Below, piece by piece: positions 1-64,000 of a stretch of DNA of 64,000 bases (position 1 is the first letter of the stretch; each line of letters opens with the position of its first letter). The stretch spans positions 920-64,919 of the forward strand of contig JAAYOD010000027.1 in assembly GCA_012520515.1 (NCBI GenBank), in the 5' to 3' direction. The notes beneath the pieces were generated by a model. The model made no database searches. It was not told the origin of the DNA and saw nothing but the letters and a program-made list of their open reading frames with translations. This stretch comes from Clostridiales bacterium. Its GTDB lineage: Bacteria; Bacillota; Clostridia; Christensenellales; DTU072. The position numbers and the translations under genes were made by a program.

Positions 1-7461: not shown

Positions 7462-10400
7462 TTAGAATGATTCTACTATTGTAATTATGATGTGGATAGT
7501 AAAGAGCGCATTTCTCCTTGCCAAAGAGCCTCCCGTTCCGTTATCGGCGCTCTTACGCAAGATTTCTGGGTCGTCTTCAGTTATTAGCTGAAGTTCAAAG
7601 TTGCAAGTTAATAAGTAGTTTGTGCCGTCACTTGCGCAAGTGTCAATAAACATAAAGTCATTGTCACCATCAGAGAGTTTTCTCTTAGTTCCATAAAATT
7701 CACCATTTACTATACCAAAGTCTTGACTTATTATTTCATAGACATCGGCCTTATACCATGGCAAATACATTCCTGTTATGTCATTGCCTCTTGAGTAGGT
7801 GGTAGCGCCAAGCAATCTTGGATTTCTTTCCTTACCATAGATATAGTTCATTCCTAGTATGGGCAAGTTATGCAGTTCAAACTTACTTCCTTGCAATACT
7901 TTAATAGTGGGCAATACCGTTTGCGTTGTAGTGCCTGTATTTGAGTTATAAATTATGCGGTTTGCACTATTTGCGCCCCATCTTCCAGATGGATATTCAT
8001 AGTTTGGCGACACGCCTTGACCTGCATTTACATAGTTTATATTGGTGTTGTCATTAATTGATGTTTCATTGGTATTAGGCGCATATAGATTATGAATGTT
8101 AGAATCCACATCGCTAATATATGCTTCGCTGAAGCCTGAAGTATACTCAGTAAGCAGTCCATCTATTAAACCTGTCTTAGGCGGTGTAATGTAAGTTATT
8201 GTGGTACTGCCTATACCACTTATTATTATAGTTCCGCCTACTTTTTTGCTATAGCTTGGATAAGCGCGTCTTCCAAGTACTGTCCAGTCAAGCAAGGCTA
8301 TTTGATTATCGTTAAGAATTTGCACTTCGCTCTTATCTTCTAATACCTTCTTGCCAAAGTCAACGCTTTGAACATTACTATAAGTTGACGCATTCATAGT
8401 AAAGGAATAATCGGACGCATCAATATTTATGCCGTATTTGCCCATAGTATCTGATGTAGCTGAGCGCAAGTTATAATATTCAATTGGGATATAATCGCTT
8501 GCTGCAGTGCGTTGAATGTTTGTTCCGCCCACTGTATTGAATATTTGGATAAGGTTTTTAGGCAGTGTAAATTCTGTATTTGACAAGTCTGCAAGCAAGT
8601 TAGGCACATTGGAGTTTATCCACTTTCTAGTGCTGGTTGAAATAAACTTCCACCTAATAACTTGTCCGCCTTTGCCGCCCAAGGTCATGGTAGCATACTG
8701 ATTATTTTCTCCAAACTTAATTGCGCCAAAGTACCACTTATTATAGTTATCTCTATAAGTGCCGCCGCCATCTATATCGTTTATGGTGACAACGACTTCT
8801 TCGCCATTTGGCTTTGTAAAGTGCACTACATAGCTATAGTATTGGTCAAATACTACATTGCCGTCATACACAACATTGCCTTCGTCGTCTAAGACTTGGT
8901 TGCCGTCTTTGTCCTTAAGCAAGTTATGACCGTCGGTGTTATAAGTTACATTTAGGTAATTACTATAAGTTATGCCGTCAACAACGCGTCTTACTCCGCT
9001 TGTAGTAGGCAATAGTATAATATCGTCTGGGCCATAAGTGGTTGTTGAAGTAAATGCATCAATAGGACCTTCTGTGCGGAAGATAAGCGGGTCAACTTTA
9101 AACCTTAGCTTAAACACTTGGTCATCAATTGGCATGGTAAATGAAGTTGTGCGGTAGGTGTCATTATAATTAATGGTCACTCTGCCCATGCTGCCGCCTG
9201 ACCATAAAGAGTTGACTAAATATACGCTAATTTTGCTTCCATGGTCTTGTATCAGATCATCTATCTTAGCTTGAGCATTTAATCCTTCATTGGCTAAAAT
9301 GTGATTATACTCTTCATAGACCTCTTTGTTTGCAACATATGCATACACTTTATCTGGCATCTTTATACCGTCTTGTAAAATAAAGTAGTATGGGTTGGTG
9401 ATATGGTATAAGTTTTCTGTCTTATTATAGCCAAAAGCTTCTTCTAGCTTATCAAGCTCATCGCTAGACAATCCGTCCTTTAGATAATCTGCCATGCTTT
9501 GACCAAGCTTATATGGGTCGTCGCCAATATATTCTTGACCGTTTTCAGCTGCAGCATTAACAAACATAACATACTGCTCAGCTAGCTGGAATAACACTTC
9601 AGCTTCTTGCTGTCCTTTTGCTCCCATACCATAACCTGGTATTGTCATATAAAATCTTAAGCTGCCACCTTTATAATTAATGGATTGTGTAGTGTCCATT
9701 CTAAATGACATAATATGGTCTTGCTCTTCTTCAGTTAGTTTAAACTCGCCTTGGTCAGTTGCAGCGCGGTCTAATGTATAGATAAATGGATCTTCAAATC
9801 CTACAAAGTATACTTGGAATTCCGTAGTCGGCACTGCAAAAATGTCATTGATAAGCGCTCTATTTATGTTGGCTTGACCAATGTAATCGTATACCCTTAT
9901 CTTGAAGGTATTGGGGTCTGACTTAAACACATTTGGCGTAAAGCCCATAGTTGCTTTTGTCTTGTCAATTTCTCTTGATTTTATGTTGACAGGATAGGTA
10001 ATGCTTTGTCTTGCTGTGCCTTGACCTATGACAGCATCAACTGTGTAATAGCCGCCCTTATAGCTGAATTTTACTCTAGAGTCATTAAACCTAAGTCCTA
10101 ACTTATCAGAGCCTGGCTGGTCTGCAATTAAGTCAAAGTAGATATAATGTACGCCCTTTTCAAGTACTGTTATATGTGTGCCTGTGTAGATATCGTAGTC
10201 AGACGCTCTAAGTTTTAGCTTAACGCCATACTGACCTGTCTTTAGATATCCTTGTTCAAACTGTGCAAAGCCGTTTACTGAGTTGTTATAAACTAAGAAT
10301 GGGTCAAATTCAAATCCGCTTACAAGCTCGTTGCTGCTGTTTGCAAAGGTAGTAAAGTTAGGAGCGTTATCTTCATTAAACATTATTTGTTCAATGCTTC

Positions 10401-13400
10401 TGTCAACATAGCAAATAGGAATGTTAAATACTTGCTTGCCGCCAGCAAAGCTTTCATCGTCATTGCCAAAGGTCACCACAAGCTTGCCAACGCCGCCAGA
10501 GCAATTAATCTTACCGCCTGAGCGCCTTAGCTCCTTAAGTTCAACACTAAAGGTTTCCCCACTGCCTGACATACTAATTATCTCAAAGTAAATGTCGTTG
10601 ATGTTATCACCATTGTAGTAGATATTATCAAAGGTGTATTTTACTATTTCTTCCCTTACTCCACCATCAGTTCTAAAGTACTTAACGCTGTCTTTACCTA
10701 GTATCTCCCTTTGCGTTAATCCCTTTTCTGGATACACAACAGAAGTGTCAAAGCTATCTATTAGTCCATAAATGTCCACATAATAAATGTCTTTATCTAG
10801 TCCGCTTTGATAGCTCATATCTAGTATTCTTACGCGCAAATCTTTTTCAAAGTCGCCATTTGCATTCTTTAATGGAGCTACCCTTAAACTTAGCGCATCT
10901 TGAGCGCAAGTTAGACTATTTTTATTAATACCATCTACCATAGCTTCGCCTACGGTAATCTCTAATGTTACATTTCTGCCTTTATATAGGTCAGTTGTCA
11001 GCGTTTTGCCTTGCTTGTCGCTATCATATATAACATAGTTGTCTTTACGCAAAGTATAGTATCTGTAATAATCATTGCCTTCAAAGTCTTTGCCGTTGCA
11101 AGCTACTCTTACGCTGGTAAAGTAAGCAAAGTTATCTTGCGACTCATAAATGCCTAATATCATGCTAAGATGTACTTGGCTAGCTGGCGTTCTGCCATCT
11201 TTCTCATAGTAATTATAGCTATCAGTCTTTTCGTTGTATTTAGCTATTACAATTACTTTATTTTTGTCAAAGTAAGTGATATTTTGATCATCAGCTATGG
11301 AAGTTATAGTGCCTTTTACTTCTTTTCTGTCCTCATCTAAATATCTATACTTATGTATGCGCTCACCAAAGTTTTCGCTGTAAGTCCAAGCGTTAGTATT
11401 GAATTTTTGGTCAGCTATTATAGCATTTTGCAATGTATAAGGATTAATTAATAGCTCATTAGTGTAATAATCGCTGTTGTACTTAGCGCTATAAACTAGG
11501 TCCTCTAGCGCAATATAATTTTGTCCGTCATAACTTACTTCATAGTGCTTAATGCTGCGGTCTTTAACAATTACATCGACATCTAGCGTTTGCTCACCTG
11601 CTCTAACTTTAACAAGGTTGCCATTTTCGTCATAGCTATCTACAAGCACATAAATTGTTGCCTTTGCCGCTCTGTTGTTGGCCTTTGTATAGCTGCCGCC
11701 CGCAATTGTCATTCTGGATAAAATGTCTTGATAGTGCCACTCCACAAACACTTCTTGCGTGGTGTTTTCCTCATCGCCTTCAAGTTTTACAAGCACTTTT
11801 TCAGGCAATTTCACAAAGCCGTCATAAGGCTCTATTTCTAAATTCAACAAGGTGTTATCGGGCGCCATATTGAGATAGTTATACTCTACATTTTCCTGCC
11901 CGTGAATAACAACTATATCGGTTGCTATTGCTTTATTTACCTTAACCCTTACTTCTATGGTTTGAGAAATACTGCCTGCGCTAATTAGAGCTTGTACTGT
12001 ATATACTCCGCCATGCTCATTGTAAATAATATTGTCTAAGTTTTTCCATACAATGTTTTGACCAGTGACAAGTTCTCTCATGCCGCTAGCATAAGTTATC
12101 TTATACTTATAATCTGGAGAATTAAAGTTAAATGGATTATAGATAGTGCCTTCCAGGTCATATGACATAGTAGGGTCAGTGTGCGAAATCTCTTCGTCGC
12201 CTTTGTATATTGACAAGCTTGTGATGTTAGAATCTACTAAATTAACGCTTATAGTACCATAGAATCTTATATCAAAGCTGCCATCTGCGCCGTTTTCAAC
12301 TGTATTGCCCATGCCATGGTTTACCGTATAACTCTTGGCTGCAAAATTGTTGCCATTAACATTAGCATAATCTTCAAGGTCTATATCTTGCATATTTAGA
12401 TTTAGGCTAACTATCTTTTCTACGCCAAGTATAGGCTCTTGACCATCAGCTAGCATATTGGTCTTTATTCTAGCTCTGGTGTAATTTTCTTGCAACCATT
12501 CAATATTAATTGCGCCATACGGGTCTACATTAATACTTTTAGCTTTTTCATAATCTTCTTCTGTACCGTCTTTGTAAACAATAGACTCAATGCTTATAAG
12601 TTCTTCTGCATAAATATTTAAGCTAACTTCGCGAAGCACATATCCAAATGTCTTGTCGCCTATATAAGCTGTCGCTTTTGGTTTTGTGCCTTGCGCCGTT
12701 AAACCGTCGCTATAATATTTTTCTATATTTCTAAATGTTACGCTAAGCGTCTCTTGGTCTAAATGGTTATTTCTTACGCCTTCTATTGTGGCAGTAACAG
12801 GCAAGTAATTTTCTAAATTATCATACGCTCCGCACAAGAAGTCAGTGCTTAGGTCAATAACTTCGCCTTGACTGTTTTTGTACATAATTGACGATATCTC
12901 AGTAAATTCTCTAAGCGCTGTATTGCGAAGCACTACATCAAAGGATTGTTTATTGTTGTGCTTGTCGCCAAACACTAAGCCATTTGCAACTGTCAAGCTC
13001 GCTTTATTATAAAATTCTGTATTGTCTTCAGGGATATCTATATAGCCATCTAGGTCCATAGTAGAGCCATTTGCAAATGTTACCTTAAAGGTAATAACTT
13101 CACTTAAGTCAACCTTTGACGGGTCTAAAGCAAGTATATATCTTGCATTTTGACCTTGATAAGTTGCGTCTTTTGTAACAGAGATATTGTCATTTACAAT
13201 AGCAATATCAGTAATGGTAGCATCAGCTTGAATGTTGGTTATTGGATAGCTTCCATCATAGAACTTGCTAACTTTAGTTAAGTCAATTATGACATTGGAT
13301 CTCCAGTTTGGATTGGTGTCATAGCCTTTGTTTTGGACAGTAATTTGAATCTTATGTGCACCTATTTGTCCATTGTTATGATAGGTTAAACCGTCATCAG

Positions 13401-16400
13401 TGTAGTCGCCATTATTGTTAGTGTCGTCCACATAGCTCCATTTTACCTTATAGAGTTTGTCAAGGTCTGTATTGTGTACACCTGTATATTCTTGGCTTGT
13501 GGTGGCTAATTCCCAAATTGCAGAGTTAAATCCTTGCGCGCCGCTTGGGATATCCAAAATGCTGCCGCCAGAATTGCCTAGCATTATGCTGATATAGAAT
13601 GCATTTGTATTGCCTGACAAGTCGCAATTATAGTAGTTAAAATTAAGGAATTGGTCTATTGTGCTTTCATCATATGCATTTATTGCAATAGCTCTGTCAT
13701 TGCCAATTTGAATACCTTCAATAATAACTTGTGACACTTGTATGCCTACGCCCCTTACAAGCTGGTTGCCAAGCAAGTTATCTTTCAAGATAATGTCAGA
13801 GTTTAGTAGCATACCGTCATAGCTGTCAGAAATATCTATGCCTAGCGCCTTAATTAGCCATACAACTTCAGTGTTTATCGTTTGGTCTTGGTTTTGGAAC
13901 CAAATATTTGCGTTGTCGGCAAGCTCATTTAGTATGCCGTTTGTTCTTGAAATGGTAACAGTTTCTGCGCCAATAGCAACTCTGCTTTCCACTCTGCGCG
14001 TTAAGGTGCAGTACTTACGGGTATAGTCGTTATACCAAGCATCAAATGTCATGCGTTGCAAGGTGTCTACGCTAAGCTCTGGATTGCTTGCAACTATTTC
14101 ATCATAAACTTTTTCTATTGCAACTGACGCAACTCTGGTAATTGGGTTAGTTACAGTTATGGTATTGTCTGAAACAAATTGTCTATAAGCTAGCACTTTA
14201 GCTTCATTATAGGAGATGTTTAGGTATGTAAGCTTAGCCTTTGCAAGCATAATATCCATCTTAAGCGCATCAGCTGGACTATGATATATGCTCTCTTCAT
14301 CTAAATAGCGATTATACCATGTGTTCCAAGCCCTTACCTTATCGTTTCTCACCGATACAAGAATATTCTTAAGCAAAGATTTTTCATACTTATTTAAACT
14401 TGCTTCTAGCATATCATAAGCTTTTGTTATTGCTCTATTTTCACTATATTGTCTATTTAAGTTATCAAATAGCTTTTCAGTAATGAGCAAGTCCATTTCA
14501 ACTTGGGTATATCCAAGCTTTCCTATTACAGCATAAACTGTATAATCTTTATTGGCTTTATAATCCATATTGGGTATGACATAGCTAAAGTCATCGCCCT
14601 TTATTATGGTGACGCTAGTTAGCGTATACCGTTGCTCATTTTGGCTTGGCATTGCCACAATTTCAGTAGTTATGGTATAGTCGTCGCCAAGGCTTGCCTT
14701 TTCTTCATAGCCACTTGCGTAAACAACATATATATCCTTAGCAAGACTTAATCTTTCCATAAGTGACGCATTGCGGTTGCTGGTGTAAGGAGTAATTATC
14801 TCCACCGCTTCATTAGAACCTAGAAGCACCTTAGCACCATCTTTATATACATAGCTTAAGTCATTATTTATCTCATTTGATTCAATTCTTACAAGTATCT
14901 TTATAGTTTGAGTATTGCCTATACCATCTCTAACCTTGTATGTAACGGTGTACTCTTGTTCTTCAGAATTTGTGTTATCGTAAGATGCTAAACTAGAGCC
15001 GTCAGCGTTTCTAAGCACTCTAAAGCTGCCTAGCACTATTTCCCAGTTATCTATTACGGTATTGACATACTTGCCAGTGCTTTCGTCTAGGTATGTATGA
15101 TTTACCATAACTTTATCAAATGCGTTTGGTACAATTTCCATTGTGCCATCTTCTTTTTCTACCATAGTTCCGTCAGCTATTGCTTTCATTATGCCGTATG
15201 GGTCATCTGCATTTAGCGCATTAAAGCTTATGTTGCCATGATAAGAACTAGGGGTCTTTTCATCGTTTACAATACCGCCAACAGAGCCTTCTACTGCTTT
15301 TTCAACCTGCTTAACTGTATAGTCTTTTACCTTAATTGGTATCTGAATGTTAGTATAAGGCGTGTTGCTTGCAAAACTTGCTCCTGTGTTATCTTCGCCA
15401 TAAGCGCGGAAACTTAAATCTATATAAGTGTTTTTGTTGCCGTTTGAATAGTCAAGCGATGTAAACTTCATTGCGCCATCAATTACTTGATAATCTAAAC
15501 TCCATACAAGGTCATTAAACAAGTATGTCTTTGTCTTGGTCTTTTCGCCTATGCCGCTTGTATATTCGTAATAGAAGAATTCTGGCAAGCTATTTATAAA
15601 CTGGTCATGGTCAAAATTGTATGGGTCTATCTCTATCTCAGTAAGCTCTTGCAATATAGGTGGCGCGTTTTCATCAGTTATATCAATCTTAAATGGCTCT
15701 ACCTTGACTGCTATTGTGCTATAAACAGCATTGCCTATATAGCCTTTTAGCCTTTCTGTTCCATCGCCTGTGCCTAGCGCATCAAAACTTAGCGCTGACA
15801 CATCCCAAGCGATGTTGACACCTTGCGTTCCTTTAGATGTTCCGTCGGTAAAGTTTGCATAATACCTATTTGGCAAAATGTCCACTAAGCTAATTGACGG
15901 GTCAATATTTCTTCTTTCGCCAGTTGCGCCATCGCTATTTGCCCAAGTTCCGCCAAAGGCTGTAAAGTCTGTCATGTCAAACGGGTCATGGAATGTAATT
16001 GATGTAGGCGGCAAGTATCTCTTCTTGGTCCAAATTTCTGTTAGCTTATCATAGGCAATATAATAGAATTTATCGTTTGTAAAGGATACATCGGCCACCT
16101 TTCTAAACCCTATGCCGTTGTTTGCTATGTCAATCTCTTGATAAATATCTTCTTTTGGATTTGCTTCATTATCATAGATAAAGTGTTGATTATAAATTAC
16201 CTTTTCATCGGTATATGGGTCTATGTAATATTCATTAATAACAGCGTAAGAGTTATAGTTGGTATTTGCAATCCAGTACTGCATAAACATCTCTGTTGTA
16301 CATCTTACATTGCCGTTTCCTGTGTCTGTTGTTAGCTTAAAGTTCTCATCTACATATACAGGATATGCTGAATAGGTGGTTTGAACATTGGTAAATGTAG

Positions 16401-18450
16401 AGTCGGTAAAGTATACATTGCCTGTTATCTCACCTTCTCTAATAATAACCATATGCTTAATGTCCACGCTCTTAATTGAATAAGTAGCAGATGGGTCATC
16501 ATGGTATGCCACATCACTTGCAAAGACTTTTCCTGAGTCTGTTTGCACAATGTCATACATCATATATTCTGAAGTTTTATTGCCCTGCTCATCAATAACT
16601 TCATAGGTCTCATACTCACTTAGAGAATCTCTTTCTTTGGTAAAGAGCCTGTCTATATCAGTTACACCTTGATTGCGTAAAGTTATGTTATGATAATATT
16701 CGCCAACTGGGTCGCCATCGTCCGTTGTTATGTCTGCAACAGGCGTTCTTATAGTCTCGTAACTAGTGGTTTTGGTAAAGAATTTTCCTACCTTGCCTGT
16801 GCTCTTCCAATATTCATAATTCCAGTCACCGCCTTGCATTGCAAAAAACGGGTCCATTTGGTTTTTCTCATGATAATCATCGTCTAAGTCTTGCAGCTCA
16901 CTAGCTTGGCTAAAGCTTGCGCCGTTTAAGAATAGCGTTATTCTCTCTAAGTATCCCGCTTGCGCGCTGCTATTTAGCGTTATCTTAGCATAAACGCTCA
17001 TGTCATAGGTGTTTACATCTCTTATAATATTCACTGATTTTAAAGAGCCGTCTGACACAGCAACATTTGCAAGTTGCACAACTTGACCATCATTATCAAA
17101 GTAAGTTTTGTATGAGCTAAGCGGGCTTCCTGGCATATCTTTTGAGCCAAACAAACTATACGCTGACTGTATAGGAAGCACATGAGCAAGCAAGGTGCTT
17201 ACATCTTCAAGCAATTTGTCAATGCCTTCAAATACTGTAGAAAGAATAGTAGAAAGCACTCCGCCAGCGTATGGAATCATACCTATAAGTTCAGTATATA
17301 CCTTAGGCGAATAGAGCGCAAAACCAACAAAGTCATTTACGCTAATTGGCTGGTCGGTAAATGGTAGCGTAATATGTCCGCCCTTAATCATAGTCAAGCC
17401 ATATTCGCAAATTAGGAAATGCACAAGTCCTGCTGATAGTTTTGTTCCTGCGCTGTTTACCGCTTGCAAATAAGCTCCGCGCACTGTATAAACTTTGTCG
17501 CCAATTCTTATGTCTTGCGCTTCGTTATATCTGCCTCTCCAGCGGTCCACAAAGTCACTTACTAGTTTTTCTCTCTTTATTAATAACTCTTCATCTGTAT
17601 AGAATGACGGGTTAAAGTCTTCGCTCTTGGTTTTATCCTTTAAGCTTATGTCTTCTGCTGATATTGTGGTATTTGCAGCAACATCTGTTAAGCCTATCAT
17701 ATTGTAAAGCATGCCAAGCGCGCCTAACAAAATTGTGTTCAATGAGTCGCTGTCTAGCCACAATTCAATATAGGTGTAAGAATTATACCTATCTGCTACT
17801 TTGCTTACTTCATATTGAATATTGTCTAATACATCTTTGTAGCTGTTATCATAAGCTTGATTGCCGTTGTCGCCTTCATCATGGTACTCACCGTCTATAA
17901 TGTCTGCGCCCAGCCTTATCCTAATTCTTTGAATTAGTGAATTATTCTTAATATCGTCGGCCCAGTGTTTCTTCCTCTCTCCTAAGTTTACATCTACATT
18001 AAAGTTGCTTGCGTAAGTTACAGAATCTTGGGTGTATGTTTCCGTCAAGGAAATAATACCTTGGGTAGCTCTAGTGGTGTCTGATGAGTCTTGCGTTGCA
18101 ACAAAGCTCATAGAGTCGCCTTTTTGCAATCCAGTTGCGGCAATGTTAAGGTTGTCGTATTTTGTACTCCTTATCTTAAATACATAGCTTATTTCGCCTA
18201 CTTTTTCTAGATCAAAGCCTCTTGTTGCAGGCGTTGTGCTAGTGTCCTCGATAGCCGTAAAGCTAAAGTTGCCGTCTTTATCTACATTGATATTATAATT
18301 TTCTGGGCTTAAGTCATAGTAGTCAACAACGCCCATTGTCTTAGACTGATAAGTAATCCAAATTTCGTAATCGTCACTAGAGGGCACTATCCACTTTTGC
18401 TCAACTTCATCATAAGCTTTAATAGTGCCAGAGAAAGTAACGCTTCTTAC
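7462..18450 (-). other. C-terminal ~3,600 aa rich in beta-sandwich / Ig-like repeats; no recognised wall anchor
   Basis: Ig-like signatures recur. EQEYTVTYKVRDGIGNTQTIKILVRIE (14881-14970) is DUF5011/HYR-like. Blocks of the type LP..V.V...G....V.V.W also occur, for example KLPEKVLVKLEGDEENTTQEVFVEW (from 11761-11820) and ILPNRYYANFTDGTSKGTQGVNIAWDV (from 15841-15900). Repeated (I/L)(D/N/E)P(Y/F) domain starts are present. The C-terminus ...ARRNALFTIHIIITIVESF has no LPXTG, SLH or choline-binding motif. Confidence 0.5.
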
Positions 18451-21400
18451 CTTGTCTTTCTTCATTATAAAGTCAACGCTAACTGTGCCGCCGCCATTTG
18501 TTGCGGTGCTATTTATAAGCGCATTTAAATCTTGCGCAGTATAATATACGCTTCCGTTGTATCTTATTGCTATTAGCTCATAACCCTCAAGCTTGCAGCT
18601 AAAGTTATGGTAAAGGTCGTTTTCGCCGTTGTAGTGCTCTATCAGCTCTTGATATACCGTAATATCCAAATTAAAGCTGCCAGCGCCTGCCATTTTGCCG
18701 CTAATAACGCTGTTTGCGCCGCCGTTATGAATCACTTTTATATTGCTCACTGCAGTAAGGTTTGCAGAATTTACTAATTCTTGATTGCTTGGATTTGATG
18801 ATGTTCCGCTGTAATAATAGGTCTTACCTGTCAGCGTGACAGTGTTTGCAATGCTATTTTTTGAGTTGACAAGGGTTGCATTTATGCGGTGGCTTTGTGA
18901 AAGCTCTGCTGGCTGAATTAGCAAGTCTTCCACAAAGTAAGAGCTATAACCTTCTTTATAGATTGCTATATTGCCCCTATCTTGCACAATATAATAATTG
19001 ACATCGCCTTTTTTCTTGACATAATTTATATTGCCATCAGTAAAGTACATTAGATTACCATCATACTCCATAGTTATGGTCTTTTTGTCAAGATGGTCAA
19101 GAAGCATAGTGCCTGTTGCTTTTTGCGTAATAGGAATTTCTAAGAAGTAGAAATAACCATCTTTATCAGTGGTAGTGCGATATGTCTTATTTCCACCTGT
19201 TGTATAGACAACTACAGCGTTTTCAACAGGAATCTCTTCGCCGTCTGCAGATTCAAGAACCCTGCCATGAATTCTGCCTGTATCGCCTGTTTGAGCGATA
19301 TTGCCGCCACCTAGCAAGCTATCTGGGAACAGCACTATAGGAAGCGCAACGCCTGGGTTGTCAAACTCAGGTCCAGCAAGTCCGTTTATAATACCGGCAA
19401 GCGGTAGTTTATATATCTTTAAGTCTAAGTTAAACTGATTGCTAAGCGTTACAAGCAAGGCATGATTTTCCACATGGGCATATATCGTTCCTTGAGTATA
19501 GGTTAGCGTTTGAATCTCTATATCTATATTATTTGTAACAGATTTTGTTAGTTTTAGCTTGCCTCTTGCGTATTGATATCTATAGAATAACCCAGGGGTG
19601 AGATTCTCGCCTTGCGCGCCATTAATTAAATCGCTGCCATTTTCTATCAAGTCCCTAATCTTGCTTAGGTCACCGCCAATTATTCCAGCTAAGGCTGTAA
19701 TTGTTTTTATCAATGGTCCAATTGCGCCAAGCACTTCAGCAGAAGTTGCCATTTCTGAGCCATCATAAGGCGCATCGTCATCGGCATAGCTATATGGGCC
19801 TGTGGCATGAACTGCTGGATATCTGTCAAAGTACTCTTTTCTCTCCCAGTAGTCAGTACGCTTATCAAGGTATATTGAAAGCCCGTTTATCATAATACCG
19901 TCAAATACGCCGTTTATAAGTCCTAGCATATTTAGATTTACGCCGTTTGCGTTAACTGACAAGCCGCCTGTGCCGCCATAACCGTCTAAATCTGAAGGCA
20001 AAGTTATAAGTTCTGACATTGGAATATTAGTGCCAAGTATTCCTTCTCCTACGCCGTCATTTATCTTTATGACAAGTCCATTTGTAGGAACAGTTAGCTG
20101 CAAACGGTTATTTTGGCTATCTATCTTTATTGTGCCTTCAAAATTGGTCATGCCCTCATAGGTATTCATAACAAATTTAATACTATCAAGTTCAGGCAAA
20201 CCAAGTCCTGGCATAAGCGCATTTATTGCCGCTGAGTTGGGGCTAAGCGTCAGCGTTTTATTTGTTAGGTATAAGCTAACTATACCTGTTGTTTGCGTCT
20301 TAGTCGTTGTATCTTCTTTCTTATCGCGAAGTTTAAGCTCTTCTAAAAACTCCTTATATACGGCATTTGCGTCTAAATAATAATCAATCTTTGCAAACTC
20401 TAATCCAAGCAAGAACTTTTGTTTTGCGCTAATTGCGCTTACGCCTATATCAACTTTATCAAGCGTTTCAATTATTTCCTCTTGGACACTTTGTATCTCT
20501 TCTGGCAGCATATTCTCTACATCTAAGTCTTTAACAAGCTGATAAATTTCTTCAATGTAGCTTACGCTTCCAGAATAGTCTTGCAGCTCTCTAGATACTC
20601 TTTCTAAGTCGTCTATGTCGACATAATCTTGTTCTTTTAGTAACTTTAGATACCTTGTTAACAAATGCTCAACTCTGCCTATCTTAACTGCTATATCTTC
20701 ATAGTTGCCGTCGGTAATTGAGCCTGAATTTCTAAAGTCAAATAGGTAGTCAAAAGCTTCTTCATTAAGCTCTAGCCTAATTTCTCCTATGTTTTGATAA
20801 GAAGAGCTCTTTAGTGTGTTTTTAGTGCTTTCTGTGTTTTGACTTGCATCTAGCAAATTACCAAGCAGTCCGCTGACATCTACGCCATCTGGTCCAATTA
20901 AATCAGTGCCTGAAAGCAAGCTAAACAAAAGTCCTGCTATATCCACACCATTTAAGCTAAGCTTAAACAATCCAAGCGTCGATAAGTCTAGATAAGCTAT
21001 GCCGTCTACATAATAAATACCAAATAGCACTTCATCATTATAATATATCTCTACCTTAATAATGGAGTTATTAAAATCTTTTAGGTCTATGCCTAGTTCA
21101 AGATTGATAGTAAAGGTCATAATGGTATCTTGCAAGTCAAGCAAGATAGTATCTGGCTGTACATCAAGCAATTTTTCTAAGAAATCTTCCAAATCTCTGA
21201 CCGTTTGACTCTTTCCGTTTGTTTTGGGGTCTACGGTATTAATGGTGATATCCATAGTTGCGCTTAAATGCAAGTTTTCTAGCTTATCAATATTGGTATA
21301 GCTGTTTTTATCTATGTTATCGCCCACTATAACCATGTCGTCAATAGTGTTAAGGTTGTATCTATTAACTAAGTGAGTATAGCTCTTGTTAAAGTTATAC

Positions 21401-24400
21401 TTTATAGTAAATTGTCTATTTTCATCTAGCACAAGCTGAATGCCTGTTACATTGTCATTATCATCTCTACCCACTTTTAGATAGCTAAACACAGGGATAT
21501 GATTAATAATTTCAGGCAATGCGCCATTTGTTGTATGATTTAATGAATCAAGTAATGATAGCAACAATGCTCCAGTTATTGCAATGCTCACTTCTTCGCT
21601 AGAGCACATAAACAGTAGCATATTGCTACCAAAAGGCATATCTTTTATGCTTGGATAATTGCTTGCCACCTTTTCTGCATCGCTTTGCGTATTATCTACA
21701 TCGTTTATAGGCGCAGAGAAGCTAGCGTTTTCCACGCTTTCTAAAGGCTCATCATCAAGCTTGCCAAGTATTTCCTTTATAAGTGAGCCAAGGTCTATAT
21801 TAGTTACTGTAATCTTTGGCAATCCAAGCCCGCTTAAATCAACATAGACATCGCCTGTGCTGCTGCTATTTTCAGGACGGCCAATATATGCTAAGTCAAG
21901 AATTCTCTTACCGTCGCCCCACAGTATCTCTAATTCTAGACGGAATCTGCTAAGGTCTGCAAAATCAATATATGTCCTAAGAGCAAAGTCAATTTGGATA
22001 TCAAGCTCTTCTGTGCCCATAATCCTTAATCCTAAATTATCGATAAGGAATGAAGTAATTTGCGTTATATCAATAACGGTATTAAAGTCATCATTTATGT
22101 GCAATGAGCTATTGACTTCGCTAACCCAAATAAATGTATCAAATTGTTGATACCCAGTAAAGAGTGTCTCTTGCTTTTCTCCAAAGAACAGTCTGCTTGG
22201 ACCTAGATTAATATTAACTTTGCCAATGCCTATGCTAAAGTTAAGTTTTGAGGGCACAACTTCATTATCTTGCCCATCTAGTATAGGCGCATCAATAGGA
22301 ATGTTTAGTAGCAATTCATTATTGACAAAGTCAAGTTGCAAGGTAATATTTCCTAGCTGCTCAAAGTCAAGGTTAAACATACCAGATATTATAGCTTGCA
22401 ACAAGCTGCTTGCAAGTTTAATACCAATAGTGCCTTTACCAAAGGTAATGCTATCAAATATAGAGCCCCAGTCAACATTGGCGAAAGACCCTAAGCTTTC
22501 CCCTTCTTCCAGCTCATCGCCGCTTGCATTGTAACTAGCGTTTTGCACAATGTCATACCTTGATTCGCTGTTAATTAGCATAAAGAACATATTGACAAAG
22601 TTAAGGTTAAGGAAGTTGTGTCCAGCTTCAGGGGTTAATACTATCTTGGTGTCATGAGCGTCGCCGCCATTTATATAAATCTTGGGGTCCCACTCACTGC
22701 CGTCGCCTGTCTCATAGTTTATTCTGCCGCCCACAAAGTAGATATTGAATATGTTGACATCATGGCTGTTGTATCCGCTTACCATAAAGTCAAGAGCCGT
22801 AAGCGACAAATCAATATCCACAGCAAAGTCAAGGCGCAGCTTGCCTTTTAGGTCTTTTAAGAAACGTAACTGGAATATGGTAGAGAACTGTTCTTTCTTA
22901 AATAGCGCTGACCAATCTAGTATATGGCGCAGCATATCAGCTTCTAATGTTAAGCTAAACTTAATAGCAAAGCGGTTTGCAATTTCATCAATCTTAAAGA
23001 AATCTCTAAACTCATCTAATGACTCCTTAAGCTCTAGCGCTTGATGCAAAGTATTATATTCTTGTCTATCAAGACTAATTAAGGTATCATGCAGTAAAGT
23101 TAGGTCAAATTCATACCCAGCTTCTCCCTTTGCCGTATCTCCTGTTTTGCTAAGGTTTACATTTAATCCAAAATCTTGGCCATATTCTATACTAATGCCA
23201 GACCTTGTAAGCAGCATGCTTAAGATATCATAATAATCAGCTTGGAAGTCTTGCCCTGACAACAGCGCATTCATAACTTCAACTAACAAGTCAACGGTAA
23301 GAATAAGCGATGTATCTTGCTTTGTCATACGCACAAGCGCCTCTACTGCGTTGCTTAATGGTACATTTTCTGCGCTGTTTTTCAAAAGATACAACTGCTC
23401 AAATGCGTTTAGATCTTCGCGCCCATTGGTATAAGCTTTTATTATGTCGCTATTTATAGCAGCAACTGCTTGGTTTTGCTCTTGGTCTTCTTGACTGGAC
23501 AAATAATCAACACCTAAGTTGGACAACAGTAACTCACCTAAATTAAAGTCACTTATGTTAAGGTTAAGCTTACTATCAAACACTTCGCCTTGCACATATA
23601 TTTGATTGCCATAAATCCACACATGGACAATGATTTGTTTAAATCTTGGTATATGTCCGCTAGTATCATGGTCAATTAGCATATATGTAAGGGTAATGTC
23701 GCCAATTATGCTGTTATTTATCTTATTTATGTCTTGACTAAACAAGTCTTTAAAGTTTATACCAAGCGCGCCTGATATAGTAACTTGCAAGGTGTGCGAC
23801 TCTAAGAACGCAACATCTAAGTCAACTGTCAAGTCTTCCATATTAATTAGACTGCCAAAGTTAATTGCATTGAGCACATCTTGCATATTTAAGCTACCTT
23901 TTAACAGCAGGTTACTTAAAGTAGCATTTATATTAACTCTTAGCGTCAAATCGCTATACTCTGTATAAGTTTCTTTTTCTTGGTCATCGATAAGGTCTTT
24001 AATTGTAGAAGTTGGCTTACCGTTTTCATCAATGTAGGTAGATTTTACATCAACTTTTACCGAAGTGCTTAAGTTGCCGTCAACTTCGCCAAGTATCTTT
24101 ATCCCTAAGCGAACATTGGCTTGGTCAAACCTTTTTTCTTCCGCCTTTAAGTAAACATCGTTAAATGTAGATACCACTATGATAGAGTTTGAAATAAGCG
24201 ACTCTAATTCAGAACTGCCCATAAAGTTTACAACGCCCATAAAGCTGCCTGGGAAGCTTACTGCTTTTAAGTATTGACTGCTTAAACTCATAGCTTCTCT
24301 AAGTTCAGTCAAGTTGTTTGCATTATTAATTTTTTCTATAAGGGTAAGGTCGCTAACAATCTTGTTAAATTCCTCCATGTCCTTATAGTCTCCAAGCGTC

Positions 24401-27400
24401 TTTTCAACAATTTCCCTTGTCAGCAAGTTGCGCTCTAGGAATATAGAGCCTAAATATGCGTCGGCTTTACTTAACGCGCTTGATAAAAGCATATTAATAG
24501 CTGCTCCGCTTTCTCTTATGTTTTGGATAAGAGTGGGCAGATATAATGCTTCTAAGATAACATCGCCTTTATTTTCCATTTGAGCGTCGTTCACAATATG
24601 TACTAATGACGGCGACAATGAAGCAAGTTGAATTATTTCGTTATATAGCTCTGAAAATGCCTTTGCAAATCCAGAGTATTTTATCTCTTCATATTTTGCT
24701 AGCGCCAATTGATAATTAGTTAAGTCGCTGGCTGTTGCCATAATTGCCTCTACCACACCAGGCAAATACAAGGCTTTATCTTCCACAGATAATTGCCAAG
24801 AAGACTCTAGCGCAATAAATATTGCTAAGACACTGGGCTCAGACATAGCTACATCGCGCAACTCATTATAGATGTCAGCAAGTTCGCGCGCAGCTGTTAC
24901 ATTTCTATATATCATACTTTGATAGCTAATGTTAGCGTTTGACTCATAAATATCAGCATAGTTATCTATTAAGCTGTCAAAGTGACCTTCTATGCTTTGA
25001 GCTAGCCTAAACATATTTGCATAAGACTCTTTTCCTGTAGCTGCAATGCCCTCTGCAATAAGCGTTAGGTTGTCGATGATATCTTTAATTTGCTCAAAGT
25101 ACTTAGCGCCATTTGAAACAAGCGTTTCTATGCCTATTTCAGCTATAACATTGTTATATGCTGCCAAGTTTTCTACGCATTTTTCATAATAAAGCTCTAC
25201 AAAGTCAGTCCATAAAGTGTTGAGATCAGCGCCTAGCGTATAATTGCCCACAAAGCAATCTAAGCTAAGTATGCAGGCTGCCTTAAACCTTGCTTGATTG
25301 TTCCAATTTGCATAAGCCCCACAAGCATTTATAAGCCTTACTGCTATGTTGTAATACTGGCTGTCTACTGAATTTAATGGAATATTTCCTGCCCCAAATG
25401 AAGTTATAATAGCTACAATGCTATCTATATTGGTGGCAGCTACTGCATTTAACTCACTTAATAGTTGCCCCTCTGTATAAGATAGCAAGCTTGCATGAAG
25501 AGTTGCAGACATAAGCTCCATAAATTCTGTTACAAATATGCTAGCTGCGTTATTTAAGCTAACGCTGTTAAGAACTGAGTTTACTTTTTGATAGTTTTCT
25601 AGCAAGATATACTTATCAAGCTCAATGCTCAAAGCTCTATATTGTGCACTATTTTGATTACATTTTGCCACATAGCTTTCCACAAATGCATTAACTAAGT
25701 TATCTATACTAGTTGTCAAGATATAATCGCCTGCAAACAGTTGTTTTGCCACCATAAACGCTGTATCTATCTTGACAGCGTCTGTCATACTTTCTATATC
25801 TCCATAATTTTGGACAATATGCTCAATGGCAAGATATAAGTCAATATCTTCAGTTAATAATACAAATTCTTGTGCATCTAGCGCGCTATTAACAATATTA
25901 TATAGCTCAAATATTTTTGCGCTGCTCAATTGCTTAATTTGGTAGCTATATGTATCTATGCTTGCGTTGATAACTTCTTGATAGGCTTGCAAGCGTTGCA
26001 CTAACGCTTCAGCAAGGACAGAATCTAAGCTTGTCACAAAGGATATAGCATCTTGATTTAGTATAGAACTATCTATAAGCTTTGTTACTTTGTCATAAAC
26101 ACTTAAAAGAGTGATTGCTTCAGCTCTAGTATAGCTATTAGAAATCGCCATAATCTCTGCTATACCGTCAGAGTTTAGCTTCTCTTTTTCACTATAACTA
26201 TTCATAGCAAATGCTCTATCGTAAACTTTCCAAGTTGCATAGCTTTGGCCATTTACGCTAGACATAGCCGTTGACAATTGATTTTGATATCTATCTTTAT
26301 AATCTATTATCTCATCAAATAGCTGTGCTGATTGTTGTCTAAATGCCTCATCAAAGCCAAGTATTGACCAAGCGTTTACCAAACTATATGAGCCAAGCGC
26401 AGATATAAGGTGGGACATATCTGTGTCAATATTGGTTGCGATATCCCCTACTATTATTTGATTTAGCGTAAGCTTGCCTAAGTCAACTAGCTGTTTATTG
26501 CTAAGTTTTCCTACCATATTTAGATAGGTGCTTAAGAAGTTGGATTTTTCCACAAAACCGCATGAAGAAATAATATAAGAGCGGATATCTTGCGCATCTG
26601 GCGCATTTAGTATCTCATCTACTATATCAAGCTTATCTTTTGTGTGTTGCCAATCAGAGCCAAAACTAGTTTTATAATACTCTTCCATATCGCTTAGATA
26701 TGTCTGCAAAATATCTACAGTAAGCAAACTTCTATCGGTAAATAGCGCCGCATATACACTTTGATACTCATCTATATAGTTAGATAATTGAACAGTAATA
26801 TCAAGTCCTGTGTTTCTTATTTTTTCAATAAGAGCGGCCGTCCTTTGACCTTGGCTTATTTGCTCATTATATTCCACTTCAGTAATAAGCCCTATTAAAG
26901 AAGGATTATTATTATAGATTTCTGATTTTATGTTGTTATATATTGCGTCAAAAGCATTTGCAAAGTTTGCGCTTCTTAAATATAGCGAATCAAAGTTTAC
27001 TTCATTATATCTTCTAAATATAACAGTATATCCATCAATTATGCTGCCAAAGCTATAACCATTTAATTTTGATGTAAATAAGAATTCATACATCTTTTGA
27101 CTATTGGTTGCGCCATGCGCTTGGGCATAACTTACAGCCTCAACAAGCTCTGCATTTATGTTATAGATATTGTCAAAATAAGCGGCAAACAATGAGCAAA
27201 GGTCTAATTCAAATTGGTCCATAACTAAGTTATAATTGTTGTTTGCAATGTTATACAAGCTTTGCACAAAGTCTTCAAACCTTGTTGCCAAAACGCCGCT
27301 TACAAAATTATATGTGCCATGGTATAGCTTAACCAACAGGTATTCTGCTATTTGCAGCTTAGCGCTTTGCGGCAATACTTCTAAGTTGTATGAAATAATC

Positions 27401-30400
27401 TCTATATGGTCAGCGATAAGGGTATCAACAAAATTATATAAAGCAAGGTCAGCGCTTGCAATTACAATTTCTCCATTTTCTACAGCTTGAGAGATAAGCA
27501 TTGCAAAGTCAAATAGTGATTTTGCGCTTGGGGTAGGATTTTGCTCTATGCCATAAAGTATGCTTTCTGGATTTTGCGCAGCTTCTATAAAGGATAAATA
27601 GTTGCTTATCCTTGCATAAAGCTCATTATATAACGCTATTAAGTATTCATCATAGAAACTTACGCTTGCGCTTATAGCTTGCGCCCCTAGAGCTAACACT
27701 AGGTCAAAGTTTTCCGCTATAAAGTTCTTTATCTCTCTTTGATAGATGGCTATATAATTGGTTATTTCTGCTATTAAACTTTGTGGATTTTGACTAGCTA
27801 CATTTATTATGTCTCTAAATGCTATTGCTTTTTCTATTATAGTCCACTGGCTATAAGCTTGACCAGATATATTAGACATAACAGCGCTAAGTTGACTATC
27901 TAAATAGTTTTTCTTAGCTACAATGTCAAGATAATACGCGCTGCTTTCTGCCTGCAAGCCTTGGTCATACCTTAATATATCTTGCACATTTTCTAGAGAA
28001 TATGCGCCAAGCTGAGCAAAAATTGCATTTAGTTCTGTATCTATTTCATTGGTGTATGCCTTTATCATTATGTCATTTAGCACCACCAAGTAATTATCGC
28101 TAGAATATAGTCTTTCAAATACTATTGAGTTAATAATGTCATTTAACTGCTTAACAGCCTGTTGTGTGGACTGATAAAAATATGCGTTGTCCCAAGCAAT
28201 TCTCTTAGCATGGTTTTTATCGCGCAAACGGTAAAGTAGCTGCGTTATGCGTCCCACTTCCGCCGCCGTTTCTGCTTCATTAAGCGTACTATGGGTATAA
28301 AGCTCATCAACCATTCTAGCTTGCCAAACTTCTATGCTTAAGTTTTGGAACTGACTTGCCAAGAATTCTCTAATAATTTGCAAGCAGTACTCAACCAATT
28401 CATCTTGTCCTTGACTTTGCAATCTATCTAAAAGTAAGTTAAGCTTAATTGCCGCCAAGCTATATTTTTCAGGTGCTATTTGACCTGCTAATTCGCCATC
28501 TAAGAAATTATTTACCCAAACTACATGCTCATTGTTTTCACCAATACGGCTTAGTATTTCATAGTAAGCAAGGTATAGGTGCACTTTAGGTAACTGCTCT
28601 ATATCAATTATGTCAACGCTGCCTTTAAACCTTATAGCGTTTTGCTCTATGCTATCTAGTTGCAACAATAGTCTTAAGCTTTGATTAACTTGACTTAGTG
28701 TAGCAGTATAGACATCTTTTTCTGTGTCTAACAAGTAGCTATACATATTGTAGATATAGTTTATATTGGCTAAAAGCTTTTGATTGTCTTCTTGGCTTAT
28801 TCCTTTATAATCCGACATAAACTCTAAGTATGCGCTTGCGCTAAGGTTGGTAAAGTCTTTATTTGCTATAGCTACTAGCCTTTCCATTAAACTTTGCTGA
28901 AGCACAATATTGTGCTCATCAAAAATCTTTATAAGCCTTGCAAAAGTTCTAACAGCTTTATAAATATCTACTAAGTATCCGTCTTCTCCATAACCATAGT
29001 CATTGCAAATATTAACAAAGTACGCATAGTTTTGAGTAACAAGATTATCTGTATAAGCCTTTGCTTGTTCAAAGTAAGTTACATACTCTTGTCCTCCGCT
29101 TACGCTAAGTTCTGCATAAGCTAAGTATAGCGGCAGCAAGTTATTTATAGTAATTGTATAGCCTTTTTGCTCAAAATACTTCTTTATATTGTATTCAAAG
29201 CTATTTTGAGAGCCTTGTAAATTGTTACTGTTTTCAAAGGGGCTATCGCCACCTTCGCCATTTAGGTTAATATCGGTATGAATAATTGACGCAAGTTCAT
29301 ACTCAACTAGTCTATTCCAGCTAGTTTCTTTTATGGAGTATGCGCCTGTCTTGTAACTTGCAAGCAGTTCATTTAGTTCTTGACTATCAACTATATACTC
29401 TTGCAAGCTTGCGCTCCATGTACCATTTACGCGCGCTACAAAACGGCTTGCGCAAGTTGCGCTATCCGACTGATTTACAATAAGGTCAGCAAACTGATTT
29501 GATATCTTTGATAGCTCACTTTGTCCAAGTTTTCTAGCTATCCTTGCCCTTATATCCTTTACAATTTCACTTGGAGTAGAAGCGTTAGCTACATCTTGAT
29601 AAATATCAGTAACAGTAATATACAAGTTATCCCTTTCAAAGATAAGGTCATAAGCTATTGCAGTTTCTTTATACTGATTAAGCATTATGCTATTGGCAAG
29701 GTTATACTCTTGTATGCCTTCCACCGTCTTTATTAACACATCATACATTTCGTCGCTGGTTAAATAATTCTCTCCCACAGTGACATCATAATCAGCGCCA
29801 TAGTAAGCAAGCATAGATTGATAATAAATTATGTACTTAAGGATATGGACATTATCTTCAAGCAAACCTGTTTCCATCAAGGAAGCAAACTCAGCTAAAT
29901 ATTCTTTAAACTTATCAAAAGCATATGCCTTTATTACATGAGCAGAATGATTTGTGCCATACCTTGCTTGAGCGTACTGTAATGCATTTAGCATCAAGGC
30001 CTTTTCATAAGTGTATGCCGTTTCGTAATAAGCATCCCACGCGTAAGCTTTCTGATACCTATACATTTCTTCATACAAGCCAGTATAGATATATTCGCCA
30101 GCGGCTGACTGGTAAATATGTCTTTCCAAATAGGTTAGCCAAGCATTTTGACGAATAAAGATACTGCTTACAAGGTTAATAATTAGTTCAATATAAGCAG
30201 TGCCTTGGTCTGGGGCAATATCAAACAATTTATCAATGTCTTTTTTGTTTGCGTTTTCATTGTAATAAATGGCAAGAGCTTCTCTTTGTGTTCTAGTTAG
30301 CGCTGGACTTGCAACAAACATATTATAAGCAAGCGTTTTGTTGCCATTTTGTTCTTGTAGCATAGTATTCATAACATTTACCATTGCCATGTCGTCATTT

Positions 30401-33400
30401 GCTACAAGGTATTGGTAGTATTGATTCCAAGCAAGTTGTTTTAAATGGTCGTTATAATAAGCTATAAGTTTGGGAGCAAGAACACTCTCTTCTCTTTCAA
30501 AACTCAATGAAAACATGGTGGAGGTAGCGTCTGAAATATCCTTATAAGCTAGAATAACTATATAGTTAAACACAAGCGCCTTTATGTCGCCAAGCGTTAG
30601 CTTATCATGCCTTGAGCTAAACGCTCCTATAAATTCTTGACATATATCAGCTGCGTCAGTTCTACCCTTTAACCAATTATTTACATACTCTATCTTTTCT
30701 TCATTGCTTATGCTGTAAAGCTTATAAAGGTCGTTATCTTTTAATATTTCTTTCCAATCATCATTGTCATACTCTACCCAGATATCATCCATTAGATAAT
30801 CGGACTTTGTCTTGTTAAGAATTTCAGTAAATGCAATATATTCGCTATCATTATAAACAGCGCTAGGCAATCCTATATCAATATATATAGTGGCAGAGTT
30901 AGTTACTCCAACAGTTAATTCCGGCATTGTTATGCCTTTTACATAGTCGCTTAAATATATTTTGTTATTGTCAGCGTCACGAAGGTCAAGTAAAGCGTCA
31001 GCAATAGTAATTAATACATTATCAACTAATTCTACCATTACGCCGTTTATCACATCGATTACCAATCTTGCCGTAGCCACAACAGCATCTAAGTCGTCAT
31101 AAACTGATGATCTGTTTTGCGGATTCATTAGTCCTTGATAATCGTTCATATCTTCAATAAAGGCAAGATTGCTCTCATCGCCGCTTGAAGTAAGGATTTC
31201 TATAATATCCATTATGTTGCTAAGCTTGACTTTACCTAAGAAGAAGTTACCGCTGCTTATGCCTGATGTGTCTATATATACATCGCCCCGTATATATGTT
31301 AGCAAAATAAGAGCATTGGTCTTATTTACGCTATCGGCATAATTTCTGTACAAGCCTATTTGCGCTTGCAATTCATCTAAAATAGCGTTGATGTTTACAG
31401 TAAGACTAACACCTAAATATAGCGAACTATCAAGATCTTCAACAAGTTCTAAAACAGGCGCTAAATCTCTTTCAAAACCTAATGTAGAATTTGCAAGCAG
31501 CATCTTTAGCAACTGTCCAAAAGTATAAACTCCGCTATCTGCTGTCAAGCTTAAAGCAAGGTGCGTTGTCACATAAAGAGTGTCCACAACGCCTATCTTT
31601 TTATATTCTTCTGTGCCAGATACCGCAAGGTCAGCTTTTGTAAAGCCCACCAATATACCATCTAAACATACGCCAATACCTAGTATTTCATTTAAGTCCA
31701 CATTGCCATTTGGGTCTACGACGCCAGGTTGCATACTATTGGTGCCAACGCCAATTTGCAATCCCACTCTTAAGCTATTGCCAAAGTCATTTTCACCTTT
31801 TTCTTTGCCAATTATATAAAGCTGTACAGCCGCTTCGTCAAACATATCAAAACCGCTTAATCCAAGAATTTGCATCAAAGACACAATAGCGGCTTTTCTT
31901 ACGATAAGGAATAACCCAGACGATGTAATATCAATGCTAGCGCCAATTTTAGCACTATTTCCAAAGGCATTCTTAAGGTCCAAAATAGCTGCGTTTAGCG
32001 CGCTGTTTTGAGCGCTGCTGCCAAATATCTTTTCTCCAACTTTTTCTATATATATCTTATCTCCGCCAAGATTGGAAAGGTCAATATATAAATTCTGTTC
32101 ATAATATGTTATGGTGGCGTAAACTCTATTTGAATTAATGACAATGCCATTTGCGTCACGATAAACCCTTAGCTGAATTTGTATTTCGCTATTATCTATA
32201 AGGTTTTGCAAATAATCTGTATTCGTGCCATCGCCAAAGTCTAAATTTGCTTTAATATCTACAGCTATAGTCATCTTGGTATTGCCCTTTATAAGTAGTG
32301 CAATATCAAGTATGGTGTAAAGCAATAAATAATCATCTCCATCGCCCTGTTTAAGCTTAAGTAGCGACTTCAACGGCTCTAGCTCATCTAATGGCACGCT
32401 TCCTGCGCCTTCTGTTGAATACTCATTTGCGTCAAGGTCCAACAAAATTGTAGTTTCAATACGAACAGGCGGTAACTGCTCTCTCATGCGTGCAAATCCA
32501 ACAGGGTCGCCATTTGCGTCCCATTCTAAATCCCTTTGCTCATCAAAGGAAATTTGCGCGTCTTGGTCTAAGCTTAAAGTGACATTATTAAGCGCAACCC
32601 CCAGCCTTATATACTGGCTTTGCACAGCTTGCCCGCTTTCAGTTATGCTAAACAGCTCTAAATTAAATTCAAACAAGTCTTGGCCAAAAACATTAATCTC
32701 AATGCCAGGTTCGCCAATTTTACTTATCATGCTCCTTACATCGCCCATGCCTAAGAAGGATAGTAGCGAATAAATGGCGTTTGCGCCTATTTGCACTACA
32801 AAACCAGAGTCTTTTATCAATAAATCAATGCTTGGGTGTTGACTGCCTGCAGCGTTTTGCGCACCGCTATTTATATCTTGCTCTAAGTAAGCTTTAGACA
32901 TTGCCGCAACCACAAAGCGCGACAAAGAGCCTTCTTCATTATAATCAATGCCAACTGGATAGGGAGAATTGCGCAGTAAAGACCTTACATAATCAATAGC
33001 ATCTACAATATAAAGTTTTTGAATGTTAAAGCTTTCAGCGTCTACATAAACAAAGCTGCCTTCGTCATGAGTGCCATAAATTATTTGCAGCAGCTGTTTA
33101 TACTCGCCATTATCTTCAAGCTTAAATAAGGTTATTGACGCATCGCTGCCATTAATAATATCAAATAGATTAATTTTTGCTTCCAGCCTTATGCGGAATT
33201 CACCTTTAATGCCGTCTAATACTTGAAGCACAGGAGCAAGGCTAATCGTGTTATGATTAAACTCTATTCCGCCAAGCATACTAGCTATAAGGTCGCTAAA
33301 GTCATACTTTGCGTTTTCCGCCATATCCCAGCTAAAGTCAATATCCATTGACGCATATATATAGGTAAAGGTCTCATCGATTTCCACAAAACCTAAGCTG

Positions 33401-36400
33401 TCTAAGTACTCACTATCAATAACTTGCATTACTTCAGTTTCACTAATTTCGCCAAACTCATTTTCTTCAATCTTTTTGACGCGCTTAGTAAGGTCATTAT
33501 CATTAATATTTAGACCTGCAGTAATAAAGTTAATTCCAATATTTAGGTTGGCAACTTCGCCTTCCACGCCTATTAGCGAATTGTTATAAAGTATATTGAG
33601 CTGAATTTGACCATAGTCACCAGCCGCTGTTATAATGTTTTCCGCCGTTTTATCAGCAGAATCAACATACAAAGCATCTAGATAGGATAGCTGATTTTGA
33701 TAAACATTATTTTTATATTCTTTTTCATTATTAATTTGGATTGCCGCCATTTTTATCATTTCAATGGTGACGCCATTAATTTCTTTAGTCTCTGTTGCAG
33801 GCACAGCAGCAATTATTTTGCCGTTAGAATCATACTCATAATTAAATATATATTGATAGATATATCCATCCGCGCCAGAAAGCACTCTTTGTACATCTTG
33901 ATAATAATACTTCCATGCCGTATACAAGTACTCTGTCTTTGTAATTGACCTTCTTGCGTTAGCTACATCAGTTAGCATAGTAACAAGATAATAATCGGTA
34001 TGCATATTGTACTTTGACAATCTTTCCAAAATATCTGCTCGCGATAAATCGTCGTCAGATTTAGGCGGAGTTGGCTCTGGCATAGTGCCGCTATCTTCGG
34101 TATCGTCTACTATTATTAGCTTTCTGTCATCACTTGCGCATAGTGTATCCAATATAATATCCCATACCGTAGCTTTCCAAATAAGACTTTGTGTATGGTT
34201 ATATTCTTCATATAATCCATCATTAATAATAAATGCGCCCGCCGACAACTGATAATCGCTATCTTGCTCTACCATAATGGCATTTACTGCTGTCATAGCA
34301 TCAATTATTGTAGAATAGACACTGCTTATTGTCTGCTTAATATCTTGCCATGCTCTTTGCTTGCCAATAATATCGTTGTTATTATTACTTGCTTTATGTA
34401 TGGTATACAAGCTTACATATAGCTTTGCATCCTCGCTATTCCAGGTATTTTTGCCTGTGAAATAGTCATATGCAAACATATCTTCTTCTTGCTGGCGCTG
34501 CGCTTGACTAATCTCTCCCCTTGCCAGTCTCTCATCAGCATAGGCCCTTGCTTTTTCTACAGCTTCATTCATAGCGTTTAGCTTTGCTCTAGCTTCTCTA
34601 ACCAAATTCTCTAAAGAAATACCTTTTACAAAGTACGCTGTATATTCTCTTGCGTAAGCTAGCACTTCATTTTCTAAATCTAAACCTAGCAGCTGTTCAG
34701 CTCTTTCAGCTTGCGCATGGAGATTTTCATAATACTTATTCCACGCCCTTGTTCTAATATTTACAGTAGTTATTGGCGCAGGCTCTGACGGTGGCGTCTT
34801 TTCTTGCGCCGTTATAGTTTCAGGATACAGGTCAACATCGTTTTCTAACAGCTTGTTATATGCGTTTAGAAGTTTGTTATACTCAGATAAATATTGATTA
34901 TAGGTTTCTATGTCTACCATTGCATTGGACAAATGTCCTACCATATTATTGTATACGGTAAGAATGCCATCAACTTCCACTGTCTCATCTTTTTTGGTAT
35001 CGGGATTGTATCTTACATAGGCATAGCCGTCTTCATAGATATCTTGCAAAACTTCTTGCGCTGTCGCGTATGTATTTTGCGCTTCTATCCTTTCAGCTTC
35101 ACCAAATATTTCACCAACTAAGTACGACCAAGCGTCCGCCTTTGATAAGTCATACAAAACAAGTGCTTCATCCATTGTTTGGATTTTGCTATAAATGGCG
35201 TTTATGTCTGCTACTTGGTCCTCTCTAATAATGTTTTCTATAAGCGCCCTAAAGCTTCTAACGCTCCTTGATTTTTCGTCGTTAAATGCTTCATTTAATA
35301 TCTTTATAAGAACATTTGCCGCCGCCGTGACAGTAAAGCCATAAGAGTTGCCTATAACGCCTTTAATATAATCAGTAAAGGCTACCGCCCCGTCAGGCAG
35401 CCCAGCTGCGTTTCTTATATCATTTTCAAAAGAACCTTGACCGCCGTTTATGTCGCTTGCGTTATAATATTCATAAGTCTTTGTCTTATCAATATTTTCT
35501 TCCACTTGATTGCGCATTTTAATAACGGCAAGAACTTCGCCTAGTGTTCCCTCAAAGTTATATTTAGTAACTTCCTCTTCTTCATCTGAAGAATCATCGT
35601 CTTTGGTAAACAAATCCGATATCCTATTTGTAAGCGCCGTTGCGGTGTTTTGAATGTCCGAAATCTTTACTCTGCCCATATTGAGCGCATTTAGGTCAAG
35701 GTAGAGATTTAGCGTATCTCCTTGCGGAATAAGGTATATGCCAATGATTAGTTTTTCTTCTTCGGATTCATCTAAGCGGAACTTGCCCGTTATCTCTAAA
35801 TAAGCTTCTACTCCCAAAGCCGCTAAGTTTATGCTAGGCTTAGCAGTCTGAGTTTTTTGAGCTTCGCTTAATTTATCGTACTCTTTCATTTCCTCTAAGT
35901 ACATTTTTATCTGGGAATAAAGCTTTACTATGTTTATCTTAGCTTCCAATCGGAAATTTAAATTAAGCGCAACAGAATTTATGGTCTTTAAAATAACATC
36001 TAAAGCAAAACTTTCATCGCCAAGCAAGCCCCTTAACAGCTCACCAAAGTTAATTGTGGATAAATGCCCTAAATTATCTCCCAAATCTTCAGGGTCTAAA
36101 GCGCCTAAGTCTAGTTCACCTTCCATAAATATCTTAATGTCAGCGTCCCAGTTTTCATCAATAGTTGTGTACTTTCTTTTTTCAATAGCCTGAGAAATGG
36201 AATTAGTTAAATTTATTTTGGGATAATTAATAGCTGCTTTTAAACTAAACAAGTCTTCTAAAATAATGTTTAGGTTTAGTATCTCTTGATTATTTAATAG
36301 CTCAAGCTCAATACTAGGCGTATATGCGCCAAAATACCTTTCTAGGTCAAGGCCCATAGCTTGCAAGAGCCCAAATATTGCAGCGCCAGTAACCTTTAAC

Positions 36401-39400
36401 AATAATGGCTGAACTTCGTTTCCTGTAGCTACGCTTAGCACAATATGCTTAGCTATTGCGCTTGCTGCGCCAGGCGCATTCATTGCGGCATTCTTTATAT
36501 CTTGTTCACTGCCTGAAGGTGTTGCTTCATCGTCTAAAATTATGCCAAACTCAGCTGCAATAACTTTTAGTATGCTTCTTGCGTCAGCTATCCTTATAGC
36601 ATCTGCATTAAGGAAAGCAAGGTCTATATAGACATCCAAAATGCCTTCATCGTCTATAATAAAGTAAATGGACGCCACATCGCCTAACAAATAATCGCCA
36701 GCTCTGCCCATAACTTCATTCCAATAATACGCATTAATCTCAGCATTGGAAGTCAGGTGCGCAATTTCGCTAGATAACGACCTTTCCATTTCCTCTAGCA
36801 TAGCCACGCCGTCGGTGTCGCCAGTAATTCCTAAAAGATTTTTGTAAGCTACATAAGCTTCTGCTTTGTTATACTTACTCTTTCTTAAAACATCATTAAG
36901 TACACTTCTTAAGTTTTTGTTATATTCGCTTTCATATTCTTCTTGGTTGGTTTTGCTAGTCAAGCTTAAGAATATCTCAATATTTTTCAAATTCTTAAGG
37001 GTATCTAAATTAATGTTGGCGCTTATATTAAAATATGTAGCCTGGCTAAATATATCTACATTATCCATATGCAATTGCATACCGATTTCTGGGTCGCGAC
37101 CGTTTAGCCAGTACCTTGTAAACATACTTACTACATAGTCAAAGTTATATATAGAGTTATTGGAATTTTCATCTACAATTAATTCAAAACTTGTAACGCC
37201 CGACAAAGCAATTCCCACATTTGTCAACTCTTCCATTTCGTCATAGTCTACAAGTTCATTATCATAATAGTACTTGGTTTCACCGTCTTGCTCTACAGTT
37301 TGCACTATATCAATTTCTTGCTTGTCAAATCCTACATTTATGCCGCCTACCTTAATTCCCATTTCGGTAGCATAATTTTCTCCGTCTAAAACGACATTGC
37401 CTGCTTTATCCAAATAAATTTTTGCGCCTAAAGTCAGCTCTTCTTTAAATCTTAAGTAAGCTTCTAGACCAAATTCCATTTCCTCAAAGCTTTGGCTAAG
37501 GTCAAGTCCAAGCACATTCAAAACTTCCACTACTGCAGCCTTAGCAATACCAATTTTAATATTGCCATCTTTAAGCATAAATTGGATATACGCGCGGGCA
37601 ACAGATTGTACAGCAGCATTTTTTACTGCCATACTTGCGCTAGAGTTTTGACTTGGATCAGGCTCTTCTGACTCTTCATTCTCAGAGTCTTTTCCTATAT
37701 TATCAATAATTTTCGTAATATCTTTAATAAGGTCTGTATCAAGCAAGTCCGTGATAAAGGTGTTATCAAAGACATCCATTATTCCTTGGAAAACATTGTC
37801 AAGGTTTTTAATAACAACATTGCCAATTCCAAATAATTGCGTAGAAATGTATATGTCGCCTGTAAGCGTTGCATCATTAACACCAGCGCTAGTGCCGTCA
37901 TAAATTACTGTAAGCACTACATCGCTTTGGTCATTTTGAGCAATAATCCTAGTTACTGTAATTTTGAATATGCTCTTATAGATATTGTCAAAGTCTAGCC
38001 ATGCTTGAATGTGGAATAATAGTGACGCGTCTTGGTCGCCTAAAAATTCCGCCATAATACGCATGCCTATTTCATCTAAAACAACAAGTACAGCTCCCCC
38101 AACAAGCTTATCCCACGCAAGCGCTTTATGAATATCGTCGCCTGGCGTTGATGATGCGTACTCTGGCTTTTTGTCTATGTTGGTTTTTATCTCAGTAGCA
38201 GCGGCATTATATCTTGACTGCTTTTCTTTAATCTTTTTTTCATAATCTTCATCTATGTCTTTATTTGCTTCTAAAAATTCGCCAAGCGCATCCCAAGCCG
38301 CCGCTTTAATTGTGGTTTCCGAGGCGCTTATAGAGCTATTATTTTTTGTTGTTTGATAAATTTCATCTAATTCTGACTTAAAGAACGCTGAATTGCTAAA
38401 TATTTTGCTTACAGCATTGGTAAAGTCATAAGCATTTTTATCAGAGCCGTCCTCTGTTTGATTGCTAAGATTAAGCTCCAAGCTAGCCTCAACATATATT
38501 CCGTCAGGAACGCCGTCTGTCGTTTGCTTATATTCGTCGGTATTTATAATAGGCTTATAATCTTCTCTCTTGCTTGGGTCTAAGCTAGCTCTTATATTTC
38601 CTATGCTAACAGTAATTGTGTATGTATCTTCTATCACTACCGACAAGTCAACATCAAGTCCGCTATTAAAGTCTAGCTTTAATGCAAGCTCATTTATCCT
38701 AAATATACTTGCTATGGTTTCTGCTCCAGCTATCTTTAATAGTGTGGTTATTGCAGCTTCTCCCACAACCAATGATATCGCATGCGCGTTATATTGAAGG
38801 GCCAAGGTTATTGGTATTTGATTGGGAATAGCGGCATTTGCGTCAAACCTAGCTGTAGGCAGCGCGCCATTTTGACTGGGATTTAGCTGATTGTTATATT
38901 CGTCAATGTCGCTGTTTTGGCTAATTACAATGGGCTGGCGATTAGCGCTTGCGTTTGCCGCCACAACAACATTTTCCATCATCACTCTTCTATTTTTTAT
39001 GCGATAATAGGTTACTGCTTTAAGTTCACTTTCGCTAATATTTCTTGCCTTATACTGACTGTCCACAGCTTCTTTTACAGCTTGCGCCAAGCGCTCTATA
39101 TAAAGCTGTTGAAACTCTTGTGTCTGGCGGATTTCATAAATTCTCATATCTTTATATTTGCCGCCATAAATGCCGTCTTTATCTATTCTCATTTCGCTAG
39201 CAAGTATTGAGCTAGTCGTTCTTTCTAGCGTTTTATAGGCATTGCTCTTTAGGTATACAGCTTCTAAGAATGTAAGTATCTCATCAGTGGTGCTTACCAC
39301 AATATAATTGCCTTCAGCGTCTTCGCTTCTTACCTGCCAATTACCCTTTTGGGTATCCATGAGCGTAAGTACTGATTGAGGAGTTTTGGTAGAGTTGTAA

Positions 39401-42400
39401 GTAGCGTCCCAAATTTCGCTATACCTTTCTACAATATCATTGTAGTTACTGTATGCGCTAGCTTTTATGATATTGGAAAACAAGATATCCAAATCGGTAT
39501 CTACAATACCCATGGAATCATTAACTCTCTTTTGAATTTCCCTTCTTTCTTCTTCTAGCGCATCCACATCAAAAACAACTGTGGCGCCTGACGCTTTAAC
39601 TGGCTCTATTGTGGCATAATATTCATACTGGCCATTGGAGAGATTTCTCCTATTAACAATAATATTCATGCTAGAAAAATCATAACTATAATCTTCTAGC
39701 GGAATTAATTCATTAGAGAAGTCATCATAATCAAAGTAAAGGTCTAAGTGTTGCTTAAAGTACACATATATTAAAGTATTTGTATCGTTTGCTTTAGGGC
39801 TAGGTTTTGGTCTTACTATATATTTATAGCTATCTGTTCTATAATTTCTAGCCGTTGCGTTTGTTGGATAGAATGTATCCATAAAATACTCTAGCACAGT
39901 ATCGTCGTATACCATATCTAAAAGGTTGCGCTTAGAGTTATAGTAAAGCTCTTCATCTATATCCGCATGACCTGTAGCGTCATATAGATTGTTCCAAATT
40001 AGCGCCATTGCGCCATTGTAAGTGCCTTTAAGCTGAGTAATAGACAGTGGATTTATGCCAAGATAGGACAAATCGATATAAGCTGTGTCATTTGTGATAT
40101 AAACGCCCAAAATTATTTGATAAATAAGGTTATCAAATGCCTTATAGCCAGAGTTTACTTGACTGCTTCTGTCAAATATAACTAAGGAAATATCGCTCTT
40201 TAATAAGTCATTTATATTGATATTGCCTTTAAGCGCGATTCCAAGCTTTAGCCCTGTATCATACCAATAGTCATTGTCTATTTGAAGCGCTATTGCCTTT
40301 AAGATATCTTGCAGCATTCCTTCAGAATTTTCTTCGCCGCCAAATAGCACACCAAGGTATTCATTTAACTGTTCAGGAATCAAAATCTCTTTGTTTGCGT
40401 CCACTTGCAAGGTGATTTCTAGGTTAACTGACACTACCAAATTTTTGGTGTATTGCTCAAGGGACACAAAATCGCTTGCCACAAATGCGCCTACAAAGTC
40501 AATATCATTACCTTTCTTTAAGTTAATAGTGTCAATTAAACAAATTTCCAGCACAATTACTTCAATATCTTCATTAGTGCTGTCCAAAATTCCCAAATGA
40601 AGTTTTATATATTCGCTATCAACTAATTGCGCCGTTTGTTGCCTATTACCATGCTCATCTAATATAAATTCGCCATTTTCATCTTTTCTGTCGGTGTATT
40701 TATAAAGCACCTTGCCGTCTTCATCTCTAAGCCATTTTGTGCCTAAATGGAATTGCAAGCTACCGTTTACTTTTGGCAATTCACTAGTAAAATCTATACC
40801 AGCAAGCCCAGCTACTACGCTAAGTATTTGGCTGTTTACCATTACATTTAGCACATCGTCTTTAATTAGTATGCCATCTATAGCGTCACCAATCAGCTTA
40901 AGGATATTGTTAGATTCACTGTCGCCTATGTCCACTTGACCATTCTCAACGGAAGCGTTTTCAAATAAATTAAAGCTAGCGTTAGCAATGCCAAGCATAT
41001 CTGCTATGCCGCCTAAATCAAGGTTAATTCCGCTAAGAATTTTGCGTATGCCCACATTTGGCACAACTAGCTTTGGCAACCCGCCGTCAACAATATTAAG
41101 TAGCGGGAAAACTGCCTTTAGCTGTGTTGCCAAATCATACTTATTCCCCGATTCGTCAGGCAGTCTTGGCTCTGTATCTATATATAACTCATCGCTTATG
41201 CCGGAGTAATAAATACTCATAAAAGGATATGGATGAGATAATGTATATGTAGGGTCAAATTTAAGCATTTCTTGGTCGTTTATATACAAATCGACAAGTA
41301 GCGCCGTATCGGAAAACTTAAGCAGATTAAGTCCAGCTTGAATTCTATAAGTGATAGGCAAACGCATACCTTCTGCGCCAATGCCAAGGGATACAAAAGT
41401 ATTTTCTATAAATGCCCCAACTAAACCGCTAAAGTCCACTCCGCCGTCTGACTGATTGGTGCCAATAGTGATATTGCCTTCAATGGTGGCTCCATATTTT
41501 AGCTCACCCGACATGTCTCTGAAGTTAGCGCGCAAGTTAGCTGCATTTTCCATAACATTGCCTTCACTATCAATGCCTACTGCAGACAAGTCCATATAAG
41601 GCGGCACAAAGTAGCTAATGCCTGTGCTATATGTGCCATCTGCCCGCTCTTCGCCAATGCCTAGGCTAAGCGACAAGCTCTCTGTAATATCAAGGCGTAA
41701 ATTTATAGAATTAAAGATAGACGCTGTATCAAAACCAATAGACACGCCCTGAATTCCTACATTGGCATCTTTAATAAACATACCTAGTATGCTGTTTAAC
41801 GCATAGTTGTCAAGGTCTATAGAAAATTTGCTGTCGTCGCCTTCAGGGAAATGCAAATACTTAAAATCTTGAGGGTCGCTGCTGTTTGTTTCAACAAGTA
41901 TGCCAATGAGCTTCATTATGTCAAAAGACGCCCCGTCTTCCCCATCTGCCGCCGCATTGTTGCCACGCGTTGCTGAAGTGGTGTTTGCATAGTAAGGGTC
42001 TATATATCTCATAAACTTGCTAAGCAGTCCGGGTATTTCACTGTCGCCTGCAAGAAGCTTGGTTAGGTTAATGTTAGGCAGCCTTAATTGCGGCAAAAAC
42101 TGTCTTCCGCCGCTAGTTAAGTTATGCGTGTCGATATACGCTGTACACATCAGCACCGTTTCACCCGTTCGCATTTCAAGGTCGGGCACAAGATATATCG
42201 CCGCTATCTCTACATTATTATAAGAAAATGCCACCTTGGCATAGTTATTTTCATTGTCAAATAAATCAATGGCAAGCGCCACATTTACATCAAATCGATA
42301 GCTTGTAGCGTCGCCTAGCTTTAGAGGCATTTGTCCAAGCGCGCCAAGGTCGCCTAACATATTGCCTAAAAGAGAATTTAACGTAACTTCTTCGCCTGGA

Positions 42401-43566
42401 TTGGTGTTGGTAATATCCAAAACTCCGTTAAACTCTAAGTTAGTTAAGCTTCCCTTAACATAAGTAGTCCCCTTTCCCCTTTCTCCTAAGTTAAGACCGT
42501 CAAATCTTATAGACACGCTGTCTTTATTGCTTGCGGCAAGCTTAAATGGACTAACTTCAAAATTAAAGTCAAATTCGCCAGTATCTGTTACTATATCGAT
42601 ACCAAAGCCATTAAAAATATAATCTTGTTTTTGTGTGCCGTCAGCTTGATTGACTGTACCTAATTGAGTTACGGCATAGACATTAGTTGTCATAGACGGC
42701 CAGTCTTTTGCAATAATGCTGGCCAAGCTAAATCCAAACAGCTTCTCCATAAGCCCGTCAAGGTTGGGCAATCCAAAAGCTTCCCAGCCGATTATAAGCT
42801 CAAAAAACCCAGGTATGCTTATCTTTCCGCTAGTTATCATACCCATGATAAAATCAAGCTTTAGCCTTTGGTTTATGTACTGCATCTTTTCATCGGCGCT
42901 GTACTCCACTATGCAGTTAGAGTTGTCAAAGAGCATACCCCAAAGCAAAGGCACAAAGCTGGCAATAGCGTCAATGTCCACTTGCCCGTGCAAGCAGTGT
43001 CCCACAAACCTTACAATATCAATGTCAGCTTGGTCTAGCGTATCTGAAAGCAGCTTGCCCAAAGTAGCCATATTGAGCTGCTCTGTGTACATTCTCCTGC
43101 CGCCAATATTTAAATACAGTGTGGATTGTCCATAGTATATTCCAACCTTAACAGTGTCGCTGTAAACATCTTTAAGCTCAATAAATACATTGCTTCTGTT
43201 GTTATCTTTTAAGTTGATGTTAGCTTTTACTGTAAGGGAAAAATCGTCTTTTTTCTTTATAGCTTTGGAATAAACTTCGCCTACCTTTTGGTATTGAGTA
43301 AGCTGAAACCTTAAAACAAAATCGATATTATACCACTCAGGGTCTGTATAAATGGTGTTGTCCATATTACTGATGGACTTGCTTATGTAATCCCAAGCCG
43401 TAGCTTTGCTGACAGAAACTAAGCGGTTGGTAGGCCCGCTGTCAATGATAGGCCCTTTGCCTGTATCTGTATCCGTTTGCGGTCTTTCTGAGCACGCGAC
43501 AAGACTGGCCATTAAGGCTATACAAAAGACTAATATTAAAATTTTGAACAGTCTATGTCTTCGCAC
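7462..43566 (-). CDS. Giant (12,034 aa) lipoprotein-type cell-surface protein, modular, function unknown
   Basis: A single ORF of 36,105 nt with no in-frame stop. It has a GTG start 6 nt after AGGAG and an N-terminal lipoprotein signal peptide. The ORF track shows no alternative-frame ORF above 139 codons across the interval. The architecture is described in the sub-features. Confidence 0.9.
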   Translation of the reverse strand: MRRHRLFKILILVFCIALMASLVACSERPQTDTDTGKGPIIDSGPTNRLVSVSKATAWDYISKSISNMDNTIYTDPEWYNIDFVLRFQLTQYQKVGEVYSKAIKKKDDFSLTVKANINLKDNNRSNVFIELKDVYSDTVKVGIYYGQSTLYLNIGGRRMYTEQLNMATLGKLLSDTLDQADIDIVRFVGHCLHGQVDIDAIASFVPLLWGMLFDNSNCIVEYSADEKMQYINQRLKLDFIMGMITSGKISIPGFFELIIGWEAFGLPNLDGLMEKLFGFSLASIIAKDWPSMTTNVYAVTQLGTVNQADGTQKQDYIFNGFGIDIVTDTGEFDFNFEVSPFKLAASNKDSVSIRFDGLNLGERGKGTTYVKGSLTNLEFNGVLDITNTNPGEEVTLNSLLGNMLGDLGALGQMPLKLGDATSYRFDVNVALAIDLFDNENNYAKVAFSYNNVEIAAIYLVPDLEMRTGETVLMCTAYIDTHNLTSGGRQFLPQLRLPNINLTKLLAGDSEIPGLLSKFMRYIDPYYANTTSATRGNNAAADGEDGASFDIMKLIGILVETNSSDPQDFKYLHFPEGDDSKFSIDLDNYALNSILGMFIKDANVGIQGVSIGFDTASIFNSINLRLDITESLSLSLGIGEERADGTYSTGISYFVPPYMDLSAVGIDSEGNVMENAANLRANFRDMSGELKYGATIEGNITIGTNQSDGGVDFSGLVGAFIENTFVSLGIGAEGMRLPITYRIQAGLNLLKFSDTALLVDLYINDQEMLKFDPTYTLSHPYPFMSIYYSGISDELYIDTEPRLPDESGNKYDLATQLKAVFPLLNIVDGGLPKLVVPNVGIRKILSGINLDLGGIADMLGIANASFNLFENASVENGQVDIGDSESNNILKLIGDAIDGILIKDDVLNVMVNSQILSVVAGLAGIDFTSELPKVNGSLQFHLGTKWLRDEDGKVLYKYTDRKDENGEFILDEHGNRQQTAQLVDSEYIKLHLGILDSTNEDIEVIVLEICLIDTINLKKGNDIDFVGAFVASDFVSLEQYTKNLVVSVNLEITLQVDANKEILIPEQLNEYLGVLFGGEENSEGMLQDILKAIALQIDNDYWYDTGLKLGIALKGNININDLLKSDISLVIFDRSSQVNSGYKAFDNLIYQIILGVYITNDTAYIDLSYLGINPLSITQLKGTYNGAMALIWNNLYDATGHADIDEELYYNSKRNLLDMVYDDTVLEYFMDTFYPTNATARNYRTDSYKYIVRPKPSPKANDTNTLIYVYFKQHLDLYFDYDDFSNELIPLEDYSYDFSSMNIIVNRRNLSNGQYEYYATIEPVKASGATVVFDVDALEEERREIQKRVNDSMGIVDTDLDILFSNIIKASAYSNYNDIVERYSEIWDATYNSTKTPQSVLTLMDTQKGNWQVRSEDAEGNYIVVSTTDEILTFLEAVYLKSNAYKTLERTTSSILASEMRIDKDGIYGGKYKDMRIYEIRQTQEFQQLYIERLAQAVKEAVDSQYKARNISESELKAVTYYRIKNRRVMMENVVVAANASANRQPIVISQNSDIDEYNNQLNPSQNGALPTARFDANAAIPNQIPITLALQYNAHAISLVVGEAAITTLLKIAGAETIASIFRINELALKLDFNSGLDVDLSVVIEDTYTITVSIGNIRASLDPSKREDYKPIINTDEYKQTTDGVPDGIYVEASLELNLSNQTEDGSDKNAYDFTNAVSKIFSNSAFFKSELDEIYQTTKNNSSISASETTIKAAAWDALGEFLEANKDIDEDYEKKIKEKQSRYNAAATEIKTNIDKKPEYASSTPGDDIHKALAWDKLVGGAVLVVLDEIGMRIMAEFLGDQDASLLFHIQAWLDFDNIYKSIFKITVTRIIAQNDQSDVVLTVIYDGTSAGVNDATLTGDIYISTQLFGIGNVVIKNLDNVFQGIMDVFDNTFITDLLDTDLIKDITKIIDNIGKDSENEESEEPDPSQNSSASMAVKNAAVQSVARAYIQFMLKDGNIKIGIAKAAVVEVLNVLGLDLSQSFEEMEFGLEAYLRFKEELTLGAKIYLDKAGNVVLDGENYATEMGIKVGGINVGFDKQEIDIVQTVEQDGETKYYYDNELVDYDEMEELTNVGIALSGVTSFELIVDENSNNSIYNFDYVVSMFTRYWLNGRDPEIGMQLHMDNVDIFSQATYFNISANINLDTLKNLKNIEIFLSLTSKTNQEEYESEYNKNLRSVLNDVLRKSKYNKAEAYVAYKNLLGITGDTDGVAMLEEMERSLSSEIAHLTSNAEINAYYWNEVMGRAGDYLLGDVASIYFIIDDEGILDVYIDLAFLNADAIRIADARSILKVIAAEFGIILDDEATPSGSEQDIKNAAMNAPGAASAIAKHIVLSVATGNEVQPLLLKVTGAAIFGLLQAMGLDLERYFGAYTPSIELELLNNQEILNLNIILEDLFSLKAAINYPKINLTNSISQAIEKRKYTTIDENWDADIKIFMEGELDLGALDPEDLGDNLGHLSTINFGELLRGLLGDESFALDVILKTINSVALNLNFRLEAKINIVKLYSQIKMYLEEMKEYDKLSEAQKTQTAKPSINLAALGVEAYLEITGKFRLDESEEEKLIIGIYLIPQGDTLNLYLDLNALNMGRVKISDIQNTATALTNRISDLFTKDDDSSDEEEEVTKYNFEGTLGEVLAVIKMRNQVEENIDKTKTYEYYNASDINGGQGSFENDIRNAAGLPDGAVAFTDYIKGVIGNSYGFTVTAAANVLIKILNEAFNDEKSRSVRSFRALIENIIREDQVADINAIYSKIQTMDEALVLYDLSKADAWSYLVGEIFGEAERIEAQNTYATAQEVLQDIYEDGYAYVRYNPDTKKDETVEVDGILTVYNNMVGHLSNAMVDIETYNQYLSEYNKLLNAYNKLLENDVDLYPETITAQEKTPPSEPAPITTVNIRTRAWNKYYENLHAQAERAEQLLGLDLENEVLAYAREYTAYFVKGISLENLVREARAKLNAMNEAVEKARAYADERLARGEISQAQRQQEEDMFAYDYFTGKNTWNSEDAKLYVSLYTIHKASNNNNDIIGKQRAWQDIKQTISSVYSTIIDAMTAVNAIMVEQDSDYQLSAGAFIINDGLYEEYNHTQSLIWKATVWDIILDTLCASDDRKLIIVDDTEDSGTMPEPTPPKSDDDLSRADILERLSKYNMHTDYYLVTMLTDVANARRSITKTEYLYTAWKYYYQDVQRVLSGADGYIYQYIFNYEYDSNGKIIAAVPATETKEINGVTIEMIKMAAIQINNEKEYKNNVYQNQLSYLDALYVDSADKTAENIITAAGDYGQIQLNILYNNSLIGVEGEVANLNIGINFITAGLNINDNDLTKRVKKIEENEFGEISETEVMQVIDSEYLDSLGFVEIDETFTYIYASMDIDFSWDMAENAKYDFSDLIASMLGGIEFNHNTISLAPVLQVLDGIKGEFRIRLEAKINLFDIINGSDASITLFKLEDNGEYKQLLQIIYGTHDEGSFVYVDAESFNIQKLYIVDAIDYVRSLLRNSPYPVGIDYNEEGSLSRFVVAAMSKAYLEQDINSGAQNAAGSQHPSIDLLIKDSGFVVQIGANAIYSLLSFLGMGDVRSMISKIGEPGIEINVFGQDLFEFNLELFSITESGQAVQSQYIRLGVALNNVTLSLDQDAQISFDEQRDLEWDANGDPVGFARMREQLPPVRIETTILLDLDANEYSTEGAGSVPLDELEPLKSLLKLKQGDGDDYLLLYTILDIALLIKGNTKMTIAVDIKANLDFGDGTNTDYLQNLIDNSEIQIQLRVYRDANGIVINSNRVYATITYYEQNLYIDLSNLGGDKIYIEKVGEKIFGSSAQNSALNAAILDLKNAFGNSAKIGASIDITSSGLFLIVRKAAIVSLMQILGLSGFDMFDEAAVQLYIIGKEKGENDFGNSLRVGLQIGVGTNSMQPGVVDPNGNVDLNEILGIGVCLDGILVGFTKADLAVSGTEEYKKIGVVDTLYVTTHLALSLTADSGVYTFGQLLKMLLANSTLGFERDLAPVLELVEDLDSSLYLGVSLTVNINAILDELQAQIGLYRNYADSVNKTNALILLTYIRGDVYIDTSGISSGNFFLGKVKLSNIMDIIEILTSSGDESNLAFIEDMNDYQGLMNPQNRSSVYDDLDAVVATARLVIDVINGVMVELVDNVLITIADALLDLRDADNNKIYLSDYVKGITMPELTVGVTNSATIYIDIGLPSAVYNDSEYIAFTEILNKTKSDYLMDDIWVEYDNDDWKEILKDNDLYKLYSISNEEKIEYVNNWLKGRTDAADICQEFIGAFSSRHDKLTLGDIKALVFNYIVILAYKDISDATSTMFSLSFEREESVLAPKLIAYYNDHLKQLAWNQYYQYLVANDDMAMVNVMNTMLQEQNGNKTLAYNMFVASPALTRTQREALAIYYNENANKKDIDKLFDIAPDQGTAYIELIINLVSSIFIRQNAWLTYLERHIYQSAAGEYIYTGLYEEMYRYQKAYAWDAYYETAYTYEKALMLNALQYAQARYGTNHSAHVIKAYAFDKFKEYLAEFASLMETGLLEDNVHILKYIIYYQSMLAYYGADYDVTVGENYLTSDEMYDVLIKTVEGIQEYNLANSIMLNQYKETAIAYDLIFERDNLYITVTDIYQDVANASTPSEIVKDIRARIARKLGQSELSKISNQFADLIVNQSDSATCASRFVARVNGTWSASLQEYIVDSQELNELLASYKTGAYSIKETSWNRLVEYELASIIHTDINLNGEGGDSPFENSNNLQGSQNSFEYNIKKYFEQKGYTITINNLLPLYLAYAELSVSGGQEYVTYFEQAKAYTDNLVTQNYAYFVNICNDYGYGEDGYLVDIYKAVRTFARLIKIFDEHNIVLQQSLMERLVAIANKDFTNLSASAYLEFMSDYKGISQEDNQKLLANINYIYNMYSYLLDTEKDVYTATLSQVNQSLRLLLQLDSIEQNAIRFKGSVDIIDIEQLPKVHLYLAYYEILSRIGENNEHVVWVNNFLDGELAGQIAPEKYSLAAIKLNLLLDRLQSQGQDELVEYCLQIIREFLASQFQNLSIEVWQARMVDELYTHSTLNEAETAAEVGRITQLLYRLRDKNHAKRIAWDNAYFYQSTQQAVKQLNDIINSIVFERLYSSDNYLVVLNDIMIKAYTNEIDTELNAIFAQLGAYSLENVQDILRYDQGLQAESSAYYLDIVAKKNYLDSQLSAVMSNISGQAYSQWTIIEKAIAFRDIINVASQNPQSLIAEITNYIAIYQREIKNFIAENFDLVLALGAQAISASVSFYDEYLIALYNELYARISNYLSFIEAAQNPESILYGIEQNPTPSAKSLFDFAMLISQAVENGEIVIASADLALYNFVDTLIADHIEIISYNLEVLPQSAKLQIAEYLLVKLYHGTYNFVSGVLATRFEDFVQSLYNIANNNYNLVMDQFELDLCSLFAAYFDNIYNINAELVEAVSYAQAHGATNSQKMYEFLFTSKLNGYSFGSIIDGYTVIFRRYNEVNFDSLYLRSANFANAFDAIYNNIKSEIYNNNPSLIGLITEVEYNEQISQGQRTAALIEKIRNTGLDITVQLSNYIDEYQSVYAALFTDRSLLTVDILQTYLSDMEEYYKTSFGSDWQHTKDKLDIVDEILNAPDAQDIRSYIISSCGFVEKSNFLSTYLNMVGKLSNKQLVDLGKLTLNQIIVGDIATNIDTDMSHLISALGSYSLVNAWSILGFDEAFRQQSAQLFDEIIDYKDRYQNQLSTAMSSVNGQSYATWKVYDRAFAMNSYSEKEKLNSDGIAEIMAISNSYTRAEAITLLSVYDKVTKLIDSSILNQDAISFVTSLDSVLAEALVQRLQAYQEVINASIDTYSYQIKQLSSAKIFELYNIVNSALDAQEFVLLTEDIDLYLAIEHIVQNYGDIESMTDAVKIDTAFMVAKQLFAGDYILTTSIDNLVNAFVESYVAKCNQNSAQYRALSIELDKYILLENYQKVNSVLNSVSLNNAASIFVTEFMELMSATLHASLLSYTEGQLLSELNAVAATNIDSIVAIITSFGAGNIPLNSVDSQYYNIAVRLINACGAYANWNNQARFKAACILSLDCFVGNYTLGADLNTLWTDFVELYYEKCVENLAAYNNVIAEIGIETLVSNGAKYFEQIKDIIDNLTLIAEGIAATGKESYANMFRLAQSIEGHFDSLIDNYADIYESNANISYQSMIYRNVTAARELADIYNELRDVAMSEPSVLAIFIALESSWQLSVEDKALYLPGVVEAIMATASDLTNYQLALAKYEEIKYSGFAKAFSELYNEIIQLASLSPSLVHIVNDAQMENKGDVILEALYLPTLIQNIRESGAAINMLLSSALSKADAYLGSIFLERNLLTREIVEKTLGDYKDMEEFNKIVSDLTLIEKINNANNLTELREAMSLSSQYLKAVSFPGSFMGVVNFMGSSELESLISNSIIVVSTFNDVYLKAEEKRFDQANVRLGIKILGEVDGNLSTSVKVDVKSTYIDENGKPTSTIKDLIDDQEKETYTEYSDLTLRVNINATLSNLLLKGSLNMQDVLNAINFGSLINMEDLTVDLDVAFLESHTLQVTISGALGINFKDLFSQDINKINNSIIGDITLTYMLIDHDTSGHIPRFKQIIVHVWIYGNQIYVQGEVFDSKLNLNISDFNLGELLLSNLGVDYLSSQEDQEQNQAVAAINSDIIKAYTNGREDLNAFEQLYLLKNSAENVPLSNAVEALVRMTKQDTSLILTVDLLVEVMNALLSGQDFQADYYDILSMLLTRSGISIEYGQDFGLNVNLSKTGDTAKGEAGYEFDLTLLHDTLISLDRQEYNTLHQALELKESLDEFRDFFKIDEIANRFAIKFSLTLEADMLRHILDWSALFKKEQFSTIFQLRFLKDLKGKLRLDFAVDIDLSLTALDFMVSGYNSHDVNIFNIYFVGGRINYETGDGSEWDPKIYINGGDAHDTKIVLTPEAGHNFLNLNFVNMFFMLINSESRYDIVQNASYNASGDELEEGESLGSFANVDWGSIFDSITFGKGTIGIKLASSLLQAIISGMFNLDFEQLGNITLQLDFVNNELLLNIPIDAPILDGQDNEVVPSKLNFSIGIGKVNINLGPSRLFFGEKQETLFTGYQQFDTFIWVSEVNSSLHINDDFNTVIDITQITSFLIDNLGLRIMGTEELDIQIDFALRTYIDFADLSRFRLELEILWGDGKRILDLAYIGRPENSSSTGDVYVDLSGLGLPKITVTNIDLGSLIKEILGKLDDEPLESVENASFSAPINDVDNTQSDAEKVASNYPSIKDMPFGSNMLLFMCSSEEVSIAITGALLLSLLDSLNHTTNGALPEIINHIPVFSYLKVGRDDNDNVTGIQLVLDENRQFTIKYNFNKSYTHLVNRYNLNTIDDMVIVGDNIDKNSYTNIDKLENLHLSATMDITINTVDPKTNGKSQTVRDLEDFLEKLLDVQPDTILLDLQDTIMTFTINLELGIDLKDFNNSIIKVEIYYNDEVLFGIYYVDGIAYLDLSTLGLFKLSLNGVDIAGLLFSLLSGTDLIGPDGVDVSGLLGNLLDASQNTESTKNTLKSSSYQNIGEIRLELNEEAFDYLFDFRNSGSITDGNYEDIAVKIGRVEHLLTRYLKLLKEQDYVDIDDLERVSRELQDYSGSVSYIEEIYQLVKDLDVENMLPEEIQSVQEEIIETLDKVDIGVSAISAKQKFLLGLEFAKIDYYLDANAVYKEFLEELKLRDKKEDTTTKTQTTGIVSLYLTNKTLTLSPNSAAINALMPGLGLPELDSIKFVMNTYEGMTNFEGTIKIDSQNNRLQLTVPTNGLVIKINDGVGEGILGTNIPMSELITLPSDLDGYGGTGGLSVNANGVNLNMLGLINGVFDGIMINGLSIYLDKRTDYWERKEYFDRYPAVHATGPYSYADDDAPYDGSEMATSAEVLGAIGPLIKTITALAGIIGGDLSKIRDLIENGSDLINGAQGENLTPGLFYRYQYARGKLKLTKSVTNNIDIEIQTLTYTQGTIYAHVENHALLVTLSNQFNLDLKIYKLPLAGIINGLAGPEFDNPGVALPIVLFPDSLLGGGNIAQTGDTGRIHGRVLESADGEEIPVENAVVVYTTGGNKTYRTTTDKDGYFYFLEIPITQKATGTMLLDHLDKKTITMEYDGNLMYFTDGNINYVKKKGDVNYYIVQDRGNIAIYKEGYSSYFVEDLLIQPAELSQSHRINATLVNSKNSIANTVTLTGKTYYYSGTSSNPSNQELVNSANLTAVSNIKVIHNGGANSVISGKMAGAGSFNLDITVYQELIEHYNGENDLYHNFSCKLEGYELIAIRYNGSVYYTAQDLNALINSTATNGGGTVSVDFIMKKDKVRSVTFSGTIKAYDEVEQKWIVPSSDDYEIWITYQSKTMGVVDYYDLSPENYNINVDKDGNFSFTAIEDTSTTPATRGFDLEKVGEISYVFKIRSTKYDNLNIAATGLQKGDSMSFVATQDSSDTTRATQGIISLTETYTQDSVTYASNFNVDVNLGERKKHWADDIKNNSLIQRIRIRLGADIIDGEYHDEGDNGNQAYDNSYKDVLDNIQYEVSKVADRYNSYTYIELWLDSDSLNTILLGALGMLYNMIGLTDVAANTTISAEDISLKDKTKSEDFNPSFYTDEELLIKREKLVSDFVDRWRGRYNEAQDIRIGDKVYTVRGAYLQAVNSAGTKLSAGLVHFLICEYGLTMIKGGHITLPFTDQPISVNDFVGFALYSPKVYTELIGMIPYAGGVLSTILSTVFEGIDKLLEDVSTLLAHVLPIQSAYSLFGSKDMPGSPLSSYKTYFDNDGQVVQLANVAVSDGSLKSVNIIRDVNTYDMSVYAKITLNSSAQAGYLERITLFLNGASFSQASELQDLDDDYHEKNQMDPFFAMQGGDWNYEYWKSTGKVGKFFTKTTSYETIRTPVADITTDDGDPVGEYYHNITLRNQGVTDIDRLFTKERDSLSEYETYEVIDEQGNKTSEYMMYDIVQTDSGKVFASDVAYHDDPSATYSIKSVDIKHMVIIREGEITGNVYFTDSTFTNVQTTYSAYPVYVDENFKLTTDTGNGNVRCTTEMFMQYWIANTNYNSYAVINEYYIDPYTDEKVIYNQHFIYDNEANPKEDIYQEIDIANNGIGFRKVADVSFTNDKFYYIAYDKLTEIWTKKRYLPPTSITFHDPFDMTDFTAFGGTWANSDGATGERRNIDPSISLVDILPNRYYANFTDGTSKGTQGVNIAWDVSALSFDALGTGDGTERLKGYIGNAVYSTIAVKVEPFKIDITDENAPPILQELTEIEIDPYNFDHDQFINSLPEFFYYEYTSGIGEKTKTKTYLFNDLVWSLDYQVIDGAMKFTSLDYSNGNKNTYIDLSFRAYGEDNTGASFASNTPYTNIQIPIKVKDYTVKQVEKAVEGSVGGIVNDEKTPSSYHGNISFNALNADDPYGIMKAIADGTMVEKEDGTMEIVPNAFDKVMVNHTYLDESTGKYVNTVIDNWEIVLGSFRVLRNADGSSLASYDNTNSEEQEYTVTYKVRDGIGNTQTIKILVRIESNEINNDLSYVYKDGAKVLLGSNEAVEIITPYTSNRNASLMERLSLAKDIYVVYASGYEEKASLGDDYTITTEIVAMPSQNEQRYTLTSVTIIKGDDFSYVIPNMDYKANKDYTVYAVIGKLGYTQVEMDLLITEKLFDNLNRQYSENRAITKAYDMLEASLNKYEKSLLKNILVSVRNDKVRAWNTWYNRYLDEESIYHSPADALKMDIMLAKAKLTYLNISYNEAKVLAYRQFVSDNTITVTNPITRVASVAIEKVYDEIVASNPELSVDTLQRMTFDAWYNDYTRKYCTLTRRVESRVAIGAETVTISRTNGILNELADNANIWFQNQDQTINTEVVWLIKALGIDISDSYDGMLLNSDIILKDNLLGNQLVRGVGIQVSQVIIEGIQIGNDRAIAINAYDESTIDQFLNFNYYNCDLSGNTNAFYISIMLGNSGGSILDIPSGAQGFNSAIWELATTSQEYTGVHNTDLDKLYKVKWSYVDDTNNNGDYTDDGLTYHNNGQIGAHKIQITVQNKGYDTNPNWRSNVIIDLTKVSKFYDGSYPITNIQADATITDIAIVNDNISVTKDATYQGQNARYILALDPSKVDLSEVITFKVTFANGSTMDLDGYIDIPEDNTEFYNKASLTVANGLVFGDKHNNKQSFDVVLRNTALREFTEISSIMYKNSQGEVIDLSTDFLCGAYDNLENYLPVTATIEGVRNNHLDQETLSVTFRNIEKYYSDGLTAQGTKPKATAYIGDKTFGYVLREVSLNIYAEELISIESIVYKDGTEEDYEKAKSINVDPYGAINIEWLQENYTRARIKTNMLADGQEPILGVEKIVSLNLNMQDIDLEDYANVNGNNFAAKSYTVNHGMGNTVENGADGSFDIRFYGTISVNLVDSNITSLSIYKGDEEISHTDPTMSYDLEGTIYNPFNFNSPDYKYKITYASGMRELVTGQNIVWKNLDNIIYNEHGGVYTVQALISAGSISQTIEVRVKVNKAIATDIVVIHGQENVEYNYLNMAPDNTLLNLEIEPYDGFVKLPEKVLVKLEGDEENTTQEVFVEWHYQDILSRMTIAGGSYTKANNRAAKATIYVLVDSYDENGNLVKVRAGEQTLDVDVIVKDRSIKHYEVSYDGQNYIALEDLVYSAKYNSDYYTNELLINPYTLQNAIIADQKFNTNAWTYSENFGERIHKYRYLDEDRKEVKGTITSIADDQNITYFDKNKVIVIAKYNEKTDSYNYYEKDGRTPASQVHLSMILGIYESQDNFAYFTSVRVACNGKDFEGNDYYRYYTLRKDNYVIYDSDKQGKTLTTDLYKGRNVTLEITVGEAMVDGINKNSLTCAQDALSLRVAPLKNANGDFEKDLRVRILDMSYQSGLDKDIYYVDIYGLIDSFDTSVVYPEKGLTQREILGKDSVKYFRTDGGVREEIVKYTFDNIYYNGDNINDIYFEIISMSGSGETFSVELKELRRSGGKINCSGGVGKLVVTFGNDDESFAGGKQVFNIPICYVDRSIEQIMFNEDNAPNFTTFANSSNELVSGFEFDPFLVYNNSVNGFAQFEQGYLKTGQYGVKLKLRASDYDIYTGTHITVLEKGVHYIYFDLIADQPGSDKLGLRFNDSRVKFSYKGGYYTVDAVIGQGTARQSITYPVNIKSREIDKTKATMGFTPNVFKSDPNTFKIRVYDYIGQANINRALINDIFAVPTTEFQVYFVGFEDPFIYTLDRAATDQGEFKLTEEEQDHIMSFRMDTTQSINYKGGSLRFYMTIPGYGMGAKGQQEAEVLFQLAEQYVMFVNAAAENGQEYIGDDPYKLGQSMADYLKDGLSSDELDKLEEAFGYNKTENLYHITNPYYFILQDGIKMPDKVYAYVANKEVYEEYNHILANEGLNAQAKIDDLIQDHGSKISVYLVNSLWSGGSMGRVTINYNDTYRTTSFTMPIDDQVFKLRFKVDPLIFRTEGPIDAFTSTTTYGPDDIILLPTTSGVRRVVDGITYSNYLNVTYNTDGHNLLKDKDGNQVLDDEGNVVYDGNVVFDQYYSYVVHFTKPNGEEVVVTINDIDGGGTYRDNYNKWYFGAIKFGENNQYATMTLGGKGGQVIRWKFISTSTRKWINSNVPNLLADLSNTEFTLPKNLIQIFNTVGGTNIQRTAASDYIPIEYYNLRSATSDTMGKYGINIDASDYSFTMNASTYSNVQSVDFGKKVLEDKSEVQILNDNQIALLDWTVLGRRAYPSYSKKVGGTIIISGIGSTTITYITPPKTGLIDGLLTEYTSGFSEAYISDVDSNIHNLYAPNTNETSINDNTNINYVNAGQGVSPNYEYPSGRWGANSANRIIYNSNTGTTTQTVLPTIKVLQGSKFELHNLPILGMNYIYGKERNPRLLGATTYSRGNDITGMYLPWYKADVYEIISQDFGIVNGEFYGTKRKLSDGDNDFMFIDTCASDGTNYLLTCNFELQLITEDDPEILRKSADNGTGGSLARRNALFTIHIIITIVESF
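19027..19278 (-). other. Carboxypeptidase-regulatory-like (transthyretin-like beta-sandwich) domain
   Basis: GRIHGRVLESADGEEIPVENAVVVYTTGGNKTYRTTTDKDGYFYFLEIP (G8097 at nt 19276-19278) fits the G.V.d..G.Pi..A.V......t.TD..G.F.f..l pattern of CarboxypepD_reg domains. A second, similar unit lies at 18241-18450 (VTFSGTIKAYDE...VDKDGNFSFTAIED). Confidence 0.6.
19380..23640 (-). repeat. Six further copies of the beta-rich module (second block, after the helical core)
   Basis: I-Y anchors lie at aa ~6651 (HVWIYGNQIYVQGEVFDSKLNLNISDFNLGELL), 6942, 7227/7241 (GDVYVDLSGLGLPKITVTNIDLGSLI, 21781-21860), 7517 (FGIYYVDGIAYLDLSTLGLFKLSLNGVDIAGLL, 20941-21030), 7765 and 8028. Spacing is ~250-300 aa. Confidence 0.65.
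24145..30850 (-). other. Alpha-helical core region (aa ~4240-6475), rich in A/L/Y/N/E/Q
   Basis: The translation changes character at ...SEYIAFTEILNKTKSDY (aa 4243, nt 30840) and again at ...STFNDVYLKAEEKRFDQ (aa ~6475, nt ~24145). Between these points there are no beta-module signatures, only long amphipathic heptad-like stretches (for example AYAWDAYYETAYTYEKALMLNALQYAQARY). The helical assignment is by composition only. Confidence 0.55.
24190..28120 (-). repeat. Divergent tandem duplication inside the helical core (units of ~538 and ~767 aa)
   Basis: FAQLGAYSLENVQDILRYDQGLQAESSAYYLDIV...SAVMSNISGQAYSQWTIIEKAIAF (from aa 5183, nt 28020) aligns with ISALGSYSLVNAWSILGFDEAFRQQSAQLFDEII...STAMSSVNGQSYATWKVYDRAFAM (G5725). 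The offset is 538 aa. AALFTDRSLLTVDILQTYLSDMEEY (F5609) aligns with GSIFLERNLLTREIVEKTLGDYKDMEEF (F6376), an offset of 767 aa. The sub-motif KLYHGTYNFV..FVQSLY / QLFAGDYILT..FVESYV / CFVGNYTLGA..FVELYY occurs three times. The nucleotide sequences are diverged. Confidence 0.7.
30850..43150 (-). repeat. Ten divergent copies of a ~300-aa beta-rich module (N-terminal block)
   Basis: Each copy has a recurring protein signature. It starts with h.h.L.A.INL.d (FSLTVKANINL, YFNISANINL, FRLEAKINIV, FRIRLEAKINLF, VDIKANLDF, LTVNINAIL). About 40-60 aa later comes h-I-Y-Y...(L/V)-Y-(I/L)-D-(L/T)-S..LG..KI.I....L..LL. The I-Y anchors are at aa ~143, 457, 785, 1155, 1888, 2300, 2610, 3496, 3821 and 4091. 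Examples: TAYIDLSYLGINPLSITQL (40021-40110), NLYLDLNALNMGRVKISDI (near 35650-35760), NLYIDLSNLGGDKIYIEKV (32041-32120), DVYIDTSGISSGNFFLGKVKLSNI (near 31200-31320). Confidence 0.7.
43492..43566 (-). other. Lipoprotein signal peptide with lipobox (LVA-C25)
   Basis: MRRHRLFKILILVFCIALMASLVAC|SERPQ has a basic n-region, a hydrophobic core and an L-V-A-C lipobox. The Cys25 codon is at 43492-43494. Confidence 0.8.
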
Positions 43567-43577
43567 TATACGCTCCT
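43564..43577 (-). promoter_or_regulatory. Ribosome-binding site and GTG start of the giant gene
   Basis: The minus strand reads AGGAG (43577-43573), cgtata, GTG (43566-43564), a 6-nt spacing. Confidence 0.8.
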
Positions 43578-43625
43578 GTCTGTTTACGGCAAAAGGGCAT
43601 ACTTACCCCAGCCCTATGTAAATTC

Positions 43626-43654
43626 ATTATACTCCTGAAGGCGCGCATTGTCAA
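43626..43654 (-). promoter_or_regulatory. Perfect sigma-A/sigma-70 consensus promoter of the giant gene
   Basis: The minus strand reads TTGACA (43654-43649), a 17-nt spacer atgcgcgccttcaggag, then TATAAT (43631-43626). The predicted TSS is near 43619, giving a ~50-nt leader. Confidence 0.75.
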
Positions 43655-43673
43655 TAACTATGCGCGTTTTTTT
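43642..43673. promoter_or_regulatory. 7-bp inverted repeat bracketing the -35 box; terminator-like only on the + strand
   Basis: The + strand reads CGCGCAT (43642-43648), tgtcaataact, ATGCGCG (43660-43666), followed by T7 (43667-43673). On the minus strand the same hairpin is preceded by A7 and has no U-tail. The loop and right arm overlap the -35 hexamer and spacer of the giant-gene promoter. Confidence 0.5.
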
Positions 43674-43811
43674 ATGTAACAATTATTATATTATATATAT
43701 TATGAATTTTTTGCTTTTGCCGATAAAACGAAAAGAAAAAAATTCTTACGCTATTTCGGCTAAAAATTATAAAAAATTAAGGTTGAAAAAACAAAAACCA
43801 CTCTTATTAGC

Positions 43812-44668
43812 TTAATAAATTTCCCAATATTCTATATGCTCAAGCTCATTATCATTTTCCACTTCTTTTATGCAAGACAGCGTTTCTATTTCATGAATTT
43901 TATCATTAAAATAACATTCAAAATTGCAGTGAAAATCGGGATAATTTTTGCCATCTTCACCTAATGCTTTTTTGACAAATACAGCTTTTTTGCCGTTTTC
44001 CTCAAGCGTATATTTTATAACAATATTGCTGTTATATGCTCCTATTTTGCAAGGATTGGGCTCCCGAATGTCAGAGTTCGCCCAAATGTTGTAGTTATCT
44101 ACCCTTATTCTTTTATCGTCTGTTTTAGAATATGGCCACCAAACAATATTTCTATTTGGCAAAAATCCAGTTTCTTCTTTGGACAAAGAAAAAGTCATTT
44201 CTCCCCCTGCCTTTAGCACCGTCAAAGCCCACAAGCATAGCTGTCTTTTTTGACCTAAATTTTGCGCTTTATGAGTAATTCTTAAGCTGTGTTCTCCTGC
44301 AAATTCTATTAATATCTTTGGCTGAACTTTAGCTATGCTCCATTTTTTTTGATAGACTAAAATTCCATTTTTGTAAGCTCATAACAAACTGGTTCATTAT
44401 CGGGAAAATATGTAGATAGGTTCTCTGGACTAAGCCACAATCTATGTCCGCCATAAATGTGCCACATACTGCCCTTACCATAAACTTTGGAACAATCTTT
44501 ATTGATTTGGTCTTGTTTATCTTGAAACATTATATTAAAGCCGTTAAGCTTTTTAAAACTAATTATTCTTGGCCCAACATCTAAACTTACGCTAAATTCA
44601 ATGTTGCCGTTATCAAGGGTAATCACTCGACCTAAAAACAAAGTGTCAAACCTTACATTGTATGCCAT
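43812..44668 (-). pseudogene. Frameshifted gene for a ~285-aa DUF4380-like (mutarotase-fold-like) protein
   Basis: ORFs 44357..44668 (103 aa, ending ...NEPVCYELTKMEF*) and 43812..44234 are colinear. The second frame is open upstream to 44378 (AYKNGILVYQKKWSIAKVQPK...). Adding one A to the A5 run (minus strand, 44368-44372) restores ...YELTKNGILVYQKKWS.... The GGHRLWLSPE motif recalls DUF4380, but the family call has low confidence. Confidence 0.6.
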
Positions 44669-44677
44669 ATTATCTCC

Positions 44678-47600
44678 CTAATCTGTTGGCTCTAAAGTGA
44701 CTATCAAAATGGTATTGCCATGCGCTTCAAAGGTATTTGCAAGGGTTTTGTTGCCCTCAAGCATAACTCTTACATTGCCTACAATCTCTACAAGACTATG
44801 TTGAAGAACAAGGGGATCCGCAAGTCTTACTTGTACGCTTATACTTTCTGTAATCTCTTCAAAGCTGTTTAGCAAAATTGCAAACTCTTCTATTGAGCTT
44901 ATATAGGTGTCATAGCCGTTAATAAATGTGTTTGCATAATAATTATAATAGCTTGTGGCGCTTTGATACTCTCCAAAAATTAGCGGTCTTTGAGAGTTAT
45001 AGCTATAATAAGACAGGAACTCATTATCTGTCATTAAAAAGAATTTATAATTTATGCTGTCGTGCAGCGTTGTGCCTCCCCAAGTGGTGTCAACCATATA
45101 CCACTTGCCGTCAACATAAACTTTATTCCACGCATGGCCTGTACCGCCCGACTTATTATATACATAGCCTGATACCTTGTAGCAAGGTATATCCTCTATC
45201 CAGCAAAGTAGGCTCATTGCCTTTGCCAAGCCGTCGCATACCGCTTTGTAGCTAATAAATACGCCTTCTAAATGGAAAGCCTGATACTTGTAGGCTTCTT
45301 CATTAGAATAATTAACTGTTTCCATTGCCTGATAGTCATATTCTACATTTAAGATGAGCCAGTCATAAAATGCAAGCACTTTTTCAAGGTCTGTCATATC
45401 TTTTCCAATAATCTCATTTACTACGCTTTTTGCGACATTATAAACTCTGCTTGTAACATCAGTTTGCGGCAATGGTTGCTTACCGCTTTCTGCCGCGGTA
45501 TAAAGCTGGTCTGTCGTCCAAACTCTGCTAGACGGCTTGTTGTTTATTGCAAAATTGCCATTTTTACTGCCATAAGGTGTAAGAGAATAATGACTGGTTA
45601 CTTGCTCACTCTCTTGCCCTGGCGTCTCTGGCGGAATAAGATTGTCTGAGTTTAAATTTTTATAAAGGTGTATATAATATCCGCCGTCCGTTATGTCATA
45701 ATCTAAATTAACGCGCATATCGCCCGTTTCGCAGTAAGCGTTTTGTGCCGCTTGCAAAGACATATATAAGTTTATATAAATTTCATCTAGGCCATCTAAA
45801 TTTACACTTATTGGGTAGTATATTTCATATTGGCTGAAGTTTACTTCCATGTAAATCTTAAAGGAATACTTTCTATCAAAAGTTTCTATGTGTTGTCCAT
45901 TTATTATAGAAACCCCATAGGTGACCCCAATCATGCTATTGTCGCTTAAGCCTGGCTCATACAGCGCAATATAATCTAAAATAGCGCCTAATTCTTTAAT
46001 AGAGCGTATATAGCCATTTGCAACAATGTCGGCATAAGGCTGCAAATATATAAAGTGATTTTCTCTTATTGATGCGAAATAATACTCTTTATTATCTCCT
46101 GGTTTTGCATCATAGCCATAGTAATAGTAAGGAGTATATTGTCCGCCTTTTTGCTTAACTCTTACGCTAAACTTATCTTTTAGCGTAACAAAGGACTGCA
46201 CTATGCAATAGTTGTGTCCAAAGTGGGCATAATCTGTGCTGTTAAATAGCATCACTTCGCCATTTTCTTTTGTAACTTCAACTATGTACGCATCAAGTCC
46301 ATTTACAGCGCTCCAATAAATTATTGGCTTATATCCATCTGTTTGAGAAACGCCATCAATAATTAGGTCCGTTATAGTTGTGTCCGTTCTTGCAACATAC
46401 TTATAGTTTCTTATATCGCTGCTATCTACAATGTCATTTGGGTTAGATGCTAAATATTCAGCATTATTTTTATAAATTTTTATAGCCTTTGTTTGATATT
46501 CAAAATCTTGTCCCGCCACCTTTGCAACTTTACCCTCAAGTACGCCTTTTGCCTTTATGACAATTATTTCTTCTTGGCTTTGGGAAAGTTTATAGTAAAG
46601 AGTATGCCCTGAGATAACAACATTTGGATTGTTTATGTTAAGCGTTTCATACTGGTCTGTTATTTGGCCATTTTCATCGCACTTATATAAATACCAGTTA
46701 TAGCTTTCTGGCGGTATGCCGTCATTTAACACCCTTGGCGTTAAAATTATGGTATCGTCTTGCACAAATCTATTTACATTGAACTTAAAGGTATGCTCTT
46801 GCCCCTCTATCTTATCGCCCTGGCTGTTGCACCCTATTGCGCTTAATTCATAATCGCCATCTATATTAAGCCTTTTGGTAAGGTGTGGCGATGTGCCTTG
46901 AGTGTTTGCGACAAATACGCCTTGACCGCTTTGTCCTATTCTCTTTAGATACCACTTAAAGTGGTCTACTCCATGCCCAGTTGAAGTAATTTCAAAGGTT
47001 ACTGTTTCGCCATAAAGGTAATTATCATAAATACTGCTCTCATTGGCGGAAACAAAATCAAATCCTGAAAATTCGTTGTAGATATATATTCTTTCACTGG
47101 TAAAGGTTTGCTCATCTTCCCCTTCGCAAAGCACTTTTACCACAACATTATAGCTGCCTACTGTGCTTAATGATGGCACATGGGGGTATTGCCACTGGTT
47201 ATCCATTTCCGTTATTCTTTCACCGCTGACATACCACTGTATTCTAGGGTCAGGGTCGGCGTGAGGCTCTAAACTAGAAAGGGTAAATGTAATAGGTTGT
47301 GCAGGTCCGCCTATTGTCTGCTTATACTTTGGCGCAATGTCGCTTACATCTAAACTAAATCGGCTCTTTGCATACTTTATTCTGGCATGGAAATGCGCGC
47401 TCCTTTCCTTGCCCGACATAGTCCTGCTAACAGCAACAATGGTAAAGTGTCCTGGCGTTAGCGGAGTAACCATTCCTGATTGGTCCACTGTTGCAACAGT
47501 AGGGTCTAAGGAGCTATAAGTTATATTCCTACCGTCTTGAGCATGATAAGGATAATATTTTATGCCTAGCTGAAAAGGTTGACTTCTATAATCAATCTCT

Positions 47601-48028
47601 AAATTGTTTTCTATAAACTCTATTCTTTCCACTTCGGCGTATTCAATAATAAGCCCTAGCGTAAGTGTGGCATTTTTATTGCTTGTAGAAGTTACAATTA
47701 AAGGAATCCGCGTATTTTCTTCTGGCTCCTTTGTCGCTGTTATAAGCCCATTATTGTCTACGGTGACATATTCTAAATATTGGCTTGGAATAAAATATGT
47801 AAGATTGACATTTGTAGCATTGTGCGGCAAAATTTCCACATTTAGCTGATACCTTGATGTTTCGCCCGATGGGGATAAATAAATGGTAGCATCTTCAACC
47901 CTAAGGCTGTCCACCTCTACATAGTTTTCATCGAGCAAACCTTTGTCTGTACAGCCAGTTATTACAAACACTGTAGCAAGGATGCACGCTACTATTAATA
48001 AAATCTTTAATAATGCTTGTCTTTTCAT
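44678..48028 (-). CDS. Lipoprotein with two Big_2-like Ig domains and a C-terminal transglutaminase-like cysteine protease/transglutaminase core
   Basis: 1,116 aa. The signal peptide is MKRQALLKILLIVACILATVFVITGC (lipobox ITG-C26, codon 47951-47953). The Big_2 signature YSSLDPTVATVDQSGMVTPLTPGHFTIVAVS lies at 47401-47520, with a second Big_2-like unit at ~47640-47920. The transglutaminase core is YKAVCDGLAKAMSLLCWIEDIPCYKVSGY...GHAWNKVYVDGKWYMVDTTWG, with Cys (45236-45238), His (45134-45136) and Asp (45089-45091). Confidence 0.8.
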   Translation of the reverse strand: MKRQALLKILLIVACILATVFVITGCTDKGLLDENYVEVDSLRVEDATIYLSPSGETSRYQLNVEILPHNATNVNLTYFIPSQYLEYVTVDNNGLITATKEPEENTRIPLIVTSTSNKNATLTLGLIIEYAEVERIEFIENNLEIDYRSQPFQLGIKYYPYHAQDGRNITYSSLDPTVATVDQSGMVTPLTPGHFTIVAVSRTMSGKERSAHFHARIKYAKSRFSLDVSDIAPKYKQTIGGPAQPITFTLSSLEPHADPDPRIQWYVSGERITEMDNQWQYPHVPSLSTVGSYNVVVKVLCEGEDEQTFTSERIYIYNEFSGFDFVSANESSIYDNYLYGETVTFEITSTGHGVDHFKWYLKRIGQSGQGVFVANTQGTSPHLTKRLNIDGDYELSAIGCNSQGDKIEGQEHTFKFNVNRFVQDDTIILTPRVLNDGIPPESYNWYLYKCDENGQITDQYETLNINNPNVVISGHTLYYKLSQSQEEIIVIKAKGVLEGKVAKVAGQDFEYQTKAIKIYKNNAEYLASNPNDIVDSSDIRNYKYVARTDTTITDLIIDGVSQTDGYKPIIYWSAVNGLDAYIVEVTKENGEVMLFNSTDYAHFGHNYCIVQSFVTLKDKFSVRVKQKGGQYTPYYYYGYDAKPGDNKEYYFASIRENHFIYLQPYADIVANGYIRSIKELGAILDYIALYEPGLSDNSMIGVTYGVSIINGQHIETFDRKYSFKIYMEVNFSQYEIYYPISVNLDGLDEIYINLYMSLQAAQNAYCETGDMRVNLDYDITDGGYYIHLYKNLNSDNLIPPETPGQESEQVTSHYSLTPYGSKNGNFAINNKPSSRVWTTDQLYTAAESGKQPLPQTDVTSRVYNVAKSVVNEIIGKDMTDLEKVLAFYDWLILNVEYDYQAMETVNYSNEEAYKYQAFHLEGVFISYKAVCDGLAKAMSLLCWIEDIPCYKVSGYVYNKSGGTGHAWNKVYVDGKWYMVDTTWGGTTLHDSINYKFFLMTDNEFLSYYSYNSQRPLIFGEYQSATSYYNYYANTFINGYDTYISSIEEFAILLNSFEEITESISVQVRLADPLVLQHSLVEIVGNVRVMLEGNKTLANTFEAHGNTILIVTLEPTD

Positions 48029-48036
48029 ACATAAAT

Positions 48037-48065
48037 AATATATAACTAATTAAGTATTTTGTCAA
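48037..48065 (-). promoter_or_regulatory. Promoter of the transglutaminase-lipoprotein gene, placed for a near-leaderless mRNA
   Basis: The minus strand reads TTGACA (48065-48060), a 17-nt spacer, then TATATT (48042-48037). Only 8 nt (atttatgt) follow before the ATG at 48028. No SD is present. Confidence 0.5.
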
Positions 48066-48073
48066 TAAGACAC

Positions 48074-48102
48074 TTGTAATATTTAAAGTCTTAATATATA
48101 AT
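48074..48102 (+). promoter_or_regulatory. Promoter of mrnC, placed for a leaderless mRNA
   Basis: TTGTAA (48074-48079), a 17-nt spacer, TATAAT (48097-48102), then 6 nt (aaaacc) before the ATG at 48109. No SD is present. Confidence 0.5.
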
Positions 48103-48108
48103 AAAACC

Positions 48109-48540
48109 ATGCAAAATTACCTGCCAGTATCTTGTGTTGCAATAGAAAAACGCCAGCTTTTTGACTATAACCCCCAGGTGCTTAGCCTAATAGGCGACGG
48201 AGTGCATACTCTTTTTGTAAGGACTATGCTTTCTTTTTCACATCAGTATAACCTAAACGATTTGCACTCTAGTGCGTGCAAAATGGTATGCGCCAGCGCT
48301 CAAGCTGCCGCAGTTAAAAAAATTACTGAAATCTTTAATGACGACGAAAATTTTATATATCGCAAGTGCAAAAATGCAAAATGCAACAATATTCCAAAGC
48401 ACGCGTCGCTGATGGAGTACAAGCTTGCCACAGCTTTTGAAGGAGTGATTGGATTTTTATATCTAAGCGGGCAAAATAAAAGGCTTGGCCAAATACTTAA
48501 TTTTGTTTATGGGCAAGAAAAAACCATAAGCAAAAACTAA
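48109..48540 (+). CDS. mrnC: Mini-ribonuclease 3 (Mini-III)
   Basis: 143 aa. LSLIGDGVHTLFVRT, SAQAAA, RKCKNAK..NIPKHASLMEYKLATAFEGVIGFLYL align with B. subtilis MrnC (LAYIGDA...RGRNAK...YRYSTAFEALLGYLFL). The position upstream of rlmB is conserved in Firmicutes. Confidence 0.85.
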   Translation: MQNYLPVSCVAIEKRQLFDYNPQVLSLIGDGVHTLFVRTMLSFSHQYNLNDLHSSACKMVCASAQAAAVKKITEIFNDDENFIYRKCKNAKCNNIPKHASLMEYKLATAFEGVIGFLYLSGQNKRLGQILNFVYGQEKTISKN

Positions 48541-48566
48541 CAACTTTAGTTTTTCAAGGAGAGTTT

Positions 48567-49298
48567 ATGATAATAGAAGGAAAAAATGCCGTTAACGAAG
48601 CCTTAAAAGGCAACACCACCATAGAAAAAGTTCTGGTGCTAAAATCAGCTTATACATCTAACTTTAGCGCAATTATAAAAATGTGCCAAGAAAAAAAGAT
48701 ATCAGTGCAATATGTGGAAAAAAAAGCGCTTGATAGGCTAAGCGAAAAAGGCAATCACCAAGGAGTTATAGCAATAGCGACAGAGTTTAAGTATTCCAAT
48801 GTCGATGATATTTTAAAAAAGAAAGACGGCAAGGACTTAATAGTTATTTTACTAGATTCTATTGAAGACCCCCATAACTTAGGCGCAATTATTAGAGTGG
48901 CAGACTGCGTTGGCGCAAGCGGCATAATTATCCCCCGCCGCCGCTGTTGCGGCGTAACCGATACCGTCGTTAGAGTAAGCAGCGGCGCAAGTAGCCATGT
49001 CAAAATAGCAAAAGTCAACAACCTTAACGATGTTATAAGAGAGCTAAAAGAAATGGGAATTACAGTATTTGCCACAGACGCTAAAGGCGATGATATATAC
49101 AAGACAAACCTAACAGGCGACATTGCCTTTGTAATAGGCAATGAAGGCGCAGGTGTAAGCCACCTAACCAAAAAACTAAGCGACGGAGTAATAAGCCTGC
49201 CCCAGCTGGGCATGGTAAACAGTCTAAACGCAAGCGTAGCTGCTGGAGCTGTGCTTTATGAATGCGTAAGACAAAAATACTTTCAAGGAAAAGCGTAA
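48567..49298 (+). CDS. rlmB: 23S rRNA (guanosine-2'-O-)-methyltransferase, SpoU/TrmH family
   Basis: 243 aa, with an AAGGAGA SD. SpoU motifs are present: LDSIEDPHNLGAIIRVADCVGASGIIIP, FVIGNEGAGVS, SLNASVAAGAVLYE. It sits in mrnC-rlmB-sigH synteny. Confidence 0.85.
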   Translation: MIIEGKNAVNEALKGNTTIEKVLVLKSAYTSNFSAIIKMCQEKKISVQYVEKKALDRLSEKGNHQGVIAIATEFKYSNVDDILKKKDGKDLIVILLDSIEDPHNLGAIIRVADCVGASGIIIPRRRCCGVTDTVVRVSSGASSHVKIAKVNNLNDVIRELKEMGITVFATDAKGDDIYKTNLTGDIAFVIGNEGAGVSHLTKKLSDGVISLPQLGMVNSLNASVAAGAVLYECVRQKYFQGKA

Positions 49299-49299
49299 A

Positions 49300-49881
49300 A
49301 TGAACAAACAAGAGCTTGATGATCTTATACTAGTTAAACAAGCCCAAGAAGGCGACACAGGCAGTATGGAAATACTGTTAAAACGCTATCGCGGACTAGT
49401 AAGAAGTAAAGCAAGAAGATATTTTTTAACTTATGGAACTTTTGACGACTTATTGCAAGAGGGGCTTCTTGGCGTAGTTAAAGCAATACGCAATTTTGAC
49501 GAAAAAAAGAATGACAATTTTACCAGCTTTGCTTCCATTTGCGTATCTAGTCAAATATTAGACGCCATAAGAGCGTCATCAAGGGCAAAACACAAAGCTT
49601 TAAACGAAGCGGTCAGCTTTAGCGACTTAGACGAAAATATCGCCGACATTGGCGGCACAGACCCTATCGATTATTACACAAAGCTAGAAGATACCGAAAT
49701 GTTTTACAGCAAGCTAAAACACCTTGTTAAACCTAGCCAGCTTAAAGTATTAAAGTACTACTTAGACGGCTATGCCTATTCTGAGATTTCCAAAAAAGTA
49801 AATATGCCGCTTAAAAAAATAGATAATATTTTGCAGGCGGTGAAGGTAAAAATTCGCAACAATAAAGAGCTTTTTGAATGA
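49300..49881 (+). CDS. sigH: Sigma-70 family sigma factor, SigH-like
   Basis: 193 aa. DDLLQEGLLGVVKAIRNFDEKKNDNFTSFASICVSSQILDAIRASSRAKHKALNEAVSF parallels B. subtilis SigH regions 2-3. The position after rlmB is as in Bacillota. Confidence 0.7.
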   Translation: MNKQELDDLILVKQAQEGDTGSMEILLKRYRGLVRSKARRYFLTYGTFDDLLQEGLLGVVKAIRNFDEKKNDNFTSFASICVSSQILDAIRASSRAKHKALNEAVSFSDLDENIADIGGTDPIDYYTKLEDTEMFYSKLKHLVKPSQLKVLKYYLDGYAYSEISKKVNMPLKKIDNILQAVKVKIRNNKELFE

Positions 49882-50720
49882 TTGGCGTAATTGACATTGG
49901 CAGCAACTCTGTAAGACTTTTATTAAATGGCGTAAAGTATAGCAAAGTAACAAAACTAAGTTACCAGCTCTTTGAAACAGGTATGCTCAAAGATGAGCCT
50001 ATGCAAAAAACTCTTGACGCCGTTATTTCATATCATAATTTTGCAAAAAACTTAGGCGCTAGAAAAGTCTTTGTCTTTGCAACAGAAGCATTAAGAAGAG
50101 CAAAAAACAGCGATAAATTTTGTCAAATGTTACAAAAAGAAAATATTACAGTTGACATAATAAGCGCGGAAACGGAATCTAAAATAGCATTTTTGGGAGC
50201 CTATACAGGCGGAATTCAAGCAGTCCTTGACATAGGCGGCGCGTCTAGCGAACTTGTTGTTGGAGATTATGAAAACATTTTTTATAGCCACTCATTAAGG
50301 TATGGCTCTGTAAAGTTGTTTAATTGCTTTGACAGTTTTGACAAGGCAAAAGCGCAATTGAAAAAAGCAGTAAATGAGTATGGCAAGGTTGCAAAATTTG
50401 ATGAACTTATTGCAATAGGCGGCACAGCGCAAAGTTTAGCTACGGTGTTTTTACAATTTGATTATGCTAATGTAAGCGCTGTCCACAATTTTGTATTTAA
50501 CTATGACGATATCAAAAACACAGTGGAAATGATAATAAACACGCCGACTAAAGACAGAATAAACATTGTAGGCATGCACCCAGATAAGACCAAGACCTTG
50601 CCCTTTGGCGGACTGTTAATGCTTAGCGTTATGGACTACCTTAATGCAAAATACGCGCGTATAAGCTATAAAGATAATTTAGAGGGCTACCTAGCTTTAC
50701 AAGGCATAAAAAAAGCGTAA
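49878..50720 (+). CDS. Ppx/GppA-family phosphatase (short, two actin-like ATPase subdomains only)
   Basis: 280 aa. The N-terminal IGVIDIGSNSVRLLL phosphate-1 motif and DIGGASSELV are present. The start ATG overlaps the sigH stop (ATGA). Confidence 0.75.
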   Translation: MIGVIDIGSNSVRLLLNGVKYSKVTKLSYQLFETGMLKDEPMQKTLDAVISYHNFAKNLGARKVFVFATEALRRAKNSDKFCQMLQKENITVDIISAETESKIAFLGAYTGGIQAVLDIGGASSELVVGDYENIFYSHSLRYGSVKLFNCFDSFDKAKAQLKKAVNEYGKVAKFDELIAIGGTAQSLATVFLQFDYANVSAVHNFVFNYDDIKNTVEMIINTPTKDRINIVGMHPDKTKTLPFGGLLMLSVMDYLNAKYARISYKDNLEGYLALQGIKKA

Positions 50721-50746
50721 AACGCCTGTTTTACGCTTTTTCTTTT
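50714..50746. terminator. Bidirectional rho-independent terminator between convergent genes
   Basis: AGCGTAAAAC-gcct-GTTTTACGCT forms a perfect 10-bp stem. It is followed by TTTTcTTTT and preceded by an A-run. It overlaps the TAA of the Ppx-like gene and lies 14 nt from the GH31 stop. Confidence 0.8.
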
Positions 50747-50759
50747 ATTATTACTCTTA

Positions 50760-53126
50760 TTAATTTTCCATAACTTCTTGACAAGCAAGTTTTATTATGT
50801 ATGGGAATGTAGATGTCTTAAGTGCTTTCTTAAACTCTTCAGTATCAGTTATTTTACCCATGCCTCTATACATAATCATTTTAGATAAATTACCCCTTTG
50901 ATAGCGGCTTAAAATTTCTTTCGCGCTCTCAATTTGACTAGGATTTGTTAAGAAAGTACAATTTTCTAGCTTTATTTTTACAGTGTCGGTTGGCTCTATT
51001 GTAACTGCAATATCTTGACTAAACTCTATTTCTTTGATTTGGCCGTTTATCTCTAAACTTACTTTTGCGCTAACTATATCTCTAAACTTTATATGATATG
51101 TTCTTTTTACGCAAGTAGCTTTGCTGTCCCCCGCCACCTTATCAATGGTAAAGCTAACACTTGTATTTTCTTCATTTACGCTAAATGTGGTAAAAGCAGC
51201 TTTGCCATCTTTATAATCATTTGTTATGCCATCATCTTCATATAAAGTAAAAGAGTTGTTACCGCGATAGACATATAGCTCCATAACAGAGGGGTTATCT
51301 GACTCATTCTTGGCATAATTGCCAAAAGGTATAATTGCCCCTTCTTTTGCTAGTACTGGTATGCTTGTCCAATCTCTAAACATTGTGACATACCTATCAC
51401 CATTATAAACTCTACTTGTAAAAATGTCTGTATATCTTCCCTTTGGCAGCCAAACTTCCACTTTGCCTTTATTTAATTCTTTAAGATTTTTGCTGACAAT
51501 AGGCGCTACTAAAAGCTCACTGCCAAACATATATTGATTTCTTACAGTGTATGCTTCTTCACAATCAGGGTAGCTATAGTACATTGGTTCGCAAATAGCT
51601 ATTCCTTCTTTGTGAGAACGATAGTTCATAGTGTATAGATAGGGCAGCATTTTATGTCTTAAGCGCAAAAAGTCGCTAACGATGTTTTTAACTTCATCAC
51701 GGCAAAACCATGGCTCTTTGCCTTGCAAGTCGTGACTTGTTGAATGCAAACGGTTTATAGGACTAAATACGCCAAACTGACACCAGCGCAAATATAGTTC
51801 ATCATCTTTTACGCCAAAAGTATGTCCGCCTATGTCATGACTCCACCAGCCATAGCCTGCGTTTGCTGCGTTTGCTGTAAAGTACGGCTGAAACTTAAGC
51901 GAACACCAGTTTGCCACAGTGTCGCCGCTAAACCCTACTGGGTATCTGTGCGCGCCAAGCCCGGAATAACGGCTTAAAAGCATTGGTCGCTTGCCATCTT
52001 TTGCATTGTCTAAAAAGTGATAATGATTTAATGACCATAACGGGTCTAATCCTTTTATTGCGCTCTTTTTGCCCTGTTGCCAGTCCATCCACCAAAAATC
52101 AACGCCTTCCTTTTCGTAAGGATGATGCAAGATTTCAAAATAATTATTTATAAAATTAGGGTCGGTTATGTCAAACTTAACAGTTTGCTTGGTGGTAGGG
52201 TCTATGCCCATTTTTGTAGCCATTGTTTCATACATATCTTCAAAGTACCTTACTCCCTGAGCTGGGTGCAAGTTAAGCGTAATGATATAGTTATGGCTGT
52301 GCAGCCAGTCTAAAAAGAACTGTCTGTCTGGAAACAAGTCAGTATTCCAGCTATAACCTGTCCAGCCTGCAGGCTGAAATGGTTGTGGCTTTCTAAAATT
52401 GCAACCAAATTTATTATTTATATCCACCCAGTGCCAGTCCATATCCACAGTGGCAACGGTAAAAGGAATGTCTTCATTTTCAAACCGCGTCATAAGGTCC
52501 ATATACTCTTGTTGGGTGTAGGCTTTATACCTAGACCACCAATTGCCAAGGGCAAATCTAGGCAGAAGCGGCACTTGTTCTGCTATCTTATAAAAGTCTT
52601 TAACAGCTTGCCTATAATCTTTACCATAAGCAAAGATGTACATATCTTTTTGTTTAATTGACCTTGCTTTTACTTCACTTCCTGTAAAGATTAAGCTTCC
52701 AGAGTCATCTACAATAGAAACCCCTTTTTTGCTGATAATTCCATTCTGTAATTTCTTATAGCCAAAGTTCATATCCAGTGTTCTTGCCGTGCCAAGTAAG
52801 TTACCGCGGTTTGTGCAAGGGATAATTTTGCCCTCTAAATTAACTTTTGTTATTCTTTTGCTTCTTTCGTTAAAATAAAATACTGCTTTTTCTGTCTTTA
52901 TCTCCAAAACATTACCGATTTTATTTACTTCGTGTTCCACTTTGCCTAAATCTCTGTTCCAAAAACAAAGAGTGGCTTGGTCTAAAAACTTGTTTTCTCT
53001 TTGGCTCTCTACACGGACAAGCCTAGGCGTTATAAGAGTTATTCTATACCCTTTGCCTTCAATAATATTGTCATTGTTTGCTCTAGCATTAACTTCTATT
53101 TGCAAATTTTTATTAATTTTTGTCAT
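50760..53126 (-). CDS. Glycoside hydrolase family 31 (alpha-glycosidase)
   Basis: 788 aa. GVDFWWMDWQQG (nucleophile region) and LSRYSGLGAHRYPVGFSGDTVANW...WWSHDIGGH fit GH31 conserved blocks. A GAGGTG SD lies 5 nt upstream of the ATG. Confidence 0.75.
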   Translation of the reverse strand: MTKINKNLQIEVNARANNDNIIEGKGYRITLITPRLVRVESQRENKFLDQATLCFWNRDLGKVEHEVNKIGNVLEIKTEKAVFYFNERSKRITKVNLEGKIIPCTNRGNLLGTARTLDMNFGYKKLQNGIISKKGVSIVDDSGSLIFTGSEVKARSIKQKDMYIFAYGKDYRQAVKDFYKIAEQVPLLPRFALGNWWSRYKAYTQQEYMDLMTRFENEDIPFTVATVDMDWHWVDINNKFGCNFRKPQPFQPAGWTGYSWNTDLFPDRQFFLDWLHSHNYIITLNLHPAQGVRYFEDMYETMATKMGIDPTTKQTVKFDITDPNFINNYFEILHHPYEKEGVDFWWMDWQQGKKSAIKGLDPLWSLNHYHFLDNAKDGKRPMLLSRYSGLGAHRYPVGFSGDTVANWCSLKFQPYFTANAANAGYGWWSHDIGGHTFGVKDDELYLRWCQFGVFSPINRLHSTSHDLQGKEPWFCRDEVKNIVSDFLRLRHKMLPYLYTMNYRSHKEGIAICEPMYYSYPDCEEAYTVRNQYMFGSELLVAPIVSKNLKELNKGKVEVWLPKGRYTDIFTSRVYNGDRYVTMFRDWTSIPVLAKEGAIIPFGNYAKNESDNPSVMELYVYRGNNSFTLYEDDGITNDYKDGKAAFTTFSVNEENTSVSFTIDKVAGDSKATCVKRTYHIKFRDIVSAKVSLEINGQIKEIEFSQDIAVTIEPTDTVKIKLENCTFLTNPSQIESAKEILSRYQRGNLSKMIMYRGMGKITDTEEFKKALKTSTFPYIIKLACQEVMEN

Positions 53127-53148
53127 ATTCTCACCTCATATGCTGATA

Positions 53149-53177
53149 ATTTTACCACATAACGCGTATTTTTTCAA
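53149..53177 (-). promoter_or_regulatory. Promoter of the GH31 gene
   Basis: The minus strand reads TTGAAA (53177-53172), a 17-nt spacer ending in tgg (TGn extended -10), then TAAAAT (53154-53149). Confidence 0.55.
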
Positions 53178-53247
53178 TAATAAAGTATAATATTATTAAC
53201 TCTAATCATAGCTTAAAAGAATGAGATAGTGGCTTGGTCCAAAACCT

Positions 53248-53276
53248 TTGACATATTTTTTAATATGTACTATACT
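53248..53276 (+). promoter_or_regulatory. Promoter of greA-lysS
   Basis: TTGACA (53248-53253), a 17-nt spacer, TATACT (53271-53276). A GGAGGA SD lies at 53304-53309 before the ATG at 53313. Confidence 0.65.
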
Positions 53277-53312
53277 ATCTAAAACTTTATATTTATATAA
53301 TTTGGAGGAAAT

Positions 53313-53792
53313 ATGGCTGTTGAGCTGGTTAGAAGGATAAAATTCCAGGAGATAGAGGACAGGCTAAACTACCTAGAAAGAACTAAGCGCGAAGAGATAA
53401 GCGAAGCTATAAAAAGAGCAAAAGAGTTTGGAGATTTAAGCGAAAACGCAGAATATAGCGCTGCTAAGGACGCTCAAGTTGCCAACGAAGAAGAAATTGC
53501 TAAATTAAGCGAACTGCTTAAAAACTTAAACATACTTACTGCAGCGCAAGTTAATACTGATAGGGTAGGAATTGGCACAGTCGTTACCGTAGAAGACGAA
53601 GACGGCGATATAGACACCTACACTGTGCTAAGCTCACTAGAAGCTGACAGCAGACGCAACATAATAAGCATTAAAAGCCCTCTAGGCAGCGCTATAGAAG
53701 GACGAAAAATAGGTGAAACAGTAGAAGTTAAAACGCCTGGCGGCAAGTATTCGGTAACTATTAAGTCCATAGAAATGTGCAGCGACCTATAA
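53313..53792 (+). CDS. greA: Transcription elongation factor GreA
   Basis: 159 aa. [24 protein letters not shown] is the GreA coiled-coil signature. The C-terminal [27 protein letters not shown] is present. Confidence 0.9.
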
Positions 53793-53800
53793 GGAGTAAA

Positions 53801-55294
53801 ATGAACACTAACGAACAAAATTCGACTAAAAAAACCGACTTAAATGAAGCTGTGGTTAGACGCAATAAGCTAGCTGAAATGAGAGAGAGCGGTTTTGACC
53901 CCTATGCAATTACTAAGTTTGACAAAAATGTATACGCAAAAGACATTCTTTCTAACTATGATTTTTATCAAGGCAAAATAGTAAAGATAGCAGGCAGACT
54001 TGTTTCCCGTCGCATAATGGGCAAAGCAAGTTTTGGTCATTTATTGGACTCAGGTACAAAAATTCAAGTTTATTTTAGACGCGACGGCCTTGGCGAAAAT
54101 GAATATAACCAATTTAAAAAATGGGATATTGGCGATATTTTAGGTGTAGAGGGAGAAGTTTTTACCACTAATATGGGAGAAATTTCCATAAAGGCAACAA
54201 AGGTTAGTTTGCTAAGCAAGGCGCTTCTTCCACTGCCTGAAAAATTCCACGGTCTTACCGATACTGAGCTTCGCTATCGTCAACGCTATGTTGACCTTAT
54301 AGCAAATCCCGAAGTTATGGATACATTTAAAAAGCGCAGCCTAATAATATCCACCATTCGCAATTTCTTAGACAAAAAAGGCTTTATAGAAGTAGAAACA
54401 CCTATTCTAAACACCATTCCAGGCGGCGCAAACGCAAGGCCTTTTATCACTCACCACAATACCCTTGATTTAGATATGTATCTGCGCATTGCGCCAGAGC
54501 TTTATCTAAAGCGCCTAATTGTAGGTGGATTTGATAAAGTTTATGAAATAGGCAGGCTTTTCCGCAATGAAGGCATGAGCATGAAGCACAACCCAGAGTT
54601 TACCACAATTGAGCTTTATCAAGCGTATGCTGACTATAACGATATGATGGATATCACTGAAGAATTGCTTAAAGAGTGCGCTTTGCAAGTGTTTGGCTCA
54701 ACAAAATTTACCTACCAAGGCACAGAGATTGATTTTGGCGGCAAATGGCCTAGAATTACTATGGTTGACGCCGTAAAACAATACACTGGCATTGATTTTG
54801 ACACTCTTGATATACCAACTATCATTGAAAAAGCAAAAGAAATTGGCATAGAGCTAGATAAAGACATCTCTTGGGGCAACGCCCTTTATGAAGTCTTTGA
54901 CAGCAAGATAGAACAGCATTTAATTCAACCTACTTTTATTATAAATTACCCTGTTGAAGTAAGTCCGCTTGCAAAGCGTATGCCAAGCGACCCAAAACTT
55001 ACAGAGAGATTTGAGTTTTTCATAATGGCAAGGGAGATGGGTAACGCCTTTAGCGAACTTAACGACCCTATTGATCAAAAGAGCAGGTTTGAACAGCAAG
55101 CTTTAGAAAGAGCAAAAGGCGACGACGAAGCGCAAATGACAGACGATGACTTTGTAACGGCTCTAGAGTATGGCATGCCGCCAACAGGCGGATTAGGAAT
55201 AGGCATAGACAGGCTTGTTATGCTGCTAACAGACAGCTATAGCATACGCGATGTATTGTTATTCCCTACCATGAAGCCAAAAACAAACAACTAA
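53801..55294 (+). CDS. lysS: Lysine--tRNA ligase (class II)
   Basis: The ORF track starts at 53777, overlapping greA. ATG 53801 is preferred because of the AGGAG just upstream. Motif 2 is [25 protein letters not shown] and motif 3 is [14 protein letters not shown]. Confidence 0.9.
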
Positions 55295-55308
55295 AAATGC
55301 TAACTTAC

Positions 55309-55336
55309 AGCTTCCATAATTATGGAAGCTTTTTTT
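55309..55336 (+). terminator. Rho-independent terminator after lysS
   Basis: A perfect 22-nt palindrome AGCTTCCATAATTATGGAAGCT (9-bp stem, 4-nt loop) is followed by T6. Confidence 0.85.
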
Positions 55337-55360
55337 ATGAGTGCTATTTATTTTAAATTC

Positions 55361-55390
55361 TTGTAAATAGTGGCTTTTATGTGGTAAAAT
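55361..55390 (+). promoter_or_regulatory. Candidate promoter of tmk-holB-ricT
   Basis: TTGTAA (55361-55366), an 18-nt spacer ending in tgg, TAAAAT (55385-55390). An AGAGGA SD precedes the ATG at 55420. Confidence 0.35.
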
Positions 55391-55419
55391 AATACTCTAA
55401 GGTAATTTAAGAGGAATGT

Positions 55420-56046
55420 ATGAAAATAATAAAAGGCTTTATAACTTTTGAAGGTTGCGAAGGCGTGGGCAAATCAACGCAAGTAAGAATGCTTACTGAA
55501 TACCTAACTAGTACCAATCAAGATTTTATTCTTACAAGAGAGCCAGGGGGCACGCCGCTAGCTGAAAAGATAAGAGAGCTTATCTTGACTAACGAAATGG
55601 ATATATACTGTGAAGCCAACCTTTTTGCCGCGGCAAGGAGCGACCATATAAATAAGGTCATTTTGCCTGCTGTGCAAAGGGGAAAGCTTGTTATATGCGA
55701 CAGATATTTAGATAGTTCTCTTGCCTATCAAGGATATGCAAGGCAGCTTGGACAAGAAACAGTGCTAAACATAAATAAATATGCTGTGGAAAACTGTATG
55801 CCTCAAGCTACTGTCTTTTTAGATATGAACCCTGAACACTCTTGGCGCAAACAAAAAGGTAAAGTTATTTTGAATGACCGCATGGAAAAGGAAGATAACG
55901 CTTTTCACCAAGCAGTTTACAAAGGCTTTTTAGACCTTAGCAAAAAATATAGCTCAAGGTATATAAACATAATTCCCCAAAAAGACAAACTATTAACATC
56001 GCAAAGCATAATAGATGAGCTGCGCAAAAGGGGCATAATAACTTGA
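55420..56046 (+). CDS. tmk: dTMP (thymidylate) kinase
   Basis: 208 aa. The P-loop FEGCEGVGKST, TREPGGT and DRYLDSSLAYQG are present. Confidence 0.9.
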   Translation: MKIIKGFITFEGCEGVGKSTQVRMLTEYLTSTNQDFILTREPGGTPLAEKIRELILTNEMDIYCEANLFAAARSDHINKVILPAVQRGKLVICDRYLDSSLAYQGYARQLGQETVLNINKYAVENCMPQATVFLDMNPEHSWRKQKGKVILNDRMEKEDNAFHQAVYKGFLDLSKKYSSRYINIIPQKDKLLTSQSIIDELRKRGIIT

Positions 56047-57008
56047 ACTTAAGTTTACTTGATTCAAATTTAGGCTATCAAAACTTATTAGCTGACTTAA
56101 AAAGCGGCTTAATAAACCATGCATATCTTATTGTAAGCTTAGATGAAAACTTGCGCAAAACCGCCTTCACAAAGTTTATTACATCTTATTTTTGCCCATC
56201 TAGCTGCCAAACTTGCACAGCGTGCAAAAAAATTGCGTCCAACAATCACATTAGCGTAAAGGTATTGGACGGGAAAAACAAAATAAGAGTAAGCGACATA
56301 AATGAGCTTGCTGAAGATACACACATTTTGCCCATTGAGGGCGATAGAAAGTTTTATTTTATAGATAACGCCAACTTACTAGACCCAAGAGCGCAAAATA
56401 AGCTGTTAAAAACCTATGAAGAACCGCCAAAATATGTCACAATATTTTTAGGTGTGTCTAATGAAGCTGGACTGCTTAGCACTATAAAATCAAGGGGCAA
56501 GCATATTTTTCTTGAGCCGCTCACATCGCGCGCTATATATAATGAACTAGTTGAATTAGGATATGATGAGATTGTCAGTCAAGAAGCAGCAAGCTATGCT
56601 ATGGGAAGCTTGGAAAAAGCTATGCTGTTTGTTGGTGACCAAAATTATAAATATGTATATGAAGAAACTTTTAATACACTTATTAGCTTAAAAAATTCTT
56701 CTCAAATCATAGACCATCTATACAAGGATATCTTTAGCAAAGAAAATATTTTGCTCTCCTTGGAGTTTTTGGAGATTTTTTTAAGTGACATAATGAAAAT
56801 AATTGCAAAAAGCAATATAGACCTTTTGACGCTTAATAGAGATTATGATTTAAATCTATTGGCAAAAAGCTTTACTCTTGCTGGAGCTTCTATGGCGCTT
56901 AACGCTATAAACGACGCAAGAGAACGCCTAAAATTTAATGTCAGCTCAACAAGCGTAGCAGAAAAAGTAATGTTTGATTTATTGGAGGCAAGATATAAAT
57001 GGCAATAG
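56043..57008 (+). CDS. holB: DNA polymerase III delta' subunit
   Basis: 321 aa, with a TTG start overlapping the tmk stop. HAYLI, the Cys cluster CQTCTACKKI, KFYFIDNANLL..AQNKLLKTYEEPP and STIKSRG are present. The tmk-holB-ricT order is as in Bacillota. Confidence 0.8.
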   Translation: MNLSLLDSNLGYQNLLADLKSGLINHAYLIVSLDENLRKTAFTKFITSYFCPSSCQTCTACKKIASNNHISVKVLDGKNKIRVSDINELAEDTHILPIEGDRKFYFIDNANLLDPRAQNKLLKTYEEPPKYVTIFLGVSNEAGLLSTIKSRGKHIFLEPLTSRAIYNELVELGYDEIVSQEAASYAMGSLEKAMLFVGDQNYKYVYEETFNTLISLKNSSQIIDHLYKDIFSKENILLSLEFLEIFLSDIMKIIAKSNIDLLTLNRDYDLNLLAKSFTLAGASMALNAINDARERLKFNVSSTSVAEKVMFDLLEARYKWQ

Positions 57009-57865
57009 TAATAGGAGTGCAATTTAAAAGCACAGGCAAACTGTATTATTTTTCCCCAAAGGACATAATCTTTGAAGAAAATGACGGAGTAATAACAGAA
57101 ACAGTAAGGGGTGTTGAGTTTGGAAAAGTTGCTATGGCAAACAGAGAAGTGCCAGAGTCTGAAATAGTAGCGCCGCTTAAAGAAGTAATTAGAAAGGCAA
57201 CACCTGAAGATATAAAAAGGCATGAAGAAAATTTATCAAAGCGCAATTATCTTATGAAAATTGCCATAGAAAAAAGCAATGCTCACAAACTAAATATGAA
57301 AGTTGTTGACGCTGAATACACTTTTGATAGGCAAAAAGTTATTATTTACTTCACAGCTGAAAGCAGGGTAGACTTTAGAGAGCTTGTAAAAGACCTTGCA
57401 AGCGTATTTCACATTCGAATAGAGCTTAGACAAATTTATGAAAGAGATGATATAAAAATGCGCGGAGCGCTGGCCGCTTGCGGTCGTCCTTGCTGCTGCG
57501 CTACCTTTTTACAAGACTTTGAAAAAGTATCTATCAAAATGGCAAAAATTCAAGGTCTTAGCCTTAATCCCCAAAAACTTAGCGGCTGCTGCGGCAAGTT
57601 AATGTGCTGCTTAAAATTTGAAAACAGCTATTATCAAGATATGTATAAAAAGATGCCAAAAGTAAATTCTGTTGCAACGACGCCAGACGGCGAAGGAGTT
57701 GTTATAAACAACGATATTTTAAGGCGGGAAGTTACTCTTCGCTTTACTATGCCTGACGGCGAAGTGGAGATAAAAAAATATCCGCTAGAAAGTATAAACG
57801 CTAAAGTTAAGCAAAGCGCGGAAGAAATTAGCGAAGAAGATTTAAAGCTAGAAGAAGAAAAATAA
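56999..57865 (+). CDS. ricT: PSP1-domain protein RicT (YaaT)
   Basis: 288 aa. It carries the PSP1 C-terminal domain (VVDAEYTFDRQKVIIYFTAESRVDFRELVKDLASVFHIRIELRQI) and a Cys-rich ACGRPCCCATFL...CCGKLMCCLKFE cluster. It overlaps holB by 10 nt. Confidence 0.85.
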   Translation: MAIVIGVQFKSTGKLYYFSPKDIIFEENDGVITETVRGVEFGKVAMANREVPESEIVAPLKEVIRKATPEDIKRHEENLSKRNYLMKIAIEKSNAHKLNMKVVDAEYTFDRQKVIIYFTAESRVDFRELVKDLASVFHIRIELRQIYERDDIKMRGALAACGRPCCCATFLQDFEKVSIKMAKIQGLSLNPQKLSGCCGKLMCCLKFENSYYQDMYKKMPKVNSVATTPDGEGVVINNDILRREVTLRFTMPDGEVEIKKYPLESINAKVKQSAEEISEEDLKLEEEK

Positions 57866-57870
57866 GGGTT

Positions 57871-58632
57871 TTAATACTCTACACTTAGCAAAGTAAGTCC
57901 ATGAGCAGGAAAGGTCTTTCCTGCGTTTTTTCTAAGACCTGATTGCAATGTTTTTTCTATTGCGTCTTCACCTAATCGCCCTATACCTATCCATACCAAA
58001 GTGCCAGCTATTATTCTTACCATATTGTACAAAAATCCATTGCCCTTTATAACTAAGGTTATTTCATTATCTTTTTTTGTAAGAGATGCGTCAAAAATAG
58101 TTCTAACTGTGTTTTTAATGCCGCTCCCCACAGATGAAAACCCCTTAAAATCGTGCGTGCCTATTAGGTTTTTTACTGCTCTTTGCATTTTTTCAAAATC
58201 TACTTTGCTTTCATGGCAAGGAATTTGAGCCGCCGTTAAATTGCGGATAGGACTAAGCGTTCTTGAGATATAAAATTTATACATATAAGTCTTACTTTTT
58301 GCTGAGTATTGAGCGTGAAAATCACTATCAAAAATTTCTACTGACTCCGTTATGCGAATGTCGTCGGGCAAATGGCAATTGACAGCAGACGCTATTTTTT
58401 CACACGGCATATTGCCAGCATAAAAAAAGTGCGCTCTTTGCCCAAGCGCGTGCGCTTTAGCGTCCGTTCTGCCGCTGCCATAAACTTTTATCTGCTGATT
58501 AAGCGCTTTAGAAAGTTTTTCTTCTAGCACGCCCTGCACGCTTTGCTGCCCTTTTTGGCATTGCCAGCCTGCATAGTTTTTTCCAAAGTACTCCACCGTT
58601 AAAAGAATTTTACGCAATGAGCAATTTACCAA
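57871..58632 (-). CDS. truA: tRNA pseudouridine(38-40) synthase
   Basis: The YGSGRTDAKAHALGQ catalytic-Asp motif and LLTVEYFGKNYAGWQ are present. The start is TTG at 58632 (overlapping ecfT) or, more like canonical TruA N-termini, TTG at 58617. Confidence 0.85.
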   Translation of the reverse strand: MVNCSLRKILLTVEYFGKNYAGWQCQKGQQSVQGVLEEKLSKALNQQIKVYGSGRTDAKAHALGQRAHFFYAGNMPCEKIASAVNCHLPDDIRITESVEIFDSDFHAQYSAKSKTYMYKFYISRTLSPIRNLTAAQIPCHESKVDFEKMQRAVKNLIGTHDFKGFSSVGSGIKNTVRTIFDASLTKKDNEITLVIKGNGFLYNMVRIIAGTLVWIGIGRLGEDAIEKTLQSGLRKNAGKTFPAHGLTLLSVEY

Positions 58633-59435
58633 GCTACCACTCCTATTTTAATTAGTATGATTACAGCTAAAAATGCTAGGGTAAATAAAAAAGCAAATAG
58701 GTCTTGCCATTTAAAATGAAGCTGTTTCATTTTAGTGCGGTTTGGCGTTGCGTTATAACACCTTGCATCAAGCGCTAATGCTAGTTCGTCCGCAATGCGA
58801 AAAGTTGAAACAAATAAAGGAATTAAAACAGGCAACAGCGCTTTTGCTCTTTTTAATAAACTGCCGTTATCAAAGCTTGCGCCGCGCGCTTTTTGCGCCA
58901 TTATTATTTTGTTTATCTCTTCCATAAGAGTAGGGATAAACCTTAGCGCAATACTCATTATTATAGCGACATCATGCACAGGAAACCTTATTGCTTTAAG
59001 TGGTTTCATCAAACTTTCCATGCCATCGGTTAAATTCATAGGCGTTGTGGTTAGAGAAATAAGACTTGTTCCCACCACCAAAAAGATTAGACGCATTGCC
59101 ATAAATGAGGCAAAAATAGCGCCGTCAACTGTTATTTTTATTTTCCAAAATGACACCAAAACTTTGCCGTCTGTATAAAAAAACAAGTTAATAATGACAG
59201 TAATGATAAGTATAAAAAGCACTGTTTTTACTGTCTTTAGGATGCTAAAAACGGGTATTTGGGACGCCAAAATGCAAGTTGATAAAAACAAGAAGCACAC
59301 CAAAAAGGCAAGGTATGATTTGCATAAAAATATAGCCACAATATAAATAATGCTTATTATAAGCTTTGTTCTAGGGTCAAGCCTATGAACAAAAGAATCT
59401 TTAGGATAATACTGGCCAAATGTTATATCTCTCAT
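58626..59435 (-). CDS. ecfT: ECF transporter transmembrane (T) component
   Basis: 269 aa and polytopic. It starts with DPRTKLI and has the ARG/ALALDAR coupling-helix motifs (MAQKARGASF, ADELALALDARCY). It follows two ecfA genes. Confidence 0.85.
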   Translation of the reverse strand: MRDITFGQYYPKDSFVHRLDPRTKLIISIIYIVAIFLCKSYLAFLVCFLFLSTCILASQIPVFSILKTVKTVLFILIITVIINLFFYTDGKVLVSFWKIKITVDGAIFASFMAMRLIFLVVGTSLISLTTTPMNLTDGMESLMKPLKAIRFPVHDVAIIMSIALRFIPTLMEEINKIIMAQKARGASFDNGSLLKRAKALLPVLIPLFVSTFRIADELALALDARCYNATPNRTKMKQLHFKWQDLFAFLFTLAFLAVIILIKIGVVAW

Positions 59436-59438
59436 ATT

Positions 59439-60281
59439 TTACCTAAAATACTCCAAAAGCTTTGCAACTAGCTCTTCTTCAGTTACTATTTCTTTGCCAA
59501 GCTCTATGCCTTTTTCACTAAGGCCTTTTACAATTTTTACAACATGGGGCAAGTCAAGGCCTAGCGACTCTATATCATAAGAGTAAAAAAGCTTAGCTGG
59601 CGTTGTGTCATATAATAGACGGGAATTATAAAGCACAATTACTCTTTTAGCATACTTTGCTATCTCATCCATATTATGACTTACCATAATAACTGTCTTG
59701 CCGTCCTTCCTTAAACTAGATATAAGGTTTAGCATCTCTCTTTTACCTGTTGGGTCAAGCCCTGCGGTAGGTTCGTCAAGCACTAGAATTTTTGGTTTGT
59801 AAGCAAGCACACCTGCTATTGCAACTCTTCGCTTTTGCCCCCCGCTAATTTCTAGTGGCGAACGGTCCTTTATCTCTTCAAAATCAAGCCCCACCATTTC
59901 AATTGCGTCTTTTGCCTGCTTTAACGCCTGCTCTTTTGATATGCCAAAGTTAAGCGGGCCAAACATTACATCGTCCAAAACGGTATCGGCAAACAGCTGA
60001 TATTCTGGGTACTGAAAAAGCATTCCTATACCGCTGCGCAAGCGTTTTAGGTCAGGTTTTTTTGCAGTTAAATCAATATCTAGCACTTTAAGCTCACCGC
60101 TTTGCAATCTAATTAATCCGTTAAAGTGCTGTATAAGAGTTGATTTTCCGCTGCCAGTTGCGCCAACTATACCCACAAATTCCCCTTCGTTTATTACAAA
60201 GGATACATTGTCAAGCGCTTGCTTTTGATAGGGTGTTTTTTTGCTATAAGTATATGAAAGGGAGTTTACCTTAATTGACAT
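59439..60281 (-). CDS. ecfA2: ECF transporter ATPase component A2
   Basis: 280 aa. Walker A GATGSGKST, signature ISGGQKRR, Walker B LVLDEP. Confidence 0.85.
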   Translation of the reverse strand: MSIKVNSLSYTYSKKTPYQKQALDNVSFVINEGEFVGIVGATGSGKSTLIQHFNGLIRLQSGELKVLDIDLTAKKPDLKRLRSGIGMLFQYPEYQLFADTVLDDVMFGPLNFGISKEQALKQAKDAIEMVGLDFEEIKDRSPLEISGGQKRRVAIAGVLAYKPKILVLDEPTAGLDPTGKREMLNLISSLRKDGKTVIMVSHNMDEIAKYAKRVIVLYNSRLLYDTTPAKLFYSYDIESLGLDLPHVVKIVKGLSEKGIELGKEIVTEEELVAKLLEYFR

Positions 60282-61099
60282 ATCCCCTCCACAAGCTCAT
60301 TATCTGTTAGGCTAAGCGGCACATTTAACCCGTTTCCTACAAGTTTGCTTGATACATATGTTGCAATAGGCAACTCAAGCTTTGTCTTTTTTATTATTTC
60401 TTTTTTACTAAAAATTTCTCTTGGCGTACCCGAAAGCAGTACCTTGCCTTCGTTTAGCACAACTACTTTATCAGCGTCCAGCGCTTCATCCATATAATGA
60501 GTGATTAATATAACGGTTATTTTTTGCTCTTTATTAAGCCTTTTAATAGTTTCTAGCACTTCCTTTCTGCCCTTAGGATCTAACATTGCTGTGCTTTCAT
60601 CTAGTATAAGCACGCTAGGGTGCATTGCCAAAATGCCAGCTATCGCTATACGCTGTTTTTGCCCGCCGCTTAACTTAAAAGGGGTATGCGTGCGGTAAGA
60701 ACTCATTCCTACAACATCTAATGCCCAATCCACTCTTTCAATAATCTCTTGCCTTGGCACACCTAAATTTTCTGGCCCAAAGGCAATATCGTCTTCTATT
60801 ATTGATGCTACCATCTGGTTGTCGGGATTTTGAAAAACAAGCCCCACTGTGCTTCTTATTTGATATATATGCTTTTCTTCTTTTGTATTTATGCCATTTA
60901 CCAACACATCGCCGCTGTCAGGCAATAAAAAACCATTGCAAAGCTTTGCAAGCGTGGACTTGCCGCTGCCGTTATGCCCTAAAAAAACTACAAAAGAACC
61001 CTTTTTAATATCAAGGGTTACTCCGCTAATAGCTTCAGTTGCTCCATCTTCTGTTTTGTAGCCATAACTGACATTTTTTATTTCAATGATTTTTTCCAT
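60266..61099 (-). CDS. ecfA1: ECF transporter ATPase component A1
   Basis: 277 aa. Walker A GHNGSGKST, signature LSGGQKQR, Walker B LILDEST. Confidence 0.85.
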   Translation of the reverse strand: MEKIIEIKNVSYGYKTEDGATEAISGVTLDIKKGSFVVFLGHNGSGKSTLAKLCNGFLLPDSGDVLVNGINTKEEKHIYQIRSTVGLVFQNPDNQMVASIIEDDIAFGPENLGVPRQEIIERVDWALDVVGMSSYRTHTPFKLSGGQKQRIAIAGILAMHPSVLILDESTAMLDPKGRKEVLETIKRLNKEQKITVILITHYMDEALDADKVVVLNEGKVLLSGTPREIFSKKEIIKKTKLELPIATYVSSKLVGNGLNVPLSLTDNELVEGICQLR

Positions 61100-61133
61100 A
61101 GAGTTAGTTTATCACAAAGTTTAGTATTTGGCA

Positions 61134-61142
61134 ATTATATCA
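61134..61142 (-). promoter_or_regulatory. Candidate extended -10 element upstream of ecfA1
   Basis: The minus strand reads TGaTATAAT (61142-61134). There is no convincing -35 (that position overlaps the upstream terminator) and no clear SD before the ATG at 61099. Confidence 0.3.
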
Positions 61143-61151
61143 AAGTATAAT

Positions 61152-61188
61152 AAAAAAAGGCGGACAACGCATTTTTGACCGCCTTTTT
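61152..61188 (-). terminator. Rho-independent terminator after the GPH symporter gene
   Basis: The minus strand reads aaaaaGGCGGtCAA-aaatgcg-TTGtCCGCC followed by T7. The stem is 5+3 bp with one t/t mismatch, 23 nt after the stop. Confidence 0.6.
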
Positions 61189-61210
61189 GCTCTTTAAAAG
61201 CCTTGTTTTT

Positions 61211-62704
61211 TTAAGCTTGAAGCTCCTTTCTCTTTGCAATTTCTGCCACTGCAAGCGCTTGTTTCTTTTCATCAAAGTCATAGAAAAATAGCGGAACTGC
61301 TGCAAGTAGCATACTAATAGCAGGAATAAGCACAGACACAATAAATATTATGTTTAGTCCCCTTTCATTACCACCTAAAGTAAATGTGTTTGCGTCGACT
61401 GCGTTTATGCCTGCCCAGCCCAGTCCAAAACAAGAAATTGTTGCGCCTATTGCCATACCTATTTTATTTATAAAGGTTTGCATAGCAAAGCATATGCCTT
61501 CAGCGCGCTCTCCTTCTTTCCACTCTAAGTAATCTACGCTATCTGCTATCATTGCATAAGATATAATATTTCCAAAGCCTTGCGGTATGCCAAGCAGAAC
61601 TAGTCCAGCTAGGTTAATAATAAGTCCCGCTGAGCTTCTCCAGCCCACGAAGTACATTATAAACATAACAACTGCGCCAAATATATGTGACCACACAAAT
61701 GTGTTTCTCTTGCCCCATTTTTTTGTGCACCACGGCACAAGCAATGACGCAATCAATCCGCCTGGCACAAGGGATAAAGTAATTATGGTAAACAATCCAG
61801 TACCCTGCCAACCTAAAAAGCTTACATTCATTGCTGTTAGATTGTATTGTGCAAAATAAATTCCTGAATACATATATAGCATTCTGCCACTGCCTAAAAT
61901 ACCAGATAGCACAATGAGCATTAGCGGCTTGTTTTTAAATACTAGCTTCAAATTTTGCCCAAGAGAGCGAACATCTCCTTCGTTGTAGTATCTTTCTTTG
62001 GTGTACTTAAAACCAATAAAAAAGGTAGGCGTAGCAATTATAACAATTATAATAGCTAGCCACCAATAATTAGCTCTAAGCGCCGCAGCGGCGTCTGCCT
62101 CCATACCCTTAATGATAGCCCCTGACGCATCTGTATAATTTCTTATCCAAAAACCTGATATATTGGGAACTAGTATAGATATAATTCCGCCGCCTACTGT
62201 ACAAAATAGCCTAGCTACTGTAAGCATTGTGCCTCTTTTGTTGGTATCGCTTGTCATTGCTGACGCAAGCCCCCAATACGGCACATCCACTATGGTATAT
62301 AATACGCTCCAAAATAGGTATAAAATAGACATTGTCCACACTGTCGATGTTGCGCTTGGCGACAAGGGCAAAAACAGCGTAACGGTTGATATTGCAATAG
62401 GGATAGGCATCCAAAGCAAATAAGGACGGCATTTGCCATGCTTAGAGCGTGTCCTATCTATTATGCTTCCCATAATAGGGTCGTTTGCCGCATCAAAAAT
62501 ACGGACTATTAGCATTATTATTCCTACTGTATATGGCGCAATCAACAAACCATTGGTAAAATAATAACTGATGTAAGAGCCAACCAAACCGCAAATTAGA
62601 TTTTGTCCCAGTCCAGCTAAGCTGTAAGAAAGTGCTTCCTTAGGTTGCATTCCTTCGGTATCATTTGGGTCAGTACCGAAAATTTTGTGTAAAAGTGCTG
62701 TCAT
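61211..62704 (-). CDS. Glycoside-pentoside-hexuronide (GPH):cation symporter family transporter
   Basis: 497 aa and polytopic. The GPH signature is DAANDPIMGSIIDRTRSKHGKCRPYLLW. An AAGGAG SD lies at 62709-62714. Confidence 0.8.
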   Translation of the reverse strand: MTALLHKIFGTDPNDTEGMQPKEALSYSLAGLGQNLICGLVGSYISYYFTNGLLIAPYTVGIIMLIVRIFDAANDPIMGSIIDRTRSKHGKCRPYLLWMPIPIAISTVTLFLPLSPSATSTVWTMSILYLFWSVLYTIVDVPYWGLASAMTSDTNKRGTMLTVARLFCTVGGGIISILVPNISGFWIRNYTDASGAIIKGMEADAAAALRANYWWLAIIIVIIATPTFFIGFKYTKERYYNEGDVRSLGQNLKLVFKNKPLMLIVLSGILGSGRMLYMYSGIYFAQYNLTAMNVSFLGWQGTGLFTIITLSLVPGGLIASLLVPWCTKKWGKRNTFVWSHIFGAVVMFIMYFVGWRSSAGLIINLAGLVLLGIPQGFGNIISYAMIADSVDYLEWKEGERAEGICFAMQTFINKIGMAIGATISCFGLGWAGINAVDANTFTLGGNERGLNIIFIVSVLIPAISMLLAAVPLFFYDFDEKKQALAVAEIAKRKELQA

Positions 62705-62734
62705 AATTCTCCTTTTGTATGCTATTTATTTAAT

Positions 62735-64000
62735 TTACGCCCACCTTTTATGTTTGCGTATTAGTCTTTTTCTTTGGCGTTTTGTTTGGCTTCTATACCC
62801 TAAAAATGTAATATTAAAGATAACAAGTATTGCTACTCCTACACCTATTCCAATGATAAGGGAAACTCCGTCTTTGGTGTATGCAGACGCAGATTTTAAT
62901 AGAGCAAATTCCATTGCTTCTGTTTCAAAGACAATATATCCATTTTGATATGTATGCTTAATCTCTGTAATATTTCCATCTACATTTGCCAAAACTCTTA
63001 CTTTCGATGTAGAACCTATGCCATCTAGTTTTATTTTTATTTGATTGCGGCCGTAAAGGCTCCTCTTTACGCCATCTATTGTTAAAAACATATTATAAAC
63101 GCCTAGTACATTTTCTACTACATCGTCTTGAGAGACAAGGTGTTTCGAGTATTCATCAACCGTTTTTTGACTAAAGTCTTGCACAAGCATTAAAGTTGCT
63201 CTTGGGTCAAAGCCCGTTAAATCTTTGCCTAGCATAGTAACAGTTGCTGTTGTTTTACTGCTGGAAGTGGACAAACTAAGAGGCGAAATGGTAAGTATTG
63301 CGTTAAGCACAAGATTGTTATAATTTTCTTTTGAAACAACAGCAGTTATTGGGTATCTGCCAATTTCCAAAATATCATAATCGCTGTAAGTAACTTCTAA
63401 TTCTCCCCAAACTTCTTTGTCGTACTCAATGCTTAATGAGTGAGTTTGTCCGTCATAGACAAAGTTTTGGTCATAAAAAGTAATGCCAGTTAAAGTGGCA
63501 GGCGTTATGGTATAAGTGCCATATACAAAGGAAAACTCATAATTTTTACTTGATGTTGAACAAGATATTTTTATAGGATATGTACCTACACTACTGCTAG
63601 CAGTAACTGAATGCGTAATCTCAACAAACTGAGAATAATATTCTTTATCTTTTTCTAAATAAAATCCTGTCACTGTAAAGGTAGGGCTTGATAGCTCACC
63701 AAGATATACACTTGATAAATTATCTGCTCTAAATTCTATATTTGCTTTAGTTATGTCCATAAAGCCGTTTATTGTCCTTATGGCATACTTGTTTGCAAAT
63801 GCTTCACCATCAGCTTTTGCTATAATTACATATCGCCCAACGCTTGAATCTAGCTTTGCTTGCTCTGTAATTATTACACTGTCTTTTATAAGAGAAACAT
63901 CTTCATTGTCTAAGTTTTCTATGTCAACTAAAATACTGTAGCCAAAGTCGCCATATTCTTTGGAAAAATCAATAACCTTAACAATTATCTCTCTTAAATT
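62735..64000 (-). CDS. MBG-repeat surface protein with C-terminal TM anchor (5' end outside the window)
   Basis: The ORF track begins at M (63760), but my translation of the same frame stays open to nt 64000 (...REIIVKVIDFSKEYGDFGYSILV...SSVGRYVIIAKADGEAFANKYAIRTINGFMDITKANIEF...). The K.YG..., G.Y.I, NY.I..G...I..A.L pattern is that of MBG (YGX-type) domains, and YTITPATLTGITFYDQNFVYDGQTHSL is another copy. The C-terminus has the TM helix SLIIGIGVGVAILVIFNITFLGY and a basic tail KRQRKRLIRKHKRWA. Confidence 0.7.
   Translation of the reverse strand, partial: NLREIIVKVIDFSKEYGDFGYSILVDIENLDNEDVSLIKDSVIITEQAKLDSSVGRYVIIAKADGEAFANKYAIRTINGFMDITKANIEFRADNLSSVYLGELSSPTFTVTGFYLEKDKEYYSQFVEITHSVTASSSVGTYPIKISCSTSSKNYEFSFVYGTYTITPATLTGITFYDQNFVYDGQTHSLSIEYDKEVWGELEVTYSDYDILEIGRYPITAVVSKENYNNLVLNAILTISPLSLSTSSSKTTATVTMLGKDLTGFDPRATLMLVQDFSQKTVDEYSKHLVSQDDVVENVLGVYNMFLTIDGVKRSLYGRNQIKIKLDGIGSTSKVRVLANVDGNITEIKHTYQNGYIVFETEAMEFALLKSASAYTKDGVSLIIGIGVGVAILVIFNITFLGYRSQTKRQRKRLIRKHKRWA

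Follow-up and report, generated by a model that had tools for sequence, protein, structure and literature searches.

The window, by which we mean the whole 64,000-nt stretch of DNA analysed, contains an open reading frame on the minus strand (7462..43566) that runs for 36,105 nt, or 12,034 codons, from a GTG start (43564-43566) to a stop codon at 7462-7464, and takes up 2.3% of its 1.56-Mb contig. As an earlier, sequence-only reading of the locus had claimed, this is one uninterrupted gene: the 12,034-aa translation has zero internal stops, the probability of which is about 1e-394 given the ORF's own base composition. The sole other ORF of at least 120 aa within the interval (42716..43135, plus strand, from the ORF listing) encodes 139 aa, in keeping with the claim that no competing frame exceeds 139 codons. 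The same reading had credited the gene with a complete expression kit, most of which can be read directly in the DNA. The sigma-70-type promoter TTGACA-17 nt-TATAAT (43626..43654, minus strand) matches the consensus at 12/12 positions, and the ribosome-binding site AGGAG (43573..43577, minus strand) is followed by a 6-nt spacer and the GTG; a lipobox, described below, is also present. The terminator stood up less well. A hairpin with a 10-bp stem (AGCAGCCUA...UAGGCUGCU, about 7403..7435, minus strand) lies 27 nt past the stop codon, with a dG of -17.9 kcal/mol, a z-score of -2.9 and a weak T tail. It was not called by a consensus terminator scan because it has no clean T run, and the terminator is therefore confirmed in part only.

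The predicted protein has a computed mass of 1.348 MDa, in agreement with the ~1.3 MDa estimated earlier, and a pI of 4.44. It begins with MRRHRLFKILILVFCIALMASLVAC, followed by SERPQ, and its first 25 residues (43492..43566, minus strand) form a predicted lipoprotein signal peptide, identified from the translation and from the N-termini of homologues. Such a signal should have positive charge in the n-region, hydrophobicity in the h-region and, where cleavage takes place, a lipobox of the form [LVI][ASTVI][GAS]C. All three are present, as the charged n-region MRRHR, the h-region LFKILILVFCIALMAS and the lipobox L-V-A-C at Cys25, followed by S. A lipobox is kept in every relative with a visible N-terminus (AAC, ASC, VGC, VAC, FAC, IGC, LSC or AGC), consistent with the lipid anchor proposed previously. 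Tat export, suggested by RRHR in the n-region, was rejected, as the twin arginine is absent from the homologues.

The signal peptide is the sole hydrophobic segment of transmembrane (TM) quality in the protein. A charged tail is missing from the C-terminus (...LFTIHIIITIVESF), as is any TM-grade segment nearby, and the single LPxT[GAN] match, at aa 10255 of 12034, is far from that end; an LPXTG sortase anchor, with its motif, hydrophobic stretch and positive tail, was thus not found there. No Pfam match to SLH, choline-binding or other wall-binding repeats was obtained with fifteen overlapping 1,000-aa slices (E<=0.01) or with ten 500-aa C-terminal slices (E<=1). Pfam and NCBIfam gave no catalytic or cytoplasmic domain, NCBIfam gave no match for any slice, and Pfam gave no carbohydrate-binding module (CBM) or glycoside-hydrolase domain across the 12,034 aa. 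Pfam matches to adhesin-type domains (Big, cadherin, CARDB) were all sub-threshold, and sequence searches of the PDB with three slices covering the protein, the unit and C-terminal domain profiles described below and a 292-aa partner returned nothing meaningful. The earlier description of a protein without catalytic domain or LPXTG, SLH or choline-binding anchor is therefore upheld by Pfam, NCBIfam and motif scanning, and a match to a characterised adhesin family, which would have contradicted that description, was looked for with a negative result. The statement that no family was recognisable for two thirds of the length was right about the missing families and too modest about their extent, since ~99% of the protein has no Pfam, NCBIfam or PDB sequence match. 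The acidic pI, the conserved lipobox, the lack of any further TM-grade segment and the extracytoplasmic type of the sole domain match, a beta-sandwich, all point to a surface lipoprotein, which would be located beyond the membrane.

The N-terminal 7,700 aa are made up of exactly 14 units of ~300 aa each, encoded on the minus strand and delimited with an HMM trained on the giant protein's own units only. Units 1-4 (aa 33-346, 347-671, 672-1016 and 1017-1325; 39592..43470) are followed by insert 1 (aa 1326-1759; 38290..39591), which is low in Gly and Pro and is missing or far shorter in 7-8-k-aa relatives. Units 5-7 (aa 1760-2081, 2082-2451 and 2452-2826; 35089..38289) precede insert 2 (aa 2827-3374; 33445..35088), which has helix-type periodicity and does not occur in short-form relatives. 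Units 8-10 (aa 3375-3668, 3669-3974 and 3975-4280; 30727..33444) and units 11-14 (aa 6508-6842, 6843-7122, 7123-7405 and 7406-7705; 20452..24045) are separated by insert 3 (aa 4281-6507, ~2,230 aa; 24046..30726), helix-biased, low in Gly and Pro and missing from 6/6 complete relatives of 7.1-7.9 k aa. The first ~430 aa of insert 3 are found in long-form relatives (loci L004-L009), and a few diverged internal repeats of ~230 aa occur within it (aa 5161-5392, 5699-5926 and 5947-6092); a scan of metagenome contigs with its central part (aa 5000-6200) found no relative. The helical character of the inserts comes from composition and hydrophobic-moment statistics only.

The units are only 10-20% identical to one another, and self-BLASTP of the protein returned only 5 weak pairs (24-29% identity). 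This agrees with the earlier claim of long, diverged modules rather than near-identical short repeats, as does the finding by TRF that the gene has no DNA tandem repeats. The HMM built from the window's units alone detected 14 units in the giant protein and, in independent relatives, an unbroken run of 12-14: 14 in several of these and 12-13 in others. As a query in a word-indexed search, the 14-unit profile gave no match. When units were compared between proteins, unit i was the best match of unit i for 14/14, 13/14 and 12/14 units in three relatives (P0012, P0011 and P0021, respectively), and in most units the orthologue score was 2-5 times the next-best score. Since each unit matches the same-numbered unit in relatives of 7.1-7.9 k aa, the array must be ancient, fixed in number and order and not homogenised. 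Copy number drifts in ordinary adhesin stalks, and near-identical tandem repeats of varying copy number (Ebh, Bap, SiiE or LapA type) were absent by TRF, self-BLASTP and unit alignment. In this the fixed array is unlike ordinary adhesin stalks, and it may have a machine-like or ruler-like role.

Beyond the units lies a distal region (aa 7706-11734; 8365..20451, minus strand) in which no internal repeats were detected. At 22-34% identity it aligns collinearly with the C-terminal halves of the relatives; its beta bias is again seen in composition and hydrophobic-moment statistics only. It contains the sole domain recognisable with Pfam, a carboxypeptidase-regulatory-like/DUF6795 beta-sandwich of ~70 aa (aa ~8099-8171; 19054..19272, minus strand). 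CarboxypepD_reg (PF13620) scores 28.2 bits in the giant protein, below its GA threshold of 32.3, and the overlapping DUF6795 scores 27.8 bits against a GA of 27.4 in a 500-aa slice. Relatives carry precomputed CarboxypepD_reg matches, and one (MFA5448907.1) is named a carboxypeptidase-regulatory-like domain protein by NCBI. If the domain is accepted, it still makes up only ~0.6% of the protein and is not its defining feature. The last ~300 residues (aa 11735-12034; 7465..8364, minus strand) form a conserved C-terminal domain without Pfam or PDB match, in which 9 family members share invariant residues, among them W11761 and the subsequent AYP. This conservation speaks against a toxin tip, and we rejected a polymorphic toxin of the Rhs/CdiA/MafB type, as the end is conserved rather than a variable tip. 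The position of an immunity gene is also empty: the stop codon is followed by no gene on the same strand, the nearest ORFs there running the other way.

A search of 1.84 billion representative proteins gave just 56 matches to the family. Six complete relatives of 7,125-7,879 aa are collinear with the giant protein end to end, and in six loci from metagenome-assembled genomes (MAGs), where every ORF runs past the end of the retrieved DNA, its first 4,500 aa align collinearly with 31-73% identity. The C-terminal 2,900 aa match the locus L010 at 34% in one frame. Overall, collinear homologues are 25-73% identical and come from MAGs labelled Clostridia, Bacillota or Christensenella, their sources including human- or animal-associated and digester-type metagenomes. 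This is a small, so far undescribed family of giant proteins of uncultured Clostridia. Judging from the alignments, the window protein is its long form (12,034 aa), with three inserts, after units 4, 7 and 10, that are absent from the short form. Other full-length genes of the long form are located on DAOSYK010000006, JAEXAB010000001, CALVNL010000009, CAYJBW010000003 and CASDZI010000008.

Could the frame be misassembled, chimeric or decaying, with no single expressed protein behind it? Three observations might suggest so: the public protein collection represents the gene by one 749-aa internal-Met fragment only, homologues are broken up in several metagenome assemblies, and the adjoining partner gene carries a frameshift. 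We nevertheless consider this very unlikely, given the lack of stops across 36,105 nt and the collinearity with complete 7-8-k-aa orthologues assembled independently by several projects. The pN/pS ratio is 0.17-0.30, well under 1, with pS saturated. The GC content (0.36-0.40) equals that of the flanks and, together with the lack of DNA repeats able to mislead an assembler, gives no sign of a collapsed or chimeric repeat assembly. By these sequence measures, the giant gene is a genuine gene under purifying selection. The uniform GC and core-gene surroundings also ruled out a foreign or mobile origin.

Two partner genes lie upstream of the giant gene on the minus strand and are conserved across loci. 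The product of the more distant one (44678..48028) is a lipoprotein of 1,116 aa (lipobox ITGC) in which Pfam finds Big_2 and Transglut_core domains; the motif residues Cys, His and Asp, as we assign them, seem to be intact. The nearer (43812..44668) encodes a protein of ~288 aa with sub-threshold DUF4380/DUF6786 similarity; in the window it is split into ORFs of 103 and 140 aa by one frameshift beside an A8 run (~44343-44350), which, if real, questions whether the system is fully functional in this genome. The transglutaminase-like lipoprotein is found upstream in 9/11 loci with context and the ~285-aa partner in 8/11, the distant short-form clade being included in both cases. The search for homologues and conserved neighbours recommended earlier has thus yielded both collinear relatives and partner genes. 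The genes beside the cluster in the window are rlmB, one for mini-RNase III and one for a sigH-like sigma factor; eight relatives have at least rlmB and the mini-RNase III gene there. The wider window is core chromosome. Some neighbours are sugar-handling genes. In the short-form clade, the 283-aa gene and the giant gene are separated by genes for a 440-aa ROK-family protein and a PIG-L-family deacetylase, neither of which occurs at the window's locus or in close relatives; some loci have GH20 or GH3 genes nearby, and within 20 kb the window itself encodes a GH31 protein and a sugar transporter of the MFS_2 family.

An AF2 model built with a 40-sequence MSA had a mean pLDDT of 72.8, rising to 80-95 over aa ~45-525; its confident part covers units 1-2 only. 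These are predicted to be mixed alpha/beta, with strands of 15-21 residues. Foldseek found no significant match to this model in the PDB and no match among BFVD viral structures, leaving a phage-fibre origin unsupported. The sole matches with a probability above 0.5 were to M. tuberculosis LprG (0.82 and 0.72), the better of which (3mh8_A, probability 0.82) had a target TM-score of 0.34, an rmsd of 10.8 Å and an E-value of 1e-2. LolA-like entries followed at 0.35-0.41, with MucB, LptD and MTP also among the weaker matches, and the lowest E-values belonged to TbpB-type beta-barrel lipoproteins. Because the LprG TM-scores are low (0.32-0.34 against LprG, ~0.1 against the query) and E is at least 6e-4, the similarity is not significant. 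The best 50 matches listed include no AsmA/TamB/YhdP-type or other bridge-like lipid-transfer structure. We treat the resemblance of the model to LprG and LolA as a weak lead rather than a classification; the predicted fold of the ~300-aa unit is unrecognised, and units 1-2 provide a confident model of what would be a new fold.

We hold with slightly better than even confidence that the giant protein is the long form of a vertically inherited family of giant cell-surface lipoproteins that forms an extended fibre of defined length. We infer that its function is most likely that of a fixed-length surface fibre or adhesin. The gene would be transcribed from its own consensus promoter and the protein exported unfolded by Sec, lipidated at Cys25 and then cut by signal peptidase II, so that it would hang from the cytoplasmic membrane on its outer side. 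From there the chain, very acidic and made of many domains, may reach outward through and past the wall to form a long fibre whose length is defined. Its proximal part would consist of the 14 non-interchangeable alpha/beta units of ~300 aa, spaced in this protein by the three helix-rich inserts, and its distal 4,300 aa would be beta-rich, with the one carboxypeptidase-regulatory-like beta-sandwich and, at the end, the conserved ~300-aa domain, which we take as the probable working (binding) end. The two upstream partners, the transglutaminase-like lipoprotein and the ~285-aa protein, probably act on the giant protein by processing it, cross-linking it or mounting it. The earlier reading made the N-terminal lipid the only tether, which it may be; the conserved C-terminal domain and the transglutaminase-like partner would also allow another attachment, either non-covalent or through cross-links. 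The fibre shape, the adhesive or scaffolding role and the action of the partner proteins are what we infer from these features. Counting against the fibre or adhesin reading are the absence of any adhesin-type domain above threshold, the fixed, non-homogenised array and the weak structural leads (LprG, LolA, MucB, LptD and MTP), which are all lipid-binding folds, not adhesin folds.

Those same leads raise the idea of a lipid or glycolipid conduit or carrier, with LolA/LprG-like open beta half-barrels and their helices stacked into an envelope-spanning hydrophobic groove of defined length, as in a lipid-anchored analogue, in the Gram-positive lineage, of bridge-like lipid-transfer proteins (AsmA/TamB/YhdP, VPS13). 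The beta-groove character of these matches, the very long strands of the AF2 model and the strict conservation of unit number and order, which suits a ruler or conduit better than a stalk, are all compatible with it. We nonetheless find it unlikely, given the poor TM-scores and E-values, the absence of AsmA, DUF490 or DUF3971 Pfam matches and of any bridge-like protein among the best 50 Foldseek matches listed, the barrels rather than grooves at the lowest E-values, and the helix-rich inserts of up to 2,200 aa that would interrupt a groove. The more specific proposal that the 14 ordered units are LprG/LolA-like half-barrels forming a conduit or ruler of defined length, of independent origin and far larger than known bridges, is quite unlikely; if true, a conduit would represent an unusual envelope or cell-to-cell device for lipid or partner contact in small-genome anaerobes.

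Cleavage could instead convert the giant protein, as a polyprotein precursor, into unit-sized pieces for a surface layer or coat of fixed stoichiometry, with the co-encoded transglutaminase-fold protein acting as a cysteine protease. That lipoprotein is a neighbour conserved throughout the family with a presumably intact Cys, His and Asp motif, and 14 distinct, position-conserved units would fit one copy of each part. On the other hand, no conserved cleavage motif was noticed by eye at the unit boundaries in the unit alignment, and the lipid anchor would be kept by the first piece only; we regard this route as improbable. The sugar-handling neighbours raise a further option, a glycan-related surface platform for the capture or presentation of carbohydrates, for example GlcNAc-containing polymers, which those neighbours would regulate or service. 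It would agree with the ROK and PIG-L genes of the short-form clade, the GH20 or GH3 genes near some loci, the GH31 and MFS_2 genes of the window and the faint DUF4380/DUF6786 similarity of the 283-aa partner, but it fits poorly with the lack of ROK and PIG-L genes at the window's locus and in close relatives, and with a 12,034-aa chain without CBM or glycoside-hydrolase domain, and we think it doubtful. Taken together, the fixed 14-unit architecture, the conserved C-terminal domain and the conserved partner genes speak for a particular structure kept by selection and against an unspecific sticky stalk. A surface organelle this large could shape the attachment of such organisms to partners or hosts.

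Bacterial genes of more than 30 kb are rare, and most of those known are arrays of recognisable repeats. Staphylococcal Ebh and similar giant surface proteins of Gram-positive bacteria resemble the giant protein in being megadalton-sized, Sec-exported, acidic, presumably extended fibres and a noticeable share of a small genome. Ebh strings together dozens of short helical repeats (FIVAR/GA) that are much alike and has a C-terminal membrane-spanning anchor, whereas the giant protein has no Pfam repeats or DNA tandem repeats, its units are 10-20% identical and positionally orthologous, and its anchor is an N-terminal lipobox. LprG/LolA-fold lipoproteins share with the units a lipoprotein context and an antiparallel beta-sheet packed against helices, but are single ~200-aa domains (TM-score 0.34, rmsd 10.8 Å) without sequence similarity to them. 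AsmA-like proteins, TamB and YhdP are likewise very long and beta-rich, with an N-terminal membrane anchor, a defined length and repetition that shows in structure rather than in sequence. They occur in diderms, have a TM helix at the N-terminus and belong to recognisable Pfam families; the giant protein, by contrast, is anchored by a lipobox, has no such Pfam match and has its array split by large inserts. No profile library or solved structure explains it, yet it is a member of a conserved family, and the predicted new fold of units 1-2 is ready for experiments.

Among giant proteins described recently, Giant1-5 of Apilactobacillus kunkeei (PMC12863079) are extracellular, 3,000-8,000 aa long, encoded in a ~1.5-Mb Firmicute genome, mostly unannotated and characterised by structure prediction only; Giant1-4 are reported to start with a beta-solenoid resembling the one in serine-rich repeat proteins and to evolve through recombination. 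The present protein is set apart by its lipobox followed by alpha/beta units without significant PDB match and by its collinear architecture. The full-length giant genes of West-Roberts et al. 2023 (bioRxiv 10.1101/2023.11.21.568195) are mostly from Omnitrophota and have many TM regions, most with SecA-DEAD-like domains, and the Clostridia giants in the same work are arrays of RCC1, Listeria-Bacteroides repeat, YG, dockerin or LRR domains. Pfam and hydrophobicity analysis found neither multiple TM regions nor SecA/DEAD, RCC1, Listeria-Bacteroides repeat, YG, dockerin or LRR domains in the giant protein. What it shares with the giants of that study is a gene of more than 30 kb that is mostly unannotated and prone to fragmentation by assembly and gene calling, and the family, with its 749-aa public fragment, illustrates how gene callers and assemblers hide giant proteins.

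The window carries on its minus strand one uninterrupted reading frame of 12,034 codons with a GTG start (7462..43566 (-)), as the sequence-only reading had claimed. Its translation contains no internal stop, the chance of which is about 1e-394 at the base composition of the ORF, and the sole other ORF of at least 120 aa within the interval is 139 aa long (42716..43135 (+)), matching the ceiling of 139 codons proposed for other frames. The expected expression signals were also found: a perfect promoter (TTGACA-17 nt-TATAAT, 43654-43626 (-)) lies upstream of the gene, followed by AGGAG, six bases and the GTG codon, and the N-terminus, MRRHRLFKILILVFCIALMASLVAC then SERPQ, has a textbook lipobox at Cys25. 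The proposed terminator hairpin held up in part: a 10-bp stem is present 27 bases past the stop codon (dG -17.9 kcal/mol, z -2.9), without a clean T run and not called by a consensus terminator scan. The predicted product of about 1.3 MDa comes to a computed 1.348 MDa, with a pI of 4.44. The GC content of the gene (0.36-0.40) is the same as that of its flanks and there are no DNA tandem repeats within it; nothing therefore points to repeat-collapse or chimeric assembly. A 7-bp GC-rich inverted repeat (CGCGCAT/ATGCGCG, 43642-43673), followed on the plus strand by T7, encloses the giant gene's -35 hexamer in its loop; it resembles a terminator of antisense transcription or a binding site for a regulator.

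Homologues, which the sequence-only reading had suggested seeking, proved to form a conserved, collinear family. A word-indexed protein search with aa 1-1200 returned just two fragments (47-51% identity), while scanning a single genome for each GTDB species gave seven homologous loci (best 73% identity), all in MAGs that carry the label Clostridia bacterium, Bacillota bacterium or uncultured Christensenella sp. Wherever a locus included 10 kb of downstream DNA, its homologous ORF was longer than 4,500 codons and ran past the end of that stretch; the locus ORFs are collinear with aa 1-4,700 of the window protein at 31-68% identity. When 1.84 billion representative proteins were searched exhaustively with an N-terminal profile (HMMER), only 56 were returned; six of these are complete (7,125-7,879 aa; the short form) and align collinearly to the window protein all the way from signal peptide to final residues. 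The C-terminal 1,200 aa have separate homologues (32-75% identity), and aa 9,095-12,001 were matched by BLASTX, in a single frame and at 34%, by one metagenome contig. Every family N-terminus seen has a lipobox. Compared with the two closest relatives, pN/pS computed in blocks of 500 codons over the first 4,000 was 0.17-0.30 throughout; since pS is saturated, the true dN/dS is below these values. The giant gene is real and conserved, and it is very unlikely to be an artefact.

Public records represent the family poorly. One relative, MFA5448907.1, is named 'carboxypeptidase-like regulatory domain-containing protein' in NCBI, the remaining ones being unnamed or 'hypothetical', and we found no publication on the family in the full-text literature. 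In the public protein collection the giant gene is present just as a 749-aa fragment (P0003, window 7465-9711) beginning with the internal Met at aa 11286, and whose source contig is 1,562,155 bp long; the gene-calling pipeline evidently truncates giant genes. Gene calls on the Logan contig matched by BLASTX (L010:3-8933) break the homologue into products of 1,758 and 1,172 aa; because the alignment stays in a single frame despite the split calls, an in-frame stop or assembly error is likely. On an ENA scaffold (L002:1392-6482) a homologue appears 'complete' at 1,696 aa, although a MAG locus (L006:10001-23666) that shares its N-terminus has an ORF extending past 4,555 aa; the difference probably reflects an assembly frameshift or a strain-level truncation.

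Four 'lYiDLS.LG' motifs visible in the protein served as seed for an iterated HMM, which settled on a repeated module. The resulting HMM of about 310 positions, built solely from window copies, identified 14 units in the window protein, arranged as four (aa 33-1325), three (aa 1760-2826), three (aa 3375-4280) and four (aa 6508-7705). In independent relatives it identified 12-14 contiguous units (14 in P0011, P0012 and P0021, 13 in P0016, 12 in P0017 and P0027). Despite a mutual identity of only 10-20% among window units, each tended to match best the unit in the same position in the relative (14/14 for P0012, 13/14 for P0011 and 12/14 for P0021), the orthologous unit scoring 2-5 times higher than the next-best in most cases. 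This positional orthology argues that the 14-fold array is ancient, fixed in number and order, and unhomogenised, the opposite of Ebh-type stalks.

The units are contiguous in short-form relatives; the window protein has inserts after unit 4 (aa 1326-1759), unit 7 (aa 2827-3374) and unit 10 (aa 4281-6507), and aa ~4,240-6,470 have no counterpart in the six complete short-form proteins. The inserts contain half as much Gly+Pro as the units, and the larger two (inserts 2 and 3) show more helix-type hydrophobic periodicity by a crude measure, suggesting that the inserts may be helical. Insert 3 holds a few diverged repeats of ~230 aa. Inserts 1 and 2 and the beginning of insert 3 are common to the closer MAG relatives (L004-L009), and a long-form clade therefore exists; a scan of metagenome contigs for the region aa ~4,700-6,500 found no relative.

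The claim that most of the protein belongs to no recognised family was confirmed. Pfam gave zero families above gathering score in fifteen overlapping 1,000-aa slices, NCBIfam gave nothing credible, and a PDB sequence search found no match for three slices covering the protein, the unit profile or a C-terminal domain profile. The sole recurring Pfam signal was CarboxypepD_reg/DUF6795 at aa ~8,099-8,171; in a 500-aa slice DUF6795 barely passes (27.8 vs 27.4 bits) and CarboxypepD_reg falls short (28.2 vs 32.3), while Big_9, CARDB and Cadherin_5 reached E-values of 0.008-0.3 only. Apart from the signal peptide, no segment is strongly hydrophobic. The lone LPxT[GAN] match, at aa 10,255, is distant from the C-terminus, in agreement with the reported lack of a C-terminal LPXTG.

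An AF2 model of aa 1-1200 from three sequences had a pLDDT of 32.6. With a 40-sequence orthologue alignment, aa 26-1016 reached a mean pLDDT of 72.8 (80-95 over aa ~45-525), and where confidence is high the model shows a mixed alpha/beta fold with an N-terminal helix, hairpins with strands of 15-21 residues, shorter strands and helical segments, amounting to about eleven strands and seven helices per modelled unit. Foldseek found no significant match to this model in the PDB and nothing in BFVD. The lowest E-values (6e-4) were for TbpB-type lipoproteins (probability 0.23); among the 50 matches listed, only LprG exceeded a probability of 0.5 (0.82 and 0.72; target-normalised TM 0.32-0.34, rmsd ~11 Å), followed by weaker matches to LolA-superfamily proteins, MucB, LptD and MTP. 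The lipid-binding-fold flavour of these matches to a predicted model could serve as a lead only.

The distal 4,300 aa contain no internal repeats and have the composition and periodicity of beta type. The C-terminal ~300 aa constitute a domain without a Pfam or PDB match, in which W11761, an AYP motif and several Tyr, Pro and Leu residues are invariant across nine members of the family. This conservation of the tip rules out a polymorphic-toxin design.

Looking for conserved neighbours, as also suggested earlier, revealed two upstream partners. Both lie directly upstream on the minus strand. One encodes a lipoprotein of 1,116 aa (lipobox ITGC) that has Big_2 and Transglut_core domains and includes the sequences AVCDG, GHAWN and MVDTTW, which we take to be the Cys, His and Asp positions of the transglutaminase family. 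The other partner (43812-44668 (-)) is a ~288-aa gene, cut here into ORFs of 103 and 140 aa by a single frameshift near 44343-44381, beside an A8 homopolymer; the break may reflect an error in sequencing, a pseudogene or a switch prone to slippage. The gene is well conserved in eight relatives (53-72% identity for the N-terminal ORF, 35-59% for the C-terminal ORF), and its ~285-aa product has sub-threshold similarity to DUF4380/DUF6786. Among 11 loci with context, nine have the transglutaminase-like lipoprotein and eight the ~285-aa gene upstream of the giant gene, including distant short-form loci (L012, L013, L015 and L017).

On balance, we lean towards a reading in which the giant protein is exported through Sec, lipidated at its N-terminus and forms a very acidic surface fibre whose design is fixed, with an adhesive or scaffolding role that we infer from location and architecture. 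The proximal part of such a fibre would be the 14 distinct units with their lineage-specific spacers; the distal half would be beta-rich and end in the conserved terminal domain, and the transglutaminase-fold lipoprotein would accompany the fibre together with the small conserved partner. A more exotic lipid-binding conduit or ruler of defined length would also fit the constant number of units and the weak structural resemblance to LprG/LolA-like proteins; we think it improbable. We give similarly little credence to a polyprotein processed by the partner enzyme, and a glycan-related platform seems equally doubtful.

Giant bacterial surface proteins are an already known kind, and the surprise of this family lies in its architecture and in how little of it is recognisable. 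In a survey of giant genes (bioRxiv 10.1101/2023.11.21.568195), the Clostridia examples of 10,000-30,000 aa consist of RCC1, Listeria-Bacteroides, YG, dockerin or LRR repeat arrays, and those of Omnitrophota have many TM segments and SecA-like domains; the window family, in contrast, has none of these features. The Giant proteins of A. kunkeei are reported to have beta-solenoid heads (PMC12863079), which the window family lacks as well. Its distinctive features are one small beta-sandwich as the only annotated domain, a fold without a significant solved counterpart, the conserved 14-unit plan and the conserved partners.

The cluster adjoins a mini-RNase III gene, rlmB and a sigH-like sigma-factor gene, of which at least the first two also adjoin it in eight relatives, and otherwise the window carries core chromosome (greA, lysS, tmk, holB and a PSP1-domain gene). 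By its looks the family is inherited vertically and is not mobile. Immediately 5' of the giant gene, short-form loci encode a ROK-family protein of 440 aa, followed by a PIG-L-family deacetylase in three of four loci (L013:5517-7700, L015:5469-7703, L017:5515-7659, L012:8322-9647); neither gene is present at the window locus or in its close relatives. Immediately 3' of the giant gene, two of these loci encode a 2,046-aa RCC1/WD40_RLD/Big_3/Big_2 protein (L013:31726-37866, L017:31556-37696), and L012 has a 2,140-aa unannotated protein nearby. Within 20 kb of the giant gene are genes for a GH31 glycosidase (50760-53126 (-)), an MFS_2 sugar transporter (61211-62704 (-)) and an MBG_2-domain protein (62735-63760 (-)). 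Downstream of the giant gene, on the opposite strand, are an McrBC-like pair (AAA_5, sub-threshold; DUF2357) and a 245-aa ORF (2719-7240 (+)), preceded by three ORFs of ~280-307 aa without a Pfam match (51-2676 (+)); this region may be a defence islet.

Follow-up and report, generated by a model that had tools for sequence, protein, structure and literature searches.

Repeating-β-groove proteins, among them AsmA, TamB, YhdP and VPS13, are built on a common unit plan in which a five-strand meander is followed by a loop. The giant protein described here resembles members of this group (TamB, YhdP, AsmA, VPS13 and ATG2) in that it is very long, is predicted to be anchored by its N terminus at one membrane, and consists of many highly diverged units of amphipathic antiparallel strands that are fixed in number. 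A five-strand meander ahead of a loop is also predicted for the module here, and its sheet would likewise pass from one unit into the next. However, there are differences. No sequence or structural match connects these proteins with the giant protein, whose module is ~290 residues long and is predicted to have three amphipathic helices, all conserved, besides about 11 strands. The predicted anchor is a lipobox cysteine rather than a transmembrane helix, a β-rich region of 4,100 residues follows the array, and the host is presumably a monoderm without an outer membrane.

Staphylococcal Ebh and the SasG-type stalk adhesins are giant extracellular proteins. Giant1-5 of Apilactobacillus kunkeei are likewise giant extracellular proteins of the Bacillota (PMC12863079). 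All share with the present protein a length of several thousand residues, an elongated and extracellular nature (predicted here), a repeat region that presumably keeps a distal functional part at a distance from the cell, and an origin in animal-associated Gram-positive lineages. They consist of recognizable domains (a β-solenoid head, Ig-like or helical-bundle repeats), with repeats that typically resemble one another and vary in number, whereas the copies here are 11–21% identical and fixed at 14. The giant protein also differs by its predicted N-terminal lipid anchor and by a module without a known family. Gut metagenomes of mammals have yielded predicted Clostridia proteins of >10,000 residues, for which binding to the surface of host or prey has been proposed; these are described as arrays of RCC1, Listeria-Bacteroides repeat, YG repeat, dockerin and LRR (bioRxiv 10.1101/2023.11.21.568195). 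Pfam detects none of these in the giant protein. Finally, LolA/LppX-type lipoproteins, ApoB and vitellogenin also have curved antiparallel sheets with helices, and some are lipoproteins, but the structural comparison gives a TM of about 0.1, a probability of at most 0.33 and an r.m.s.d. mostly >15 Å, and demonstrates no relationship.

Fourteen diverged modules in a giant protein

The window, by which we mean the whole 64,000-nucleotide stretch of DNA analyzed, contains an open reading frame on the minus strand (7462..43566, GTG start) for a protein of 12,034 residues. Profile comparisons define within it 14 tandem, diverged copies of an α/β module of ~290 residues that is previously undescribed. 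The array extends over aa 107–7892 (window 19891..43248), close to the span of 19380..43150 given in a sequence-only reading of the same DNA, which had noted a recurring ordered signature at a spacing of 250–370 residues. That spacing is correct, and the signature withstands direct scrutiny. Self-BLAST recognizes no more than two pairs of copies. Starting from four copies, an iterated HMM settles on 12 of the anchors listed in the reading, and 10 of these were found again at the right place by leave-one-out (8–25 bits), against a best score of 5.8 bits when the protein was locally shuffled 50 times. The repeat is real, as the module HMM recovers copies left out of it. A family-wide HMM, built from 326–357 modules, adds the anchors at 6651 (54 bits) and 6942 (96 bits). 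The consensus of 326 modules, A-N-L-D-L-x-D followed by L-L-G-I-Y-Y and then L-Y-I-D-L-S-G-L-G-x-P-K-I-K-I ... L-L, reproduces the motifs of the signature, with Y55 conserved in 84%, Y48 in 70% and D57 in 63%.

About 16 copies in two blocks had been proposed. The anchors at aa 143, 457, 785, 1155, 1888, 2300, 2610, 3496, 3821, 4091, 6651, 6942, 7241 and 7517 are all real, making 14. The anchor at 7765 belongs to module 14, in the half that follows the linker (aa 7761–7892 = HMM 119–269, 13.3 bits), and that at 8028 scores −0.5 bits; its profile–profile alignment is in the right register but has P = 0.16, and a capping half-module after the array is not supported at this value. Nor is one at the other end, as the N-terminal region (aa 26–106) resembles neither half of a module in profile comparison. 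Nor are there two blocks. Positions ~4,237 and ~6,470–6,520 are adjacent in orthologues, so the gap between the supposed blocks is a lineage-specific insertion, which splits module 10. This insertion is internally duplicated, is shared with P0001 (64% identical), and has no Pfam match and no match among PDB sequences. The larger gaps had been taken to hold helical inserts; these gaps are lineage-specific insertions, probably helical, inside modules 4 and 7. In total, lineage-specific insertions, probably helical, account for ~3,400 residues; they sit in modules 4, 7, 10 and 14, at loops or linkers (Table 1).

Table 1. Positions of the giant gene's upstream signals and of the protein's segments in the window
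Feature	Window position	Strand	Residues (aa)	Remarks
Promoter-like site	43626..43654	−		TTGACA, 17-nt spacer, TATAAT; 12/12 matches; ~60 nt upstream of start codon
Shine-Dalgarno GGAG	43573..43576	−		Read from sequence; 6 nt before GTG start
Predicted lipoprotein signal peptide	43492..43566	−		Lipobox L-V-A-C, Cys25
N-terminal region, lipid anchor to module 1	43249..43491	−	26–106	Helix motif KATAWDY
Module 1	42343..43248	−	107–408	72 bits; positional orthologue in P0002, P0004, P0006, P0007
Module 2	41398..42318	−	417–723	Family HMM, positional orthology
Module 3	40297..41373	−	732–1090	Family HMM, positional orthology
Module 4, first half	39967..40260	−	1103–1200	Leave-one-out, family HMM
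Module 4 linker insertion, probably helical	38917..39966	−	~1201–1550	Absent P0002–P0007, present P0010
Module 4, second half	38353..38916	−	1551–1738	HMM 87–281; 66.7 bits
Insert between modules 4 and 5, probably helical	38050..38352	−	1739–1839	Two A.AWD motifs
Module 5	37120..38049	−	1840–2149	Family HMM, positional orthology
Module 6	35980..37038	−	2177–2529	~55-aa insert after strand 1, probably helical
Module 7, first part	35281..35979	−	2530–2762	HMM 4–148
Module 7 insertion, probably helical	33616..35280	−	~2763–3317	
Module 7, second part	33241..33615	−	3318–3442	HMM 171–277; 25.7 bits
Module 8	32308..33225	−	3448–3753	Family HMM, positional orthology
Module 9	31447..32292	−	3759–4040	Family HMM, positional orthology
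Module 10, first part	30847..31446	−	4041–~4240	Family HMM, orthologue colinearity
Module 10 large lineage-specific insertion, probably helical	24184..30846	−	~4241–6461	2,221 aa, 252 kDa
Module 10, second part	23809..24183	−	6462–6586	HMM 155–267; 13.3 bits; orthologue colinearity
Module 11	22897..23808	−	6587–6890	Family HMM, positional orthology
Module 12	22018..22863	−	6902–7183	Family HMM, AlphaFold2 model, positional orthology
Module 13	21127..22014	−	7185–7480	148 bits; most canonical copy; first structure-prediction target
Module 14, first half	20797..21135	−	7478–7590	Family HMM, AlphaFold2 model
Module 14 acidic linker insert, probably helical	20287..20796	−	~7591–7760	~170 aa
Module 14, second half	19891..20286	−	7761–7892	HMM 119–269; aligns with module 14 end of P0004
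C-terminal region	7465..19890	−	7893–12034	4,142 aa; β-rich; conserved in orthologues

When 1.84 billion proteins were searched exhaustively with the profile, nothing but the protein's own, rare family was recovered, which comprises 75 clusters at 50% identity. Its members are labeled Clostridia or Eubacteriales and are all 'hypothetical'; the sole domain name on any of them is CarboxypepD_reg (MFA5448907.1). In orthologues of 7.1–7.9 kaa these 14 modules follow one another head to tail, and the giant protein is colinear with them over its entire length, apart from the large insertions, which they lack. The family-wide HMM finds 13–15 contiguous modules in P0002–P0007, P0012 and P0021. Modules of the same number score 45–150 bits, as against 20–30 bits for paralogues. 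Gene length is conserved across independent assemblies (nine at 7,879 residues and 19 at 7,264–7,268), so the genes are real. As judged from these alignments, the 14-module array is ancient and fixed, with one-to-one positional correspondence within a small family restricted to Clostridia. A search with the N-terminal 1,200 residues located no relative among GTDB species-representative genomes.

The low identity between copies and the mere two pairs seen by BLAST might indicate a compositional or low-complexity artefact, or a misassembled 36-kb reading frame, but there is next to no chance of either: the former is effectively refuted by leave-one-out detection far above the shuffle maximum and by the recurrence of the 14 modules in independent orthologues from many assemblies, and the latter is ruled out by independent contigs, since an ENA contig reproduces the first 787 residues and P0001, a 64%-identical fragment, spans the large insertion. 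Near-identical repeats of variable copy number are likewise contradicted by the 11–21% identity and the fixed 14 with positional orthology.

The gene has its own consensus promoter-like site, assigned by consensus match, and a predicted ribosome-binding site. The candidate signal peptide MRRHRLFKILILVFCIALMASLVAC combines a positively charged n-region and a hydrophobic core with a lipobox of the form [LVI][ASTVI][GAS]C. The lipobox cysteine lies at position 24–38 in every one of the 29 family members whose N terminus is intact, and in these module 1 begins 85–120 residues after the lipobox. Thus, the protein is probably an extracytoplasmic, lipid-anchored surface lipoprotein, with a mature form of 1,345 kDa and a pI of 4.4. 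LysS is 76–77% identical to that of Christensenella/Christensenellales MAGs, which places the host in the Christensenellales, most likely as an uncultured, gut-type Clostridia bacterium. We take this lineage to be monoderm, so no second membrane is expected.

Beyond the array, the C-terminal region has no match among PDB sequences. It contains sub-threshold hints of β-sandwich domains, namely CarboxypepD_reg (aa 8099–8146), Big_9 (~9478–9557) and CARDB (~10072–10120). The first, which lies outside the array and covers <1% of the protein, scores 22.3–25.6 bits, below the Pfam gathering threshold of 32.3, and membership of that family was rejected. C termini are not conserved family-wide; relatives carry Big_4 beyond the array in P0039 (E = 7e-15) and P0023 (E = 1e-4), with a weak sub-threshold hint of MBG_3 in P0039 (E = 0.0077). 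In P0033 and P0034, a separate gene adjoining the array gene on its downstream side encodes MBG_2/MBG_3 and has no BLAST similarity to the C terminus of the giant protein. Taken together, the distal parts have a surface-protein flavor. A lipoprotein upstream of the giant gene, with Big_2 and transglutaminase domains, was considered as a conserved partner and dropped because it is not kept beside relatives.

Predicted fold of the module

The sequence-only reading had assigned the module to no Pfam family, correctly so. Pfam gives no module match on the whole protein, and no family recurs when 55 modules are scanned singly at E ≤ 5. NCBIfam gives no match, the module profile has none among PDB sequences at E ≤ 10, and the profile search described above likewise turned up no annotated family. 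Among the 55 modules Pfam finds no Ig-like family, and the class of Ig-like tandem-repeat adhesins (Big_x, Rib, SasG-type) was set aside on this basis.

Two AlphaFold2 models have a mean pLDDT of 72 and 65 and a pTM of 0.50 and 0.45. In the second, which covers three modules, the confident segment (residues 411–640) runs from linker to linker. The pLDDT stays at 57–85 throughout the boundary between modules 13 and 14, and only the acidic linkers, with a median of 41 residues, are predicted disordered, in both models. Direct coupling analysis (DCA) yields antiparallel ladders for β1-2, 2-3, 3-4 and 4-5 (z = 4.5–9.6, each seen twice). It also pairs the last strand of module n with strand-β1 of module n+1, again antiparallel (z = 6.8, rank 5 of 65,703 positions). 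Across the acidic linker, the signal between strands 5 and 8 (pair 68–179, ranked fourth; ladder 66–177, z = 4.2) weakly suggests a contact within the module.

With moderate confidence, these data predict that the first half of the module is a five-stranded antiparallel β-meander, followed by an amphipathic helix and a disordered acidic linker of ~40 residues. The second half would, at similar confidence, contain about six further strands and two further amphipathic helices. The β-sheet is also predicted, again with moderate confidence, to continue over module boundaries via the last strand of one module and the first of the next. An extended structure, as had been speculated, is therefore plausible, given the inter-module pairing and the unbroken AlphaFold2 confidence over the boundary. 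The suggested β-solenoid is not borne out, because all well-supported pairings are antiparallel hairpins rather than parallel stacked coils. A parallel β-helix adhesin was rejected for the same reason, together with the hairpin meanders and helices in the AlphaFold2 models and the lack of a β-helix match in Pfam or Foldseek. The array may, as was also suggested, take the form of a groove-like rod.

A likeness to AsmA/TamB had been raised as well, and it finds no support here. The Pfam entries AsmA, AsmA_2, TamB/DUF490, DUF748, DUF3971 and their relatives match neither the whole protein at E ≤ 0.1 nor any of the 55 modules at E ≤ 5, and the profile search brought up no AsmA-like protein. Foldseek, run with both models against the PDB, finds no neighbor at E ≤ 0.001, TamB, VPS13 and Lpt proteins included. 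Its best match is non-significant (E = 0.012, TM about 0.1, r.m.s.d. 21 Å) and comes from models of moderate confidence. The top matches, all non-significant, are dominated by ApoB, vitellogenin, LptD (E = 0.06–0.6, TM about 0.08), LolA3 and LmcA. A viral structure library contained no structural match.

Possible roles of the array

Our best reading, which we hold at a probability a little short of even, is a membrane-anchored rod that projects the 4,100-residue C-terminal region beyond the cell wall. The 14 modules would assemble into a single long segmented rod, whose length, from about 150 strands, would be of the order of 50–70 nm provided that these are set crosswise to the rod. The lipid anchor would hold one end at the cytoplasmic membrane while the rod crosses the thick monoderm wall, so that the conserved β-rich C-terminal region could be shown at or beyond the surface and contact a partner surface. 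The rod would carry the helical insertions as decorations and stay intact. Such a rod is consistent with positionally orthologous modules in colinear orthologues that lack the insertions, with the lipobox in every intact N terminus, with the sheet continuity indicated by pLDDT and DCA, with the flavor of the distal parts and with the upstream signals of the gene. Several points weigh against it. No adhesion or binding domain scores above a curated threshold anywhere in the giant protein, there is no cell-wall sorting signal, C termini vary across the family, and no conserved gene neighbor with a functional clue was found around family members. The models are of moderate confidence, the contacts across the linker are weak, and surface localization and lipidation are predictions from sequence. 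Moreover, strongly diverged, position-specific modules in fixed number are unlike the homogenized, copy-variable spacers of stalk adhesins, which suggests that each module position does something specific.

The same specificity would also fit specialized domains. In this alternative, which we consider unlikely, the structural units are independent globular domains, each running from linker to linker, strung on flexible acidic linkers as a floppy multivalent tether or ligand-binding array in which every position-specific domain binds a different ligand. The predicted disorder of the linkers, the low pTM of the three-module span and the linker-to-linker extent of its confident segment all agree with it. 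However, the coevolution between strands 5 and 8 hints at contact across the linker, and the insertions of hundreds of residues at linker or loop sites are easier to accommodate if the loops extend outward from one continuous body. The modules show no recognizable ligand-binding family.

A third possibility, which we rate as less probable again, is a bridge-like conduit. Here the sheet would curl into a hydrophobic groove, and hydrophobic cargo (lipids, glycolipids and the like) would slide along it from the cytoplasmic membrane, across the wall, as far as the surface or a partner cell that the C-terminal region holds. In its favor, the strands are strictly amphipathic, the predicted first half of the module (meander, helix and long disordered loop) matches the repeating-β-groove unit plan, the units are highly diverged, position-specific and fixed in number as in those proteins, the N terminus is probably anchored at a membrane, and the non-significant Foldseek matches are mostly lipid-handling β-sheets. 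Set against this are the failure of Pfam and of the exhaustive search to find AsmA-like relatives and the absence of TamB, VPS13 and ATG2 from the Foldseek matches. Part of the hydrophobic face of each module probably lies beneath its three conserved amphipathic helices, each module is interrupted by a disordered acidic linker, and a monoderm host has no second membrane to bridge. More doubtful still is the most far-reaching version, in which the module is a new fold and the 14 units form one continuous β-sheet ribbon, tens of nanometers long. This would be a new class of monoderm envelope-spanning machine, a lipid-anchored analogue of bridge-like lipid-transfer proteins that moves hydrophobic molecules from cell to cell or across the wall, and that either arose independently of AsmA/TamB/VPS13 or is too diverged to be recognized.

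Curated families and solved structures account for less than 1% of this 1.35-MDa protein, which thus belongs to protein 'dark matter'. With its signature, a family of 75 clusters and a defined architecture (lipobox, 14 modules, conserved C-terminal region), the module is ready to be registered as a new domain family. That the modules are fixed in number and positionally orthologous distinguishes them from ordinary repeat adhesins and points to the importance of length or of position-specific surfaces. Gut and digester Christensenellales are ecologically important and poorly characterized at the level of the cell surface. If the sheet is truly continuous, the array would be among the longest β-sheet rods known, and the existence of bridge-like conduits in monoderm bacteria would become a directly testable question.

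The repeat array and its gene

The giant predicted lipoprotein (12,034 residues), encoded by a single ORF that holds the whole array, has a computed mature mass of 1,345 kDa and a pI of 4.4. Its gene appears to have its own expression signals, with a perfect promoter-like site (TTGACA-17-TATAAT) ~60 nt 5′ of it and GGAG lying 6 nt ahead of the GTG start codon. The N terminus, MRRHRLFKILILVFCIALMASLVAC|SE, reads as a textbook lipoprotein signal peptide with the lipobox L-V-A-C. On either side lie housekeeping genes typical of Bacillota (ecfA-ecfA-ecfT-truA, lysS, greA, tmk, holB and genes for a SpoU methylase and a sigma factor). Of 563 GTDB matches to LysS, the best share 76-77% identity and come from uncultured Christensenella, Christensenellales and Clostridia MAGs of guts and digesters, which makes the host an uncultured Christensenellales-type bacterium. 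Bacteria of this type belong to a monoderm lineage.

Self-BLAST of the giant found just a handful of internal pairs, indicating that the copies are very diverged; their mutual identity is 11-21%. The sequence-only reading had proposed ~16 copies of a β-rich module, and an HMM seeded with four of these anchor regions and iterated on the giant converged on 12 of the 16. Because sequences inside a profile inflate their own scores, each copy was also scored with an HMM that left it out. At 8-25 bits, ten of the 12 still came up in their correct positions (the other two were weak), versus a top score of 5.8 bits from 50 block-shuffled whole giants, which bears out the recurring ordered signature. 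Alignment of full inter-anchor segments shows that the entire ~300-residue unit repeats as an ordered series of motifs, beyond a ~110-residue core.

The repeat is real, but the count falls to 14 modules with a family-wide HMM. Residues 7761-7892 match HMM positions 119-269 (13.3 bits) and line up with the final part of module 14 of the orthologue P0004, and thus the anchor at 7765 is the second half of module 14, not a separate copy. The anchor at 8028 scores -0.5 bits. A profile of the orthologous post-array region falls in register on module columns 13-84, but at P = 0.16, and this region may be a degenerate 15th core.

As first supposed, the module is unassigned in Pfam: 55 modules scanned singly at E≤5 matched 19 families, one module each, with none recurring. 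Pfam on the whole giant found nothing but a sub-threshold CarboxypepD_reg-like stretch outside the array (aa 8099-8146). NCBIfam gave no match, nor did PDB sequences, either for the module profile at E≤10 or for the C-terminal region.

A family with a fixed architecture, and insertions in the giant

An exhaustive search of 1.84 billion representative proteins with a profile of the 14 modules returned only 75 clusters at E≤0.001, and 18 at E≤1e-30. Public names are 'hypothetical protein' and, for one member, 'carboxypeptidase-like regulatory domain-containing protein'. Most family proteins have 5,000-7,900 residues and 8-14 matched stretches. In all 29 members with an intact N terminus, the lipobox Cys falls at residue 24-38 and the first module starts 85-120 residues in. 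Lengths are nearly invariant among independent assemblies within 90%-identity clusters (nine at 7,879 aa, 19 at 7,264-7,268 aa), and the members are real genes. Behind several 'fragments' (P0035, P0013), overlapping ORFs carry the same giant gene further; frameshifts or assembly errors thus split such genes in public records, and the sizes on record under-estimate the family's true distribution.

Six relatives (P0002, P0004, P0006, P0007, P0012 and P0021) have 14 contiguous head-to-tail modules of 270-300 aa each, others have 13-15, and the giant carries the same 14. With few exceptions, module i of the giant finds its best match in the same-numbered module of P0002, P0004, P0006 and P0007, scoring 45-150 bits there versus 20-30 bits against paralogues. 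The 14-fold architecture is older than the divergence of the family.

By BLAST, the giant is colinear over its entire length with the orthologues P0002-P0007 (7.1-7.9 kaa, 22-30% identity) except for three stretches that lack a counterpart (aa ~1200-1830, ~2640-3320 and ~4240-6470), whose flanking residues are adjacent in the orthologues. Since the modules are also the same, the 'two blocks' described earlier are a single array interrupted in the giant's lineage. Insertions of ~350, ~555, ~2,220 and ~170 residues split modules 4, 7, 10 and 14, respectively, and another of ~100 residues lies between modules 4 and 5; without them the array spans 4,312 residues, equal to the orthologues. P0001, a 64%-identical fragment, shares the big module 10 insertion. 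Gly+Pro content is 4.7% in insertions versus 9.7% in modules, and the fraction of helix-favouring windows is 0.34 versus 0.14, a composition that fits the putative 'helical inserts' of the sequence-only reading.

The module 10 insertion (2,221 aa) contains an internal duplication (33% identity, E 6e-15) along with longer but weaker pairs, and it matches nothing in Pfam, NCBIfam or PDB sequences. A helix motif, A-x-A/V-W-D/N/Q/S (KATAWDY, KAAAWDA, KALAWDK and KAYAWDA, for example), occurs six times in the giant versus 0.18 expected from shuffles, in the N-terminal region and inside insertions. This suggests that the insertions may consist of a small helical unit also found at the N terminus.

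Predicted fold and strand pairing

An AlphaFold2 model of module 13 (55-row alignment; mean pLDDT 71.9, pTM 0.50) begins with five strands and a helix, is disordered at residues 90-128, continues with two strands, a helix and three strands, and closes with a helix after a poorly predicted stretch. In a 689-residue model of modules 12, 13 and the core of 14 (25 rows; pLDDT 64.8, pTM 0.45), the module-boundary strands are long (13-16 residues) and confident, and pLDDT stays at 57-85 uninterrupted from residue 411 to 640, through the module 13/14 boundary. Only the acidic linkers are consistently disordered. A flexible beads-on-a-string array is an unlikely description of the protein.

Coevolution was analyzed by mean-field DCA with whole ladders scored, each row joining module i to the first 90 columns of module i+1; with 232 rows against 372 columns it is underpowered, and only replicated signals and top ladders are trustworthy. 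All four hairpins of the five-strand meander were recovered, twice each (z 4.5-9.6). Among non-local ladders, the strongest ranks 5 of 65,703 positions (z 6.8); it sets strand 1 of module n+1 antiparallel to the last long strand of module n (column 242), in agreement with the AlphaFold2 boundary result. A cross-linker contact between strands 5 and 8 has weaker support (one top-4 pair, ladder z 4.2). The antiparallel topology rules out the β-solenoid suggested earlier.

Foldseek found no match at E≤0.001 for either model against the PDB, or for the single-module model against a viral library. The top PDB match, which is non-significant, is the ApoB β-barrel (E 0.012, TM 0.11-0.15, rmsd 21 Å), followed by LptD, vitellogenin, LolA3 and porins, likewise non-significant. 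The β-helix and TamB, both named earlier as folds to compare with, were absent from the matches of both models, as was VPS13. A bridge-like hydrophobic conduit is quite improbable: the giant resembles repeating-β-groove proteins in evolutionary style and perhaps in unit plan, but the sequence-profile and structure comparisons with them gave no match.

Linkers, neighbours and possible role

The linkers (HMM columns 82-122) are acidic, disordered and otherwise variable. 'NA', often as P/A-Q-N-A, occurs in 143 of 326 family linkers versus 94.5 ± 7.3 in shuffles, and the dipeptides QN (2.6x) and PQ (2.0x) are likewise enriched. Such a motif might mark a site of processing, modification or cross-linking. 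In relatives, Big_4 lies beyond the array (P0039, E 7e-15; P0023, E 1e-4); the giant has only sub-threshold matches, to CarboxypepD_reg, Big_9 and CARDB. The last 18 residues of the giant, …LARRNALFTIHIIITIVESF, are basic and then hydrophobic; a standard transmembrane helix would need a longer stretch, and no sorting signal is recognized in them. Orthologues lack this tail, and their C termini are β-like and unconserved.

Features of the window and of relatives' loci
Feature	Residues of giant	Window or locus position	Strand	Detail
Giant gene		7462..43566	minus
C-terminal tail	last 18	7465..7518	minus
Example linker	7273-7314	21625..21750
Duplicated pair, module 10 insertion	5699-5787; 5161-5249	26206..26472; 27820..28086
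Further duplicated pair, same insertion	5400-5700; 6090-6460
A-x-A/V-W-D/N/Q/S motif	55, 1755, 1815, 2810, 3132, 4507	43402..43404 (aa 55)
Split TTE1925-family mutarotase (NF052227), C- and N-terminal halves		43812..44234; 44357..44668	minus	E 2e-28 and 2e-14, far below curated cut-off
1,116-aa lipoprotein, co-directional, upstream of giant		44678..48028	minus	Own lipobox (…VITGC), Big_2, transglutaminase-like core (E 8e-15)
522-aa AAA_5-like and adjoining 722-aa DUF2357 proteins		2719..6502	plus	522-aa: PADLOC candidate defence family PDC-M26A, E 1.5e-37
Loci of 'fragments' P0035 and P0013 with overlapping continuing ORFs		L087 1431..5877; L088 518..13794
Distant-member loci with MBG_2/MBG_3 gene		L083 4650..24556; L084 10001..30080

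No gene neighbour is conserved: upstream of the relatives lies a HAD hydrolase, a LOG-like gene or nothing. The mutarotase halves lie in the interval that separates the giant gene from the lipoprotein gene upstream; they are a disrupted gene, probably a pseudogene, and an independent ENA contig (L001) shows the same split. Relatives lack the Big_2/transglutaminase lipoprotein beside their array gene, so it is speculation that this protein acts on the giant, for instance by cross-linking or processing Gln-rich linkers. The AAA_5-like and DUF2357 genes are convergent with the giant gene, at its 3′ end, and together resemble a McrBC-like or candidate anti-phage system; the four ORFs flanking them have no Pfam or PADLOC match.

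Distant members (4,265-4,300 aa) have 12 modules, and directly downstream of their array genes come a separate N-terminally anchored MBG_2/MBG_3 protein (2,363-2,384 aa) and a ~368-aa lipoprotein. These loci may hold the architecture in split form, the distal part being a polypeptide of its own; the MBG-domain protein is BLAST-unrelated to the giant's C terminus. Upstream of these array genes is a two-component system or a sigma/RsgI pair.

Giant repetitive cell-surface proteins are already known as a kind. A preprint describes other Clostridia giants, made of RCC1, dockerin, LRR and similar domains, that do not belong to this family (bioRxiv 10.1101/2023.11.21.568195). The module, the family, the fixed 14-fold architecture and an N-terminal lipid anchor on such a giant are undescribed in the resources searched; there is a small, minority chance that the giant represents something categorically new.

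The lipid anchor, interlocked β-rich array and conserved β-rich distal region make a membrane-anchored rod the best-supported reading, although a tentative one, nearly an even chance. The anchor would hold one end in the membrane, the interlocked modules would form a long rod spanning the wall (~50-70 nm from ~150 strands, if these lie across the axis), and the C-terminal region would be presented at the surface. Position-specific modules in fixed number are atypical of a mere spacer.
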